From: Paecilomyces variotii | Lineage: Eukaryota | Length of the DNA stretch: 64,000 nucleotides | Direction: 5' to 3' (one strand) | Assembly: GCA_004022145.1 (NCBI GenBank) | Contig: RCNU01000006.1 | In this document: positions 1-64,000 of the stretch, piece by piece | How positions within the stretch are numbered: the first letter of the stretch is position 1 | Layout: the number at the start of each line of letters is the position of its first letter | Notes under the pieces: generated by a model | What the model saw: only the letters and a program-made list of their open reading frames with translations | The model's database searches: none | Told to the model about the DNA's origin: nothing | Made by a program: the position numbers and the translations under genes

Positions 1-618
1 GGGGCCAGATGTGGAATTTGAATATAAGACTGAAAGCGAGAACCCAAGCCAATAGGAAGCGGTCACGTTTTCGACAAAACCCCGCACTAAGCCTATGTAG
101 ATCTATTATTTCTGGCGATAAATCTATCTAAAGGCCCAAGAACGTGGTTTTGCTAAAGGTTTTTCTTCGCTATACTATGTGTTTTCTTCGGGATTGCAAA
201 AGCTATATCCCCGATGGCTCTTACCTATCGCCCTATATTAATAGTTTAGAGCTGCCACAATGCGGTTGTATATGCCTTGTACAGTCTGGAATTATGGCGA
301 ATCAAGTAAGTCATAGTAATGGAATTGTGCTATGTCAGGAACACTGGTAAAACATAATGTGGTTATTAACAGAGCCAGATAAACCTCTATCGCCACAGTG
401 AAAGGCACCGTTATTGCTATTCCCTTTCGAATCCAGTGATACTCCCAGGGGGCATATACATGTATATATGTGTAAGCTTTTATAAACACCTCGAATTTTA
501 TAAGGCGATTAAAGCTAAAAATAAGATAATACCCTATTAGTGTAAATGTGGCCTTGGTCCACAGGTGTTTGAGGATAGCTCTGCGTGCCGTCAGTGTGGT
601 CATGCCATTTGTGAACAT
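1..618 (-). pseudogene. Possible RIP-damaged gene remnant, product unknown
   Basis: The 108-aa minus-strand ORF frame continues to the window edge, interrupted only by TAA/TAG stops (as expected from CAA/CAG/TGG after RIP). No family recognised. Confidence 0.25.
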
Positions 619-841
619 TGCGATTATGTCCCTCAGACTTAGCTACAGTATATCTTGATATATAATAGTTATCACTGAGTCGATGATAATCTATTATACC
701 CTAGAATTCGCCTAAGCTATATAACTTACTAGTGTTATTATTCGGCTACTAGGTAATTATAATTTGTTGGTTTAAGGTAATAAGTATATTTACCTCTAGT
801 GAAGGTATAGATAAACAAGCACGATTCTCCAATTCAAAAAA

Positions 842-896
842 AGAAGAAGAAGAAGAAGAAGAAGAAGAAGAAGAAGAAGAAGAAGAAGAAGAAGAA
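842..896. repeat. (GAA)n microsatellite, ~18 units
   Basis: Perfect trinucleotide run seen directly. Confidence 0.95.
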
Positions 897-1154
897 CGAA
901 AGAAAGACTTAAATATAATCTTCCCTTACCGCGGGACGATCTAGGAATAGAAGCCTTGAGTTATTACTCGGTTGAATCAGCTTGCAATCCTGTTCCAAGT
1001 CGCGCACAAATGTAGTGATTATTCAAGCCTATATAGAGTAGATTAGTGAAAATCTATCTGAAAATAGAAACTGGGAACCAAAGAGTCTTCAGATTATCTA
1101 TAAAGTATAGGCGAATGCTCTAAGACCTGCTAAGGTCTCTTTGGGCGATTAATA

Positions 1155-2364
1155 TCAAACATCCTCCTTCGTGTCCTGCCGATCGATTAGCCTAGCCGCA
1201 GGTGTGGACTTGTATCCCTTAACATCGGCGCTTTCCAGGAATTTGCGGATCTCAGCTTGCTCTCCATCGCTGAGCTGAACATTGAGAGCATTCCAATTCT
1301 GCTCGAGGTACTTGATCTTCTTAGTTCCAGGAATCGGGATCACGTCATCACCCTGTTTTAGAAGCCAGGCAATCGCCAACTGGGACGGTGTACATCCTTT
1401 CTTGTCGGCGAATGTCTTGAATTGGGCGACAAGCTCGACATTTTCTTTGAAGTTCTCTTCCTGGAAGCGAGGGAACTCCTTTGCGCGCATGTCTCCTTCA
1501 CCGCTGATAGACTCCTTGGCCATGAACGCTCCGGTGAGCATGCCTCGTCCAAGCGGAGAAGAGCAGACGATGGCAACGCCGAGTTCCCGGCAAGTTTGGA
1601 TCAAGTTCCCGCTGGCTTCGGTTTCAACATCCAGCACGAAGGGAGAGTATTCCATTTGGACAGCCGCGACATGCGCGACCTTACAGGCCCGTCGAAGAGT
1701 GTTTGAATTGACCTCACACAGTCCAATGTGCTTAATCTTCCCCTCTCTGGTAGTCATTAGATCAATGTCTTGACTTAAGGAGCGGTCTTCTTACGCTTGC
1801 AGTTCCGCCATCGCTCGCATAGTCTGCTCGATTGGGGTGGCAGGGTTGACACGATGGGCATAATCTTGTAAGGGTCAGTTCTCGAAATGAAGACAGCCTG
1901 CAATCGTCATTTGGGGGGGGAGCTGGTGCACGCACAGAGATCGATGTAATCGACGCCTAGTCTCTGCAGACTCTTCTCGCACGTCTGCTTGCAATACTCG
2001 GCTGAGCTATTGATGCCCTTGAACTGGAACTTTTCCAGGTCCATGACGATCCCGAATTTGGACGCCAGGAAGACTTCGTTTCGTTTTCCCGTGCGCTTGA
2101 ACCATTTGGCGATCAACTCTTGGTTATCGAGGTAGACACTGCGGTGGGTCAGCGCGGTCAGGATTCAAGGACGCTTGAGGCTCACTCAGCGGTGTCCCAG
2201 AATCTGGCACCTAATTCAAAGGCCCGGTCCAAGACTTTCAAGCGCTCTTCATCGCCAGGCGGTTTGCCATAGAGACCAGACAAGCCCATCAGCCCGTAAC
2301 CCAACGCTGGCACGCTGGGACCATCCTTGCCTAGCTGGCGAAGCGGGACCGATTGGACGGACAT
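1155..2364 (-). CDS. Aldo-keto reductase (AKR13/YakC-like), 4 exons
   Basis: Motifs LGYGLMGLS, FWDTADVY, VFLASKFG, SLQRLGVDYIDLYYAHR, AAVQMEYSPF, IPIPGTKK. GT-AG introns at about 2185-2139, 1935-1865 and 1794-1749 join the ORF fragments in frame. Confidence 0.93.
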
Positions 2365-3004
2365 ATTGAAGCAGGGAAGTCAGGAAGATTGGTCGTGGTA
2401 CGGTGAGAGTGGATGATTGACGAGATGTAGATTCTTCGAAGCATGGAAGCATTATCTATATTTATAGGGAGCGCTCTTCGGTCGAGACCGGCACCAGTCG
2501 TGCCCAATTTCGGGTCCCCTCAAACTCCGTGAGGTTGTCAAGTCGTTGATTTGCATTTATGGAAGGCTGAGCAATCCATAAAGTCCGGTCATAGGTAAGT
2601 AGACCCCCCGAGAGCCCGCAATGGCAAGCGTTGTCCCATTGTTTTCTTCTTTTTTCTCTCTCTCTACCAGTCGAACGGCTGATATTCCGAGCAGACCAAT
2701 CAACATGTCTTGTACGACGGCATATAATTAAATAGCTTAGCATAATTAAGCTCAAGAAGTATGGTGTATAACGACCAGTCGTTGACGGACTATATAGTAA
2801 TTATAGTCACTGTCCAACCAAAATGCTAGATTGCCGAGCCCGCCAATGAGGTTGCCTGCTATCGAGAAAAGCTGGACCATTTGTTCCCAAACCACTTCCG
2901 AGCCGGCCAATCGACATCCCGCACCGCGGCGTATATACTTACGTCCCTTTCCCTGCTCTTCGCCTTGCTCGGGCGGGCATCGTGGGACATTCCACGCCTT
3001 GGTC

Positions 3005-4778
3005 ATGATGGATCAAAATGGCCGGTCAGATCATCTGGGAATCAACCGTCGGAGACGCCAGGCCCGCGTGAAATCCGGCTGCCGGACCTGCAAGTAAGCA
3101 AGTTGCTCCCCATCGCTCGGCAAAGATCGCAGCTCATGCGCCATGTAGGATCCGCAAGGTCAAATGCGATGAAGCCCGTCCAGCTTGTCACCGGTGCGTC
3201 TCTACCGGTCGGGTCTGCGATGGCTACGGCATCTGGGGAGGCGGCGACTCATACGGCAACCGCCAGCGCTCCCTGGCATCGCAGCATGGCGGCGTCATGT
3301 TGTTGTCTCTCGCCAGCCGTTCAAGGACGGCAGACGAAGGACAACACTTCGAATGGTTTCAGCTGCGGACCGTCACGAAGATGCCCGGATTCTTCGCTCT
3401 GCCCTTCTGGAACACGCTCCTCTTCCAGGCGGGCCAGACTGAGCCCGCGATCTGGCATGCCATCATGACCTTGAGCGCCGTCCATCGACGAAAGTTTCTC
3501 CATCTCGACAACCAAGATGAGTGCGCCAGGGACGCCATTGATGACCAGGAGCAGTTTATGTTGCGGCATTACACCAAGGCCATTGGCCACCTCCGGTCTC
3601 ATACCCCCGACAAAAGTAATGGCTCGTCAGTTCGCATCGCGCTGATTGCGTGTGTGGTCTTCGTGTGTCTTGAATATCTGCGTGGGCGCTTTCGAACTGC
3701 TGAAACTCATCTCCAAAGTGGATTGAAGATTCTCAGCGAACTGCAGAACCCATCCAGCACGCGCGACAAGGGGATCATCCGCCTGCAGCCGTCTCAAGGA
3801 GACGTCGACGATTGGATCGTCGAGGCATTCTCCAAGCTGTACCTCCAGGTCGTTCTATTAAGACAGCGCCATCAGGATCCTTGCATACTCCTGCAAGGCT
3901 CTATAACGATGACACAGATCCCCAGATTTCGCTCTTTCGACGAAGCATGGGTACCGATGGAGCGGCTGTTGAGCAAAGTCCTCTATCTGGCCGAGCAATT
4001 CCGCCACGCACAGGACCCAGCAGCATCTCTCTCTCACGAGCATCCCTCAACATTAGGCAACTGTCAACGACTCCTTCAGACAGAGCTCGCACAGTGGTTC
4101 GCTGCGTATGAAGCATCCAGGCAAGAGCTATGTAGAAAAGATGATGAAGATGAAGAAATCGCCTACCAGATGTTAGGTGCATACCACGCCATGATCACTA
4201 TCATGGCACAGGCTTGTCAATGGCCGGATGACGAGTCAATCTTCGATCTGTACACCGACCAATTCATCGCTATCATCGATCGACTGATAGTCATATCGAA
4301 GATCCGGGCGACCAGATCGCAACCCCAGGCACTACCCGGGCAGGGGCATTACCCGCCCATGTCCAGATCAGTCATCCATATCGGATGGAGTCCACCACTT
4401 TACTATACCGCCCTCAAATGTCGCGTCCACCGAATAAGACTCCAAGCGATCAGACTACTGGAATCTTCTTCGCGAAGGGAGGGTATCTGGGACGCGAGCA
4501 TCACCGCATGTGTGGCGCGGAGGGTAATTCGCACCGAAGAACGGGACTTCTATCGAGATTTGGATACTGCCGACGACTTCGACCTTAATAGTTCTCCGAC
4601 CCGATGGGGTCTATCACTTCCCACGATCCCCGCTGTCTATCGAATACACGATGTAACCGTGATCCCGCCGGATGGCCGAATGGACACTCTCACGCTGTCC
4701 TACAGGCAAGAGACCAGCGCAAGCTGGGAGCTTTGGACGAAGGTATACGACATGTCTTCGCAATGCTGGATAGATTGA
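3005..4778 (+). CDS. Zn(II)2Cys6 transcription factor with C-terminal fungal TF domain, 2 exons
   Basis: Splicing intron 3094-3148 gives [32 protein letters not shown], in frame with the 493-aa ORF (EPAIWHAIMTLSAVH, CVVFVCLEYLRG, HLQSGLKIL). Confidence 0.92.
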
Positions 4779-4841
4779 GGAGGCGACATGTGATGCAACA
4801 TTCCTTGCAGCGCGTTGAGCCCTGAGCGATGGTATTTACAG

Positions 4842-4865
4842 TATATATATATATATATATATATA
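4842..4865. repeat. (TA)12 microsatellite
   Basis: Seen directly. Confidence 0.9.
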
Positions 4866-5769
4866 GTGGCTATGTCTGCGAATCCGCCGCCCTTTAGATC
4901 ACAAAGGACCATCTAGACAAAAATAAACCGTAATAGTGCCTCCAGTGTTTATGGTAGGGAATCCTTGCACTTGGGAACTTCAAGCATCGGGGCTATAGCT
5001 CCTCGTGAGCGGTTCCTTCGACAGAACCATATGACCACGGTAGATACCATCTACAGTGTACCATAGCGTCTGTCTCTAATTGCCACGTGGGTGGCGGGGG
5101 GAGCTCAACGGTTTTCTCTTAACCAAATGGTTAATAATAATAATTATTAACTACTGCGTGAACAATTGTAAGCCTAGGATACCATATACGGTATGATAAT
5201 AATAATAATACCCCAAGTAGAGTACATACCATAGTCTGAAGTCGCTTCATTAACCCCTCAGTTCTCGTGATTAGCCAATTGCTTGTCGGACGGGCGATCG
5301 TCGGCGCTAGATCGCAGTTGGGCGCGTAGACAGGCCTAAAATAAAACGAACATCAATGAATGCCCCAGACTCAAGAGTCCCTTGCTGGCCCCTCCCCCAC
5401 CCGGATTTGCTAGAGCCTAGTGTGCCGCCTAGTGATAGTCACACGGGGCCAGTCGTCAATCAGTCGGCTTGGTCATTGTTCCCCGGCCATGTCATGCGCT
5501 GGTTGGCAGCTGCTCCCTCGATGTGACTCAATCGGCCTATCGTCGTCCGTCGGGGCTGGCTGCCTAGCCGATTATCCATGGAAGTGGGAGGGGGAGGAGA
5601 TGTGAGAAGTGAGAGAGGGAGAGACGGAGAGGGAGAGGGCGCTGGAGTTGGAGCTGGGTTCGATTGGATTGGGTTGGCTTGGTCAATGGATTGGTGAAGG
5701 AACAGCGACTATCGAGAGTCAATCAATCGATAGTGGGAAAGACCAAAAAAAAAAGGAGGAAAACGGATT

Positions 5770-6011
5770 GAGTTGAATTGGATTGAATTGGGTTGACTGA
5801 TTAACTGATTGATTGATTGATTGATTGACTGACTGGCTGACTGGCTGGCTGACGGACTGACTGCTAGTTAACAAACGCGCAAGAGAAAGAATTCGTTTCA
5901 AGATACGAATGGCTTCACCACCAGAAGGCTGTGCTGCTACTTAGCAATCTTTGGCCCAACCCGATGAGAAACGCAGCAGCCTGAAACCAGTCATCCATCC
6001 ATCCATCCTTT

Positions 6012-6048
<37 letters not shown>

Positions 6049-6432
6049 GCGCCCCGCTCCCCCCTCCATCCATCACAGCCTTCTTACTCAGTAGTATCAC
6101 TCACTCATTGTCAGCTGCAAAAGAGATACCCAATACCTACTTATTGGCACCATTCCCCCAGACCCCTTTCGGACTGTCTCTCTCCCCCCTTTTTCTTTCC
6201 CTTTTCTTTTCGCACTGCCGTTTCTTCTTGCAAGAACACTCCTTCTTGGAATCAATCAATCAATTTGATTAATCCATCAATCGATTAATCAATCAGTCAG
6301 TCGCTCTGCCGGCGGAGGCTGCAACACATCAACTCTCTCACCGCAACCATTCCTCCCCCTCCCCGCATCTCCTAACTTATCTACCCGCCTGTGATTCATC
6401 CTGCGACAAGGACCCCACGTTCCTGGGTTGCC

Positions 6433-6473
<41 letters not shown>

Positions 6474-6520
6474 CTCTTCTCTCTCTACCTATCTCTCTCT
6501 GTCTCCCTCTCTCTCTTGCT
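5770..6520. repeat. Microsatellite-rich region upstream of the SWIRM gene: (TTGA/CTGA)n, (CT)n ~6014-6046, (CAT)n ~6433-6472
   Basis: Low-complexity runs seen directly; probably promoter or long 5' UTR. Confidence 0.8.
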
Positions 6521-6880
6521 GGTCTCGGATATACCAAGAGGAATTAATTGCACTCGAACACTTTCCACCGGGCCAAATTGCTTTATCGGCCATTGTCAGC
6601 CTTATCGCCGAGGGGAACACCACCGCATCGCCCGTATCGCCACACCAGACAACACAAAGAAGCTGCCCTGACAAATCATCTTCACGTGCGATTTGCCAGC
6701 GTTCTGGACCAACTTCCATTAACTTCCACATCGCCTTGCGCCTCCAGGCATCGTCATTCATCGCCTTCAGCAATATATCTTTGCGCTGACACTTGATCAT
6801 CTCAATTCATCCATCCTCCCCCGCTCTCCTCCCCCTCAATCCTGGTCTGAACTGTGCCATCTTCGCGATATCGCCCGGTG

Positions 6881-8062
6881 ATGACTGCACCTGCTGCCGT
6901 TTCACCGTTTGGACAACACCAGAGGACCATCATGAATAATCTACCATCGGTTTCCAGCCTGATGTCTCCTCCAGAGGCGAAGCCCTACGACAGTTTCCAG
7001 TCGACATTCTCACCATATACCATGTCTCAAGACGCATCTCTCCACCAGGAGGTCAAACTCCCTCCAATTTCCGCTGAGCGCAAGCGTGCTCAATCTGAAG
7101 TCGATCTGCCATCGCCACCCGTCACTCCCTACACAGGCAACAAGAAGAGAAAGTCGAATACATCAGAACATTTCGAAAAGGAGGTGGCCGTCGGCTCATC
7201 CAGAGATCCCGTACTATTTCCTCGCAATGACTCGATCGTCGATGTCGCCACCGACGAGCCTCTCTTTGAACCGGTACTCGCCCCAGCGGCTGAGGCGCTG
7301 GTGGATGAGCATATCAATTCTCACATGGCACGGTTCGAGAACAAGGTGAACAAGCCAACTCGAGATGAATATCTTCTTGCATTGTCATGTGTGCCCATCG
7401 TTTCGACTGTCTACAATCGCAATCCTGCCGCTTGGGCAAGGCGAGAGCGGGAAACTCTGGAGCAACAGCTGGCCATGATGAACAGATATCGTCCCGAATC
7501 GACCCAGACCAAATTGAAGAAAATCGCACCAGCCCCGACGAAGAGGAATCAACCGAGTCAGGCCCGACCTAACCGGACGCCGCGTGTAAAGCGCACACCG
7601 AGATCGACGCCCAAGCAGAATGCGCTGGATTCTTTTGATGTGCCACCTTCCGCCCCCTCAAGAGCGCCTCGTGTCATTGGAACAAACAGAGACGATACAG
7701 ACTACGCATCATTGAAGGATTATTCTCCTCCAATCGAGACGCTCGGTGGCAACACCAAAGCGCTGAAGGCGGATTGGAAAGGCCAGATGCTCGACCTTAG
7801 CAATGACCCAGATCGTCACGCTCTCAATCCAGCTGAAATTAATCTGGCTGCCACTCTACGTCTCTCATGCGCGACGTATCTCTGCAGCAAGCGTCGCATC
7901 TTCGAGGCTCGTGTCAGAGCTCTCAACATTGGAAAAGAGTTTCGAAAGACGGATGCGCAGCAAGCGTGCAAGATAGATGTCAACAAGGCCAGCAAGCTCT
8001 GGACCGCATACGATAGAGTAGGCTGGTTTAAACCTGAGCATTTTGAGAAGTACCGCAAGTGA
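6881..8062 (+). CDS. FUN19: SWIRM-domain protein, FUN19-like
   Basis: Single exon, first ATG at 6881. C-terminal SWIRM signature LRLSCATYLCSKRRIF...FRKTDAQQACKIDVNKASKLWTAYDRVGW. Confidence 0.9.
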   Translation: MTAPAAVSPFGQHQRTIMNNLPSVSSLMSPPEAKPYDSFQSTFSPYTMSQDASLHQEVKLPPISAERKRAQSEVDLPSPPVTPYTGNKKRKSNTSEHFEKEVAVGSSRDPVLFPRNDSIVDVATDEPLFEPVLAPAAEALVDEHINSHMARFENKVNKPTRDEYLLALSCVPIVSTVYNRNPAAWARRERETLEQQLAMMNRYRPESTQTKLKKIAPAPTKRNQPSQARPNRTPRVKRTPRSTPKQNALDSFDVPPSAPSRAPRVIGTNRDDTDYASLKDYSPPIETLGGNTKALKADWKGQMLDLSNDPDRHALNPAEINLAATLRLSCATYLCSKRRIFEARVRALNIGKEFRKTDAQQACKIDVNKASKLWTAYDRVGWFKPEHFEKYRK

Positions 8063-9075
8063 GACTGCTGGTCTACCGTCCACGATCTATGTGCTTCATC
8101 ACAGATATCTATGTCGGCATGCATGTCCTATTCATTGATTGGTGACCTCGCCGACCTTTGCCCTTTCGCAACGGTATCGATCCTGGCTTTATTATCGTGG
8201 TATAGCAGGCCTATGCCCATCATAACTCGCAGTTTTGTACGACGGGAAGGCGGTGGCAAGGCAAGGGTGGCGATCAAGGTTGCAGAGAGTTGATCATCTC
8301 GCCCATCGCTGCAGGCGTTCTGTTTCGTTTTCAGTCTATTACCCAAACATGGGATTCTGTTTTCTTTCGGGCTTCGTTTCCCGCAGACGGTTGCATCATG
8401 GACACTCGGGGTTTGGCGCTTGGTCTTGATTTTACAGGAGAATCAGAATGAGTAACTTGGGTCTCCTTTTTCTTTTTTTTTTCTACATCTGCTTTTGCTC
8501 ATACGGATATTCGTCGGTTTTTGCGCACCCAGCATTATGGAATGGTACACATGCCCAATACCCCCGTTTACAGACACTTCTGTTCATAGAATGAGAATGA
8601 ATTGCTTTGAAAGACATCACCATCAAGCCGTCGATCCAAGTAGATCCGACCATAGTCTCTCGTTCGAAGACCTTTGAGTGGGTTTGTTGTAGGTGGTGCG
8701 CTACTCCTTTCTGTAGCAAACATGATGCACGCGGAACCCTGGTAGGGACTCTATACTTAGGAACAAGGCCAGATACACGGCCGTTGGCGCTTAATCTGCA
8801 GTGGGGATCGTGTAAGTATGTAGTAACAGGGATAGTTTGCTGACTCTAATCTCTCTATCGTTACCGTCGCCTAGTTTCGGGCCCCCACCGCGTCACGTAC
8901 GTCCGAGCTCGGATGCGCCCATGGAACAGCTGCGATCTTCGTGACCTCGAGGCTTTTGAACGAACTAATTAAATATCATCTGCTGCGGTTTTCAACTTCG
9001 TTCTGCTTTACGATGACTGCCGTCGTCCGTCCGAGGCCTCGAGTGTCTGCCTAGCCTCAAAGGAGCGCCGGAGCC

Positions 9076-10235
9076 ATGGCGAGAATCAAACACGGGGTAT
9101 TCTCCTGGGAGGATGTATTGGCGCAACGATATCAGAGTAAGTGAGGTCTGTTCTCAGCACTAAATCCCATCCCTATCAGAGCTATCGTAGCATGGCTTTG
9201 GTGGTCTTGTGATGCCATCCATCCCTGACATGTATGGAGAAAGATCTCTCTGCACTCATATACTATACGTGATGTATTCAAAACAGACATGTTCAATGTA
9301 TTATTCTCCTATAGAATTGAAGTTACTAACACGGGGAGTGAAGGTAATAAACCATCCGCCCTACCCAAACCGAGAAGACGCACACTTGCTGGTCAAGAGC
9401 ACCCCGAGGAATCTCCGCAGTCCGATACGGAATCAGGAACACCGACGCAAGATGCATCTTTGCTCTTGACGAGACTTTCTCCGGAAGTTCGATTAATCAT
9501 ATGGGAGCAAGTTCTGGGCGGAAGACGTCTGCATATCATCCAAAAATGCCGTAGGCGACTCTGTCACGTTAGCTGTCCGCTTCGTGAGTCCTGCGACATC
9601 TGTCGCGGCGGCCTCGCACAGCCTGCGAAGGATTGCGAGGTCCCACACGACTGGGATCTGCTGTCATTACCAATGACATGCAAACAAATGTGCGTTGAAC
9701 CGGTTCTAGGTGTTCCTTGATTGTCGCCTTGAGGATATGTTCCCGCTATTCCCAGCGGCTTGGATCTGACTTGAAAACTAGTTATCACGAGTCCATACAT
9801 ATGGTGTACTCGTTGAATACGTTTGAGTTCAGCAACACTTGGTCTCTTACGTACCTGCGTCCTACCGTCCCGCAGGAGCGGTGGGACGAGATTCGCGCGG
9901 TGGAACTGAAATGGGCTTTCCCTGGCCACTGGCTTCCCAGTAAAGATCCCGTGAAGACTATCTACGTCTCCGCCGGTCGTCAGCAGTGGCTAGACACGTG
10001 CAAGGCTATTACCAAGATGAAGAACCTCCAAGCGTTTACCCTCTCTCTGACGGGGAACTGGTTCAGTGAGCCCGTGGAGAAGATCCCGGTCTTTCTTGAA
10101 CCACTGAGGGATCTGAAACTGAAACAGCGCTGGAATGTGCAGCTTCCGGAACAGCCGTATTACATCAATGAGATCTCAGAGCTGAACGATACCATGCGAA
10201 AGAGAGGCGTTGATTGCTCGATACAGATCGCGTGA
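9076..10235 (+). CDS. Conserved fungal hypothetical protein (DUF7730-like); 5' exon structure unresolved
   Basis: SLLLTRLSPEVRLIIWEQVLGG...LSLPMTCKQIYHESIHMVYSLNTFEF after splicing intron 9690-9781. The start at ATG 9076 is tentative. Confidence 0.7.
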
Positions 10236-10686
10236 TGTGATGCAGTTGAACCAAAGCTGATTTCCGTGACTTGATCTGACAGCAATTTGAATAGAACCAA
10301 AGCCTGCCCACGAAGCTTTGGTGTTTGGACGCATTTGAGATAGACATGTGTTAAGGGCGTCTGGGTTAGATGCAACCATTTGCTTATTTTGCTATAGCGC
10401 CTCACAATAGATATGTTTGGAACTTTACAGCATGGGTGGTTAACTAATCTAATGTAGTTTCGAGAAACAGCTTATTCCGACCCAACTCAGAAAGGAAAAC
10501 AGTGTCGAGAATAAATCCGCTGTCTCGAGAGGTCTAGTCGGCCACGCCTGCCATAAGAGCAACGTGCGCTCGACAAAAGAAGTATTCTTTCTCAGACTGT
10601 CTTGTTTTCGTTCGAGTTCCGAGCGCATAAAGTGCATCATCGTCTGGACATTCATCATATTCACGGAAGCATTGGGTCTATCCCTT

Positions 10687-11050
10687 CTACCATATCACCA
10701 GCAGCGATTTCCATTCAGTCCAGTCAGACCGGGGCTGGTCTGTATAATCTGCACCTTCCGGGTCAATTATCCAGCACCTGTCCGTGTTCTCGTCCCAGAT
10801 AATGTTTGTATCGTGTACAAGACCATAGGAGTAAATTCCCGAATAGCCTTCCCAGGTGCATCCCGAACCCCGTCTCTTCTCCGGAGATCGAATGTATTCC
10901 AATCATCCAGATTTGTTCCAGGAGTCTTTTCTATTTGAAACGATCGTCATACAGCCTTCGAACATGTTAATTACCTCTTTGGCCTTGAGCCTCATGGCCA
11001 ATATAACGCGGTGTGCATGTGGGGCTCTACGTATTCTGGAACATTTCCAA
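10687..11050 (-). pseudogene. Degenerate atypical protein-kinase-like gene fragment
   Basis: Across frameshifts and stops: TCTPRYIGHEAQGQ...IEKTPGTNLDDW...VRDAPGKAIREF/YSYGLVHD-TNIIWDENTDRCWIIDPE. This resembles kinase catalytic-loop and DFG-position motifs of small fungal kinase-like proteins. Confidence 0.6.
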
Positions 11051-11435
11051 TTCACGAGTAGACCAGATGCTAGGGACGATTGATTCATAGATATAAAAAT
11101 AAACTTATCGCGTTGAGAAAGATAATCGGGACCTGGCACGAGTTAAGCACATCCAAGCAGCACGGGGAAACGACTACGATCATTGACGGTCCGATCCGCT
11201 GTCCTTGCGCATTGATCTGAACTGGAATGTGAATCTCTCCGCCTGTTGAGAAGGATCATTTTGACCTTCTTGAAATGGCTAGTTCTGGGCGGGTCTGGAG
11301 CCGATAAGATAATGCGGAGGAACAATGGCACAAGCGACGAAGTACACTAGAGTACCTAAATACAAGAAGCCACTCCATCGCCTTCGTTGGCATCTCTTGA
11401 TCTTCTCTGTCGTCTTGCATCTTGAAATAGTCACC

Positions 11436-14400
11436 ATGGGCCTTCCCGATCTCCCTGTGAAGTTGCCTCACAAGGCCCTTCGCAGCCGGCTATTACTTCC
11501 ATACCTGCTATTGATAGCAGTGGCTTTTCTGTACTGGAGAGCATTGGGAACGCATAGAATAATCGACCTCATTACCTCCGGCTCACAATTATCGCAGGTT
11601 GATTGGAATCTCCTGGACGCGGGTCTAACCAGATGTGCAGTGTTGAGAGCACCTCCTCCACAGTATACATTTCCTGTGTCAGCGGATCGCGAGAATCCTC
11701 GCTGGAGCTCTCTCAGTGGACAATCAAAGCCAGTGCTTCTTCGAAATGCGACATTGTTTGATGGAGATTCGTTTCAAGAATCAGTTGACATCCTCTTCGA
11801 AAGAGGTGTGGTCCGCAAAATCACCAGTACTGCTTCTGCACAGCATATCGAAGGCGCAATCGTGCAGGAGCTGAACGGGCTCATTGTGACTCCCGGACTT
11901 GTCGATATGCACTCCCATCATCTCGTTGGGAGCTGGCCGAGCTTTCAAGCAACTGACGATATCAATGAAATACATCCCTCCACCGGGCCCCTGACACCTT
12001 TTGTTCGGGCCTTGGACTCCATAAAGGCCTACGATCCCGCCACTACTGTCATTGCATCTGGAGGGGTGACGTCGTCACTGATTCTTCCCGGATCAGCGAA
12101 TATCATGGGCGGAGAAGCTGTGATTGTCAAGAACTTTCTGAAAGCCGGTGACCATGGAGAAGAGAATGTGGAAGAGTTGCTTTTGGAGCATGGCGTCCCC
12201 AAAGACAGAAGACGAAGATATATGAAAATGGCTTGTGGCGAGAATCCTAGACGAGTATATGGCCATACCCGCATGGGAAATGCATGGATTCTCCGAGAGC
12301 ACCTGGCGCGCGCCAAGGATCTGCGGGATAGACAAGACACCTGGTGTCTCTCTGCCGCTGCGGCCAAAGAGAGTGGTGATTTAGCTGCTATATCATCTCT
12401 TGTGGGGCCCGGCCCTGATGGACATCGAGGCCTCCCAGAAGAATTGGAATTGGACTCTACTGTGGGAATCTTGAGGGGCCAAGTTGGAGTTAACATACAT
12501 TGTTATGAGCCCGAGGATATGGAAGACATGATCTTGCATAGCGAGGAGTTTGGATTCCGGATTCAGGCATTCCATCATTCGCTAAGTTCATGGAAAGTAC
12601 CGGAGCTGATCAAGGCTAGTGGACAGTATGTGGAATCAACACTGCTTTTCAAAAAGAAGACGCTTTTTAACAAATATCACAGAAATATAACCATCGCGAC
12701 ATTTGCAGACTTCGGATTGTACAAAGTCGAGGGTTACGAATCTAACTTACAAGCTGGCAAGATACTTCACGAGCATGGCATACCCGTGGCATACAAATCA
12801 GTAAGATTATAGCGCTATCTTCTATCTTCAGCACTGAGATACTGACTGAAGAAAAGGACCATGTTGGAGAAGGCACGAATGCCAAATACCTATTGTACGT
12901 GTGTGCATCTATGCTCTACTGAATTCCTATGCTGATATATATCTGCAGATCTCAAGCCGCCACTGCACACTCGTTCGGCCTCCCCGAGTTGGCTGCGCTA
13001 CGCTCTGTGACGAGTGTACCAGCAAAATCACTGGGCGTCGACCACCGCATCGGTCATGTCAGACCGGGCTATGATGCTGACCTTGTCATTTGGGACTCGC
13101 ATCCGCTCTCAGTGGGAGCCACTCCGTTGCAAGTGTACATTGACGGCAGACCAACTCTTTCTACGGAACGGCTTCAATCAGTAAATACTTATACTGGGAA
13201 GCCAAATATGCGCCTCGACCCCCCAAAAGGAGTTGACCAGCTCTGCTCGCGAATCAAGAACTCGCAAAACGTGCTGATCACAGGAATCAGCAAGTCATAT
13301 TTAGACTTACCACACCCAAAAGCCCCATCGGGCGAAGGTCTTGCCATTGCTATTAATTCCGGAAAGATAACTTGTCTAGGTAAGTACGATGAATGTATCT
13401 CTACCACGACCCCGAGCAGCAACGTCATTGCTCTTCAAGACGGACATGTGCTTCCAGGTCTGACGGCTTTCTCCACTACCCTGGGTCTTGTTGAGATACC
13501 ATCCGAGAAGAGCACCAGCGACGGACCTGTGAGTCCAAAGCTGGATCCGCTGAACCCTGAGAACGTCGTTTATGCCAAATATGGTGTCCATCCTGAGGGC
13601 AGGGCTTTCGATCGAGCACGCATTGGCGGAGTGACAAGAGCAGTTACAGCACCGATCCCCGACGGGTTTCTGAGTGGAGTGAGCGTGGGTATCAAAACCG
13701 GTCAAAATAGGAGTATTCTGGATGGCGGAATCTTTCAAGATGACGTAGCGCTGCATTTCGTGGTCAGTCAAGAATCGAAAGGTATCCACAATTCAAATCT
13801 GACTACCTTTCCTTGGAAGTTGAGGCTTACAGTAATATTCACGACAGGATCTGAAGACACACCCACCGTATCGACTGCAATCGCGCAACTTCGCAAGATC
13901 CTATTCGAAAACAAAGGGAAAGATACCATCTACGGAAAAGCCGCAAATGGTGAAATTCCCGTTGTTATACACAGCCAGAACAAGGTACTGTACATACCAT
14001 ATCCCAGCCCCTATTAAGTATACAACCTTAAACTAAATCTCTCCTACTAGCATGACATATTACAGCTCGTGAAGCTGAAGAGAGACCATGGAGCAGTCAA
14101 GATAGTGATTTACGGAGCAAGCGAGGCTCCATCTGTAAAGATCCATAGCATTCACTACCAATAATAGTCAAAACACACTGACACAACACATGAACAGGTC
14201 GCAAAAGAACTCGCTGCGGCCGACATCCCGCTCATATTCACCGCCGCACACGGAGCGCCTGATACATGGGAGAAGAAGGACACATTGACTGGACCTCCAC
14301 TCACAGAGTCTCCAATCAAAGTCCTCTCAGAAGCAAACGTGACTTTCGGTCTTGCTTTTCCTCCTGAAAGTATGTACAGTACATATATTCCCCCCATACT

Positions 14401-14682
14401 CTGTTTTTCGGTCAATTAACTTCCGAACTAATGTTTGTATCAGGCGACTGGCACCTTCACAGTCTCGGAATCGAAGCATCATGGGCCGCTAAAGATGCTG
14501 GACTCTCCTCCCAAACTGCTGTGAATCTGGTATCGCGGAATATCGAACACATTCTCGACATCCCCGTCTCGAGAGACTTTGTCATTTACGAGGGTAATCC
14601 GCTTGAATACGGAGCTAATGTGGTGTTGTCGGTGGATGGGGATGATGGGAGTATTACTACTTGTTGGCCTGAGGCGCAGTGA
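11436..14682 (+). CDS. Two-domain metal-dependent amidohydrolase (CE9/imidazolonepropionase-like) with N-terminal membrane anchor, multi-exon
   Basis: VTPGLVDMHSH, ILPGSANIMGGE, MKMACGENP, NIHCYE, GYDADLVIWDSHPL. Several GT-AG introns between 12.6 and 14.45 kb. An alternative in-frame ATG lies at 11325. Confidence 0.88.
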
Positions 14683-15770
14683 GAGGGGACGAGAGTCGTC
14701 GAATAATGAGAGAAATGCACCAAAATCATAAGAGATGGATTATCTTGCATATATTATATGAGCGTTGGCCGTCTGTTTAGATTGCTATATCTTTACTTAT
14801 ACCAGACAGTACGGACTCACGGAGGAGATCAAAGTAGATATCCCTAACTGGTTAAGCAGAGTAGAGGGAGTCAGTAGTAGGCTAAAACAACTAACTACCT
14901 AGGTAGTTAAACTTGGAGTTCTAACTCAAAAAACTCAGGTGCGCTCTATCTAACTAATACACGGATAGAGTAGTTATCTACAGAGTATAAACTCACTAGT
15001 TAGCCATGCCACTAACTACTACATACAGTAGTTAGGTATGTAACTGTACTTAAATAAAAAACTAACGAATCTAAAATTAGATTTTATCTATCTAGTAAGC
15101 TAGATTCTGCTAGCTTATCCACGCACGGACTAAGTATACCATAAATAAGCCTTTAATATACGTACATAGAAACTTGAAACAAAAAATCTAAGTAACAAAC
15201 GCTCGAGATTTAGCGGTGCAACGACGACAGAAAAAAAGAAAGAAAGAAAAAGGGCCCCAAACCGCAAGATTTATATATAAGGTTTTTACTATTCCTTTCA
15301 AGTAATAATAATTTAAAGGAGCCGGGGGGAGTAGTATATACTCTACACTAGAATTACTAGGTTAGTAGGTTGGGGCTTAACTAACATTGAACGATAAACA
15401 ATTACCTAAATAATCGAATTAATCGAATCGCTAAAACTAGAGTCCTCGATAACTAACTATACCCTAGTTAAACGATGCATAAATAATATTCTTATAGCTT
15501 CGTCTCTTTCTTAACCGGCTATGTTATACTCTACATATTATAATAATATTCTGATTCTGCTAAATCGGGCAAAGAAAAAAGCGACCTAGTTAATTAGTTT
15601 ACTACTGTAGCCAAAAATAAGAACTAAGATATCTTAAACTGTTTAAGGGCTAAATCCAAATCTAGTCTAAATCTAATGCATATTGAATAATCTATACAAT
15701 ACTTATCTTCTTATACAGGATAAGAATAGGCCCATTTATAGAATACTAGCTAGTTTAGAATTTTTCTTAA

Positions 15771-16139
15771 TGTAAAGAGCTAGGGTAAGAAAGCTCTTTA
15801 TCGGAGGTAACTAGTCGAATTAGTTAAACAGAATATGAGATAAGAGGTAGAGACACAGGCAAGTAGCCGTCTATATATAGTAGAGTTAAAGGTTAGGTTT
15901 AGTAGTAATTAGAATAAATTACTAATCCCTAACTTCTATTCTTTTAGGGATTATTTATCTGTCTATCTGTTTTATTAAGTTATTTAAATAACCTAGTCTT
16001 AATAGTTCTATCTATAACTAGCTGATTTAACTATTATATATAGATTTAATTATCTTATTATCCTTTATTATTTATCCTAAGTTATTTATTCTAGGTCTTA
16101 GCAGGTCTAGATTAAGTATTATAGCCCTAGTTTATAATA
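15771..16139 (-). repeat. Gypsy A 3' LTR
   Basis: Direct repeat of 30380-30748, differing mostly by C>T/G>A. Confidence 0.93.
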
Positions 16140-16978
16140 ATATCCCCCCTTATTAAAAGGCTTATCTTAAGCTATATAAAGTTTATTATATAGGTTTAAA
16201 TATTTAGGTATAGCTATAATAACAGTAATAAGTTACTGTTAAGATATACTTATTATATAAATTTATCTAATATTAGCTTTATTTTAATATTTTTATTTAA
16301 GAGATTAAGAGTATTTCTATTTTTTAATAATTAACTTCTATCCTCCTATCTATATATTAAGTTATTCTTTTCCTATTTCTATAGCTTATTTAATATTATT
16401 TTTAATAGTTTAAATATAGAAATAGCTAATAGTTATACAGATATATTAAAAATAGGATTTTTAAATTATTTTCTTTATAGGTCCTATATATATGCTTAAT
16501 ATAAGTTATAATCCTTTAGATTTATATAATAGTGCTAATTAATATAATAATACCTCTTAAGCGCTTTAAGTATATTTTATTTATTTTAGGCTCTTTTAAT
16601 AAGGCCTTTATAGCTAGCCCTAAGCTATTATAGCTATTAATTAAAGATTATCTGTTTAATTATTAGCTTAATATAGATAATAAGTAGCTTAATAAGCTAT
16701 CTCCTTCTTCTATATCTCTAATTATTAATATAATATTAGAATTAATAATTCTTTTTTTATAGATTATTCTATTTACTGCTATTAATAATAGTAATAAAAT
16801 ATCTTTATTAAGATTATCTATAGAAGACCCCCTAATAGAGAAATATTTCCTACTTAAAATATATAGGGATTAATTTATATTTAGCAATATAATTTCTCTT
16901 ATATATAAGGAGGTATAGGCTAGTCTATTATATTCTCTTTAAAGATTAAAATATAATTATAATAATACTATTCTTATT

Positions 16979-17855
16979 ATGCCTATAGTAAAAGAAATTT
17001 TTATTTAATTAGCTAAGAAATTATAAAGAAGGTTAAAAGTAAAAAAGGTCCCTAGCATAAAGATTTAAAGAACTTAAGATATTATTATAACTCCTATTCT
17101 TAAAGTTAAGATTATTATTAAAATACCTCCTCTATAGATTAATCTAGCTTTTATTAAGATAATAATATTAATTATTATTACTAATATTAATTATTATTAC
17201 TAATATTAATATAATAATAGATTATCTTATTACTTTTAAGATAGACCTTATTATAGATTTTTTTAGCCTAAAGGGTTTAATTAAAGATTTTTCTCCTATT
17301 CTATAGGAGATATATCTTTATTATTTAAAGGCCCTAGTGCAGAATCTAAAGTAATAATATATTTATCCTTATATTAATATAAAATATCTCTATTATAAGG
17401 GCCTTTATAAGCTATATATTCTTATACTATTAATATATAAGGCTAAATTAACTTATATTTAGAGTCTTAGCTAAGAGGCTTATCTCTTAAATAATTTAGA
17501 GTCTTTTAATAAAGCTATAAATACATATATTTCCTCTATAAAGATATATATATAGAAATCTATATTTAAGACTATTAAATATTAGCTTAATACTACTGCT
17601 ATTCTATTAATCTTATTATACTTTAAATTAAAATTATTATATCTTCTTTAAAAATTATATTAAATAATCTATTTATTAAACTGTAATATCTTATATATAG
17701 TAAATATATTTGCCTAGTTATAGGGACTGCCTCTATTCTCTAATAAGGAGGAGAAAGATATTATTAAGGGGTTTTATAGTAATAAAATAGCTAAATAGAA
17801 TAATTTTATAGGCCTATATTTAGATTATTAGCTAGGGCTAGCTTAGTTAAATTAA
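16979..17855 (+). pseudogene. Antisense accessory gene of Gypsy A (Cys6 Zn-cluster-like), RIP'd
   Basis: Intact ATG at 16979; a 19-bp tandem duplication at 17171-17208 shifts the frame. Six TAT codons at Cx2Cx11Cx8Cx2Cx6C spacing (17313-17417). Codon-level alignment with the family B ORF. Confidence 0.7.
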
Positions 17856-20800
17856 ATTATTCTTATTAGGATTTCTTTCTTCTATATTTTTTTTAAAACT
17901 CTTAAATTTTATAAAAAAATTAGAGAAAGAGTAATATATATAATAATATATTTAATAATAGTTAAAAAACCTAATAAGAAAAAAAATATTATTACCTATT
18001 TATCTTACTTTACTTTTTAATTCTTAGCTCTTCTTTACCTTACCTTTATTTAAATAGTTTACCTATATTAAAAGCCTTACTAAGGTTTTTATTATAATAC
18101 TCTTTTAAAGCTTTAATTATATATTTAAAATCTTTTAATATTTACTATAAGTTTTTATATAAAAGATATCTTTTTTATTTTATTAAAAACTATTTCTTCC
18201 TATAAAAGGTCTATTTATTAAGGATTTCTTCTATCTTTTATTTCTGTTCTCTATTAATAAAAACTAGATTTAGCTATTTAGGTTTTATCTTTTCTTATTA
18301 ATTATAAAGTTCTAGTAGAGATATATAGAATACTAGATATATTCTATTTAGGCTCTTCAATAATTATAATTAGTATACTTACTTTTTAATTATCTCTATT
18401 ACTTTATAAGGTCTAGAAAATTAGTAGTTTAACTTCTTATTTAATTAATTAATTTATAAATTCTTTATTAATAGAAGAACTTAATCCCTTATCTTATATA
18501 ATTTAAGTATATATTTCTTATTATAGTACTTTATTTATACCTTAATAATATATTATAAGTACTTCTCTAACTTTACCCTAATATTTAATAATTTTTTAAG
18601 TTATTTTTTAATAGCAAGAATATTTAATCTTATTCTTATATTATATTTATCCTAATTATTAGGATTAAAGCTATAAAGGGCCTTAAATAGTAAGTATCTA
18701 ATAGTAAAATACTTTATATTATTATAGATATACTTTGCTGCATTTAATAATAATACCTAGTTATCTTAATAATAATTTATATATACCCTTAAGTAATACT
18801 TTAAGGTCTAATTCTAGTGCTCTATCTGCTTATTTATCTGTAGATAAAAAGTAGTACTTATTAATTAGGTAATTTATATATATTAATAAAGCTTAGTCTA
18901 GTATTTACTAGTAAATACTAATCCTTAATTAGAAATAATTAATTTTAAGGGATTAAACTAGTAATATATTCTTTTTATTATTAGGTTAGCTAAGTCTTCT
19001 GCTATAATTATTTCTTAGATTAAAATATATAAAGCTATCTTAGAGTATTAGTCTATAACTATTAGGATTATATTATATTTAACTTCTTATTAAGTTAATA
19101 ATAGCAGGCTAATAATAAAATCTATTAATATATTCTGCTAGAGTCTTTCTGCTATAAGTAGTAAGCTTAACTGCTTATATAGCTTATATTTAAAAACTCT
19201 ATTCTTTTTATAGATATTATAGGTCTTTATATATTCTTATATATTATTCTATATACTTAGCTAATAAAACTTTTATTTAAATAGTTTTTCTATAGTTTTA
19301 ACTCTTTAATAGCTAGTATATAAATTATTATAATAAATTTATAATAATTCTTATTTTAGTAAATATTTATCTAGGATATAAATCTAATTCTATCTCTATA
19401 ATAGACTCTTATTATCTATAATCTATTTAGAGTTTTTAGCTTAATTAGTCTCTAAATTATTAATCTTTTTTAATATAAAGATATCTCTCTACTAAAGCTA
19501 TTTAAGTAATTCTAGAAGATTAAGCTTTAGAGAATTCTAAATTATCTCCCTATTAATAATCTTTAATATTAATAGTTTTAGCAGTAAGTATTTATAATTA
19601 CCTATATTATCTTTTTTATTTAAAATATATAATTTTAGTTTCTTTTATAGGGTAAGTAGTAGTCTAATCTCTTACTCCTTTTCTAAGAGTTTATAATCTA
19701 GTTTTTAAGATAGTATATTAGCTATATTTAAATAACCTAGCTTATATTTAATATGAAAGTTATAGCCTGTTAATAATTTTGCCTATCTTACCTGCTTATT
19801 ATTTAAAGTCTTTATTATAAAGAAGTAGTATAGGTTTATATAGTTAGTCTATACCTAAGCAAGATATTTACTATTATCTAAATAATATCTCTAGTATTTA
19901 AAAGCTTTAACTATTGCTAATAGTTTCTAGTTATATACTTTATATTAATATTTAATTTTAGTAAATTTCTTTAAGAAGTATATAACTAAGTACTATTATC
20001 TTATTGCCTTATTTATAAGCTATAATAGAATAATAGCTAAAATAAATCTTAAGGTATTTATAGCTATTATAATTAGCTTCTTTAAATTATAATATTATAA
20101 TATTAGTAATTTAATAAATATAGTTTTTAAATCTTTAAATACTTTCTATATTTTAAGTATTTATTTTAATAGGCCTATTTTCTTGCTATTTTTACTATCC
20201 TTAAGTAAGTCTATTAATAATATTATAATAGAGGAGTAATTATAAATAAATCTCCTAAAAAAACTTATAAATCTTAAAAAGACTTAAATATTATAAAAGG
20301 TCTTTAGTATAGGCTAATTATAAATTATTTTAATCTTAAAGAAATTTATCTTAATCTTATTATATCTTATAATAAATCTAAAAAAAGAAACTTTCTTCTT
20401 ATAAAATTTATATTTGCTTAGCTTTATATATAAATTATACTTATAAAGTCTCTCTAGTATTTTAAAAATATATTATTTATATTCTTTCTTATCTATTAAG
20501 AAGATTAAGATATTATCTAAGTATATAATATAGCAGATATCTAATAAGCCTCTTAATACTATATTAATATAGGCTTAAAATATAGCTAAAGTATTATATA
20601 GTCTAAACAGCATAATAAAATATTTAAAATAGCTATATTTAATTCTAAATATTATCTTTTATTTATTTTCTTTTTATATATAAATTCTATAATAGGCTTC
20701 TTAGAGGTTAAGTTTTATAAAGAATCTTATATCTATTAATTAATTTAGTATCTTATCTATTTATAGCAGTAAATAATAATTCTTAATTATTTAGATATTT

Positions 20801-21076
20801 AATCCTTAATAATTAATATATAAGCGCAGTTTATTATCTTTTTTAAGAATAAAAATAATTAGTAATTTAGCTAAGCTAGTTAAAGCCTAGATTTAATCTT
20901 ATTATTATATATTTTCTAAATATCTTTATAATATATCTAGTTCTCTAATAGAATATAGGTATAAAGGCTCCTATAGCAGTAACTTACTATTAATTAAATT
21001 AATTATATAGGTCTTAGTATCTTCTGGTAAAAGTAATATTTTAGCTCCCTCTTCTAAGAAGATATCTTAGAATTAT

Positions 21077-24000
21077 TGTAAGGAATAGGGGTTCCTGGGG
21101 GTTGCTGACGAATTACTCCGCCAGCGATTATAGCGAGAGGGGTAGTAGCTTTGCGTACCTAGCTTAGAGAAGGGTCTACCGGCGAGATAAAGGGTTAATT
21201 ATTATAATAAAGGGTCTAACCAGTATAGAAAAGGGTCTATACTAAAGGGTTCTAATAGTAAAGAGTCTATATAAGTAAGGAAATAGTAGGATATATATTA
21301 TATTAGAATAAATTGCTGGCTTCTAATAAAATAGCGATTTAAAGCCTGTTTATATTCTAAATCTTAAGTATTTCCTAGCTTTATCTTATATAAATCCTAA
21401 AAGCGGGGAAAGCAGGGTTTAACTAATTACCTTAGTATTATATTTAGATTTAGGGCTTTACTATAGTCCTGCAAGCTTATACTCTAACAGGGGGCTAAGA
21501 GTATAACAGTATCCCCCCCCTTTTTAAAGGCTTATCCCTAAGCTGTTATAAAGTTATTATATTAAATATAGAGTATAGCTTTATAGAGATTTATAGTATA
21601 ATAAATAAAAAAGCTTCTTATTGCCTTTATAATAAAGGGTTAAGAAGTTATATAAGCTGGGAGTATTATTTATATAATATTATAAGATTAGAATTTTAAT
21701 CTCTAGTAACTATCTTCTTATCTTCTGCTATATATAGCTTCTAATCCTAAATATATTTAAATAAAGATTTAGACGCGTTTTTAAGGTTATAATAGTACTA
21801 ACAGTATAGCAGTTTATTAAACTTAAAAAATTAATTATTTTTTTATTAGTTTCTAGAGCTTCTTGCTTTAGGAGTAAGTTATTTTAACTAACTATATTAA
21901 TATAAGCTAATTTAATTTAGATAATACTGCCCTAAATTTGTTTTATATCTAAGTAATATAAGAAGACTCCTTAAATAAGTATTCTAGTGCGAGATTTTAT
22001 ATATTATATACTAATTTCTATAGTATTAATAGCCTAAGGATATTATCTCCCTCTCTAGGAAGCTATCCCCTCTTTCTGCCTTTAAGATAGAGGATATAGC
22101 TGTTATTATTATAATATAGCTAAATCTAGTTACTGCTATAATATTAGAAAATAATCCCCTAATTATTATTAAGATATTAAGGACTTTAGCTATTATTATA
22201 ACGCTAGAGAGACTGCCTTTTTAGATAAATATTATCCCTTTTATAGCTATTAATAGATTAATATCTTTATTTATCCTAGGTCCTATAGAGGATTTATTAG
22301 CTAAGATAAATATTATATTAGAATTAAGATATAGAAGGTTTATATCTTTATTAAATTAGTCTTTTTTTATAATTTTAGTTACTATATAAGCGGGTTTATT
22401 TAACTTAATAATAGCACTAAAAAGCCTGTCGAAGAGGAAGAGGACTTATTTTATTATTAAGCTAACTGCTATAGCTAAGCTAAGGATAATTCTTATTTAT
22501 ATTATAAAAAGGCCTTAGAGATAAAGCACAGGGCGTAAGGAGGTTATTAATATAAGGACCTAGATTAAACTGGCTATTATTAAAATACTAATTAAGACTG
22601 TTATTATTACTATTATTAATATAATAGTAGAGAATAGCTTTACTACCTCTTAGTTAAATAAGGAGTTTTCTTTAATACTTTAAAAAATATGTCTTTATTA
22701 TTTAAAGGGGCTAATTAAGAATCTAGCACTTTAGTACATCTATGTTAATATTAATATTAAATGCGACTATTATAATTATAAGTATAAGCCCTATATTCTA
22801 GTCTTATTAATTTATAAGGATAAGCTTATTTATCTATAAAGCCTTAGCTAAGAGGCCTATCTCTTAGGTAATTATAAGTCTTTTAAGAAGGCCTATAGTA
22901 AGTATAAATCCTTTATAAAGGTATATCTGCGCAAAGCGCCTACTAAGATAGATATAGATAAGCTTATATCTATTATTCTATTAACCCTGTCTTTATATAA
23001 GTAATTTATAATATAGCTCTAGTAGGAGTTGCTTAAGTTATTTTATTTAATAGTATTAGATCTGCAGCGCATATAAGAAATTATATATATTGCTTATAAT
23101 ATTCCTCCTTTTTTTAATAAAGAGGAGGATAAATCTGTGTTAATAGGATTCTATAACAGTGAAGTAGATAAATAAGGGGAATTAATCTTAAGCCTATATT
23201 TTTAGTTCTTGCCGGGAATAGCCCAGTTAAAATAAATTTATTTCCAGATAGACTAGCTTCTTATATCCTTATTAAAACTCCTAAACCTTTGTAAATAGGT
23301 AAATAGAGAAAAAATAATATAAATTTAATAATAAAATAATTAAATAAAACCTATAAACCTAGTAAGAAAAAAGGGAAATCTTATTAATTCTATTAACTCC
23401 TTTTTCTAGAGCTTTTTAAAGCCCTTCTTAGAGAGGTCTTATTAACAGCTTATATTATTGCCTTAAATTTAGCTAATATATCTTAGGTATACTTAAGGTC
23501 TTCTTTAGGCTGTTATAAATTTTTATAATCTAGATAATCCTTCTATTTAATTAAATATTGCTTCTTCCCCCGCATTATCTATTTATCTAGAATAGCTTTA
23601 ATTTCCTATTCTAGTTTATTATCTATTAAGATTAAGTTTAAATACTTAAGTTTAGCCCCTAGTCTTTAATAATAGGGCTCTAATAGAGAGATATAAAAGA
23701 TTAAATATATTCTGCCTAGGCTCTTTAGAAGCCTAAGCTAATAGGCTTAAGTTTTAATTCTTTCTATAACTTTATAAGGTCCTAAATATTTTATATCTAA
23801 TTTCTTAATTAATTAATCTGTCTTTAAATTCTTTATTAAAAGGCAGACTTAGTCTCCTACTATATAAGATCTAGGCTTATACTTTTTATTATAATACTTT
23901 TATTATGCAGTAATAGCCTTTTAAAAAAATTCTTCTAATTAGGTATATATTTTAATAAGCTTCTTTAATTAATTATTAACTGCCGGTATATCTATTTGCT

Positions 24001-27000
24001 TTTTAGAATTATATTTATCCTAACTCTTAGGATTAAATCTATAAATAATATAGAAGGAAGTTATACCTATAGAAGTATAAATTAAATTATTATATATAAA
24101 CTCCGCTATAGTTAATAAAGATACTTAATTATCTTACTTATAGTTTAAGTAGACCTAGAGATAATACTTTAGCATCTAGTTCTACCTTTTAGTCTGGCTA
24201 TTAATCTAAAGATAGAATATAATATTTAAAAGTCTAGTAATTTAAATATAATAGCAAAGTTCTATCCAATATTTATTAATAAATAGCGCCCCCCTATCTA
24301 ATATAATTAATTATAGAAATTTAAAGCAGTTATAGATATAATCTATAATAAGGTTAGCTATCTTATCTACCTTTAATATTTTATAGATAAAGATATAGAG
24401 TATTATCTTTAAATAACAGTCTATAATTACTAATATTAAATTATAGATAACTCCCTATTTTTTTAATAGCGGCAGTCCTATTATAAAATCTATTAAGATA
24501 TTTTATTATAGCTGCATTGGGATTAGTAGAGACTTTAGCTCTTTATATAGCCTATATTATAGAGTTTAATTTTTCTAATAAATATTATATATAGATATAT
24601 ATTTCTATATATCTTATACTATCTTAAGCTAGTTAAATCTTCTTTAAAACAGCTTTTTAGTCTTCTTAATACTTTAGTACTTTATATAAAGGTTATTATA
24701 ATATATTTAAAGGAGCTCTTATTTTATAGTAAGTATATCTAGTATAAATATAGTATTACCCTTCTATAATAATCCTTTGCTATTTATTTTTTATATTATT
24801 TTTAAGCTGTCTCTAGAAGTATATATTTTTAATTCCCTAATTTTTTCTAAAATAAAGGTATCTCTTACTTAAAGCTATTTTAATATAAAAAGTAGGCTAA
24901 GAGTTATAGTATTTTAAATAGACTCTTCCTTAATTACCCTAATAACTAGTATTCTTTGTATTAAATATTCTAGACTATTTATACCGCCTATTTTAATAGG
25001 TTTATACTCTAGACTGCTTTCCTATATATATTTATTCTAAGCTTTATATTAAAGCTTTTTCTAGAAGGTTAGAAGTAATCCTATCTAGGATTTAGATTTA
25101 GATAGTTTAAAATCTACTCTTCTAAACAGGGTATTTATAGTATTAAGCTGTCCCAGCTTATATTTAATTTAAAAATTATACGCTATTAATAGTTCTACCC
25201 ACTAAACTTATTTATTATTTAATATCTTTGCAGTAAAGAAATAGTATAAGTTTATATAATTATTCTATACCTATATAGAGTATTTACTACCTTCTAAATA
25301 ATAATACTAATATTTAAAAGCATTAATAATAGCCAGGAGTTCTTAGTTATAGACCTTATAGCGTGCCTCTATTTTAATAAACTTCTAGGCATAATATACT
25401 ATAGGATGCCAGTTCTTAAACACAGTTTATTAGTCTGTCTAGATTCTAATTCTTAGACCTATCTTTAACCTAGCGCCTGAAGCTGTCTTATTACTATCTC
25501 CCTAAAGGAGTATAATAGCAAGGGTAAATCCTAAGATATTAATTGCTAGTATTATTAGCTTCTTTAAATTAAAATGCCTTAGCATTAGCGGAGTTATAAA
25601 AGCTAATTTCAGCTTATTAAATACCTTTACGGCTTCTTTAATCTAGGTAAATATTCTAGTTTTCTTCCCCTAAATACTTCCTTTTAGCAGACTAGTTAGG
25701 GAAGCTGTCTTTATAGAGTAGTTATAGATAAACCTTCTGAAGAAACTAGTAAATCCTAGAAAGACTTAAACTTCTTTAAAGGATTTAAGCTCCGGCTAGT
25801 CTCTAATAGTTTCTATTTTACTAAGATTTATTTTTACTTTATCTTTTCTTATAAAAAAATTAAAGAATTTAATTCTCTCCTTATAAAATTTATATTTAGA
25901 TAACTTTATATATAATTTATACTTTTATAGCCTCTTTAGAACCTGCACTATATATCTCTTATACTCCTTAATAGAGTTAGAGAAAATTAAGATATTATCT
26001 AAATATATAATATAACAGATATTTAATAACCCCTATAATGCCCAATTAATATAGGCTTAAAAAATAATAGGCGCATTATATAGGCTAAATAATATTATTA
26101 AGTATTTGAAGTATCTGTAATAAGTTTAGAAGGCTATCTTCTATTTATCTCCTCAGCAGATTTAAATCTAATAATAAGTATCTCTAAGATTAAGCTTAAT
26201 AAAGATCTTAGAGCTAAATAATCAGTTAAGCATTTTATTTACCTTAGGTAAAGGATATCTATTTTTTATAGTAATACTATTTAAAGCTCTATAATTAATA
26301 TAAAGCCTTAGCATACTATTTACCTTTAGAATAAATAGAATAAGTGCCTTTATAGGATTAGTTAATAGTTATATCTAACCCTTCTATTATATATCTTTAA
26401 GATATTTATATAAAATATTTAATTCTTTAGCAGAGAGATTATAAAGTCTATCTTATAAAGGCGCTTTACTATCTAAGAGTTTAATCTTATGTTTACTTAT
26501 CTTAGCAGGCAATATGCTCATATTCTTCTTTAAGAAAACCTTAGTATACTTCTTATATTCTAGAGATAGGTCTTTAGGAGTAATAGGGTTAATTTAGTCC
26601 CCATAGAGTATATAAATTATCTCTTCTTTTATTATCTTAGAGAATTATTAAGCGCTTTTAATTTTTACCTGTAACTAATATAAAATATAATATCTCTAAG
26701 TTATCGACTCCTAATCTATAATAAGATTTACAATATATAGCTATAGTTTCTTAAAAATAATACTTAATCTAAGTATTAAAATAATATAAAAACATACCTT
26801 CGCCTTTTTTATTATTTTTTTAGAGTTAGTAATATAGATCTCTACTTTAAATAATCTATATTTCTGAATTTTATGCCTATTAATAGATTTAAAGTTTATA
26901 TGCTATTAGAAGTTTAAAGGAATTTTATAATATATAGCTATATCTAGGCTAATATAGCAGCGGGCTGATCTAGAATTAATAAAGGCCTTATCTTTAAATA

Positions 27001-28597
27001 TACTGTTAGAAAGATATAGTTATATTAGGGCATATAAAGATTCTTTCTTTAGCTTAGACCTTTTATTGCGAAGGGCTATAATAGTCTTAGGTTTTCTTTT
27101 CTTAGAAGGGTCTTTCTTTTTTAGGCACAATTTAGATCCCTATATATAGCCTGTTTTGCCACAGTTAAAACAGCAGCTTTCTTTTTTAAGCTAATCTTAT
27201 TCTACTAGTAATCTGAACTTCTTCTTTTTTTAGGGTTTAGTTGGCTCCGCGCGCTAGTTACTAATCTCCTTTCTTTTTTGCCCTAGGGAGAAGTCTTTTA
27301 ATATATTCTATATTAATCTACTTGCATTCGGCGGAGTAAATTAACTTATAATCTTATTCCTCTTCTAGTTTATCTCCTAATTAGTAGCTAAAGATACTAA
27401 TTAATTAAGATTTATTAGGAGGTTTTAATAGTTTAGCAACTTTATCTAAACCTCAGGTTAAAGTTTTATATAGAAGATATAAGACTAGATAATTCTATTA
27501 TTATTAAACCCTTTACCCTAATTTAACTTTGCTTAAGCCTGCTTAAAATAGTGTAAAAAGGCTCGAGCGGTTTAATTAAAATATTAGATTAAGGTATAAA
27601 AGCAGTTTATTATATTCTATTCTTAGTAATATAGATTATTAAGCAAATCTAGCAATTAATCCTTAAATCCTTCCTAGGTTAATATCTAGAAGTTAAGATC
27701 CTCCTGCTAGTAGATCTAAGACTAAGCCAATTCCCTATTTAGTAATACTGCAGTATAAGTAACCTTCTCGGCTTTATCTTTAAATAATAAAGTATTATAA
27801 GCCAAGTATTTATCTATATACTGGCACTACTAATAATAGGCATTAAGCATAATAGCTTTATACCTCTACAGTTCTAATAGCTTAAGCCTTAATTATTTGC
27901 TAGTATAACTAGCGGTAAAAAGCTATAAGAGATCTCTTTTTATTAATAGTTTATCTTCTATTTAAGCTTACTCTATCCCTAGGCCTATTAAAGTATTTCT
28001 TAGAGTTTATAAGCTAGCTTCAGCAATTAGTTGCTGCGAGCTAGGTTTAATACTCTTTAAATCCTTTAAAGTATATATTATAGGCTAAGCGCTAGGACTC
28101 TTATCCCCTAAATTATAGGGTATATTAATACTGCTACTTATATCGCTAGGGCGAGTAATCTAAATTATAAGAAATAGAGGTTTCTAGGGGTTATTAATAA
28201 ATTACTCTGCCAGTAATTATAGCAAGAAAAGTAACAGCTTTATATATTTAGTTTAAAAAAGAATTTACTAGTGAGATAAAGAGTTAATTATTATAATAAA
28301 GGATTTAACCGGTATAGAAAAGGGTCTATACCAGAGGGTTTTAGTAGTAAAGAGTCTATATAAATAAGGAAATAGTAGGGTATATATTATATTAGAACAG
28401 ATTACTAGCTTCTAGTAAGATAATAATTTAGAGCCTGTTTATATTCTAAATCTTAAATACTTCTTAGCTTTATCTTATATAAATCCTGAAAGCGGGGAGA
28501 GCAGGGTTTAACTAATTACCTCAGCATTATGTTCAGATTTAGGGCTTCGCTGCAGTTCTGCGAGCTTATGCCCTAGCGGGGGGCTAGGGGCATGACA
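21077..28597 (-). mobile_element. Ty3/Gypsy chromovirus-type retrotransposon, family B, copy 1 (7521 bp), RIP-inactivated
   Basis: 432-bp LTRs at 21077-21508 and 28166-28597 with TG...CA ends. TSD ATTAT. PPT at ~21509-21527. Gag knuckle CFNCGKTG at ~27145-27175. YLDDI at ~25990-26006. Confidence 0.95.
22411..23235 (+). pseudogene. Antisense accessory gene of Gypsy B1 (Cys6 Zn-cluster-like), RIP'd
   Basis: De-RIP start MAPKS(L/P)(S/P)KRKR. Cys motif at 22690-22794 with C1 (TGT) and C4 (TGC) still intact. 275 codons in one frame; the end is approximate. Confidence 0.72.
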
Positions 28598-30379
28598 ATT
28601 ATATATAATATAGGGGAAGTTAAATTTCTTCTATATCTATTTTAATATATTCCCCTTATATATAATAGATTAGTTAATTCTATACTATCTCTGCAAATGC
28701 TTATAAGGTTTAAATCTTAACCTAGGGTAAAGCCTTCTACTAGTATCTTTAAGTTAAGTATCTTTAATTTATAATAGGATTATTATAGTATAACTATAGT
28801 AATCCTAAAATTATATTCTAATTCTTCTTAACTATATTAGGTTCTTATATAGAAATAATCTAGAAATTAATCTTATGTTATTCTATCTTCTTCTCTAAGT
28901 CCTTTATCTTAATAATAATTAAGAAGTAGCTATAAATTAGTATTATTTAGTCTCCTATCTATAAAATATATCTAACTAGCTTTTATAAAAACCCTTTATA
29001 TTTATAGTATAGTAAAAAATTACAATTAATAAAGTTAATATATATTTAGGAATTAAAAAGCGCGTTTATTTTTATAATATAACCCTTAATTAATATACTT
29101 ACTAAAGTTATAAACTCTAGCTTTATATCTTTAAGGTGCTAGAATATATTAAGCCTAATATCTTTATCTTTAAAGGGTTTAGAGTCTCTTTCTGTTTTAT
29201 TAAGATATTATTTATTAATATATTTATTCTTCTTATAATTAAAATATTAGCCTTCTTTTATTAATTATTCTTACTCCTTTAAAAATTTAAACTTCCTTAT
29301 TTTATATTTTAAATAGGTCTTTATAGATATTAACTAAGATAATTTATTCTTCTACTTATCCTATATATATAGGTAAAATTAATTCTTTTTCTTTATATAA
29401 GGTTAGAATTATTTCTTTTTCTTAAAGTCTTTTAATTAAGATTTAATAAAGTTTTTAAAACTTTATTTAATAATTATAGCCTTAGAAGCTAATTAGGATA
29501 AATTAGTTAAAATATATGCGCACTTAAATAACTAGTTCTATATATTTTCCTATAATATAGAGAAGAAGATTTAGCTTTATATATTATTTTTTAGGGCTAA
29601 TTTAATTCTATAAAGCTTAAATTTATTATAAAATTCCTGAGCAGTTTATTTTAGCTATTATTTTAGCCTTTAAAATTATATAGTAGCTATCTAGAGTTAA
29701 TATTATAAATTCTTAAGATAATTTAATAGCTATTATTAAAATCTCTATTATAAAGTTATAGTTAAAATAAGGGGTTTATAATTTTAAGCTATTTTATAGT
29801 TATCTGAAAGTAACACAGTAGTATAATTTACCTTACTTACTTTAGTTTAAAATATTAATATATTATAGGTAAAGTATTAGTCTATATAGCAGTACTAATA
29901 GTAGTAAGTATTTAGATCCTTAGCTTAATATTAATAAGGTTTAAGTAATTTAGTAATAGACCTAGATTTAAGAGCTATATTTATTTATTTTATTAGCTCT
30001 ATAATTGCAGCTATATTTATCTTTTTTAATAGTTTTTAAGTTATATCTTATAGAGCTTCTATCGCTGCGCTATTAATTTAATATTAGAAACTTAGTAAGA
30101 TAGTAAGTCCGGTACTAATAGTATTTAATTCTTATTAAATCTTAGGGTCTATAATACTTTTTAAATTTATTAAATTTCTTAAGTCTATAATAATTGTTAG
30201 TTTAGGCTAATTAAGACTAGTATTACTTATTAATCTTAATTGCTTAAGATTAGTAGTATTTATTAGTTTAAGTTAAGCGCTAGGCTTTAGGCTATATTTA
30301 GATTCTCTATGCTAATCTCTAGTACTACTTTCTAATATCTTTTCTCTTCTTAATATATTATTAGTTAAGTAATTTAAAC

Positions 30380-30748
30380 TATAAAGAGCTAGGGTAAGAA
30401 AGCTCTTTATTAGAGGTAATTAATTAGACTAGTTAAACAGAATATAAGATAAGAGATAAAGATACAGGCGAGTAGCTATCTATATATAGTAGAGTTAAAG
30501 ATTAGATTTAGTAGTAATTAGAATAAATTACTAATCTCTAACTTTTATTTCTTTAAGGGTTATTTATTTATTTATTTATTCTACTAGATTATTTAAATAA
30601 CCTAGTCTTAATAATTCTATCTATAACTAGTTAATCTAACTATTATATATAAATCTAGTTATCTTATTATCCTTTATTATCTATCTTAAATTATTTATCT
30701 TAGGTCTTAGTAGGTCCGGATTAAGTATTATAGCCCTAGTTTATAATA
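30380..30748 (-). repeat. Gypsy A 5' LTR
   Basis: Direct repeat of 15771-16139. Confidence 0.93.
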
Positions 30749-32286
30749 CTTAAACTCCCGTTCTTTTTTCCGTTTAGTTAACTATTACTATTTCTGCCTA
30801 GTTAATATTATTATGCTTATTATAATAAAACATTAGTTCGTTCTTTAATACTTTAGCCCCTTTTTTTCTTTTTACCCTATATTTTCCCTAAATTACTAGC
30901 CTATAATAACGTCCTAAAATATGCTTAAGCTAAGGATAGTATTTAAATTTTAAAGTTTTAGAAATTTTATAAAATTTAGGGGTCCGAATTTTATAAGATA
31001 AAATGTCTGAAATTTTAAAATACGCTAATAAATTAATATAGTAATCCTAACCTACTTAATATTTTTACCCTCTAATTAATAAGTAGTAAAAAATTAAAAT
31101 AATCTAAATTAGAAGCTATTTAACTCTAAATAATATTATATTTTATAGCTAGTAAAAGTATTAAATCTTTTAGATTTTAGTACTAACTATTTAGCTATAA
31201 ATAATTTTATAGCTAATAGGGGTTTTTTAGTAGCTTTACCTAAGAATTCCTATATAAGATAGGCCTTTTTTATTTTTTTATCTTCTAGAACTAGTAGTTT
31301 AGCTTTAATATTCCCTTTATTAAGGTATTCTGCGCCTCTGTTTATCTTTTATAATATATGTAAGTTTATATAGATATAGATAAGCTTATCTATATACTTA
31401 GGTTTAAGCCTATTATAGATCTTTATATGCTAAAGATTTATAGTTAAAAAAAATGTTTAGAGGTAATAGAGTTAGCAGTAGTTTTAAATAGTTATATAGC
31501 GAAGTTTATAAGATCTAGTATTACCCTAGTCTAATAAAATATATAGGTTAGTAAGTTATAAAAGTAGTAGAATAAGGGCTATATTATTATTCTTTAAAAG
31601 GCTTCTATATTAAATTACTACTAATAGATTACTCTATTATAAAAAGTTTTAGTTTACCTCTTAAAGTAGTAAAAATTAAATATTATTTACTTATTAGTAT
31701 ATTACTAGATTACTTAGTAAATAGCCTTATTTTATTTTTTATAGCTCTTATAATAAGTCTTAAAGTATAAATAATAAATAGCTTAATAAAGCCTTATAAG
31801 CTAATTATTTAAATAGGCGCTTTATTTAATGTTTAAGTAGAAAGTAATTTTATTAGCAAAAGATTTTAAAGGTCCTATCTTCTATATAAGGTATTACTAT
31901 ATTTTTATCTATCGCTGTACTACCTAAATTATTAGTAAAGGTATATTTAGGGTTATATTATTACTTATTATAGAGATATTTAAATCTATAGCCTTTAAAG
32001 CTAGTTAAATATTATAGATTAGCTTAACTAGTAATATTAAATCTGCTAGATATTCCTAGAATTATAGTAATAGGATTTCTAATTTAATAGGCAGAAATAT
32101 ACTAGTTTCTTTTATTTACTATTTAATTGTCTTACTACTATAATAAACTAAATAGAGTATTTAATATTATAATCCTTATTAAGTAATAATACTAAATATT
32201 AGAAATAGTTGCTTTTTATAGACTTTTAATTAAAAATCCTAAAGAATTATATATTACTTAAGAGAGCTTTAAAAGAAAGAGATAAT

Positions 32287-35200
32287 TATTATACCCCTAG
32301 CTCCCCGCTAGAGTATAAGCTCGCAGGACTATAGCGAAGCCCTAAATCTGAATATAATACTAAGATAATTAGTTAAACCTCGCTTTCTCTACTTTTAGGA
32401 TTTATATAAGATAAAGCTGGGAAGTACTTAAGATTTAGAATATAAATAAGCTCTAGATTACTATTTTACTAGAAGCTAGTAATTTATTCTAATATAATAT
32501 ATACCTTATTATTTCTTTACTTATATAGACTCTTTATTATTAGAACCCTTCGGTATAGACCCTTTATTATACTAGTTAGACCCTTTATTATAATAATTAA
32601 CCCTTTATCTCGCTAGTAAACCCTTTTTTAAGCTAAATATATAAAGCTACTATCTCTCTTACTATAATTACTAGCAGAGTAATTTATTAATAATCTCTAA
32701 GAATCCCTGTTTCTTATAATTCAGATTATTTAACCTAGCAATATAAGTAGCAGTATTAATATACCCTATAACTCAGGGGATAAAGGTCCTAGTACTTAGC
32801 CTATAATATATACTTTAAAGGGTTTAAAAAGCGCTAAATCTAGCTTACAGTAACTAATTACTAAAGCTAGCTTATAAACCCTAAGAGATATTTTAATAGG
32901 CCTAGGGATAAAATAAGCTTAAATAGAAGATAAACTATTAATAAAAAGAGATCTCTTATAGCTTCTTACCGCTAGTTATATTAATAAGCAGCTAAAGCTT
33001 AAGCTGCTAAAACTGCAAAGATATAAAGCTACTATATTTAATGCCTATTACTAATAATACTAGTATATAAATAAATATTTAACTTATAATGCTTTATTAT
33101 TTAAAGATAAAGCTAAGAAAGTTACTTATACTATAGTATTACTAGATAGAGAATTAGCTTAGTCTTAGATTTACTAGCAAGAGAATCCTAACTTTTAGAT
33201 ACTAACCTAGGAAGAATTTAAGGGTTAATTGCTAGATTTGCTTAATAATCTATATTACTAAAAATAAAATATAATAAACTACTTTTATACCTTAATCTAA
33301 TATTCTAATTAAACTGCTTAAACTTTCTTATACTATTTTAAGTAGGCTTAAGCAGAGTTAAATTAGGGTAAAGAGTTTAATAATAATAGAATTATCTAAT
33401 TTTATATCTTCTACATAAAATTATAACTTAAGGTTTAAATAAAATTGCTGAACTATTAAGACCTCTTAATTAATCTTAACTAATTAGTATCTTTAGCTAC
33501 TAATTAGGAAATAAATTAAAAGAAGAATAAACTCTTAAATCTCTCTATTACGCTAAATATAAGTAGACTAATATAGAGTATGCTAAAAGACTCTATTTTA
33601 AGGTAAAAGAGGAAGGAGATTAATAACTAGTGCGAGGGGATAAATAAATTCTAGAAAAAAAAGTTTAAATTACTAGCAGAATAAGACTAGCTTAAATAAG
33701 AAGGCCGCTGCTTTAATTATAATAAAAAAGATTATATATAGAGGTTTAAATTATGCCTAAAAAAGAAAGATTCTCTTAAAAAAAAAAGCCCGAGATTATT
33801 ATAGCCCTTTATAATAAAGGGTTTAAGATAAATAAAAAGTCTTTATATATTCTAATATAACTTTACCTATCTAATAATATATTTAAAAATAAGGCTTTTA
33901 TTAATTTAGGTTTAGCTTAATACTATATTAGCTTAGATATAGCTATATAATATAGAATTCCCCTAGACTTCTAGCAATATATAAACTTTAAATCTATTAA
34001 TAGGCATAAGATTTAGAAGTATAGATTCTTTAAAACAGAGATCTATATTACTAATTTTAAAGGAACTATAGAGAAAACAGATATATACTTTTATATTATC
34101 TTAATATCTAAATTATTTATTATCCTTAGGAAATTATAATTATAAGCTATTAATCCTATTATAAATTAAGAATTAATAACTTAGAGATATTATATTCTAT
34201 AATAGCTATAGGTAAAGATTAAAAATATTTAATAATTCTCTAAGATAGTAAAAGGAGAAATAATTTATATACTCTATAAGGATTAAATTAACCCTATAGC
34301 CTTAAAGAACCTGCCTTTAGAATATAAGAAATATACAGAGGTTTTTTTAAAAAAAAAATAAGTATATTACCTGCTAAAATAAATAAATACAAGATTAAGC
34401 TCTTAGACAGTATAGCACCTCTATAGGGGAGACTTTATAATCTCTCTATTAAAAAACTTAATATTTTATATAAATATCTTAAAGATATATAATAAAAAGA
34501 GTAGATATAATTATTAATAAGTCTTATAGAGGCACTTATTCTATTTATTCTAAAGGCAGATAATATACTAAGGCTTTATATTAACTATAGAGCTTTAAAT
34601 AGTATTATTATAAAAAACAGATATTCTTTATCTAGAGTAAATAAAATACTTAACTAATTAGTTGGCTCTAAGATCTTTACTAAACTTAATCTTAGGGACA
34701 CTTATTATTAGATTTAAATCTGCTAAAGAGATAAATAGAAAATAGCCTTTTAAACCTATTATAAATATTTTAAATATTTAGTAATACTGTTTAGCCTATG
34801 CAATACGCCTGCTACTTTTTAAGCCTATATTAATTAGGCATTGCAGGGGTTATTAAATATCTATTACATTATATATTTAGATAATATTTTAATCTTCTCT
34901 AACTCTATTAAGGAGTATAAGAGATATATAATATAGGTCTTAGAGAGGCTATAAGAATATAAATTATATATAAAATTATCTAAATATAAATTCTATAAGG
35001 AGAATTAAATTCCTTAATTTTTTTATAAGAAAAGATAAAATAAAAATAGATTTTAGCAGAATAGAAACTATTAGAGACTAGCTAGAGCTTAAATTCTTTA
35101 AGAAAATCTAAATCTTCTTAAGATTCGCCAGTTTTTTTAAAAGATTTATCTACAACTACTTTATAAAAATAGCTCTCCTAATTAATCTATTAAAAGAAAG

Positions 35201-38200
35201 CATCTAAGAGAAAAAAATTAAGATATTTATTTAAACTAGAGAAGCCGCGAAGGTATTTAATAAGCTAAAATTAGCTTTTATAACTCTATTAATGCTAAGA
35301 TATTTTAATCTAGAGAAGCTAATAATATTAGCAACTAATATCTTAGAATTTACCCTTATTACTATACTTCTTTAAGGAAATAGTAATAAGATAGCTCTAG
35401 GCGCTAGGTTAGAGACAGGTCTAAGAATTAGAACCTAGATAGATTAATAAACTATATCTAAGAACTAGTACCTTATAGTATATTATGCCCAAAAGTTTAT
35501 TAAAATAAAGGTATATTATAAGGTCTATAACTAAAAACTCCTGGCTATTATTAATACTTTTAAATATTAGTATTACTATCTAGAAAGTAATAGGTACCCT
35601 ATATAAATATAGAGTAATTATATAAATTTATGCTATTTTTTTACTATAAAAATATTAAATAATAGATAAGCTTAGTAGGCAGAATTATTAGCAGTATATA
35701 ACTTTTAAATTAAATATAAGCTAAGATAGCTTAATATTATAGATACTCTATTTAAAAAGGCAGATTTTAAACTATTTAAATCTAAATCCTAAATAAAATT
35801 ACTTCTAACCTTTTAGAAAAAGCTTTAGTATAAAGCTTAGAATAAGTATATATAAGAAAGTAATCTAGAGTATAAACCTATTAAAGCAGGCAGTACAGGT
35901 AGTCTAGAATATTTAATATAAAGAATATTAGTTATTAAAATAATTAGAGAAGAGTCTATTTAGAATACTATAACTCTTAGCCTGCTCTTTATATTAAAAT
36001 AGCTTTAAATAAGAGATACCTTTATTTTAGAGAAAATTAGAGAACTAAAAGTATATACTCCTAGAGATAGCTTAAAGATAATATAAAGAATAGATAATAA
36101 AAAATTATTGCAGAAAAATAATATTATATTTATACTAGATATACCTGCTATAAAATAAAAACTCTTTTAAATATATTATAATAACCTTTATATAGGGCAC
36201 TAAAATATTAAGAAGATTAAAAAGCTGTTTTAAAGAAGATTTAACTAGCTTAAGATAATACAAGATATATAAGAATATATATTTATATATAATATCTGCT
36301 AAAGAAATTAAGCTCTATAATATAAGCTATATAAAGAGCTAAAGTCTCTGCTAATCTTAGCACAGCTATAATAAAATATCTTAATAGATTTTATAATAAA
36401 ACTGCTGCTATTAAAAAAATAGGAAGTTATTTATAATTTAATATTAATAATTATAGACTATTATTTAAAGATAATACTCTATATTCTTATTTATAAAATA
36501 TTAAAAGTAGATAAGATAATTAACCTTATTATAAATTATATCTATAACCGCTTTAAATCTCTATAATTAATTATATTAAATAAGGGGGCGCTGTTTATTA
36601 ATAAATACTAGATAGAACTTTACTGCTATATTTAAATTATTAGATTTTTAAATACTATATTCTACCTCTAGACTAATAGCTAGACTAAAAGGCAGAACTA
36701 GATACTAAAATATTACCTCTAGGTCTACTTAAACTATAAGTAAGATAATTAGGTATTTTTATTAACTATGGCGGAGTTTATATATAATAATTTAATCTAT
36801 ATCTTTATAGGTATAATTCCCTTCTATATTATCTATAGATTTAATTTTAAAAGTTAAGATAAATATAACTTTAGGAAGTAAATAAATATACTAGCAGTTA
36901 ATAATTAATTAAAGAAACTTACTAAAATATATATTTAATTAGAAGAATCTTTTTAAAAGGCTATTACTGCGCAATAGAAGTATTATAATAAAAAATATAA
37001 GCTTAAATTCTATATAGTAGGAGACTAAGTCTGCCTTTTAATAAAGAATTTAAAGACAGATTAACTAATTAAAAAATTAGATATAAAATACTTAGAATCT
37101 TATAAAGTTATAAAGAGAATTAGAACTTAAGCTTATTAGCTTAAGCTCCTAAAAAGCCTAAGTAAAATATATTTAATCTTCTATATCTCCCTATTAGAGC
37201 CCTATTATTAAAGACTTAGGGCTAAATCTAAATATCTAGACCTAATCTTAGTAGATAATAAACTAGAATAGGAGATTAAAGCTATTCTAGATAAATAGAT
37301 AATATAAAGGAAGAAGTAATATTTAATTAAATAAAAGGGCTATTTAGATTATAAAAATTTATAGCAGCTTAAGGAGGATCTTAAATATATCTAAGATATA
37401 CTAGCTAAATTTAAGGTAATAGCGCAAGTTATTAATAAGACCTCTTTAAGAAAGGCTTTAAAAAGCTCTAAAAAAAGAAGTTAATAGAATTAGTAAGATT
37501 TCCCTTTTTTCCTACTAGATTTTTAGGTTTTATTTAATTATTTTATTATTAAATTTATATTACTTTTTCTCTATTTACCTATTTATAGAGGTTTAGGAGT
37601 TTTAATAAGGATATAAAAAGCTAGTCTATCTAGAAATAAATTTATTTTAACTAGGCTACCTCTAATAGGAACTAAAAATATAGGCTTAAGATTAATCCCC
37701 TCTATTTATCTACTTTACTATTATAGAACCCTATTAGTATAAATTTATCTTCCTTTTTATTAGAAAAAGGAGGAATATTATAAGTAATATATATAATTTC
37801 TTATATATGCTGCAGATCTAATATTATTAAATAAAATAATTTAAGCAACTTTTACTAAAGCTATATTATAAACTATTTATATAAAGATAAGGTTAATAAG
37901 ATAGTAAATATAAGCTTATCTATATCTGCCTTAATAAGCGTTTTATATAGATATATCTCTATAGAGGATTTATATTTATTATAGGCCTCTTTAAAAGACT
38001 TATAATTATTTAAAAAGTAAGCCTCTCAGCTAAGGCTTTATAGATAAGTAAGCTTATCCTTATAAACTAATAGGACTAGAATATAAGGCTTATATTTATA
38101 ATTATAGTAATTGTATTTAATATTAATATTAGTATAAGTATACTAAAGTACTAAATTCTTAATTAGCCCTTTTAAATAATAAAGGTATATCTTTTAAAGT

Positions 38201-39800
38201 ATTAAAAGAAACTTCTTACTTAGCTAAAAGATAATAGGGCTATTTTTTATTATTATATTAATAATAGCAATAATAATAATCTTAACTAATATTTTAATAA
38301 TAATTAGTTTAGTCTAGGTCCTTATATTAATAACCTTCTTATATCTTATGCTTTATCTCTAGGGCCTTTTTATAATATAAATAAGAGTTACTTTTAGTTT
38401 AGCTATAATAGCTAGCCTAATAATAAAATAAGTCCTCTTCCTCTTTAGTAGGCTTTTTAGCGCTATTATTAAGTTAAATAAACTTATTTATATAATAGCT
38501 AAGACTATAAAAAAAGGCTAATTTAGTAGAGATATAAACCTTCTATATCTTAATTCTAGTATAATATTTGTTTTAGCTAATAGATCCTCTATAAGACCTA
38601 AGATAAATAAAGATATTAATCTATTAATAGCTATAAAAGAGGTAATATTTATTTAAAGAGGCAGTTTCTTTAGTATTATAATAATAGCTAAAGTCTTTAA
38701 TATCTTAGCAATAATTAAGAGATTATTTTCTAATATTATAGTAGTAACTAGATTTAGCTATATTATAATAATAATAGCTATATCCTCTATCTTAGAAGTA
38801 GAAGAAGGGGATAATTTCTTAAAAGGGGAGGTAATATCCTTAGACTATTAATACTATAAAAATTAGTATATAATATATAAAATCTTATACTAGAATATTT
38901 ATTTAAGGAGTCTTCTTATATTGTTTAGATATAAAATAAATTTAAGGCAGCATTATCTAAATTAAATTAGCTTATATTAATATAGTTAATTAAGATAACT
39001 TACCTCTAAAGCAGGAAGCTCTAAAAATTAATAAAAAAATAACTAATTTCTTAAGTTTAATAAATTATTATACTGTTAGTATAATTATAACCTTAAAAAT
39101 ATATCTAGATCTTTATTTAAATATATTTAAGATTAGGAGCTATATATAGTAGAAGGTAGGAAGATAATTACTAGGGATTAGAATTCTAACCTTATAATAT
39201 TATATAAATAATACTTCTAGTTTATATAATTTCTTAACCCTTTACTATAAAAGCAGTAAGAAGCTTTTTTATTTATTATATTATAAACCTCTATAAAGCT
39301 ATACTCTATATTCGATATAATAACTTTATAATGGCTTAAGGATAAGCTTTTAAAAAGGAGGAGAATACTATTATACCCTTAGCTCCCCGCTAGGGTATAA
39401 GCTTATGGGACTATAATAAAGCCCTAAATCTAAATATAATACTAAGATAATTAATTAAACCCCGCTCTCCCTACTTTTAGGATTTATATAAGATAAAGCT
39501 AAGAAATGCTTAAGATTTAGAATATAAATAGGCTTTAAATTACTATCTTATTAAAAGCTAGCAATCTGTTCTAATATAATATATACTCTATTATTTCTTT
39601 ACTTATATAGACTCTTTATTACTAAAACTCTCTAGCATAGACTCTTTATTATACTAGTTAGACCCTTTATTATAATAATTAATCCTTTGTTTTACTAATA
39701 GATTCTTCTCTAAGTTAAATATATAAAGCTACTATCTCTCTCGCTATAATCGCTGGCGGAGTAATTTATTAGTAACCTCTAGAAACCCCCGTTTCTTACA
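32287..39800 (+). mobile_element. Ty3/Gypsy family B, copy 2 (7514 bp), RIP-inactivated
   Basis: 432-bp LTRs at 32287-32718 and 39369-39800. TSD ATAAT. YLDDI at ~34874. Chromodomain-like EWEIEAILDK at ~37265. Colinear with the reverse complement of B1. Confidence 0.95.
37642..38466 (-). pseudogene. Antisense accessory gene of Gypsy B2, RIP'd
   Basis: Same length as, and alignable to, the reverse complement of 22411-23235. Confidence 0.7.
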
Positions 39801-41099
39801 ATAATCTTCTTTATAATATTAAAGATATTTTTAATTTTTAGTAGTTTAAGGATATCTTTAAGTAAGAGTTAAAGCTTATAAGAATTATATAAGATAAAGA
39901 AAGTAGTATTTAATCCCCTTATTCTCTATAGGATTATCTATACTAATCTTATAGTATTATAGGTATTATTAATAAAAGAGTTAATTTTTTTCTAGTTAAA
40001 ATTATTATCTAAGATTAATTTAATCTTTTTATATATTTAGTTTATAATTACCTCTATATTTATTATTTAAGATCTAATATCCTAGCTATAGTAATAGAAT
40101 ATATATTTGCTATTAATTAGCGAGAGGTTTATAATTTATTAATTGTATATATTAGTAGTAAACTAATTATATAGGTAGTTCGGTTCGGTTTAGGAGAGAG
40201 TTAGACTACCTATAGCGGGTTTTAGTTTAGGGTAAGAAAACTATACTTAAACTAAACTATATTCTGGCGGTTTAGTTTAAAACTAAAAAAACTAAAATAT
40301 TCGCTAAGACTGGGCGCTAAACTAACTTAAGTTAGATTTTTCTTAAACGGTTCGGTTTAAATAGTTTATACAGTTTATAGTATTAAAGGTATTAATATTC
40401 TATATTATTTTATATTATTATTAAATTTATATTCTTTTAAATCTATAGCTAAAAAATAGTTTAGATATAATATTATTATATTAAATCTAAAAGTATAAAG
40501 ATAGTCTTTTAAGATATTATTAAATATTAATATAGACTTTAAAATAATTATTATAGAAATATATATATATATTTATAAACTATAGTGCTAATAGAGTATT
40601 ATTAAATAATATATATAATTTATTATAAAAGCTAAAGTTATTAAACTAAAGAATAGATTTTATTTACTATTATTATTCTTAATAAAAAGTAATTTCTAGA
40701 TTATTCTTTTAATAAGTTAATAGTAAAATCTATATATAATTAGTAAGTTATAACTTCTATAGAAAATATATAAATTCTATATATTTATAAAGCTTACTAA
40801 AATTCTAACTTAAGTTTAAACTACTAAGATTATATTATTTTTATAGCTATTTTTTTTTATCTAAATATAGTTTTTAAGTTAAATATTATTCTTTTATAAT
40901 AGATAATCCCCTAATTAAGCTATTTAATGTAGCTATTCTATTGTAAATTGCAGATACTTATTTTGCCTCGATTTAGCTCTATTAATATAATACTATAATA
41001 ATAAAACTAAAGTCTTTTTTCTTACTAATTTCAAGAAATAATTCTATGCTAAAAAAAGAAATTAATATAATTATTTTTAGCTAAAATCTTGTAGATTAT

Positions 41100-44000
41100 A
41101 ATCCTAAATTATAAGATACTTTCCTTTACTATTTAAAGAAGTAATTAAAGCAATCCCCTAAATATGCTAGAATTATTTATCCTAAATTAAATTAGCTACT
41201 TATATTTTTATTAATGTATTAAATATAATAAACTAGATTATTTAATACTTTTTTGCGGTAGACTATAAGTAGAAATATATATCTTGCATATTAATATCAG
41301 GCAATAAAATTTACTAATTTGCCTTTTAAGTAGTATTAGGAAAAGAAAAAAAATAAAAATAAATATAAAGGTATTTCTTAATCTTATTAAGCTAAATAAG
41401 AAATATAATAATTTTAGATAAAGTAGTTTTAGGATTAGTAAAGATATTCTTAGGAATAATTAAATTAATCTTAACAATAACTATTATAACCTAGGGCTAA
41501 TATCTTTCTTTTTTAAAGGCGAATTGAATAAGATAGTTTTAAAAAAGAAATATTAAGATTTTATAAAGCAATAGTTAAAAAAAATTATAAGTTATTTATT
41601 ATTATAATAGCTCTAGATACAGAAAGTAGTTTAGATAAATAATTTAAGCTAAAAAAAAGCATTTTAATTTAAGTTAGAATATATTAAAAGATTATACTTA
41701 AAGTATTTAGCGCTATTTTAGCTATATTACTAAATAAACCGACTATTACCTATATATAACTTAGCCTATAAAGGAATAAGATAAATAATAAGTATTATAT
41801 GCTAATCTTTTAATTAAGTATACTTAATTAAAACCTAAGAATTTAAAGCATCTTTAAGATACTACTATAAGCTATTAAGAAAAAAATATAAGTAATAAGT
41901 TATTATAAGATATTACTAATAGTAGAGATAATAATAAATTAAATATATAATAGACCTATTTATAATTTAACTTAAGTTAGAATTTATAAATTTAGTCTTT
42001 AAAAAGTAGATAAAGCTTATTTATTTAATTAGCGGTAATTTTATTAATAATAGTTAACTAGAGCAGTAATAAAATAATTAATAAGGGAGCCTAGGGAGTC
42101 TCTAATATTATATACCTATATATATATAATTTCCTAATTAGGTATAGTCTATATTAGGAGTATATATATTATATTATTTTTTCTTTTATTATATTTATTT
42201 CTTTTATTAAATATACTTTTTAATAAAAAGAGTAGATTTTAATCTAGTTAGAATTTAATTAAGGAACTTTAAGTAAGGAATAGCATATAGACTAAATAAC
42301 AATCTAACTTAAGTTAGATTATTTTTAAGGATATAAGGGAAGATTATTATATACTACTATAAGTTACTAACCCTATTATAATTAAAATTCTAACTTAAGT
42401 TAAAGGCTCTATAACTTTACTTATTAGAGAGATAATATAAATAATAAAAGTATTTATTAGATAATAAGACAAATTCTCTAGAATTTTAGTATAGAGAACT
42501 TAGCTAAAAGCATTAATAAAAGAGACTTAAGGCTTATAATTATAGCAATTCTATAGAACCCTATTTAGATTTTAAGCTTATTTAGATTAATATACTATAT
42601 AAGCCGAAGGCTTATATAGCTAAGGCTAGAGTTTTCTTAATAATAAGAAATAATATAATCTATACAGAGCTTAAGAATAAATATCTAGGAATATTATATA
42701 TAAATATAAAGAAGCTTAAAATGTCTTAGAAAGATATAGAATATAATTAAGATATTAACACTAATTATATTAAAAACTTAAAGAATAAGTTCCGCATTAA
42801 TATACAGAGATTTAATATTAATATATAAATAAAAGCGACCCTAAATACTAAAGACTTTAACTTAATATTATAGGCATATATAGCAGAATTATTAGAACTA
42901 GTAAATATTAGTAATATCTATAGTCTCTTAAGGCAGCAGTAAGGTAGAGATAATAACTTTTTTATCTATTTAAAGAAATAGTTAGAAGGGCTTATATTGC
43001 TAATATTATAAGCTAGGCAATATTATTATATAGCTCTTCTAAAGCTGCTAATTAAATAGAAAAAAATAGCTATTATTAAAGCTATTAATTATAAAGGAAA
43101 GATAATTAAAAGACTATAGGCTAATATATATCCCTATTTTAATTTAAGTTAGAATTTAGCTAATTAATCTATAGGTATATCTCTAGGCTATTAACCTCTA
43201 TAATAAGGTAATATTATTAGAAGTTCTTACAGCATTATAATCTAATTATAAAGATATTACTTATATTAATATTAATAAAGAATATATATTCTTATTTATT
43301 AAGGAGTAGGAGAAGAAACTTATAGATTAATATAAGAAACTACTAAAAAACTATAAAAAGTTTAAAAATTAGGCGCGCCTTATTATTAGTATATTACTTA
43401 ACTATATAACTTATATTATAGCCCTTTTATATAATAATATTTAATTATAATATTTGCGGGAGTATTTATAAATAGCTTATAATTACTCTTATTAAAACTA
43501 TATATTAAGAGAGATAATTATAAATATAAAGCTAGATTAGGTATATTTAGGGATCTAATTTTAATTTTAATTTTTTAACTTAAATTAGATCTAGATTATA
43601 GAATTTAAGAAGTTTTTTAGCTTTATTAAGATAATCTTTATAAATAAGTAGAGTAGAGTAGTATTAGTAGAGGATTAAAAACTAATTATTAAATATTATT
43701 ATAGCGCGAGCAATTATACTTTATATATATTATTCTTTCTTTTATAGGCAGATTATAAAAATAATAGATTTAAGCTATCTCTAAATTATAGGTAGTTTAA
43801 TAAATAATTATTACCTTATTTAAAGATTCCTATACTATCTCTTAAGAACCCTATTTAATAACTATCTTTCCTTATAGCCCTACTAGATAAAGCATATATA
43901 TAAATATAGAAGAATGTTTTAGAGAATAGAGAACTTAAGTTCCCCTTATAATAAGTTCTAACTTAAGTTAGATATAAAAATTAATTATAAACTAATTATT

Positions 44001-45750
44001 ATAAGAGCTTATAGATTAATCTTAATAATAAAATTAGTCTCTTATTAAAATTTATGCTAAAATATATTATATTCTAATATAATCTAGAATAGTAATATTT
44101 TACTACAGCCTTTAAATATCTTTAAAAATTTTAGTAGATAAATAAATTTTAATATTCTCTCTTTTATAAGTCTAATAATATATATACTGCTAAGGGCTTT
44201 ATAGAAAAACTTATTAATAAGCTTTATAAGAACTCCCTATAAACCTAGGCAGATTTAAAGCATTATATAATAACCTTATTTAATTATAATTAGAATTAAT
44301 ACTAATATCTTTTAGCTGCTAGAACTATATAATAATCTCTATTTCTAAGATATTAAGGAATAAGATAGTTATAACTAATAGTATATATATCTTTCTTATT
44401 TTAAGCGGCGCTATTAAGCCTATATTCTCTATATAACTTCTAAAGCAATCTTACTTAACTTTAAGAGTATTATAAATTAATTTAATAATAAGAGCGAGAT
44501 TATAAGTCTAGATTATTTTAACTTAAGTTAAAATTAATATAATATAAGATAAATAACTTTCTATTTTTATTGCCTTTAGTAGTATTATATAATAAGCCTA
44601 ATTTTAATATAATAATATAGTAAAAAACTTAAGAATCTTAAAAGTTAATTAATATAAGGATAATTTAAAGACTTAATCTAATATTATTAGAGCTCTATAG
44701 ATATATTAATCTATTAAGAGAAGTATAGTTTATATTATAAAGCTTAGCTTCTTTAAGACCAATAATTATAAGAAGGATTCTAAGAATCTTATTAAGACTA
44801 AGGTATATATGCTATTAATCTAATTTAAGTTAAAAATTAACTTAATTTAAGAGGAATAATATTAGTGCTTATAGGCACTAAAAGAGATCGCCGATTTTTT
44901 AATTAAGTAGGACTGGGCTCTAGATATAGATAATATAAATAAATATCTGCGGCGCTTTATACTAGACTATAATCTTAAAATTAAGAATAAATATACTGCT
45001 TAAAAGAAGTTATATATACCTTTTTTAACCTTATTAAACTAACTGCTAATAAATAAATACTCTTATAATAATAATAAGGAATAATATAAGTTAAAAAATT
45101 AGAAATAGCTCTAAGCTATTATTTTTAATACCTTAAGGAAGAAATAGAAAATATTAAAGAATTCTATAAATAAATAAATTAATATATTTATTCTAACTAA
45201 AGTTAGAATAAGATTTAATTAAAATTCTAGATTAAGATATAGAGACTAATAAGGTAAATAATATATTTTAAAAGAATAGTATAGATAATAATAATAAAGG
45301 TAAATTATTTTTCTTATTAATTATATTATTAAATAATTATAATAATACTATTATTATAAGTATAAGAGTAAGGCTAAATTTTTAGTTTAGATTTAAGTTT
45401 TTTAGTTTAGCTTTAAATAAGCTATCTTAATAGTATTTGCTTAGTATATAAGAAACTAACTTAAGTTAGAAATAAAATAATTAAGTTTTTTTTAGACTAA
45501 TAATATAATCTCTACTTCTAAATTAAATTATTTAAGAGTAATTTTCCTTTAATAATAAGAACTTATATTATTTAGAAGCTTTATCTCTAACTTAAGTTAG
45601 AGTAAATTCTACTAATAGGATAGAAATTAGTTCTTAAAGATTTAATTTAAGTTAATATAGCTATTACTTCTTATTTCTATTTTAGGATAATAATTAGAGA
45701 TAAAAAAGCAGGACTATAAAGATAGGGACTATAGAATAGAAGAAAAAAAT
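41100..45750 (+). pseudogene. Multi-exon cargo gene(s) of the inner hAT, with ParB/DUF3723-like motifs; boundaries approximate
   Basis: De-RIP reading NRDIDxDHVKNLKxKF (~42745), LQAGQHRxxALL (43006-43041), then after intron 43126-43174 YLWAIDLYD...L..LRSN...DGE. A further coding-like exon EIADFLIKQDWALD lies at ~44885. Confidence 0.55.
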
Positions 45751-45949
45751 AGTATATTTTAATAATCTAGGCTAGCTCTATAGTAATCTGAGATATAAAT
45801 ATATTTAAGCAAGAATTTAACTTAAATTAGAATACTATAGATATTATGCCGCCGCCAATATTATTATTTTTAAATTTCTTCTTCTCCTTGCTTTACTCTA
45901 ATAGAGATATATTAGGATTATTAAGTCTTTTATTATAGTTTTAGAATTA

Positions 45950-48599
45950 TATTATTTATACTCTTATAAAGATTTATAAAACTTCTTTATCTTTAAATAC
46001 TAATATCTAGGATATAAATTTTAATTATAATCTTATTAAATAATATAAGCCCTAATCTAAAGCTAATACTCCTAACTTAACTAAACTTAAGATAATAAGA
46101 TATAATTAAGGAAAGGCTATTATCTATCTAGCTCTTCTAGAATAAGTTTAGATTTTTAAATTTTAATAAAATAAAACAGAATTTATAAAATAATAGTCTA
46201 AGTTTTAATAGATAAAAATAAAGACTTAATTATATATATAATAATACTATTAAGAAATTATAAATAATATTTTTAGTGTCTCTTATATATAATATTTATA
46301 TTGCTCTATATTTCTTTAATATCCTTATAAAGGAGGAAATAGTATTAGCTTAATAGCCGCCTATATAAAAAGAGCTATATACTAATCTAAAGATAAGACT
46401 TAGAAAAATAATAATATTTAAAATATATTAATTATAAAAGTAAGAACTAGGTAATTAATATAGACTTTATTACTAATATTTTTTTTAAAAAACTTTTAAT
46501 CTAATATATATATTAAATGTATTATATAATTAGATCCTGTATTTTATTATAGGATATTGCTAATTATTTTAAATAATTAAATATATTTAGTTCTGCTATA
46601 TGTTATATATAGCTGCTAGTAATTTATATCTAGAGTTACTTAACTAATATTAGATTTAAGCATGCCTTTTTAAATTTAAGGAGATTAATTATACTAAAAT
46701 ACTGTTATATTTATTAGAGTAAGGAAAGATTTCTCTAATATTAGATTATTAGACTAGTTAAAGTTAATATTCTTTTCTTACTATAACTAGATATTTTATT
46801 AATATAAAATAAGTATATAGGGAAGTACTCTTAGCCTTTAATCCTGTCTATAAATTATATACTAAAAAAAACTTAGCTAAAATATTACTAAAAAATCTTT
46901 ATTAATATAATTTATAATATCAAATCCTTATTATTACTATAAATAATATAAATAATAATATTATCCTAATAGCGGAGCTAGATAAAAGCCTAAAGGGTAA
47001 GCTTAAAATAGATTTATTATTAGAAGATTTCTAAGATATAATATTAAATTAACTTATTTCAAATTGCTATTATATTCTATATTTAGTATATGTTTTATAA
47101 CTTATAGTTAATGTTTTACTAAGTAAACTCTATATTAATACTCCTATTAATAATAGTATTAGTTAGAATATAAAAAAGGATAAAGGCCTATTATATTCTT
47201 AGGGTATCTTAATATTATTAAAAAAGGTATTCTCTATTTAACTTAAGTTAGATTAATACTAATAGATTTCTATATAGGTTTGCAAAATTATTAGATTTAT
47301 TAATATAAGCTCTTAGTATTAGGAATATTTCTTAATATTATAATAATTAAGTATTAGTTAGCTAAAATTATTACTTCTTAATTACTAGATATAATAGAAT
47401 TTAATATATCTTATACTTATATATACCCTTAAACTATATATAGTAATTGGACGATTTATTATATTATAGGCTAATAAAAATGTTTATTTTCTAATATTAT
47501 CCCCTACTAAATAATATTAGGTTAAATATCTTATTAAGTTAACCTGGCCATTTTATAATCTTACTCTCGCCGTATTAAAGATAAATAGTCTATTAGTTTA
47601 TAGGGTTTTTAAAATCTATAATACTATCTTTAATTATTTTAATAATTATATAGAGCATTTAAAATTAAAAAGAGCTGTATAGAAGATTTAACTCTAAGAT
47701 ACTTTATCTAAAGCTTATAATAAATTACGAACTTATTATACTTATATATATAAATCTTAAGGATTTATATATATAATTGCAATAATTCTTTACCCCAATA
47801 TAAAACTTAAATATTTTAAAATTTAGGTCTAGTAAGATATAATAAAAAACTAGTATAATACTTATAAAAAGATTTTTTATAAGATATTTTAATACTATAA
47901 TAATTAAAATCTAAATATTAAGGTATAATTAGGAATCTATTTATTAATCTTAACCTTAGATTATGTGTTTATATAATCTAAATATTATTATCTCCCTTTA
48001 AATATTACTAGTACTTATTAAGAAATTTAGACTTATCTTACTAAAGGTAATATTCTATCTAATATTATATCTAAATTATATAGTATTATTCTAACTTAAG
48101 TTAGATTAAGTTTATTAGAATTAGATAATATCTTTAACTATTAGAGAATTAATAAATACTAATTCCTAATTTTTATAATAATAGCCCGAGATTTTCTTAT
48201 AATTCTATTAAGTAGTATTAATATAGAATAATTATTTAATAATACCTGAAATATCTGCTATTACTAATATAGCTAACTACTTCCTAATATAATCTATACT
48301 TTAATACTTCTTATATATATTAAAAATTTTATTATTTAGCAGGAATTTAAGGTAATAATTAATAATATAGATATAATACCTAATAATTAACAATCTAAAA
48401 GGGAGGAGATTAAATCGCTAAATCTAATTAGTAATAATAAGGATATAGATAATATATTAGAAGGAGAAATAAATATAGATAATAAAGATTATTAGATAGA
48501 GCAGTTTAGGGGTTAAGGTCTTTTAAATATTTAAATAGATTAACCTATTACTAAATCTACTTATAATAAAAGAGAATAATTAGATAAATTACCTATACC
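45950..48599 (+). pseudogene. hAT transposase (Restless/Tfo1-like), RIP'd, with introns; start approximate
   Basis: De-RIP GKISLxLDCWTS...FLAxTGYFID...YREVLLAF...HTGENLA...ITTDNAxNN (46723-46960), IPCLAHVLQL (~47074), and YW...FP..MARDFLAIP.SGVGVERLFN.ARDICHYRR (48140-48270). Confidence 0.87.
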
Positions 48600-51500
48600 T
48601 ATTATAGTACTAGCATAGGAGATAGAGATCTACTAGTTAATGCTTACATAAGGCATTATGTAACCTCGCAAAGATATCTTCGACGCATAGCTTAATCTAA
48701 ATTTAAGCTCTTTAAGCTATATCTTATTTACTAAGCCTGCCTGCAACAGCCTATTCTAGTCTAAATTAGCTAAATAGAGATCCTATAGCTAATCCTAGTA
48801 TTAACTACCTTATTCTATTTATTCTGACCCGCTTCTTAAGCCTATACCTTAACACTATATAGCTTCTACCTAGGAGTTAATACTGTTAATAATACCTGCC
48901 CTAATTCCCCTATTCCTGCTAATAACTCTAGGAAAGTTTATTAAGCATATTACTGCTAGCTATAGGCCAGAATAGTATAATTATTATTGCCTGGCATATA
49001 AATATATTAATAAAGCTGAGACTACTGCGAATAAGATAAATTATTAGGCCGAGGTATATTTTTAAGAGCTTTAGTAAGAATTTACTATTATTTAACAGAG
49101 ACTTAAATAAGAAGTTATTAAACTTAAGACTATCTAGTAATATTAAAAGACCCAGCTCTAAGAAAAAGAACAGCAATATATCTAGACTATTCTTAAGAAG
49201 GATTAGGCCTATTATATAGTTATACCTACTGTAAATATATCTCTATTTATATCTAAATCTAAGCCTAATATTAAGAGGCCTATAACTACTCTAATAGGAA
49301 TATCTAAGATACTTACTACTATATCTTCCTCCGCTTTTAGATTTTTAGAAAGACTCTCTAACTTTAATAAGTTTAAAGGCGATTAAAAGGACCTTTAGCG
49401 CTTTATAGCCTAGATCTAAGGGAAAATAATAATTAACTAAGACTAATTCCCGATTTCCCAGAGCTGTATAACTTATATAATTAACCGCTTAAAGGGTACG
49501 CCCTATACCTAAATATTGCTATATATTAGAAATAGAACTTGCACTCTTAGTAACTACTAAGAGATTCTAGATATTTTAGAGCGTATATTTAGTAATCTTA
49601 ATTATGTAAATAATATATATAGCAAATTATTTAATCTCTATTAGATTAATAAAGAATTTAGAATTTTCTTTACTAAGTTCTAGTGCCTGGCGCTAGAAGG
49701 AGAAATACTTAAAGGAATACTATCTACCCTGCTTAAGTAAGCTATTAGTTAAGAACTCTGAGAAATATTATTATATAATTAGCCCCTAAATTATAAATAT
49801 TACTAGTTTATTAAATTCCTGTAAGATCTTAAGAACTGTTATTGCTAATATATTATAAACTAGCCCCCTATTATAAAGACTTATACTGCTATTTTAAAAC
49901 CTATTTAGCATACTTAATCTCCCTTGCCTGCTCTAAGTCTTGCTCTAATTATAAGATATAATAATTAGTCCTGGAGAAGCCTTATATAGAAGAGTAAATT
50001 AGCCCTGGCATAATTATATAACTTAATAAACCTAAGCACTTCTAAATACCCGGGCAAGAGAGGGTATAGCCTATTATACTATAAAACTAGCGCCTACTTT
50101 TACTGCGGCTTCTTAAAATATTATATTAAAGACTACCTATACTTAAATAACTGCTAGAAGATCTAGACTATAGCTATATATAAACCCTATCCCCAGACTC
50201 CCTAAGTAATCTAGTTCTTAAACTTATGTAGTTTATTCCCTAGCCAGTCTTTAATAAAAAGAATAAGCCTAAAGTAAGTTATAGCCAGGCTTAAGAACTA
50301 TATATTATCTAAATCTCTGCCGCTGTTATTTATAAAATTAACCTTAAGAAATACCTATAATAATTGAAATTAATAATACTATTTATAATATTAGAAAAGA
50401 AGAAGAAGAAGATTTACCTACTGATTTATGCCCTGCTTAATACTAGAGCTAAAAGATAAGAATTTATAGACTAAGGATAGGCTAAAGACTAGAAGTTAGA
50501 GCTTATCCTTCTAAAGAGCCTAATTACCCTATATATATTTAATAAAAGAGAATTAAAGAATAGGAAGATTATATACTATATCTAGATAGATATAAGAATT
50601 AAGGATTATTTTAAGAAAGATACTAAGTTCTATATTATCTAATTAGCGCACTACCCTATTATTCTAGGACTCTTCTAATTAAAGTACTATAATCTATATT
50701 TACAATTTGCCGCCTATAGTATTGCTTTTAATAGTAATTATTATTAAAAGAATTATAATATACCCTTAAAGCTAATTAAAATACCCGCCTTATATAATAT
50801 TCCCCTAAAGGCTTTGCCTTAATACCTACTCCTAAGACCTAGAGGACTAGAAAAGAGAAATATAGCCTTTATTTCTCTAGCCGCTTATTCTGCCTATACT
50901 TAAAAAAATGCTTAAATATTTATAATTATCCTAGAGGACCTAGATACTGCTCTAAGGATTAAATAAGTCTAAGAAGAAGACTTTGCCTACTTACTGCCCA
51001 AGGAGTTTAAGAATTATATTAATATCTTTTCTCCTAAGAAGGCTAAGCGCCTGCTATTATATTATTTTTATAATTATAATATTAAGCTACTAGAGGAGAA
51101 GTTACTCTCCTTTAAATCTCTATATACTATATTCTAGGATAAATTAAAGGTCCTAAAAGAATAAATTAAAAAAAACTTAAGAAAGGGATTTATCTATCTA
51201 AGCTTATTACCTACCGCATCCCTAATTTTATTTATTAAGAAGTCTGGTAAAGGAATATAGATTTATATAGATTATTAAGCCCTGAATATAATAACTATTA
51301 AAGACTAATATCTCTTACCTCTAACTAAGGAGACCCTAAATAACCTAAAAGGAATAAAGTATTTTATAAAGATTAATATTATTTCCGCATTTAATAACCT
51401 CTATATTAAGAAAGGATAAGAATACTTAACTGCCTTCTATATCTAACTTAGCCTATTTAAATTATTAGTAATATTATTTAGCTTAATAGAAGTACTAGCA

Positions 51501-54500
51501 ATATTTTAATAGTTTATTAATAATACCCTATAAGATTATCTTAATATCTTTTATATTATATACCTTAACAATATCTTAGTATATAGTATAACCCATTCTA
51601 AATATATCTAATATATCTGCACTATCCTGTAAAAGCTATATAAAATAAGCCTATATATAAAGATCTAGAAGTGCGAGTTTATTATCTCTAAGACTAAATT
51701 CTTAGGCATTATTATTAGCCGGGATTGTATTAAGATAGACCTAAATAAGATAAAAATAATTACTAAATAGAAGACCCCGACCTATATAATTAATATATAA
51801 GCCTTTATTAAGTTTAGCAACTTTTACTGTTAGTTTATTTATAACTTTTCTAAGATAATCGCACCGCTTATAAACTTAACCTAGAAAAGAATCCCCTTTA
51901 ATTAGATATCTGCCTATTAGTCTAGTTTTAAAGCCCTGAAAAAAGTATTTGTTTAAGCCCTAATCCTAAAACTATTTAACTGGACCTATAAGGTTATAAT
52001 TAAAACTAACTTATCTAACTATATATTAGCTAGAGTTATATCCTAATATAATAATAAAGGAATTCTATATTCTATTATATTTTTCTTAAAGAAGCTCTTT
52101 GCTATAGAGTATAATTATAAGATTTATAATAAAGAGCTGTTAGCAATTATCTGCTGCTTTAAAAAATAATGCCCTAAGCTTAAAAGTATACTATCGCCAA
52201 TTAAAGTTATTACAGACTATTATAACCTGAAATATTTTATATTAATTAAGCTGCTAAACTAATAATAGGCCTATTAATCTAAGTTTTTATCCTAGTTTAA
52301 TTTCTGAATTGTATACTAACCTAGAAGGTAAGAAATAAAGCCTAACGCCCTAACCAGGAGGTTAGAAAATCTCCTTAAGGAGGGGGATAAACAGCTACAA
52401 TATTAGAGCCAGACAGTCTTAAAGAAGGAGAATCTTAACCTATAGATTTAAAGATCCCTAAAATTAAAAGCTATTATTAGAAATTAAATAATAAGATATA
52501 TTCGCTTCGCTAATCTAATAGTTTAAAAGATTAAAAATCCTGCTAAATCTATAAGAATATCTGCCTAATCTGCTTTAAAAAATTAACCTATTTAGCCTAG
52601 AGAACCTGTCTAGCCTACCCTGCTGCCTAACTAGTCTATTAAAATTATTTAACCTACTGAGAAGATAATCTAGTCTATTAAAAAGACTATTTAGCCTATT
52701 AAAGAAATAGCCTAGCCTATTAAATAAAACTAGTTAAGTTCCCCTACTGCGCCCAATAAACTAAAATACTTGCCTAATATTAAAGACCTGCTAAATATAG
52801 CTTACTTATCTAATAACTTAATATAATTTATCCTGCAAGCCTTAGATTATAAAGCTAACTATTATTCTAAGATTACGCTAGCTAACTACTAGTAAAAAGA
52901 AAGATATCTATACTATAAAGACCGCCTATATATTCTTAACTATAATAAGCTAAGAGCCTGCCTATTGTAAGAATGCTATAATAAGTATATATTTAAATAC
53001 CCTAGAAAATATAAGCTTTATAATTTAATCTTACAAGAGTATTACTAGCTAAATATATACTAATATATAGACTATTAGACCCAGAATTACTATACCTGCT
53101 ACTATATTATACCCTTAAATAAAGGCTGCTAAGGAGTCTTATACTAGCTTTCTATCTCTAAATACTCTTAGTAAGATATCTTAATAGATTTTATTATTAG
53201 ACTTATATCTTGCTAAGGTTATAATGCTATATTAGTTACTATAGACTAACTTATAAAGATAAAATATTTTATTCCCTGCCAGGCTATCTGTAATATTAAA
53301 AGAGTAGCATAATTATATATTTACTATATATAGAAGCTTTATAGGCTACTAAAGATTATAATATCTAACTAAAGCCTTTAATTTATTGCTACTTTCTAGA
53401 AATACCTAACTTAATATTTAGATATTATAAACTTACTATTTACTACTTACTATCCTAAGACTAATAATTAGATTAAGAGGATAAATACTATCCTGGAACA
53501 ATACCTATATGCCTATATTAGCTATCTATAAGATAACTAGATTAACTAGCTATCTCTAGCTAAGTTCGCGTTAAACTCCTATTGTTCTAAGACTACTAAA
53601 ATATTACCCTTCTTTACTAATTATAGATTTTATCTATATATAGGATTTAAGCCTATCTAGCCTATAAACTAGCCTACTACTAGAGATACTAAAGCCTTTA
53701 CTAAAAAAATATAAGATATTATAAATTATATTTATACCTAGATTTATACTGCTTAAGCCTATTATAAAGAGCAGACTAACTACTGTTAAACCCCAGCCTG
53801 CTGCTACTATATAGGATAATCTATCTAATTAGATACTTAGAATATTTATATTTAGCGCCTCTAGAAGAAACTTAACTAGAAGAATCTTAGCCTATTTTAT
53901 ATTACTAAAATTATTAGCCTATATGCCTATTAGCTTAATCTACCTATCTTAATATATATCTATCCTATATTTAATATTAGCCTGCTTCGCCCTATTATTA
54001 AAAACCTTATGCCTAGATAAAGATAACCTTTACTACTGCCCGTTAAAGTTAATAGCCTTAAAGAATAAGTTATTAAAGATATCTTAGACTCCCAATAAGA
54101 ATATTATAAGTATAAAGGCCCCCGACTATAATATACTATTAAATAGTTAGGTTATAATAACCTAATTAAAGAGCCCATATATTACCTATAGTATACCCTA
54201 GAAATTATTACTAACTTCTACTACTACTATTTAAATAAGCTAAAGCTAGAGAATAGTCTTAATAAAGCTTAACCCTAAAGAGGGGAGTATTATTATAATG
54301 CCAGTATAGGAGATAGAGATTTACTAGTTAATACTTATATAAGGTATTATATAACCTCACGAAGATATCTTTAACATATAGCTCAATTTAAATTTAAGCT
54401 CTTTAAGCTATATCTTGTTTACTAAGCCTGCCTGCAATAGCCCGTTCTAGTCTGAATTAGCTAGATAAAGATCTTGTAGCTAGTCCTAGTATTAACTACC

Positions 54501-54545
54501 TTATTCTATTTGTTCTGACCTGTTTCCTGAGCCCGTACCTTAACA
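48600..54545 (+). mobile_element. Ty3/Gypsy chromovirus family C (5946 bp), RIP-inactivated, no accessory ORF
   Basis: 255-bp LTRs at 48600-48854 and 54291-54545. TSD ATACC. PPT AAAGAGGGGAG. Gag knuckle at ~50095, YLDDI at ~51561, chromodomain at ~54060-54230 directly before the PPT. Confidence 0.94.
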
Positions 54546-57206
54546 ATACCTAGAGTTTCTATATATTCTTAAAGGAACGCAGTAATTATAAATAAATCTA
54601 AGTCTTCTAGTTATTATTTACGCTAAATTAACTATATTAAAGGCTAATATAAATATTAAGAATCTAACTTAAGTTAGACTCTAATATTATATTCTAATAT
54701 TATTCTATTAATTTTTAGTTAATATTTAGTAATAAATATTATAAAGAAATAAAAATCTAAATAGTTCTTAAAGATTAATAAGATTTATATAAAAATTCAG
54801 ATTAATCTAAAGTAACTAAAAAAAACTAAAAAAACCGAATTAAACTAAAAAACCCAAAAAACTAAACCTAAAAAAACCATATAGTGCACTATAAACTATC
54901 AGTTCGGTTTATAAAGTCTATAAACCGTTCCGGTTTATAAAATTATAAACCGAACCAAACTATAGGCGGTTCGGTTCGGTTTAGTTCGGTTTTTTTAGTT
55001 TTCTATAACTACTCTAATTAGTAGTCTTATTATAAATAATATTTAGATAATTACTTAATTTTAGTATTATATTAATCTCTTAGAAAACTTATTTATAATA
55101 TTTATTTAAAATAAGACTTGCTATTATATAATAATTAAGAGGCTTATAATTTTAATCTAGAGCAGTAATAAAGTCTAGAATTATTAGTTCTATATATAGA
55201 TTAAAGGATCTAGTATTTGTAAAAATTAATATTTTATATCTTTAATTTAACCTATATCTTAATTTAAAAGCTAGAATATTAGCTAATAATAAGAATTATA
55301 TAGGCCTTTTAATTACTAGTTTAGGATTATAAATTGCTTTCTAAGATTTATAGCAGGTAAAGTATTTAGCTTAATAAGTAGTATTTTTTATAATCTTCTT
55401 ACTGTAGTAAAGGTATTATATTTATAGCTTAAAAAATAGTTAAATTAGCTAATAGTAGTATATTTAAATAAAATAGATCTTATTATTTTTAAGGAAGTTT
55501 TTAAATGCTTTCTAAACTTTAGTAAGATAAGCTCTGCTTTTAAAAGAGTTAGTATTACCTATTATTAATAGTTTTAGGGTATAGTATACTAGTTAGAATC
55601 TAAAATAAATATAAATATATATAAAATCAATAGCTTCTGCTTAAATTCCTAGTTATCAGGTAAAAAGTTTTATTAAATTATAAAAATAGGGCAATATAAG
55701 CATTTACACTTATCTATTGGTTAAACCTCTTGTTTAACTATCTACTTTTATACTAGCGTATTCCACTAATTAGTCTATGCGTTTTAAATTTTGAAACGAA
55801 AAAAAAGGGCGAAATTTCACGTTTCGTGAAATAGACCCCCCATTTCAATATTTCACCATCCCTAGCTTGGGCTATTGGCTGTGGGAGCGGTTGTAAGATT
55901 CCGAGGCCTCCGATGACAGGGATCGTTGATCCTTTATTCCGTGGATCGCCGAAATAGATCTACATACATGGTCTGCTCGATTTCCAGGGTTCCTTTTTCT
56001 CCCTTTCTTTTTTTTTTCTCCGAGACGACTTTGCTAAATTTTCTAGTCTGCCGGACAAGTGGGGAAGTACGAGTGTCTTACGCAAGTCTAGATAGCGGAG
56101 GTTCTTGTCCTGGTAGCGATGCACGCGACGCGAGGCTTTATGGATGCTCGAAATGTGGATGAATCCACTGGTACTTGCATGTACCCATGAGAAATTAGTA
56201 GACTAGAGAAAAAAAAAATGGTATAACGGAATCCCGCTCATGCCCAATATACGCGGCCCTAATGCTGAAGTTTCGAAATGAGGAAGATGAATTCGGCAAC
56301 CAGGACACCTCAGTTGATACGACCCAGACCATGTTGTAGCCAAGAGACGGATGTCTAAAATCTGGGAACCATAGTAAAACAACATGGATGGCATGCAAAA
56401 GACGCTAGGGTCGGAGATCATTTCTCATACAGCCTGGCATTGACCATCTGTATTCACCAATTTTTATTCCTCGGCGCACACCCTCGTTCCCAAAGAAGAA
56501 AAGCAAATGCGAAGTAATGCGCCAAGCGCCTGTGTCACCAAAAAGAACCAACCCGCCGGACACATGATCACCCACAGATTAACCTCATGAATTCCCGCTC
56601 CGAATAACGCCGGACAGTGACAAATGAAAATGAATCCACAGGAAAGACGGTAGAATATGTTTTGGATAATGTCCAGAAGTATGAAAAAGAGAAAAGGCGT
56701 CGAGCTAATGGCTTGCTAAAAAAGAGAAAAAGCAAATGGAATCACGGTAGCAGAAATATGCTCGGATTAGTGGCATGCAGCGCGGAGACCCGACTGCGTG
56801 CCTAGCAAGGCTGGACAGCATTGAAGCGCTGTGCTGAGCCTGCACAAGGCTATTACGAGGTCTCCGTGGCGGACGTGCAGTGCCTGATGTATTGGTCGGA
56901 ACCGACATATGGACAACCAAGCGCAGAGCGCTGGCCATCGAGTATATCTGAAGTAGATAATGATCGGTGTATACAAGGCCAACCGTCCAGTTCCAGTGGA
57001 TCGGGAGCCGGGTAACATCGGTCGCGGCCGCGATAATTAGATCATCATATACGTGGACCAGCCGATTCTGATCATACCGGTCATGGTCAATGCGTGAGGG
57101 GTATATGCATCCTGTCAAGGGCATGAAGAGGTGGTAGATGAGGTGATCAGAGGCGAAGTCGCGCGGACGCGAAGGAACAGCAGGAATGAGACGTGCTCTC
57201 ATGGTT

Positions 57207-58686
57207 TTATCGATGGTCGCCGGTTCGATCTGGTCCCTGCTGCCCACCTTGCTGTCTTGCTCTGAGCCAGGCCATAGCAGCCTCCTCGCGAGAGACGGGC
57301 GTCTTCTGCTCGTCCGGTCGTCCGGACTGGGCGCGAGGGAGCATATTCGTAAACTCCGCAGCGAGGGCAGAGGCCATGTACGCGCGGAATTCCTTCTCCT
57401 CACGCTCGTCCTCCTTCATGAGTCGTCGTTGTTCCGACTTTGCCATGTTCTCCCGTCGCTTCTTCCTGATTTCGTGCATGACCCAGAGGACGACGGCCTC
57501 CGGGGCGCGCGTCCGATCTAGGCCATGTTTGGCGTGATTGCGAACATATCGTCGCGTAACATCGGTAGCACCGTCAATTGAGAAAGCGATGCAGTATGCC
57601 AGTTTCCGGCCCCAGCCTGGCTCAGTTAGTTAGATTCGTTCAGATCTCCGGACAAGAAATCGGATTAAAGTACCTTCTGTGTATAGCCGTGGCTGGTCCC
57701 AGGCTCCCTCACAAGCATCAACATGCACCCATCGCCTCTGGTGCTCCGAGTACACTTCGGTCCAGACGTAGTCCTCCGAGTTCCACACCCATCGAACGCG
57801 GGCTCCCACGGCTCTGCAGAGCATGCTGAAGCAGTTGGCCCATTCACCAACACGACCCCGTCGGGTCTGCAGCAGCTGCCACACGTCTGAATATCGGGGA
57901 AACCGTTCATAAGCACCGCAGCTCGGCTCCGAACATCTGTACAATTCCACCCTGCTAGCGCTTCGAGCGGTCTCGTCGGGAGTGGGCGGTGTCATGCCCT
58001 GGGCGATGGTGGGGCGCAGGCATCGAGGGCACGGAGGGTTGTTGACGAACTGAAAGAATGATCGTCGAAACCATCTACGAGTCGTTAGAATCCATCATCA
58101 GAAGGGATGGCTGGCTGCAGGCGAAAACGAACCTGAGGAGAGATTTGATCACACAATCCTGGTACCCCCACTCGGGCTTTCCTCCCACACTGGCAGCCTG
58201 AGCTTGCAAAATCTGGCTTTCCTCCTCCGCGTCCGAATACAGTCTGTCCAACGGGATGACCGACAACGCCTCGTCCAGCAGGCCGGGGTTCTCATATCGA
58301 GTCGGAGTTACCGACAACACATGGAGCAAACTCGCGAATTTCAAGGAGGCAGGATCCTGCGGCGGTGAGGGGAAAATTGGCAGGTTTCTGAGCGACGAGG
58401 GAGGGAGAGAGGGTTGTTCCGCGGGCGTGGACGAGGCGTGCTGGGCGGGAGAGGGAGGCGGTGGTGGTGACCGGGACGGGTGCGGCGGTCGCTGTCCGGG
58501 CGACAGGTGTGATGAGGGCACGGGCGACTGTGTCCGCGATCTGGCTCGAGATTGTTCCTGAAGACTGGTGAAGCGCTTCGTCCGCATCAACTGCTCGAAT
58601 TGCTTGGTCAATTCGTTCGCATCGTAGGCATCGGTCGTCGGGGCCCGGTGGGCATGGTGATGGTGGTGATGACGGCGGTCCGCCAT
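57207..58686 (-). CDS. PNG1: Peptide:N-glycanase orthologue (transglutaminase fold), 3 exons, catalytic Cys and His substituted
   Basis: Introns 58132-58075 and 57673-57617. [87 protein letters not shown]. Confidence 0.93.
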
Positions 58687-59002
58687 GGCAGGGGTAGCAC
58701 CAGCAATTGCCTGACCTCTGTGACGGGCGTCCAGGTTGACGGAGAGTCCAGAGGTAGGATGGACGCGATGGAGGATCCGACTTGCGATGATGGAGTGTTG
58801 TCGAGGAAAAGACAGTCGGGAAGGGAAAAAAAAGGCGGGAGATGGGGATGAGTGACAGAGAGACGGTGGTTTGCGTTGAGGAGATGACGGTCGCAGCAAG
58901 CAGAGCAGAGCACAGCACAGCCCGGAGTCGTTGCCACGCTTGGCGCTAGGGAGATCGTCAGCGCGACAGGATGGACTCGACAGGACTACTAAGAACTTAC
59001 GC

Positions 59003-59110
59003 GAGAGAGAGAGAGAGAGAGAGAGGGAACTAATACTCTAAAACGAGAGGAGGAGCAAGGAAAAAAAAAAAAGGGAAGAACAATAAGAGGGAGTAAGTAA
59101 GTAAGTAAGT
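59003..59110. repeat. (GA)n, poly-A and (GTAA)n runs upstream of PNG1
   Basis: Seen directly. Confidence 0.8.
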
Positions 59111-62100
59111 AAGAGCTAGACAGAAGAGAGTCGATAGATCGACTAGAGTTGATATTATTATTGCTGTCTCTCTCTCTCTCTTTTTCTCTTTTGTTCTTCT
59201 TCTTCCCATTTTGCTTTCCCTCCACGCAAGCCCGGCCGAGCGTCGTCAGCCGCTCCGTCGCTATCGTCCTCCTGTCCACTGTTCCCCCAATCACAGCCCC
59301 GCGCCGCCCGCTGATGCCGCGTGTGTCCCGCCCAGAAACGGTCAAGATCTGTTCTGTTCCCAATATTTGACCTTTTTTCTTTACCATACATACATTGAGG
59401 GTATATCAATTATAATATTTATTATTATAATAAGAAAGAAAATAGTCGTCCTCTGGACCCTGGAGATCAGACTTAGTCTACAATTGCTAGTTAGTTAGTA
59501 ATTACCATAATTAAGCTCTCTACCAGGGAAAGACGCAACAGCAGTTGGTAGTCTAGTAGTAGTCACTAGATAGATGCATCCCATGATTCCCATATTATTA
59601 TTACTATTACTAGATACCTACTCTACGAACTGTATCTACCATACGAACTACTACCTGCAGGCTTGACCCGTCGGAAGATCCCTCTCTCCACTGGATGGCG
59701 CCATTCGCTGATGAAGCCAATCCCTCTCCACCTTTTTATCACCACCATCTCGGATTATTATTATGGCAGCCTGTCGATAGATGATGATTCTTTACTGAAA
59801 GAAGTATCCAGAGTATAACTTTAGTCTACTTGATTAATTATTACTCCTCCGGAATCACGACAGATTGTTCTTCATAAGATAGAGATCTGCCGTCGTGGGC
59901 TGTCGAGAGTCCCTCCTTTGGCCGCTGGATACGCAAGCTTTGACGACATGGATTGCTTGGTCGTGGTCTCTTGTCCATGGTTCTCCCCGACCGCCATGCA
60001 AAAATAATAAGTAATCATCCAGTTAGTCAGTTGACTAATAACTCGACTCGACTCGACTCGAATCCTCCCCGCGAAAAAAAATAAAAAAAATAAAATAAAA
60101 TAAAATAAATGATTGACGCGGCTCTACTCAACGCTTTTGACTCTCGGGTTTCTCTGCGACCTAGTCTACCGGTACGGAGGGCGTCCACCTGTGCCAATGG
60201 GGAATGCAGTATTGTTACTCTGCTAAGTCTGCTTCGATCGTTGTTCTTGTTCCGTATATACGCGACAAGAGGAGCACGGTGGAGCCGCAACATCCAGTCT
60301 GTGCGCGTCCCCATTCGACACAGCCGGAGATCGCACGGGTCCACTCGCTTTCCCTTTCTGGCCGCCCAGCCAGCAAGATGGTCTCATTGGGCAGGGCTTG
60401 AAGAAGGGGATCCGCCCGTCTGGCCCCGTGAGCAGCAAAGGATTCATTTGGTGTTCAGGGGTGGAACCCCAGGATGATCAGGACGAGTTACTACTAGATA
60501 GGCGCTAGACTCGATCGATCGCATTGAACTTGCTTATGTTCTATCTTTCTGTTCTCTTTTCTTTTTGGATCATCTGTCTTGTTGCGTCGTCAACATCCCC
60601 CAAGTCGCCAATTCCTGTTTCGTGTCGCCCTCGACCGTGGGAATCCGGAGCCCAAGACGGCATGTCGCCAGTACCTGCATCCGGTCGTCTATCGCGGGCG
60701 GACGTGGCGGAGACGCGCAATCGAGGGCTTGGCGTGGAATCCGACTAGGCTAGCGCGGATTACGTGGCTGGGAAGGATGAGCCCTAGCCGGTCTTGGCAC
60801 CTGGCAAGGCAGCCCTGGAGACCCGCTGCGAAGGCTGGCCCCGGCCATTTGCCTTGGCGCCTGGGGTTGCTGGCCTCAGGCCGCCAACTCGGCTGACGAC
60901 AGCCCAGATCACCGCCGGATCTCAGGCAGGCTTGGGATAACAACCATGTCAATTTCCCCAAGGGTTCGTGCCTGGTGTTCGAAATAATCCTGGAAGTGGG
61001 TAATTATTATCTTGCGCTTAAACGCAGGGCAGAACAACAGGTTCTTCTACGGGGGATTATCTTAGACTCGTGGCCTGTGCGAGCATCTCTCGTATGGTAT
61101 AGCTTCTTCATGATATCAGGCCATCATCATCATCATCATCATCATAAGCGGCGGATCATGGCTCAGGAGCTGCAAACGATCTGACCTACTGGTACAGTCT
61201 TGAACCAACCTCGATCACCATCGAAACTCTTTCTTCTCATCTGACTTGGACATTGGGGGCCGAGAGATATCATCATGTTTGTCCAAGCAATAATGAAAAT
61301 AACTCGGTCCTCCCTTGGAAGTTGGACTAGCGACGGGAACGTTAGCCCGTTGGCTCCTTTCGGCCCGTGAAGACGCAATCCACGTGGCCACGGGAAGTTA
61401 TCCCCGTGCGCTGACTCTACGCAAGCAGATGTATGAAACGCGGGGACGGTATCACTATTCATATGGTACTCTCGAGTGCAATCCAGAAGTAACTAGCCGC
61501 TTCTTTGGATTCTCTAGGAGATTTATCATGTTTCCGCACGAATCAGATCGGATGTGCATAGCTAACGTTAATTCTCGTCCTAGCACCAGTTCTCATTGCT
61601 CTGCTTGAACCCAGACTAGAGGTGACACCTCTAGTCTAGAAAACTAGCTCAAGAAGCTGGAACGTCGCAGCTTTACTTCAGGCTAGGGTCTTCTTCATTA
61701 CGTATCGAAGATTCGAGATTAAGTCAACTAATTGCTAGATTCTAAGTTAACTGAGATATGGTTAAACAAAGCTTACCATGCGATAACGACGAAAGAGCTC
61801 ATGTGGACGACGTAGATGCTTAATAACTAACGCTCTATAGAGTGATAACTAGTTGGTACTCGATTGATTCTGCTTTTGGTCAAAATAAATAAATAAAACA
61901 TACATGTGTTTGACCCTTTAGATCCTTAATACGCTACACCCTTGTCAGTCTCGGATACAATCTATCTTCGTATAACATGTGTCGTCTCGTGCAGCACTAT
62001 ACTTCTATATCGGGTGACATCAGTTATCTCCTACTAACTACTCCTTACTTAGTAGAAACACCAAACATCTCCTCTAAGTTATACCATAATGTGGCCATAC

Positions 62101-63010
62101 GTAATTTACACCAGATATCTTCACAACACCTTACTCTTCATTCTATCAACTAGTTAAAAAACAAACTCTTATCGCCATCCACACTAGATAGACTAACTAG
62201 TCACTAGTATAAATACCCCCGATAAACACTAACCGTGTCAGATGCCAAACAGACACTACTCTACGTTCGTATACGAATTCTAGATAAGGTAACTAAGTCG
62301 TCTAACTATAACTAGTTATAACGACCTCTTCATAAGCAGTTCCTCTATAGTAGTACATACATACTTACTGGACTAGAGTAAACTAACTAACTACAGTAGT
62401 TAACTATCTACAGTACCTAGGTAGTAGTTAATCACCTAAAACCAGAGTAACTAACTAACTAACTAACTAGCTAAGTAGCTAACTAGCTAGCTAGTTAATG
62501 TGAGTGCTCATACATAAGCTCGATCAGCGGGCCCCATTCGAAGCGGGGTGATGACGTTGACTGTTAACATATCTCTGCTCTTCTCGGGTAAAATAAATCA
62601 TCAAGTAAAAGTGTCATTTTCTTCTTTTCCTTTCTTCTGGTCCTCTTCGCACGATAAGAGAAGGGAGGGAGGGGTAAACAGATGGTGGCAAATGAGTTAT
62701 TTTTTACTAGTACTTGCTTGCGTTTTTCATCTCGTGGTCTACGTGGGATGACGAGTACGCTTGCGATATTATTATTATTGATATTTTTGGTGGGTACGTA
62801 GATGAGTCATACGCGGTGTTGTGATGTTGTGATGTTGTAGGGAGTTAGAAGGATTGATGGATAGATACATGGAGGACGTGGAGTCTACCTTACGACGCAG
62901 TCACGTAACTTAAGTAGTCCAGTTTACGTATCTACTTGCGGTAGATAGATACTTCCCTCGTTAACTTATTACTTCTCAGTCTCCATTAGTTATTAAGCGA
63001 GGGCAAAGAG

Positions 63011-63063
<53 letters not shown>
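63011..63063. repeat. Poly-A tract, ~53 nt
   Basis: Seen directly. Confidence 0.95.
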
Positions 63064-63064
<1 letters not shown>

Positions 63065-64000
63065 AGAACCGACACTGACTGACGAGTCCTTTAGAAGCGG
63101 TGAGTAATGATCGTCTTCTTTTTACTTCCTTGAGAATCGAGGAGACGTAATCCTAGGGATATTTCGATGAACTAGTTTCTTTTAAATAGCGGGACATAGA
63201 TAGACGTGTTCTGATCCATCATGATTCATTGGAATTGTACCGTACTCTATCTATGATCTAATAGCTTTTCTTTCTGTGCTTTTGGGCTAGGACTTGTCTT
63301 TTCAAGGCAGCAAGCAGGTGTCATCGCCCGAAGAGGCGAGGGGGATGATATGCGTTTTCTATATACAATATGCATGCTTATATCTTTTAGTTCCCCATTC
63401 CGATTAGAGGAATTACGGTATACATGGGATTCGTCAAGATGTGTATTCGACAGACGTACTAGAATTTCGTGTTGTGAGGTTGATTTACATAGAGAGAGGT
63501 GTTTCTACGTGATGAAACTAACTAGGTAGGTTATTACCCGGTTTTGAGTACAGGTCTAGTCTATCATACTCTCTATCCTTGCGTTGGCGTCTTGGTTGAT
63601 GTGTGGTAGACCGCAATGGGTAGCTTTTGGCTATGTCGTGCTCGAATATGTTCTTGCGTTAGTGTTATTCATTGTCGCTGAAGTCTCGAGGGTAGGACGT
63701 CGTCTTCCGGTATGTACGGCTTTCGATTCAACTTCTCGTCGTTCATACATACTTCCCTGGTTACTGTACTCGGGACGGTTCTGCTGATACTGCAGTTACG
63801 CATGAACTGGAAAATAATTATATCCTATTTATAACAAAGCTTGTATATATATCATGAAACAAGCGCTTTTCTCTTCCCCTTTTCACTGATAATTCCATCT
63901 CTTCCAAGGCATGCAAATCTAAGACAGAATTTTAGAAAGAAACGCATTCAGGCATCACGGCATTAATCCCATCATCACAGAGGCCAATGCTCCTAATGCT

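Follow-up and report, generated by a model that had tools for sequence, protein, structure and literature searches.

Two families of Ty3/Gypsy retrotransposons in Paecilomyces variotii, A and B, bear an accessory open reading frame (ORF) antisense to gag-pol that is almost certainly a real gene, once open and carried by the elements themselves. It is present in all three copies of the two families (A, B1 and B2) in the window, i.e., the whole 64,000-nucleotide stretch of contig RCNU01000006.1 that was analysed, and always lies opposite pol (on the plus strand in A and B1, on the minus strand in B2). The predicted product has ~245-270 residues and is plausibly a cysteine-rich nuclear protein that probably binds zinc. 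A sequence-only reading of the window had proposed such a gene from a frame shared by A and B, and the proposal is borne out by profile matches to database proteins, by derivation of the copies through RIP-type changes alone, and by a common start and stop.

Retrotransposons of the window

The features of the window are listed in Table 1. Element A is ~7.4 kb in size and the elements of family B ~7.5 kb. The two LTRs of A are 87% identical; B2 and B1 are 85.8% identical over 7532 nt by self-BLAST, and 1024 of their 1068 differences are transitions. All three copies are dead, killed by repeat-induced point mutation (RIP), and copy A additionally suffered a 19-nt duplication. Between A and B, nucleotide identity is 66% over 2.8-3.9 kb and amino acid identity of pol is 47.8% over 1027 residues; the families are separate, as had been claimed, yet by these measures belong to one Ty3/Gypsy lineage, so that the antisense gene is common to both by descent. 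By sequence, the lineage is classed as chromovirus-type, with its nearest protein relatives in Paecilomyces.

The gag-pol frame of B1, with 124 stops in 1587 codons (7.8%), matches the Pfam families RVT_1 (9e-16), RT_RNaseH (3.6e-11) and SH3_Tf2-1 (1.9e-11) in Gypsy order, and pol of element A is likewise on the minus strand. A chromodomain-like stretch of B1 (23605-23453) was recognized by eye only, the mutated sequence giving no match to Pfam Chromo. Because pol of B1 ends at ~23393-23450 and the 3' LTR begins at 21508, there is ~1.9 kb of extra DNA between them, in agreement with the ~1.8-1.9 kb noted previously, and no match to the antisense gene was found by tblastn in element C. Within this extra DNA, the frame of the antisense ORF is already stop-poor from ~22040, before the start of the ORF. 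Apart from the complement of the polypurine tract, the stretch between the 3' LTR and the ORF presumably houses the antisense gene's promoter and leader.

Table 1. Coordinates of retrotransposons, antisense ORFs and associated features in the window.
Feature	Position	Strand	Remarks
Host Zn2Cys6 factor	3072-4775		PF00172, Gal4-type
Element A	15771-30748	-	Full-length RIP-degraded Ty3/Gypsy, split by nested B1 (self-BLAST; ends read from sequence)
Element A LTRs	15773-16139; 30382-30748		3' LTR in element sense; 5' LTR
Element A target-site duplication	15766-15770; 30749-30753		CTTAA
Antisense accessory ORF, A	16979-17798	+	ATG at 16979; frameshifted; stop at 17796-17798
Tandem repeat, A	17163-17210	+	Perfect 19-nt unit, 2.5 copies; shifts frame by +1
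Six-Cys module, A	17313-17417	+	TAT at all six codons
Element B1	21077-28597	-	Nested in A
B1 LTRs	~21077-21508; 28164-28597		3' LTR; 5' LTR
B1 target-site duplication	21072-21076; 28598-28602		ATTAT
B1 stretch from 3' LTR to ORF start	21509-22410	+	~900 nt
B1 complement of polypurine tract	21509-21530		Adjoins LTR
Antisense accessory ORF, B1	22411-23175	+	254 codons and conserved stop; 13 internal stops
Six-Cys module, B1	22690-22794	+	22690 TGT, 22699 TAT, 22735 TAC, 22762 TGC, 22771 TAT, 22792 TAT
B1 spacer, ORF end to pol end	23176-23392		Convergent; ~220-275 nt
B1 gag-pol	23393-28162	-	RT, RNase H, integrase SH3
Element B2	~32282-39805	+	B-family copy, inverted relative to B1
Antisense accessory ORF, B2	37702-38466	-	254 codons and stop; 13 internal stops
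Six-Cys module, B2	38083-38187	-	TAY at all six codons
Element C	48600-54561

Antisense reading frame and its database relatives

The start of the ORF falls at the same position in all copies, as ATG in A, as ATA in B (at 22411 in B1, where the earlier reading had placed it) and as M1 of an apparently un-mutated protein of Paecilomyces lecythidis (P0003, below); the ATA of family B is read as a RIP-mutated ATG. The stop, at 23173-23175 in B1, occupies an alignment column common to the window copies and to the ends of three database proteins (P0001, P0003 and P0004). The frame had originally been drawn too long, the true stop being 60 nt earlier in B1 and 57 nt earlier in A. Within the conserved part of the ORF, the alignment of A and B contains three indels, each of 3 nt, and just beyond the stop it contains indels of 1, 2, 4 and 5 nt. 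Internal stops interrupt 5% of the codons of the B1 ORF, a lower proportion than in its gag-pol frame.

A profile made from the three broken frames of the window, and hence weak because it rests on mutated copies, was searched against 1.84 billion proteins of any length (E<=1e-3) and matched four: P0001 (6.8e-26), an NCBI hypothetical protein of P. variotii; P0002 (7.9e-19); P0003 (1.7e-9), a 243-residue NCBI hypothetical protein; and P0004 (4.5e-4). The family is tiny in the databases, consisting of two named proteins and two fragments. When the four proteins were compared with the window by tblastn, they matched at three loci only, on the strand opposite pol.

Changes of C to T and G to A alone explain 172 of 173 aligned codons between copy A and P0001 (shuffled control: mean 33.9, maximum 51 codons), and wherever copy A has one of its nine stops, P0001 has R, Q or W; by sequence, P0001 is taken to be a copy of family A itself. 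Between B1 and P0004, RIP-only derivation holds at 34 of 34 codons. P0003 is RIP-compatible with B and A at only 50-63% and therefore represents a separate lineage. A conservatively reconstructed progenitor of A has no unavoidable stop in 173 codons; the same is true of the in-register sense frame, so this test alone does not settle the strand.

Architecture of the predicted protein

The protein consists of a basic N-terminus, a variable Ser/Pro-rich linker, a module of six cysteines, two to three helices and an acidic C-terminal motif. The basic and acidic ends had both been foreseen: the N-terminus reads KRKR in B and RRRGRGRPRK in P0003, the only member with an AT-hook-like motif, and the tail PPFSD[DE]E is conserved. 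The six-Cys module has the spacing Cx2Cx11Cx8Cx2Cx6C in all lineages. Six TAT, TAC, TGT or TGC codons at this spacing had been reported for the window, and TGY or TAY indeed occupies 18 of 18 module codons in A, B1 and B2; in B1 the first (TGT) and fourth (TGC) positions still encode cysteine, as described. The inference of an ancestral cysteine at every position agrees with P0003, in which all six predicted positions (93, 96, 108, 117, 120 and 127) are cysteine. Binding of zinc by the module is considered probable.

Structure prediction of the six-Cys region, suggested along with the sequence-only reading, gave weak models. In the AlphaFold2 model of the whole protein, the module has pLDDT <50 and contains two strands rather than helices, with a hairpin at residues 97-113; in a model of the fragment, a helix begins after the first cysteine, the first half of the module reaches only 64-76 and the second half remains below 50. 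The helices at residues 132-184 were predicted with pLDDT of 73-84 in the whole protein and 84-86 in the fragment from a single sequence.

Relationship to fungal zinc clusters

Zn2Cys6 domains have the consensus spacing CX2CX6CX5-12CX2CX6-8C. The module shares with this family (PF00172) the six conserved cysteines, and its loops 2-5 fit, but loop 1 has 11 residues, not 6, which places it outside the definition. No Pfam family, Zn_clus included, was matched at E<=10 by P0003 or P0001, and none by the three window frames; the host Zn2Cys6 factor in the window scored 29 bits, the cut-off being 21. A sequence search of the PDB with the protein returned nothing. Foldseek found no PDB structure at E<=0.001; the nine matches at E<=10 were helical proteins or of low probability, with no zinc cluster among them. 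The claim of Zn2Cys6 membership is thus not upheld, given the silence of Pfam, the long first loop and the weak structure models.

Nevertheless, the second half of the module looks like a fungal zinc cluster. Among ESM Atlas neighbours of residues ~86-138, 7 of 10 rows are Zn_clus-bearing clusters, the aligned part being PF00172 in two of the seven (TM 0.45-0.49, all below threshold), and the sole local match in an hhalign comparison with the host Zn2Cys6 factor, at a probability of 0.11%, is C4x2C5x6C6, in the same half. Resemblances to Gal4-type factors are the six cysteines, a Cx2Cx6C following an 8-residue loop that holds Arg-Pro, basic residues after the first CxxC, helices after the module, and an acidic tail; differences are the length (~245 residues), the location on a mobile element, and the absence of the fungal-specific middle homology domain. 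A fold derived from Zn2Cys6 is given slightly less than an even chance.

The gene may be real and the module still not a Gal4-type binuclear cluster. Cysteines 1, 2, 4 and 5, arranged as CxxC-x20-CxxC, would suit the spacing of ribbon-like folds, and the module could be another small zinc fold, such as a CxxC...CxxC ribbon or a treble clef with two extra cysteines. The protein might then make contacts with proteins or RNA (Gag, integrase, the pre-integration complex or chromatin factors) instead of regulating through sequence-specific DNA binding. The beta-hairpin in the model of the full protein, the failure of Zn_clus to match, the first loop and the strongly conserved C-terminal motif, which resembles a docking peptide, are all compatible with such a fold. 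It is nonetheless rather unlikely, considering the low pLDDT of the hairpin, its replacement in the fragment model by a helix right after the first cysteine, the structural neighbours, which are Zn_clus clusters and not ribbons, and the parallel between Cx2Cx6C after its RP-containing loop and the host Zn2Cys6 domain of the window.

Conservation and origin of the antisense gene

Divergence of A from B1 in transversions is 0.18-0.21 in the ORF, compared with 0.29-0.30 in the spacer upstream of it, 0.25-0.30 in gag and 0.12-0.21 in pol; that of the antisense gene is therefore similar to pol and lower than gag. At codon positions 1, 2 and 3 of the ORF there are 30, 34 and 49 transversions, each of 192, a weak excess at the third position (chi-square ~5.3, p ~0.07). 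Differences between A and B that had been cited as synonymous are all C/T or G/A; being of RIP type, they are uninformative on selection.

The gene could have belonged to a host family, with P0003 a chromosomal gene of P. lecythidis and a copy of it taken up by an ancestor of A and B, and with the element copies perhaps passengers that have no role. Gene capture is one of the origins discussed for plant antisense ORFs in the pertinent passages of PMC7264820, and P0003 does stand apart as a lineage, but this history is improbable. P0001 belongs to family A, the length-unrestricted search with its weak profile from mutated copies revealed no longer or host-like relatives, and the gene is found at the same site and in the same direction in both families, despite a DNA difference of 34% between them. 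The shared site and pol-like divergence indicate that it was retained throughout the separate history of A and B.

Still less probable is that antisense transcription itself matters and the ORF is incidental, the RNA pairing with genomic RNA to feed silencing or damp expression. With the two genes convergent, an antisense transcript would necessarily overlap the full-length sense RNA, and a role mediated by double-stranded RNA is raised as an option for plant antisense ORFs in the passages of PMC7264820; an incidental ORF, however, would not preserve its six cysteines, the phase of its indels, the positions of start and stop, and a conserved C-terminal motif in three lineages.

It is very improbable that there is no gene and that annotation pipelines in two genomes mistook for one either a frame open by chance or the opposite strand of a sense feature: the stop-free sense frame of the progenitor, the stop-poor sense-strand frames just upstream and the weak codon-position signal would allow it, but the frame as originally drawn in B1 contains 16 stops over 276 codons, compared with 25 in the in-register sense frame and 25-39 among the five remaining frames, start and stop keep their alignment columns, cysteine spacing is regular in all lineages, the helices reach pLDDT 84-86 from a single sequence, and none of the three sense or three antisense frames of the B1 stretch matches any Pfam family.

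Comparison with known antisense genes

Retroviruses also have antisense genes, among them HBZ of HTLV-1, a bZIP factor expressed from the 3' LTR, and ASP of HIV-1. These resemble the gene of A and B in their location close to the 3' LTR of an element that replicates by reverse transcription and in encoding a regulator with a DNA-binding type of domain (here predicted), but they are unrelated in sequence, HBZ has a bZIP and no cysteine cluster, and their hosts are animals.

The ORF of A and B falls into the class of antisense accessory ORFs named aORF-3R in plants: it occupies the gap separating pol from the 3' LTR, within the target-site duplications and in the antisense orientation, with A and B2 laid out like B1, and it is conserved like other element proteins in the three window copies. 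Plant examples given in PMC7264820 are gene23 of maize Grande, rice RIRE2, Silene Retand and Phaseolus PvRetro13. According to the same passages, most members of a plant element family carry the antisense ORF, which is conserved to about the same degree as other element proteins; the products do not clearly resemble any known protein, a nuclear location is given for at least one of them, and they are suspected to be regulators. Position and orientation are the same as here, but the plant elements described there belong to non-chromovirus lineages, and the protein of A and B has a defined six-Cys module and a build like that of a transcription factor.

The suggestion that such a gene was new to fungal Gypsy elements does not stand, since in Boty of Botrytis and Sclerotinia the space from pol to the 3' LTR holds an antisense gene named brtn (Zhao et al. 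2011, Virology 417:248, as cited in PMC8365987, PMC4227169 and PMC7264820). Boty, too, belongs to the chromovirus type of fungal Gypsy elements, and its additional gene likewise runs antisense to gag-pol, but its hosts are Leotiomycetes instead of Eurotiales, and the likeness considered here is one of position and orientation. No Botrytis protein was among the database matches to the antisense protein; brtn is reportedly missing from the current B05.10 annotation, and the literature passages on Boty report no cysteine module or other domain for it. In P. variotii CBS 144490, Tn123 is a putative Tf2-type retrotransposon of 7,091 nt (231,587-238,677), RIP-mutated copies of which form AT-rich regions (PMC6300479). 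It is comparable to A and B, by description only, in the genus of their nearest proteins, in its similar size and in its fate under RIP; the passages on Tn123 in PMC6300479 do not mention an antisense gene. Plant and Botrytis elements are thus already known to carry accessory genes of this type antisense to gag-pol, none of them with an assigned function in the passages cited.

Proposed role of the antisense gene

The explanation favoured here, an element-borne antisense gene for a zinc-binding, DNA-binding regulator, is credited as a whole with about an even chance of being correct. The antisense messenger would start in the ~900 nt beside the 3' LTR, or within the LTR, and run towards pol, opposite the genomic RNA. 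Its product would bind zinc through the six-Cys module, enter the nucleus and bind DNA, acting as the element's own regulator, although DNA-binding regulation of the element, considered by itself, is put forward tentatively from the sequence features. Because of the acidic tail, the likeliest role of the protein would be trans-activation of the LTR promoter, and it may less likely serve as a brake on the element or as an aid to targeting.

Transposon block and its elements

GC content is 0.44-0.54 at both ends of the window and 0.18-0.27 across approximately 15.7-56 kb, a block in which TpA/ApT is 1.42 (0.66-0.90 in the flanks) and (CpA+TpG)/(ApC+GpT) is 0.32 (1.03-1.29 in the flanks), ratios that bear the mark of repeat-induced point mutation (RIP; C>T and G>A changes). 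Ordinary host genes lie at the borders of the block. Four LTR elements were mapped in the window by self-comparison and reading of their ends: A, B1, B2 and C (see table). B2 is 85.8% identical to B1 over 7532 nt, with transitions accounting for 1024 of the 1068 differences. The pol gene of B1 lies in a single minus-strand frame with Pfam matches to RVT_1 (9e-16), RT_RNaseH (3.6e-11) and SH3_Tf2-1 (1.9e-11), and appears, by eye, to finish with a chromodomain-like stretch. In A, pol has the strand in common with B1 and shows 47.8% identity to it over 1027 residues, and the DNA of A and B is 66% identical over 2.8-3.9 kb; the LTRs of A gave no match to those of B in self-comparison. The sequence-only reading took A and B for distinct families without evident LTR similarity; they are two families within one lineage. 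C is from another Gypsy family (34.5% identity to B1 in pol over 449 residues), with neither room for the antisense gene described below nor any match to it.

The 5-nt duplication bordering B1 reads ATTAT in element orientation, as does that bordering B2, whereas the sequence farther out is different in the two; insertion may favour targets that are AT-rich and have already been mutated, or the coincidence may be due to chance in AT-rich DNA. Two further stretches comprise approximately 10 kb more of RIP-degraded DNA, neither of which gave a match to B1 gag-pol, and the longer of which matched no Pfam family in its three plus-strand frames.

Coordinates of host genes, retrotransposons and associated features in the window
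Feature	Position	Strand	Remarks
Aldo/keto reductase domain ORF	1158-1790	-	
Host Zn2Cys6 transcription factor	3072-4775	+	Zn_clus 1.2e-6, Fungal_trans_2 1.4e-6; 11 kb from transposon block
SWIRM domain ORF	6851-8059	+	
DUF7730 ORF	9699-10232	+	
Amidohydrolase domain ORF	12923-14014	+	
Element A	15771-30748		LTRs 87% identical; target-site duplication CTTAA
Stop-poor stretch upstream of ORF, A	~16500-16978		
Element B1	21077-28597		nested in A; target-site duplication ATTAT
Duplication sites, B1	21072-21076 / 28598-28602		
Stop-poor stretch upstream of ORF, B1	22040-22410		
Further RIP-degraded DNA	30749-32264		
Element B2	~32282-39805		inverted relative to B1
Duplication sites, B2	~32277-32281 / 39806-39810		
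Stop-poor stretch upstream of ORF, B2	38467-38840		
Further RIP-degraded DNA	39806-48599		
Element C	48600-54561		pol on + strand
Transglutaminase-core (Rad4-like) domain ORF	57633-58094	-	

An antisense gene and its database relatives

The pol of B1 ends at approximately 23393-23450 and its 3' LTR begins at 21508, so that approximately 1.9 kb is spare between them; A has the same layout, with extra DNA from pol to the 3' LTR, as had been noticed from the sequence. The plus-strand frame proposed to be coding in this DNA, antisense to gag-pol, has 16 stops in 276 codons as against 25-39 in the five other frames. The three broken frames were combined into a profile, stops being written as X, and this was searched against 1.84 billion protein representatives of any length; at E<=1e-3 it found four proteins and no others: P0001 (KAJ9271474.1; 207 aa; 6.8e-26), a hypothetical protein of Paecilomyces variotii; P0002 (82 aa; 7.9e-19), unnamed, on a 952-nt contig; P0003 (KAL1854635.1; 243 aa; 1.7e-9), a hypothetical protein of P. 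lecythidis; and P0004 (34 aa; 4.5e-4), unnamed. In tblastn against the window, these four proteins matched the three ORF loci alone, always opposite to pol. Relatives made up 2 of 420 and 2 of 4256 candidates in further protein searches, with none among proteins of 30-132 residues; longer proteins were covered by the length-free profile search alone, its profile having been built from mutated copies. Two scans of metagenome contigs gave 315 and 269 pattern matches and no confirmed relatives.

P0003 shows no sign of RIP and is the only relative that appears intact. The start column of P0003 (MPP...) has ATG in A (16979) and ATA in B (22411), the latter fitting a G>A change of ATG, in agreement with the start that had been proposed. 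The C-terminal ends of P0001, P0003 and P0004 share the stop column of the three window copies, which places the ends of the ORF at 17798 (A), 23175 (B1) and 37702 (B2), approximately 60 nt before the end chosen from the sequence. Within these limits the B1 ORF has 13 internal stops in 254 codons (5%), a load no worse than that of B1 gag-pol (124 stops in 1587 codons, 7.8%). The B1 frame is 77% identical to that of B2 and 46% to that of A in a three-copy alignment. All three indels between A and B in the conserved part of the ORF are of 3 nt, and those just beyond the stop are of 1, 2, 4 and 5 nt. The frame of copy A changes at a perfect 19-nt tandem repeat (17163-17210). De-RIP of two copies, B1 and B2, removed none of 16 stops.

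The six Tyr or Cys codons are where the sequence-only reading had placed them: all 18 cysteine-site codons across A, B1 and B2 are TGY or TAY, and B1 still has Cys at positions 1 and 4. The prediction that these sites were ancestrally cysteines was borne out by P0003, in which all six are Cys rather than Tyr, His or Arg (residues 93, 96, 108, 117, 120 and 127), spaced exactly as Cx2Cx11Cx8Cx2Cx6C. P0001 and P0002 are partly mutated, with Cys at some sites of the module and Tyr at the rest. P0001, which matches 17205-17798 and has Tyr at three of the six sites, begins at an internal Met approximately 33 codons past the ATG of A and lacks approximately 23 residues present in A, the likely result of an intron call that bypassed stops.

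Each window codon was scored for whether C>T and G>A changes alone could have produced it from a codon of the residue aligned to it. Such derivation accounts for 172 of 173 positions of A against P0001 (mean 33.9 and maximum 51 with shuffled residues), with the nine stops of A aligned to R, R, R, Q, R, W, Q, Q and Q, and for 34 of 34 positions of B1 against P0004. P0003, at 118 of 236 positions for B1 and 117 of 185 for A, is a third lineage. P0001, annotated as a hypothetical protein, is a transposon gene in part mutated by RIP, and for annotation in general, gene models like it are partly mutated transposon genes, not host genes. The near-complete match of A to P0001 makes P. variotii or a close relative the probable source of the window.

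The ORF frame is also poor in stops for approximately 300-480 nt upstream of the inferred start (5 stops in approximately 127 codons in B1), and stops are scarcer still, at 1-3 per 80 codons, in one sense-strand frame of that stretch. By eye, a short motif, F.AIN..ISL...IED.L, is common to A and B in the ORF frame here; tblastn of A against B upstream of the start gave weak low-complexity matches (best E 0.001-0.003), some of them strand-mismatched. The scarcity of stops may mean a longer gene or a further exon upstream, or may be an effect of composition.

Strand and constraint

The synonymous differences between A and B that had been quoted are all C/T or G/A, and are uninformative on selection because all are RIP-type transitions. 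RIP cannot produce transversions, and between A and B1 these stand at 0.18-0.21 in the ORF, as against 0.29-0.30 in the spacer beside the LTR, 0.12-0.21 in pol and 0.25-0.30 in gag. By codon position, transversions in the ORF number 30, 34 and 49 of 192 each (p approximately 0.07, chi-square), a weak lean towards the third position; the pol control gave 12, 34 and 17 of 116.

A sense-strand ORF in the same register was considered and rejected on stop counts, conserved ends and the cysteine pattern. Conservative reconstruction of the A progenitor did not exclude it, as this frame too has no unavoidable stops in 173 codons, and that reconstruction did not settle the strand. The antisense strand is assigned because start and stop are conserved, the cysteines are regularly spaced across lineages, the in-register sense frame carries the heavier stop load in the mutated copies (25 as against 16 per 276 codons), and helices are predicted from the single sequence at pLDDT 84-86.

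Protein architecture and the Zn2Cys6 question

The N-terminus of P0003 is basic (RRRGRGRPRK), which we take to resemble an AT-hook, no model having matched it; B has KRKR, and A a run of Lys/Arg. Next, in P0003 and the alignment, come a variable Ser- and Pro-rich linker, the six-Cys module, three predicted helices in P0003 (132-151, 154-184 and 191-220; pLDDT 73-84 over 131-180 by AlphaFold2), and a conserved C-terminal tail, GLPPFSD[DE]E...G[FL]YxG[EK]V. The basic N-terminus and acidic tail read from the degraded copies are present in the alignment of the relatives. AlphaFold2 was not confident over the module, whether in the full protein or in a fragment, and its full-length prediction from a seven-row alignment had a mean pLDDT of 47.4. 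When modelled as a homodimer together with four zinc ions, residues 84-225 of P0003 scored 0.02 against a mark of 0.32, which is evidence neither for nor against such a dimer.

Neither P0003 nor P0001 matched Pfam even at E<=10, nor did the mutated window frames, and intact relatives had no match in the PDB by sequence search or Foldseek. The first loop of the module is 11 residues long as against 6 in the Zn2Cys6 definition; the other loops fit. The host Zn2Cys6 transcription factor, used as a comparator within the window, scores normally in Pfam, and profile comparison with it gave one local match, pairing C4x2C5x6C6 with the same half of the host domain at a probability of 0.11%. For the ESM Atlas model of P0003 (residues approximately 86-138), clusters bearing Zn_clus made up 7 of 10 rows among the matches listed, and in two of these the aligned part was PF00172 itself; these rows had TM 0.45-0.49, and every structure row was flagged as under the bar. 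The three best structure rows among the matches listed were unnamed ascomycete clusters of 105-198 residues.

The ESM Atlas feature neighbours nearest to P0003 are ascomycete clusters of 105, 132, 198 and 228 residues, with 52-157 members and feature similarity of 0.86-0.91, and those of 105, 132 and 198 residues are also nearest by structure for the cysteine region (TM 0.54-0.66). These clusters may be distant kin that sequence searches missed.

The module has six cysteines, probably binds zinc and is Zn2Cys6-like in its second half. It is not placed in the family because of the silence of Pfam, the 11-residue loop, the unconfident models and the sub-threshold neighbours. The silence of Pfam and the 11-residue loop also suit a different zinc fold working through protein contacts, a less likely reading, with the Zn_clus neighbours and the fitting second half on the other side.

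Possible function and relation to known elements

In the three copies examined, the gene was carried by the elements, open, conserved and antisense, and is now inactivated; the observation made from the sequence is confirmed, and its interpretation partly supported. Six-Cys module, basic N-terminus, helices and acidic tail together resemble a small transcription factor. The protein would be nuclear and would bind zinc and DNA, and it would regulate its own element, most likely, in view of the acidic tail, by activating the LTR. The mRNA would start in the approximately 900 nt beside the 3' LTR, or within it, and would converge on pol across a gap of approximately 220-275 nt. A captured host gene is an unlikely rival: P0003 is a separate lineage and capture is one origin discussed for plant antisense ORFs (PMC7264820), but the gene has the same place and orientation in two families and has diverged about as much as pol. 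A role at the RNA level would fit the antisense overlap with genomic RNA to which convergence on pol would lead, and is very unlikely given the conserved cysteines of the protein. That the stretch is no gene at all would fit its weak third-position lean, and is the least likely reading in view of the shared start and stop, the regular cysteine spacing and the lighter stop load of the antisense frame.

For the plant Gypsy elements Grande, RIRE2, Retand and PvRetro13, a 2020 review (PMC7264820) describes antisense ORFs located from pol to the 3' LTR; according to it, no such ORF has an assigned function or recognisable domain, and those of the plants show no clear database similarity, the protein of one being nuclear and a regulatory role suspected. 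The sequence-only reading knew of no such gene in fungal Gypsy elements, a point that fails on brtn, an antisense gene that Boty elements carry in B. cinerea and S. sclerotiorum (Zhao et al. 2011, as cited in PMC7264820, and likewise in two Botrytis papers, PMC8365987 and PMC4227169). The gene described here has its position and orientation in common with the plant ORFs and with brtn, a likeness of layout. In the literature searched, retrotransposon-encoded zinc-cluster proteins or further fungal antisense genes were represented by Boty/brtn and the plant cases alone. The gene is an antisense accessory gene of an LTR retrotransposon, a kind already known; the novelty lies in a cysteine module that can be defined and in a host genus that is tractable.

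In its fullest form, the proposal would make this the first retrotransposon found to supply a zinc-cluster-type DNA-binding factor of its own. The factor, a divergent derivative of Zn2Cys6 proteins whose first loop has 11 residues, would be encoded antisense beside the 3' LTR and would activate the LTR or, with the integrase chromodomain, steer integration into AT-rich, RIP-mutated heterochromatin. We consider this unlikely as a whole; if true, a mobile element would have captured and remodelled a host transcription-factor fold, and one antisense accessory ORF would finally have a function assigned.

P. variotii is reported to have active RIP and to be open to transformation and crossing, and to contain Tn123, a Tf2-type element of 7.09 kb that is itself unmutated and gives rise to AT-rich regions through its mutated copies (PMC6300479); passages on Tn123 there mention no antisense gene. 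With these properties, the unmutated Tn123 and the apparently intact P. lecythidis copy, the role of antisense genes becomes testable in a tractable fungus, and the gene offers a concrete handle on antisense accessory ORFs, which recur in plant Gypsy elements and in Boty.

Follow-up and report, generated by a model that had tools for sequence, protein, structure and literature searches.

A RIP-mutated hAT transposon in Paecilomyces variotii with a second gene for a putative DNA-acting protein

To our knowledge, the usual view of hAT elements is that they contain a single gene, and that those with cargo, ToxhAT among them, arose by accident. Autonomous fungal hATs, for example Restless and Tfo1, are 3–4 kb long. 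The locus described here raises the question of whether a hAT transposon may contain a second gene as part of its own build. It lies in a stretch of Paecilomyces variotii DNA (the window; 64,000 nucleotides of contig RCNU01000006.1, assembly GCA_004022145.1), in which an initial annotation had placed a large hAT element with a same-strand gene upstream of the transposase. That arrangement is borne out below, and the upstream gene has several exons. The reading we lean towards, as somewhat probable, is that of a dead, autonomous two-gene hAT of ~8.9 kb, split by a Gypsy element, whose accessory gene would encode a ParB/Srx-type factor working on the element's own DNA.

Borders, nested retrotransposon and transposase

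The hAT element extends from 40159 to 55016 and is built as follows.

40151..40158, unstranded: left copy of the 8-bp target-site duplication (TSD), ATTAGTAG, identical to 55017-55024
40159..40172, + strand: left terminal inverted repeat (TIR), degraded, reading TAAACTAATTATAT
40179..40357, + strand: subterminal patch of the left end, in which TTCGGTT is found three times
40159..48599, + strand: left segment of the hAT, before the nested retrotransposon; GC 0.188, (CpA+TpG)/(ApC+GpT) 0.26
45846..48400, + strand: hAT transposase gene, approximate, from two hAT Pfam families and motif strings read by eye
48600..54561, + strand: nested Ty3/Gypsy LTR retrotransposon, 5.96 kb, GC 0.279
48600-48868 and 54291-54561: Gypsy LTRs of 269 and 271 bp, differing by transitions only
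~49366-49590, + strand: Gypsy gag, Pfam DUF4939
~51237-51716, + strand: Gypsy reverse transcriptase (RT), Pfam RVT_1
~51921-52187, + strand: Gypsy RNase H, RT_RNaseH_2, E=1.3e-13
~53841-53996, + strand: Gypsy integrase SH3 domain, Pfam SH3_Tf2-1
54562..55016, + strand: right segment of the hAT, with 6 TTCGGTT/AACCGAA copies at 54833-54991 and the right TIR
55003-55016, + strand: right TIR, whose reverse complement reads TAGAGTAGTTATAG
55017..55024, unstranded: right copy of the TSD, ATTAGTAG

The two TSD copies match exactly, and ATTAGTAG fits the hAT target-site preference nTnnnnAn. The TIRs are identical at 10 of 14 positions, or at 15 of 20 in purine/pyrimidine code; RIP has blurred both ends. 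Taken alone, such a TSD with a weak TIR lies within chance, as 873 pairs combining an 8-bp repeat with at least 10/14 TIR identity occur in the 41-kb AT-rich block, and an inverted alignment of both 300-bp ends stands just 2.7 SD above controls. The abundance of chance pairs would also suit a shorter hAT (~45.8-55.0 kb minus the Gypsy), for which the match at 40159 would be a coincidence and the cargo would be neighbouring repeat DNA. We regard this as very improbable, because the TTCGGTT cluster at the left end mirrors the one at the right end, with nothing similar near 45.8 kb, and because the palindrome family described below spans 40324-48093 plus 54666 and ceases at these ends. In the whole window, nine of the ten TTCGGTT/AACCGAA copies are located either 21-198 bp from 40159 or 25-183 bp from 55016. 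It is this clustering, together with the transposase and the element-specific palindrome lying in between, that makes the ends convincing. The initial description of one 8-bp TSD and TIR pair around about 8.9 kb is upheld, with a length of 14858 - 5962 = 8896 bp after removal of the Gypsy insert. A search of the window for an empty site, in purine/pyrimidine code, found none, with every score at noise level (81-94).

The nested element keeps the Ty3/Gypsy order of LTR pair, gag, RT, RNase H, integrase and polypurine tract, the last being AAAGAGGGGAG just 5' of the 3' LTR. Its 5-bp duplication is weak: ATACC and ATATT agree only when RIP is allowed for and the end of the LTR is moved on by one base. 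The insertion would have split the hAT at a later time. The whole hAT element is strongly RIP-mutated, with a GC content of 19% overall, and 0.18-0.21 in both the accessory gene and the transposase; the nested Gypsy is at 0.28. The element region gave no match to Rfam and no tRNA. For the Starship captain, a tyrosine recombinase (DUF3435) at the 5' end, Pfam found no match in 40.1-47.6 kb on either strand, nor in 47.5-55.3 kb on the + strand, a scan of low sensitivity in RIP-mutated DNA.

The initial annotation had given the transposase only the last ~2.7 kb, and the hAT Pfam signal is indeed found in the 3' part of the element, on the + strand. PF14372, the hAT RNase-H-like insertion domain, matches at ~47623-47874 (E=0.019), and PF05699, the C-terminal dimerisation domain, at ~48127-48288 (E=0.014 and 0.024). 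The scores, 15-16 bits, are under the gathering scores of 21-27, and the two matches are colinear, in one frame, and the sole families detected, in 3 of the 10 120-aa pieces of this 3' part. The strings LILDYXTS, XIXXNLIYLIL, ILYPNIKLKYF and SSINIEXLF, read by eye, are presumably hAT consensus motifs; throughout the element RIP has replaced D by N and E by K. A candidate ATG at 45846 directly follows an intron-like ...TATAG, the core is in phase 0 from ~46640, and two candidate in-frame introns (+ strand) are found at 47227-47277 and 48083-48124. The position of the stop is uncertain owing to the RIP stops. It should be mentioned that Pfam scans of long read-through frames in which X stood for stops (40.1-47.6 kb on either strand, plus 9 pieces of 800-917 aa) matched nothing, the transposase included, so that an empty Pfam result for such frames says little. 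When the read-through transposase was the query of a word-based search for homologues, not one of 8000 candidates gave a score. As a DDE transposase, the product of ~45.85-48.4 kb would cut at the short TIRs and reinsert the element with an 8-bp duplication.

The element resembles Restless/Tfo1-type hATs in its 8-bp TSD, putative short TIRs with a YAG-like start, subterminal repeats, and insertion and C-terminal dimerisation domains. It differs from them in its ~8.9-kb size, in the second large gene upstream, and in that both genes have several introns of 42-51 nt (candidate introns in the transposase gene) carrying one palindrome.

The upstream gene, its relatives and its decay

Two stretches precede the transposase.

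40400..42590, unstranded: ex-coding stretch, RNY phase 0 then 1, with fewer minus-strand stops at 41.5-42.4 kb
42592..45069, + strand: accessory ('cargo') gene, minimal proven extent by phmmer and tblastn, probably reaching ~45.6 kb

The accessory gene is real and multi-copy, and RIP is the cause of its decay. The exon-like same-strand frames that had been noted upstream of the transposase show RNY periodicity and are confirmed by tblastn, in which residues 3-368 of the protein P0008 correspond to 42598-43131 plus 43178-43792 (E=2.5e-90) and residues 48-205 of P0001 to 44566-45069 (E=1.3e-36). In the alignment, the Met of P0008 falls on the ATA at 42592. An exhaustive phmmer search of 1.84 billion representatives gave four matches (P0001-P0004), and P0008 and P0009 are further relatives. 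All named relatives are hypothetical proteins of Paecilomyces variotii that are less mutated than the window copy, P0009 being a more diverged copy. Compared with P0008, the best copy, 159 of 163 amino-acid differences are derivable by C>T/G>A alone (80/82 and 79/81 in the two segments, where chance would give 13%), and each of the 22 stops of the window copy falls on a W, R or Q of P0008. By these RIP-derivable mismatches the two copies were ~99% alike before RIP, which points to a recently duplicated family. The tail of P0001/P0005 matches Gypsy pol (E=3e-4), a nesting unlike that in the window.

One alternative makes the accessory gene a passive passenger with no part in the life of the element, either a host gene taken up by it or a mobile sequence of separate origin that inserted into a hAT, like the passengers of ToxhAT or Pack-type elements. 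There is precedent for it in hAT-bounded cargo elements, ToxhAT being a 14-kb example from wheat pathogens (10.1101/2024.03.04.583430), and 2.1 kb upstream of the accessory gene are without assignment. We nevertheless think it unlikely. A host-type homologue was not found, P0002 as query retrieving only P. variotii proteins in a word-limited search (3 of 2055 'near' and 0 of 6703 'longer' candidates). The GC content and RIP level are equal to those of the transposase, one intron palindrome is common to the accessory gene, the end regions and the gene for the transposase, and in purine/pyrimidine code neither an internal LTR nor a pair of long repeats came to light. Nor were termini or a TSD of its own found for the cargo region, at low power in RIP-saturated DNA. 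Among metagenome contigs, 36 pattern matches to P0008 were obtained and 0 were confirmed. It is a well-supported reading of the DNA of this one copy that both genes would form one transposing unit.

ToxhAT shares with the present element its large size, hAT-type ends, non-transposase genes and a RIP-prone ascomycete host, and its passengers are a virulence effector and unrelated genes. The second gene here, unlike those, looks DNA-acting and has sequence features in common with the transposase gene.

The stretch at 40400-42590 holds 5 exact palindrome cores along with RIP-variant sites (e.g. 41666) and is a candidate for further exons or a third gene; none of 9 Pfam pieces from it matched. Two shorter stretches, 43.8-44.55 and 45.07-45.85 kb, are likewise without assignment.

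An element-specific palindrome in short introns

The 16-bp palindrome TCTAACTTAAGTTAGA is a new observation made here. Its 10-bp core is present 13 times in the whole window, against 0.32 expected, and every copy lies in the hAT. Perfect 16-mers number 5, against 0.04 expected, even if pre-RIP-degenerate letters are allowed. The nested Gypsy has no copy, and the 23 kb of host genes in the window have none even in the pre-RIP-degenerate form.

40324..54675, unstranded: palindrome family, dispersed TCTAACTTAAGTTAGA
40324, 40807, 41969, 42306, 42392, 43932, 43960, 44520, 45458, 45589, 47240, 48093, 54666: 10-bp cores
42303, 43957, 45586, 48090, 54663: perfect 16-mers
43126..43174, + strand: intron of 49 nt, ATATAT...TATAG, with a palindrome variant, in the gap between the two P0008 tblastn segments
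43541..43588, + strand: intron of 48 nt, GTATAT...AACTTAAATTAG, with the palindrome as its 3' end; a 16-codon gap against P0008
44803..44850, + strand: intron of 48 nt, GTATAT...TTTAA, with a palindrome variant; a 16-codon gap against P0001/P0005

The intron at 43126-43174 accounts for the frame change from 0 to 1. Including variants, the palindrome is found in all three verified introns of the accessory gene, twice in the transposase region and in both terminal regions, and this distribution over the two genes and near both ends ties the parts of the element together. In the proposed two-gene element, the palindrome of the short introns would be a feature common to both genes and both end regions. 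A different reading of the copies, in which each is a +1 frameshifting insertion, was rejected on account of the two transposase-region copies, which are in frame.

The palindrome may be a mere splicing feature (a branch-point-like CTAAC with a TTAG acceptor, or a mark of introner-like mini-introns) and no protein-binding site, and we give this reading even chances. CTAAC is the fungal branch-site consensus. The palindrome contains it, forms the 3' end of the intron at 43541-43588 and is present in 3/3 introns verified against P. variotii proteins. Yet in two of these three, as in the two candidate introns of the transposase, it sits in the middle or the 5' half, and a branch-like site and an acceptor of their own follow downstream of it. 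Moreover, the copies at 40324, in the left subterminal patch, and at 54666, past the transposase, are outside known coding sequence, and the host genes, as stated, are free of it. Introners are several short introns of one region with a near-identical core, and the short introns here likewise have a common near-identical core; they differ in that just 16 nt are in common, the introns measure 42-51 nt, and within the window a single transposon has the motif, which is also found outside known introns.

Assignment and possible role of the accessory protein

The initial annotation had read four motifs, which we take to be the DUF3723 motif set, by mentally reversing RIP. Three of these are present in unmutated form and in order in P0008 (RDINADHIKNL, QAGQHRRAAL and LWAINLY, with window counterparts at ~42750, 43012 and 43184), whereas 'DGE', the fourth, is not matched exactly there and may correspond by eye only to TDRE. 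One of the counterparts carries the signature used below.

43012..43026, + strand: codons A-R-Q-Y-Y, the RIP form of AGQHR, a DGQHR-type signature

Against 18,950 NCBIfam models, the top match of P0008 is TIGR03187 (DGQHR domain; E=1.1e-4, 22 bits), which is also the top match of P0002 (E=6.9e-4, 19.4 bits); both scores are far under the curated cut-off of 58.85 bits, and the two matches are not independent. The earlier description of the protein as ParB-like therefore survives in a more specific, sub-threshold form, while PF02195 (ParBc) itself gave no match. In both alignments profile position 104 corresponds to the G of GQHR, with coverage of 104-256 only. Upstream of this, P0008 has RQRQ at 114, followed by AGQHR at 141 and INLYN within WAINLYN at 182, which places the QR pair 26 residues before and INLYN 37 residues after GQHR. 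The order QR / DGQHR / FxxxN, in which A stands for D and I for F, is a reading by eye and not an alignment output.

QR, DGQHR and FxxxN are listed as the motifs of the DGQHR domain in a study that relates the DGQHR/DndB family to the ParB/Srx fold (PMC4619093); DndB is reported to bind palindromic motifs (PMC4507180). With DndB/GmrS-type DGQHR proteins the accessory protein has in common the GQHR signature and, as read by eye, the putative order of QR and hydrophobic-xxxN, besides its best profile match, and the palindromic DNA of DndB recalls the palindromes of the element. Unlike these proteins, it has A for the near-invariant D, is eukaryotic, spliced and transposon-borne, and scores far below the cut-off, with no match to PF14072 or PF03235. 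At E<=10, neither PF02195 nor PF14072 (DndB) matched P0008, P0002, P0001, P0009 or 30 window pieces; PF03235 (DUF262) had no match in P0008. The 30 cargo-region pieces (120-140 aa) gave only chance-level Pfam matches, in 3 pieces (DUF5487, DUF1647; E 0.035-0.15). PDB sequence searches with window pieces, P0002, P0008 and the A1 profile were empty or at chance level (E 0.2-2.5), with no ParB chain among the hits. AlphaFold2 models were unusable (pLDDT 38.0 with a 6-row alignment, 39.5 with a single sequence).

The assignment to DUF3723 did not hold up in the profile test: PF12520 had no match at E<=10 in P0008, P0002, P0001, P0009, P0003, P0004 or the 30 read-through pieces of the window, though family members normally score strongly. 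DUF3723 (PF12520) is a Starship auxiliary gene (PMC9156397, PMC11162782). If the accessory protein were a true, divergent member, DDE and tyrosine-recombinase elements would share a module, a possibility we consider doubtful. Besides the three ordered motifs, it is language-model features that point this way. In the ESM Atlas, clusters of PF12520 are at ranks 1 and 3 for P0002 (score 0.93) and make up 7 of the 30 nearest. The features shared with them, 149 and 144 of 256, are nevertheless under the yardstick of 170, which 9 of 10 true family matches reach, and the C-terminal part, from P0001, had no usable Atlas match. A literature search found nothing joining DUF3723 and ParB, and one functional statement likens DUF3723 to SMC (TIGR02168; PMC9156397). 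The protein resembles DUF3723 in being a fungal mobile-element protein whose nearest named clusters, by language-model features, are of that family; it differs in the missing PF12520 match and in its setting, a DDE transposon with no tyrosine-recombinase signal in 40.1-55.3 kb. Kinship with DUF3723 may be taken as a lead only.

We prefer the two-gene hAT with a DGQHR-type protein. The element would have been autonomous, of ~8.9 kb, and is represented by one dead copy in a RIP-mutated AT-rich block. Its intron-rich accessory gene (at least 42.59-45.07 kb, on the strand of the transposase) would encode a DndB/GmrS-like domain of the ParB/Srx superfamily, and the protein would most likely bind DNA, possibly in a nucleotide-dependent manner, and act on the element's own DNA. 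Both the fold and the role of the protein, as well as any role of the palindrome, are proposed here from sequence. A more far-reaching version has the at least 13 palindromes, sited in introns and end regions so as to leave coding undisturbed, and the protein form a parS/ParB-like self-recognition module that would mark, bridge or shield the 9-kb hAT. The protein would be a distant DUF3723 relative, and cut-and-paste and tyrosine-recombinase elements of fungi would have an accessory toolkit in common; we offer this version as a speculation with a low chance of being right.

A comparable arrangement is described for algal DNA transposons with ParB-like accessory genes (PMC12477816). In these Sola transposons a ParB-type DNA-binding accessory is likewise found inside a DDE transposon and is proposed to bind its own element. 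Sola is not a hAT, however, and its accessory is on the opposite strand, where here both genes are on one strand. The algal proteins also include a DNA methyltransferase domain. No such domain was detected in the present protein, half of which is available just in RIP-mutated form, and a scan for DPPY-type motifs yielded only palindrome-derived strings.

The second gene looks built into the hAT, as judged from the intron motif common to it and the transposase and from its putative DNA-acting, ParB/DndB-type product, a class reported so far as a transposon accessory in algae only. If other copies confirm this, the element would offer a tractable case, in a transformable and Starship-harbouring mould, for the roles of accessory proteins in eukaryotic transposons, and would allow testing whether Starship DUF3723 proteins have the same fold. 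RIP-saturated genes of this kind, missed by Pfam, PDB and word-based searches, are recoverable by exhaustive phmmer via less-mutated paralogues.

Element boundaries and the nested retrotransposon

The element lies in an AT-rich block of 41 kb (15-56 kb, GC 0.17-0.31) between the flanking gene regions at both ends of the window, which carry host-type fungal genes (aldo/keto reductase, Fungal_trans_2, SWIRM and amidohydrolase). The RIP indices within the element are extreme: TpA/ApT is 1.34 in the hAT segment versus 0.64 in the flanking genes, and (CpA+TpG)/(ApC+GpT) is 0.26 versus 1.31. No open frame of >104 codons was found within the element region.

Boundary features and nested element
40151-40158 and 55017-55024, target-site duplication ATTAGTAG, exact 8-bp repeat
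48600-54561, Ty3/Gypsy LTR retrotransposon, nested, recognized from its LTR pair, polypurine tract and domain matches

The element ends directly inside the duplication are imperfect inverted repeats, 10/14 identical. The 8-bp duplication by itself is unconvincing as proof of the boundaries, because 873 position pairs in the AT-rich block show an 8-bp repeat next to a terminal inverted repeat that matches at 10/14 positions or better, and the two 300-bp ends, aligned in inverted orientation, score just 2.7 SD above random chunks. The boundaries are made convincing by two features, the end patches of TTCGGTT/AACCGAA and a family of palindromes. Nine of the ten copies of TTCGGTT/AACCGAA in the window fall in two patches, 40179-40357 and 54833-54991, beginning 21 bp (left) and 25 bp (right) from the proposed ends.

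The nested Gypsy has the domain order gag, RT, RNase H, integrase-SH3, with a polypurine tract before its 3' LTR and LTRs that differ by transitions only. It is less mutated than the hAT (GC 0.28 versus 0.19) and is therefore the later arrival. Its removal leaves an element of 8896 bp, in agreement with the size of 8.9 kb proposed in the initial annotation.

In purine/pyrimidine code, three further direct-repeat pairs were seen, at 15771-16140/30380-30750 (369 nt, spacing 14.6 kb), 21075-21510/28164-28600 (436 nt, 7.09 kb) and 32285-32720/39367-39802 (436 nt, 7.08 kb). They are probably the LTR pairs of additional RIP-mutated, partly nested retrotransposons that fill the rest of the AT-rich block. 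Homopurine/homopyrimidine tracts of ~60 nt occur in the gene-bearing flanks (835-900, 5791-5850 and 63005-63070).

The transposase and the cargo gene

Whole-frame read-through translations, with stops as X, gave no Pfam match, and the read-through transposase frames gave no match in a PDB search and no homologue in a word-based search. When the + strand frame was split into ten 120-aa pieces, two hAT families were matched by Pfam, in the expected order, and no other family among the ten.

Transposase domains
~47.62-47.87 kb, + strand, PF14372, hAT-like RNase-H fold, E=0.019
~48.13-48.29 kb, + strand, PF05699, hAT dimerisation domain, E=0.014 and 0.024

Blocks that we take to be RIP-shifted hAT motifs (D.WTS, TRWNSTY.ML, LDPRFK and SS..SER.FS) are visible by eye in the frame. 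The hAT identity of the transposase is safe even though both scores are below the Pfam cut-offs, and the result serves as a calibration of sensitivity: at the present level of RIP, a true domain scores just ~15 bits.

Purine-N-pyrimidine periodicity, which is insensitive to RIP transitions, shows a coding-type phase, with phase changes, across most of 41.1-45.9 kb. An exhaustive phmmer search with the X-read frame 42451-45000 matched four proteins among 1.84 billion representatives, the named ones being hypothetical proteins from strains of Paecilomyces variotii (Byssochlamys spectabilis). A follow-up search with one match of the cargo gene, P0002, recovered P0008 (368 aa) and P0009, a more diverged copy of the cargo family. 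By tblastn, residues 3-368 of P0008 align to 42598-43131 and 43178-43792 (E=2.5e-90), and residues 48-205 of another match, P0001, align to 44566-45069.

Each mismatch was examined for whether C>T/G>A changes alone could turn a codon for the P. variotii residue into the window codon. This holds for 80/82 and 79/81 of the P0008 mismatches, versus 13% by chance, for 53/67 with P0001 and for 29/38 with P0009; all 22 in-window stops in the P0008 alignments are opposite W, R or Q. The cargo gene is a real gene, and the derivable mismatches and the residues facing the stops indicate that the window copy is a RIP-mutated twin of P0008, ~99% alike before RIP. P0008 can be used as a stand-in for the unmutated cargo product. 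The middle of the cargo gene (43.8-44.55 kb) would lie between the parts aligned with P0008 and P0001, and its end (45.07 to ~45.7 kb) beyond them. The ends, the hAT domains and the P0008 alignment together confirm the initial annotation of a large hAT with an upstream, exon-like cargo gene.

There are at least three distinct copies of the cargo family in the species; a metagenome scan for further copies, with P0008 as query, found none. The annotated P. variotii models P0001, P0005 and P0006, which represent the 3' part of the cargo gene, continue from cargo into Gypsy pol similar to that of the Gypsy nested in the window (residues ~194-221 against window 51786-51869, E=3e-4). In that copy, a Gypsy borders the cargo gene at a point corresponding to ~45.07 kb, so the nesting differs from that in the window. 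Several sequencing runs of one organism contain 0.67-0.73 of the sampled words of 40159-48599, other runs of the same organism 0.19-0.43, and some metagenome runs from food fermentation and grain 0.18-0.34; these shares are not evidence of habitat or strain distribution.

Upstream of the proven cargo start, the three-base periodicity of 40400-42590 is coding-like, first in phase 0 and later in phase 1. The minus strand of this region has fewer stops at 41.5-42.4 kb, and the region carries five exact palindrome cores as well as RIP variants. A Pfam search with nine pieces of this region gave no match. It could hold 5' exons of the cargo gene, or a third gene that the element carries in the opposite orientation.

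Domain identity of the cargo protein

Motifs of P0008, by residue
53, RDINADHIKNL
114, RQRQ
141, AGQHR
182, WAINLYN

Three of the four strings that the initial annotation had reconstructed by de-RIP are present in P0008 (RDINADHIKNL, AGQHR and WAINLYN); the fourth, 'DGE', is seen as TDRE only, by eye. RQRQ is an addition of the present analysis. No ParB or DUF3723 match was found by Pfam in 30 short pieces of the cargo region, nor any match to DUF3723, ParBc, DndB or DUF262 at E<=10 for P0008, P0002, P0001 and P0009, and PDB sequence searches with the cargo proteins found nothing.

The top NCBIfam match is TIGR03187 (DGQHR domain) for both P0008 (E=1.1e-4) and P0002 (E=6.9e-4), two matches that are not independent, and the P0008 score of 22 bits is far under the family cut-off of 58.85. 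Residues 142-333 of P0008 align to profile positions 104-256 of 276, and both alignments begin at the G of GQHR. The DGQHR domain (TIGR03187/PF14072) is characteristic of the DndB superfamily, has a QR pair, a near-invariant DGQHR and FxxxN as its motifs, and resembles DUF262/GmrS, a ParB/Srx-fold domain (PMC4619093). The order in P0008 is the same, QR, then (A)GQHR, then (I)NLYN, with A for D in DGQHR and I for F in FxxxN; the correspondence of QR and FxxxN is our own reading. The cargo protein is a probable member of the DGQHR branch of the ParB/Srx superfamily. The ParB-like assignment has partial support, in this sub-cut-off DGQHR form and not as a ParBc match.

The proposed DUF3723/Starship link is unproven. 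An ESM Atlas feature search with P0002 put DUF3723 clusters in first and third place (score 0.93, 7/30 hits), sharing 149 and 144 of 256 features versus 170 typical of true family members; this signal is a lead, unconfirmed by the Pfam test. Two structure predictions of the cargo protein have pLDDT of 38 and 39.5, too low for fold comparison. The sole functional remark on DUF3723 that we met likens it to SMC (PMC9156397).

In our literature search, no paper named both DUF3723 and ParB, or both a hAT transposon and ParB, and a ParB/DGQHR-type accessory gene was described there neither for a hAT nor for a fungal DDE transposon. hAT elements with cargo are already known from ToxhAT (10.1101/2024.03.04.583430), and ParB-like accessory genes are reported from DDE transposons of brown, green and red algae (PMC12477816).

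A shared palindrome and the probable unity of the element

The motif TCTAACTTAAGTTAGA, often extended to AATCTAACTTAAGTTAGATT, is repeated throughout the element. Its 10-bp core has 13 copies versus 0.32 expected, all at 40324-48093 or 54666; the nested Gypsy and the remaining 49 kb of the window hold none. Even if every A/T may also stand for its pre-RIP letter, the 16-mer has five copies versus 0.04 expected and is absent from the host genes of the window. The sequence flanking the copies is unconserved.

Exactly three gaps interrupt the alignments to the P. variotii proteins.

Alignment gaps and other palindrome-bearing segments
43126-43174, gap and putative intron 1, 49 nt, accounts for the frame change
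43541-43588, gap and putative intron 2, 48 nt
44803-44850, gap and putative intron 3, 48 nt
47227-47277 and 48083-48124, intron-like in-frame segments with the palindrome, in the transposase gene

The three gaps look like short introns because each begins with GTATAT or ATATAT and finishes with TAG or TAA, and all three contain the palindrome or a RIP variant. Further copies are at 40324, in the left subterminal repeat patch, and at 54666, after the transposase.

Two readings of the palindrome remain. It may be a shared intron core, since it includes a branch-site-like CTAAC, or a set of putative binding sites retained in non-coding DNA. DndB, which binds palindromic motifs, offers a precedent for the second reading (PMC4507180). 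Under either reading, the palindrome joins the two genes and both ends of the element into one entity, and this is the strongest evidence in the present analysis that the cargo did not insert independently. From the DNA of this copy, we infer that both genes transpose as one unit.

At 43120-43185, the 49-nt intron lies between 6-nt direct repeats (ATATAT ... GTATAT), which allows two equivalent placements of its borders, and a near-repeat of 9-11 nt (CTAGATTAG/CTAGATTATAG) lies on either side of the intron at 43541-43588. These repeats may hint at intron gain by insertion or be coincidence.

Follow-up and report, generated by a model that had tools for sequence, protein, structure and literature searches.

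The window analysed here is a stretch of 64,000 nt from Paecilomyces variotii (contig RCNU01000006.1), to which all positions refer. It contains a RIP-mutated hAT transposon of ~8.8 kb into which an LTR retroelement is nested. The parts of the element and of its transposase gene are the following; related proteins carry P numbers.

40172..48599, + strand: left and central part of the hAT; left end approximate (TAGGTAGTTCGGTTCGG...); contains 18 of the 19 palindromes; placed by end and subterminal repeats, motif confinement and RIP indices
48600..54553, strand not assigned: nested LTR retroelement with LTRs at 48600-48862 and 54291-54553 that are 86% identical; interrupts the last transposase exon
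54554..54962, + strand: right part of the hAT beyond the retroelement insertion, with transposase C-terminus, stop, one palindrome and right subterminal repeats; right end approximate
46600..47226, + strand: transposase exon, catalytic core region; P0002 maps to 46600-47238 (E 3.5e-63); N-terminal limit left unmapped
47227..47277, + strand: transposase intron 1, 51 nt, GT..AG; palindrome at +11 to +26
47278..48046, + strand: transposase exon, hAT-like RNase-H insertion region (PF14372, E 0.096); P0001 maps to 47413-48096 (E 2.6e-73)
48047..48118, + strand: transposase intron 2, 72 nt, GT..AG; palindrome at +44 to +59, CTAAC 24 nt from the 3' splice site
48119..48599, + strand: last transposase exon, first part, hAT dimerisation domain (PF05699, E 0.011); residues 1-140 of P0066 map to 48181-48600
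54555..54659, + strand: last transposase exon, final 34 codons and stop TAA (54657-54659); collinear with the C-terminus of P0066

The end-like sequences at ~40172 and ~54962, both approximate, are mutually inverted with GTTCGG repeats alongside, and both ends of the element carry subterminal GTTCGG/AACCGAAC repeats. The 8 nt outside the approximate ends (TAATTATA and TAGGCGGT) differ from each other. The RIP indices of the hAT were 1.34 for TpA/ApT and 0.26 for (CpA+TpG)/(ApC+GpT). Its transposase belongs to the hAT group, with an RNase-H-like core, the hAT insertion and a C-terminal dimerisation domain. The two Pfam families were found in the right order with scores under the curated cut-offs because of RIP; in frames of 3000 aa with stops read as X, not even the transposase matched Pfam, and shorter pieces were needed. 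With phmmer, 435 proteins were found at E<=1e-3, among which 50 reached E<=1e-10 and 3 reached E<=1e-30, and the alignment contains the blocks DCWTS, TTDNASNN and ARD..P.S....ER.FS. The distant relatives P0003 and P0011 terminate at the same place as the transposase. No Rfam family was detected in 40000-55200. Sequence of the stretch is partly present in twenty sequencing runs, in three of which half or more of its sampled words occur, and fermentation and grain metagenomes contain small shares of these words.

A preliminary description of the window had listed about 19 copies of a palindrome in this element. All 19 exist, as copies of the 16-bp perfect dyad TCTAACTTAAGTTAGA, and all lie within the hAT:

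40321..40336, no strand: palindrome copy, ACTAACTTAAGTTAGA; within the subterminal repeats on the left side, ~150 nt away from that end
40804..40819, no strand: palindrome copy, 2 mismatches
41663..41678, no strand: palindrome copy, 2 mismatches, RIP-type
41966..41981, no strand: palindrome copy, 1 mismatch; exact 8-nt direct repeat ATTTATAA on both sides
42303..42318, no strand: palindrome copy, exact
42389..42404, no strand: palindrome copy, 1 mismatch
43138..43153, no strand: palindrome copy, 2 mismatches; listed earlier as a candidate copy in a cargo-gene intron
43574..43589, no strand: palindrome copy, 2 mismatches
43957..43972, no strand: palindrome copy, exact; core fragment AACTTAAGTT 25 nt upstream, at 43932
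44517..44532, no strand: palindrome copy, 2 mismatches
44819..44834, no strand: palindrome copy, 2 mismatches
45192..45207, no strand: palindrome copy, 1 mismatch, central, non-RIP
45455..45470, no strand: palindrome copy, 1 mismatch
45586..45601, no strand: palindrome copy, exact
45641..45656, no strand: palindrome copy, most diverged, 4 mismatches (3 RIP-type); found by RIP-degenerate pattern
45816..45831, no strand: palindrome copy, 2 mismatches; 14 nt upstream of a ATGCCGCCGCC patch at 45846, which may be the transposase start
47237..47252, no strand: palindrome copy inside intron 1; the P0002 ORF stops on TAA 47239-47241
48090..48105, no strand: palindrome copy, exact, inside intron 2; the P0001 ORF stops on the central TAA 48097-48099
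54663..54678, no strand: palindrome copy, exact; begins 3 nt past the transposase stop and is the core of a longer hairpin (54650-54690)

Five of the 19 copies are exact (42303, 43957, 45586, 48090 and 54663), while 100 dinucleotide shuffles of the window yielded none. Allowing up to 3 mismatches, 21 matches were found in the window versus 2.02 +/- 1.15 expected (shuffle maximum 5). Eighteen of these are listed copies, and the remaining three (21906, 38956 and 61741) have 3 mismatches each. At up to 2 mismatches, 18 copies were found within the 8.8 kb hAT, and the 19th (45641), with four RIP-type or outer changes, was recovered by a RIP-degenerate pattern. The departures from the consensus amount to 24 in 304 cells (19 copies x 16); 19 of the 24 are C>T or G>A, so that non-RIP changes affect only 5/304 cells, and both arms of the palindrome are conserved equally.

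The confinement to the hAT was borne out as well. The RIP-degenerate pattern had 18 matches inside the element (17 in 40161-48599 and 1 in 54554-54960) and none in 15001-40160, 48600-54553, 54961-55900 and both GC-normal flanks. These regions comprise ~32 kb of RIP-mutated, equally AT-rich DNA and 23 kb of normal DNA. A similar motif density in other RIP-mutated DNA had been named beforehand as the outcome that would speak against the array; the density observed there was zero. The reading as a by-product of RIP or of low-complexity AT-rich sequence, with no real motif behind it, could appeal to the extreme base composition of the region (GC about 0.19; TpA 22% of dinucleotides). However, it is refuted by the confinement, as the equally mutated DNA without copies includes the nested retroelement, by the shuffles, and by an un-mutated relative which already stops at the same places (see below). 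We give it practically no credence.

Fifteen of the copies lie in the left arm, an unannotated region of ~5.5 kb, where their spacing is more even than random (CV 0.62 versus 0.94 for the null, p 0.035). There is no dip in GC content around the palindrome copies. No domain was detected by Pfam when both strands of 40160-46600 were scanned in pieces of 660-760 aa and 180-231 aa, stops being read as X; a match to DUF5487 (E 0.068) was judged to be noise. Since RIP damage lowers sensitivity (the transposase domains themselves reached only E 0.011 and 0.096), this absence is weak evidence. Relatives of the left arm were found neither by word-index protein searches, which were partly saturated with low-complexity candidates, nor by profile-free search. 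A codon log-odds model derived from the transposase performed too poorly even on the region it had learned from and gave no left-arm frame, and purine/pyrimidine periodicity was uninformative (purine fractions 0.535, 0.486 and 0.502 at codon positions 1-3).

The preliminary description had assigned a ParB-like cargo protein to this arm, and the copies would then be a parS-like array bound by it. In form alone, the data do fit this reading, with a perfect 16-bp palindrome that recurs many times on a single mobile element. However, no ParB family, Srx or other domain was seen in 40160-46600 on either strand, at a sensitivity limited by RIP, and we could not uphold the ParB-like assignment. An array of this kind is in our view highly unlikely.

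The genomic setting was established for 4 of the 19 copies: two are intronic, one belongs to the 3'UTR and one to the subterminal region. The statement that the copies are located in introns was thus correct for 47237 and 48090, but 54663 lies past the stop codon and 40321 among the subterminal repeats. Both transposase introns proposed at 47227-47277 and 48047-48118 are genuine according to homolog alignment and the ORFs of relatives. In the alignment, intron 1 shows up as 17 extra residues that the spliced homologs P0004, P0007 and P0017 lack. Evidence on both introns also comes from P0001 and P0002, ORF fragments of normal composition encoded on public assembly contigs of up to 8358 nt, with 57-58% identity to the X-read window. 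In 45 aligned codons, C>T or G>A accounts for 15 of 15 residue differences between these fragments and the window. P0002 ends with ..VFSI-stop at 47239-41 and P0001 with ..SIILT-stop at 48097-99. Because the ORF fragments of an un-mutated relative stop exactly on both intron palindromes, the palindrome is older than RIP. Scans with peptide patterns of P0002 in metagenome contigs and of P0001 in viral contigs found no relative.

The same fragments bear on the ancestral form. A pre-RIP form TCYAACTCGAGTTRGA with CTCGAG had been suggested; it is excluded at 48090, the one testable copy, because the relative reads L-T-stop over CTA ACT TAA, which leaves neither CCA at the arm nor CGA at the centre. 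At 47237, CAA is excluded on the arm codon, since the P0002 ORF stops there.

More distant relatives are interrupted at the same sites. Among 25 fragments inspected of 150 fetched, 10 break off just past the intron-1 site and 8 past the intron-2 site, and P0003 and P0011 read straight through an intron at site 2. Since no fewer than 8-10 distant hAT relatives have an interruption there but no palindrome, both transposase introns are much older than the palindrome. Ancient introns have here acquired a common motif late. For the two testable introns, the earlier alternative that introns propagated from a common seed is disfavoured, because distant hAT relatives share the intron positions without the palindrome and the flanks of the 19 copies are unrelated.

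Read straight from its sequence, TCTAACTTAAGTTAGA contains stop codons in all six frames, three per strand, and therefore cannot occupy exons. It also holds a perfect fungal branch-point consensus, CTAAC, followed by YAG. Hence a signal for splicing and surveillance has to be considered. The palindrome would combine an optimal branch point with a premature stop in any frame, so that splicing is efficient and retained introns lead to truncated, NMD-targeted messages; the second arm would form a small hairpin, either to display the branch point or as the target of an RNA-binding factor. This would agree with the presence of the palindrome in both verified transposase introns, whose lengths (51 and 72 nt) are multiples of 3 so that retention would otherwise stay in frame, and with the stops in three frames on each strand. 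In intron 2 there is no other branch-point candidate downstream of the CTAAC 24 nt from the 3' splice site, and the distant P0003 reads L-T there in its intron read-through, as could be expected if YTAAC had been the ancestral branch point. However, a strand-specific signal needs no perfect dyad, yet both arms are equally conserved. The hairpin is weak (6 bp and a 4-nt loop), and the folds of the whole introns are no different from shuffles (z 0.11 and -1.27). Intron 1 has a branch-point-like ACTAAT of its own, 17 nt from its 3' end, and the same two introns are spliced in distant relatives without the palindrome. At least two copies (3'UTR and subterminal region) are outside coding-region introns. 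The GT(A) donors described at 42273, 43541 and 44803 do exist, but the sequence upstream of the copies has no significant excess of donor-like hexamers (7/19 on the + strand versus 3/19 on the - strand, ~4 expected). A signal at the RNA level seems to us somewhat unlikely.

Beyond the 16 bp, the copies have little in common. The nucleotide identity of the 19 flanks was 0.360 versus 0.349 +/- 0.009 for the null, and 0.512 versus 0.501 in a purine/pyrimidine alphabet. The symmetry ends at 16 bp as well (flank complementarity 0.39, null 0.346, p 0.10), and no repeat structure was found between copies. A general target-site duplication is absent, with a flank match of 3.00/8 versus 2.81 +/- 0.33 for the null; a direct repeat of at least 3 nt at the motif edge occurred at 1 of 19 copies (41966, exact 8 nt) where 1.5 were expected.

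These data bear on the possibility that the 16-bp unit is selfish and has spread within the family, whether through insertion, through templated repair or through gene conversion of short tracts. It would have no function for the transposon and persist where it is harmless, that is, in non-coding DNA, as a nuclear counterpart of bacterial or fungal-mitochondrial palindromes or as the degenerate core of introner-like sister introns. Nineteen near-identical 16-mers in otherwise unique sequence are what such spread would leave behind, and their absence from the same intron sites of distant relatives points to late acquisition. The exact 8-nt direct repeat around the 41966 copy has the size of a hAT target duplication, and PMC8469720 describes fungal introns that proliferate and contain a conserved internal palindrome of 10 nt. 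Against this, the target-site duplication that a MITE or foldback element would show at each copy is seen at only 1 of 19, and both testable introns are ancient rather than newly created. With 72 nt, intron 2 is close in length to the read-through insertions of the palindrome-free relatives (~22-24 residues), unlike the product of a simple 16-nt insertion. Within the window, the motif is confined to one element.

Outside the window, the exact 16-mer was found in at least 120 loci of metagenome contigs, 116 of them single-copy among the matches listed. None of the 120 listed loci contained more than two copies or a relative of the hAT, so that no other array is among them. In two of the loci (L092 and L106) the 16-mer lies inside 195-nt inverted repeats which surround a bacterial kinase/histidine-kinase gene and a LuxR-type regulator; their flank is common to at least 15 further single-copy loci, and they were set aside as an unrelated bacterial repeat. 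A full-text search for the 14-nt core yielded no paper, and the leading titles, abstract openings and passages retrieved by topic describe no equivalent motif or array. We consider self-copying of the 16-mer unlikely.

We would rather regard TCTAACTTAAGTTAGA, tentatively, as a lineage-specific, dyad-symmetric DNA site for a dimeric protein that is tolerated only in non-coding DNA; this is our best explanation, possible if short of probable. The motif would be a cis-element of one autonomous ~8.8 kb hAT transposon family. About 19 copies were already in place before RIP killed this hAT copy: in both ancient introns, at the very start of the 3'UTR, in the subterminal region on the left and at 15 sites of the left arm. 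It would act at the DNA level, bound sequence-specifically by a symmetric dimer which may be encoded by the element (the transposase N-terminus or an unrecognised product of the left arm) or by the host. Synapsis or tethering, control of chromatin or expression, and titration of the transposase are candidate roles of the binding. The location in introns would be a by-product: given the stops in six frames, a palindrome within a gene survives only in introns and UTRs, and introns may be favoured seeds because the branch-point CTAAC is already half of the site.

This binding-site reading is favoured by the excess of copies over chance, the pre-RIP age, the strict sequence and symmetry, the element specificity, the copies outside introns, the weak RNA structure and the even spacing in the left arm. 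Of the scattered dyad protein-binding site proposed in the preliminary description, the element specificity, the symmetry, the non-coding position including both testable introns and the pre-RIP age have held; the protein binding we infer. Several observations count against it. No domain, whether for DNA binding or of another kind, is detectable in the left arm, and the usual role of binding the hAT transposase seems already filled by the GTTCGG repeats. Arrays of binding sites are normally degenerate, and 19 near-identical 16-mers look more like copying than selection. Moreover, CTAAC with YAG, the presence in both introns and the branch-point distance of 24 nt in intron 2 fit a role at the RNA level. 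A stronger version, in which a dimeric protein owned by the element and ~19 identical sites would form a tethering, partition-like or synapsis system, parS/ParB-like in form and with introns as safe harbours, is by analogy conceivable and quite improbable.

If the binding-site reading were true, a transposon could put DNA-level signals inside its own genes with the coding sequence untouched, and introns could be selected for their DNA content; cis-elements of transposons are normally regarded as terminal. It also bears on how introns come to share sequence, since old introns gaining a common motif late is the reverse of the introner model. If instead the 16-mer copied itself, no smaller palindromic unit that copies itself would be known from a fungal nuclear genome. 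Un-mutated relatives of the hAT exist in public assemblies and open the finding to a direct test.

Two long fungal hAT elements are comparable: a Pseudocercospora hAT of ~9.5 kb which carries histone H3 (PMC6710886) and the rust hAT7 which carries TET/JBP (PMC12730594). As far as these papers describe them, both resemble the present element in being autonomous and far longer than the usual 3-5 kb, in having extra DNA upstream of the transposase and in having copies heavily mutated by RIP. According to PMC6710886, neither direct nor inverted repeats were identified, and an internal repeated motif is reported in neither paper. Unlike these two as so described, the present hAT is without a recognisable cargo domain and its extra DNA is studded with one palindrome.

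Short spliceosomal introns of Hypoxylaceae, the internally symmetrical sister (stw)introns, have a conserved internal palindrome WTTCTAGAAA in common according to PMC8469720. There, whole introns are similar, inverted repeats are 45-55 nt long and the positions in host genes are newly gained; PMC3609843 and PMC4457414 belong to the same subject of sister and introner-like introns. The copies described here differ in that only 16 bp are common to them (flank identity 0.360 versus 0.349, thus no similarity over the whole intron), the two testable introns are old rather than newly gained, and copies are also found outside introns, all within one transposon.

The short motif repeated many times within one hAT resembles the subterminal repeats to which hAT transposases bind. 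These are AAACGG in Ac and GTGGC in Hermes, 5-8 bp long, non-dyad and no more than a few hundred bp away from the ends. Here the pattern of this type is that of the GTTCGG repeats, and the palindrome differs from it in being 16 bp long, symmetric and distributed throughout the interior, with 17 of 19 copies more than 600 nt from either element end and thus without subterminal concentration.

In bacterial parS/ParB centromere arrays, a 16-bp perfect palindrome occurs in multiple copies on a mobile replicon. Clustered 16-bp palindromic sites are present here as well, a likeness of form only: the context is eukaryotic and nuclear, and no ParB-like gene (PF02195 or related) is detectable at a sensitivity limited by RIP. 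Small dispersed palindromes such as the bacterial REP and RPE or the GC and PstI palindromes of fungal mitochondria occur genome-wide in non-coding or tolerant positions. TCTAACTTAAGTTAGA is like them in being very short and scattered through non-coding positions; in contrast to them it is, within the window, confined to a single nuclear transposon.

The flanks of the window (1-15 kb and 56-64 kb) were GC-normal and enclosed an AT-rich block (about 41 kb, GC content 0.18-0.27). Within the hAT element, TpA accounted for 21.6% of dinucleotides, with a TpA/ApT ratio of 1.34 and a (CpA+TpG)/(ApC+GpT) ratio of 0.26, which is the profile of repeat-induced point mutation (RIP). The segments 21072-25927 and 34950-39805 form an inverted duplication of 4.9 kb with 87% complementarity, and more inverted and direct pairs were present nearby. 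These resemble a pair of large, oppositely oriented retroelement copies together with further nested repeats.

A degraded hAT transposase was found in one frame of the + strand from 46600 onward. When stops were read as X, 435 proteins matched at E<=1e-3. The frame could be aligned to intact hAT transposases of fungi in successive blocks, and Pfam matches were weak and in the correct order (PF14372, E 0.096; PF05699, E 0.011). The ends of the element lie approximately at 40172 and 54962, with GTTCGG/AACCGAAC repeats inward of each, giving a length of about 8.8 kb without the following insertion:

48600-54553, LTR retroelement inside the hAT (LTRs 48600-48862 and 54291-54553)

This retroelement is RIP-mutated, has 263-nt LTRs of 86% identity and is devoid of the palindrome. 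It interrupts the last transposase exon at 48600, which continues from 54555. From there, 34 codons equal the C-terminus of P0066, a transposase fragment of an un-mutated close relative, residue by residue except for RIP-type changes. They are followed by TAA (54657-54659), where the transposases of distant relatives terminate as well. Directly past the right end, 54963-55020 resembles the left end of another hAT (TAGGCGGTTCGGTTCGGTTTAG...), probably an "outer hAT" into which, or beside which, the element inserted.

The palindrome TCTAACTTAAGTTAGA had five exact matches in the window compared with none in 100 dinucleotide shuffles, and 21 matches at <=3 mismatches compared with 2.02 +/- 1.15 expected, confirming its enrichment. 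All 19 copies of the preliminary description were present: 18 among these 21 matches and copy 45641 by a RIP-tolerant pattern. The remaining matches (21906, 38956 and 61741) had three mismatches each. The RIP-tolerant pattern gave 17 matches within 40161-48599 and one within 54554-54960, but none in other RIP-mutated DNA (25.2 kb, 6.0 kb and 0.9 kb) nor in the GC-normal part of the window (23 kb). The proposed restriction to the inner hAT thus holds throughout the window and, since the palindrome-free 6.0 kb are the nested LTR retroelement, the palindrome is a feature of the hAT rather than of the surrounding DNA. In the alignment of the 19 copies 24 of 304 cells differed from the consensus, 19 of them by C>T or G>A at the four C/G positions. 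Comparison of the flanks found no relatedness, no dyad symmetry was detected beyond 16 bp, and the DNA between copies had no repeat structure, also in the RIP-proof purine/pyrimidine alphabet.

The transposase fragments of the close relative (P0001, P0002 and P0066) came from public run assemblies only (3-4 contigs each, the longest 8358 nt). They were of normal composition and 54-58% identical to the X-read window (tblastn). In a letter-by-letter comparison of 45 codons, C>T or G>A changes of the window accounted for each of the 15 residue differences, so that the window copy is a RIP-mutated member of this family. P0002 continues beyond the exon end (47226) into intron sequence and terminates at 47239-47241, a TAA within the left arm of palindrome 47237. 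P0001 enters the next intron, reads ..I-I-L-T and ends there on the central TAA (48097-48099) of palindrome 48090. Since both frames stop on palindromes, the palindrome is older than RIP. The formerly suggested pre-RIP form CTCGAG is ruled out at copy 48090 (no CCA for CTA, no CGA centre), and the relative's stop on the arm codon of copy 47237 rules out CAA there. The ancestral arm may have been CTGAC instead of CTAAC, since TpG is the prime RIP target; CTGAC also fits the branch-point consensus.

Compared with the spliced transposase homologs P0004, P0007 and P0017, the window carries two in-frame insertions, whose excision gives exact collinearity:

47227-47277, + strand, transposase intron 1 (51 nt, GT..AG, 17-residue insertion)
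48047-48118, + strand, transposase intron 2 (72 nt, GT..AG, 24-residue insertion)

Of 150 fragments retrieved, 25 were inspected: 10 of these end no more than 18 residues past the conserved ..L(E/K)K-V at site 1, and eight end within 23 residues past ..YL.EG at site 2. The distant relatives P0003 and P0011 read through the whole intron at site 2 stop-free. Judged from these sequences, both intron sites are old. With a stop in every frame of both strands, the palindrome cannot be contained in these read-through stretches, which makes the introns older than the palindrome. On this comparison the palindrome was added late and is lineage-specific. With ~22-24 residues, the read-through insertions of P0003 and P0011 have about the length of intron 2, so the palindrome was not gained by a plain 16-nt insertion.

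Both intron lengths are divisible by three, and either intron, if retained, would stay in frame but for the palindrome. An RNA-level signal combining a branch point with a guaranteed premature stop would fit these two introns, and the palindrome carries CTAAC and then YAG on either strand. However, such a signal leaves the dyad and the non-intronic copies unexplained, and we consider it rather unlikely.

Copy 41966 has the 8-nt sequence ATTTATAA at either edge as an exact direct repeat (41958-41989), 8 nt being the size of the hAT target duplication. It is the only one of the 19 copies with such a repeat (rough chance estimate ~0.02 after multiple testing), and no general pattern of target-site duplication was found. 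Selfish copying of the palindrome would account for this repeat and for the near-identity of all copies, but with no duplications elsewhere and intron length unchanged it is unlikely.

The preliminary description had placed the copies in introns. This is true for both transposase introns but not for copies 54663 (3'UTR) and 40321 (subterminal repeats). The positions of these two and of copy 45816 are:

40321, palindrome between the subterminal repeats, ~150 nt from the left end
45816, palindrome 14 nt upstream of the ATGCCGCCGCC patch, a possible transposase start
54663, palindrome starting 3 nt past the conserved transposase stop codon

All three definable non-coding slots of the transposase gene (both introns and the beginning of the 3'UTR) hold the palindrome. 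Unlike the intronic copies, palindrome 54663 forms the central part of an extended imperfect hairpin (54650-54690), whose RNA fold of -10.2 kcal/mol (z -4.1) was not matched in stability by any of 200 shuffles. The GC-rich ATGCCGCCGCC patch (45846-45860), spared by RIP, opens a frame and may hold the transposase start codon. As the coding frame from 46600 onward is a different one, there may be another intron in between that lacks the palindrome.

Because of its all-frame stops, any copy within a gene must be intronic or in a UTR, and intron location alone therefore says little about function. We tentatively regard the palindrome as a putative site that would be recognised as double-stranded DNA by a symmetric dimer. 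This reading is favoured since both arms are strictly identical, the strand does not matter, copies sit in the UTR and the subterminal region, the RNA hairpin is weak, and relatives splicing the same introns lack the palindrome. Introns would perhaps be preferred seeds, as half of the site is already supplied by the branch point. The left arm in intron 2 lies exactly at branch-point distance, and the distant P0003 reads L-T there.

The left arm (40.3-46.6 kb) holds 16 copies, spaced somewhat more evenly than random (CV 0.62, p 0.035). Here, no Pfam family was found on either strand in long and short pieces, with sensitivity lowered by RIP, and word-index protein searches gave no relatives. Intrinsic coding measures were uninformative in DNA this mutated. 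The ParB-like cargo and the intron at 43126-43174 proposed previously are thus unsupported, although the loss of sensitivity precludes a strict disproof of either. Upstream donor-like hexamers were present for 7 of the 19 copies on the + strand, compared with 3 on the - strand and ~4 expected.

In metagenome contigs, neither an array nor a hAT was found with the exact 16-mer among at least 120 loci listed; the matches listed were single copies or belonged to an unrelated repeat of bacteria. In locus L092 the 16-mer lies in inverted repeats (3285-3479 and 10555-10749) enclosing a large Ser/Thr-kinase/AAA/GAF/PAS/histidine-kinase gene and a LuxR-type response regulator; the 195-nt arms and both genes were demonstrated for this locus only. 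L106 carries it at 2777 and 10426, in inverted repeats as judged by the flanks. The same flank occurred, among the matches listed, in L005, L009, L020, L023, L031, L034, L068, L075, L088, L094, L096, L102, L104, L114 and L119. The unit of L092 and L106 resembles a mobile or recombining cassette of bacteria, without relation to the fungal element. In the low-GC contigs L004, L016, L017, L042, L048, L057 and L091 a longer palindrome (..CTTCTCTC-motif-GAGAGAAG..) is centred on the 16-mer, which suggests a foldback-type repeat.

A full-text literature search with the 14-nt core of the motif gave no match. Fungal introns that proliferate and contain an internal 10-nt palindrome have been described (PMC8469720). 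According to the available part of that paper they are alike over their full length and occupy new positions, whereas neither applies to the introns of the window. Long fungal hATs with cargo are known as well (PMC6710886, PMC12730594); unlike for the hAT of the window, the available parts of both papers report no internal motif array. In the literature searched, such an internal dyad array in a hAT transposon is unprecedented.
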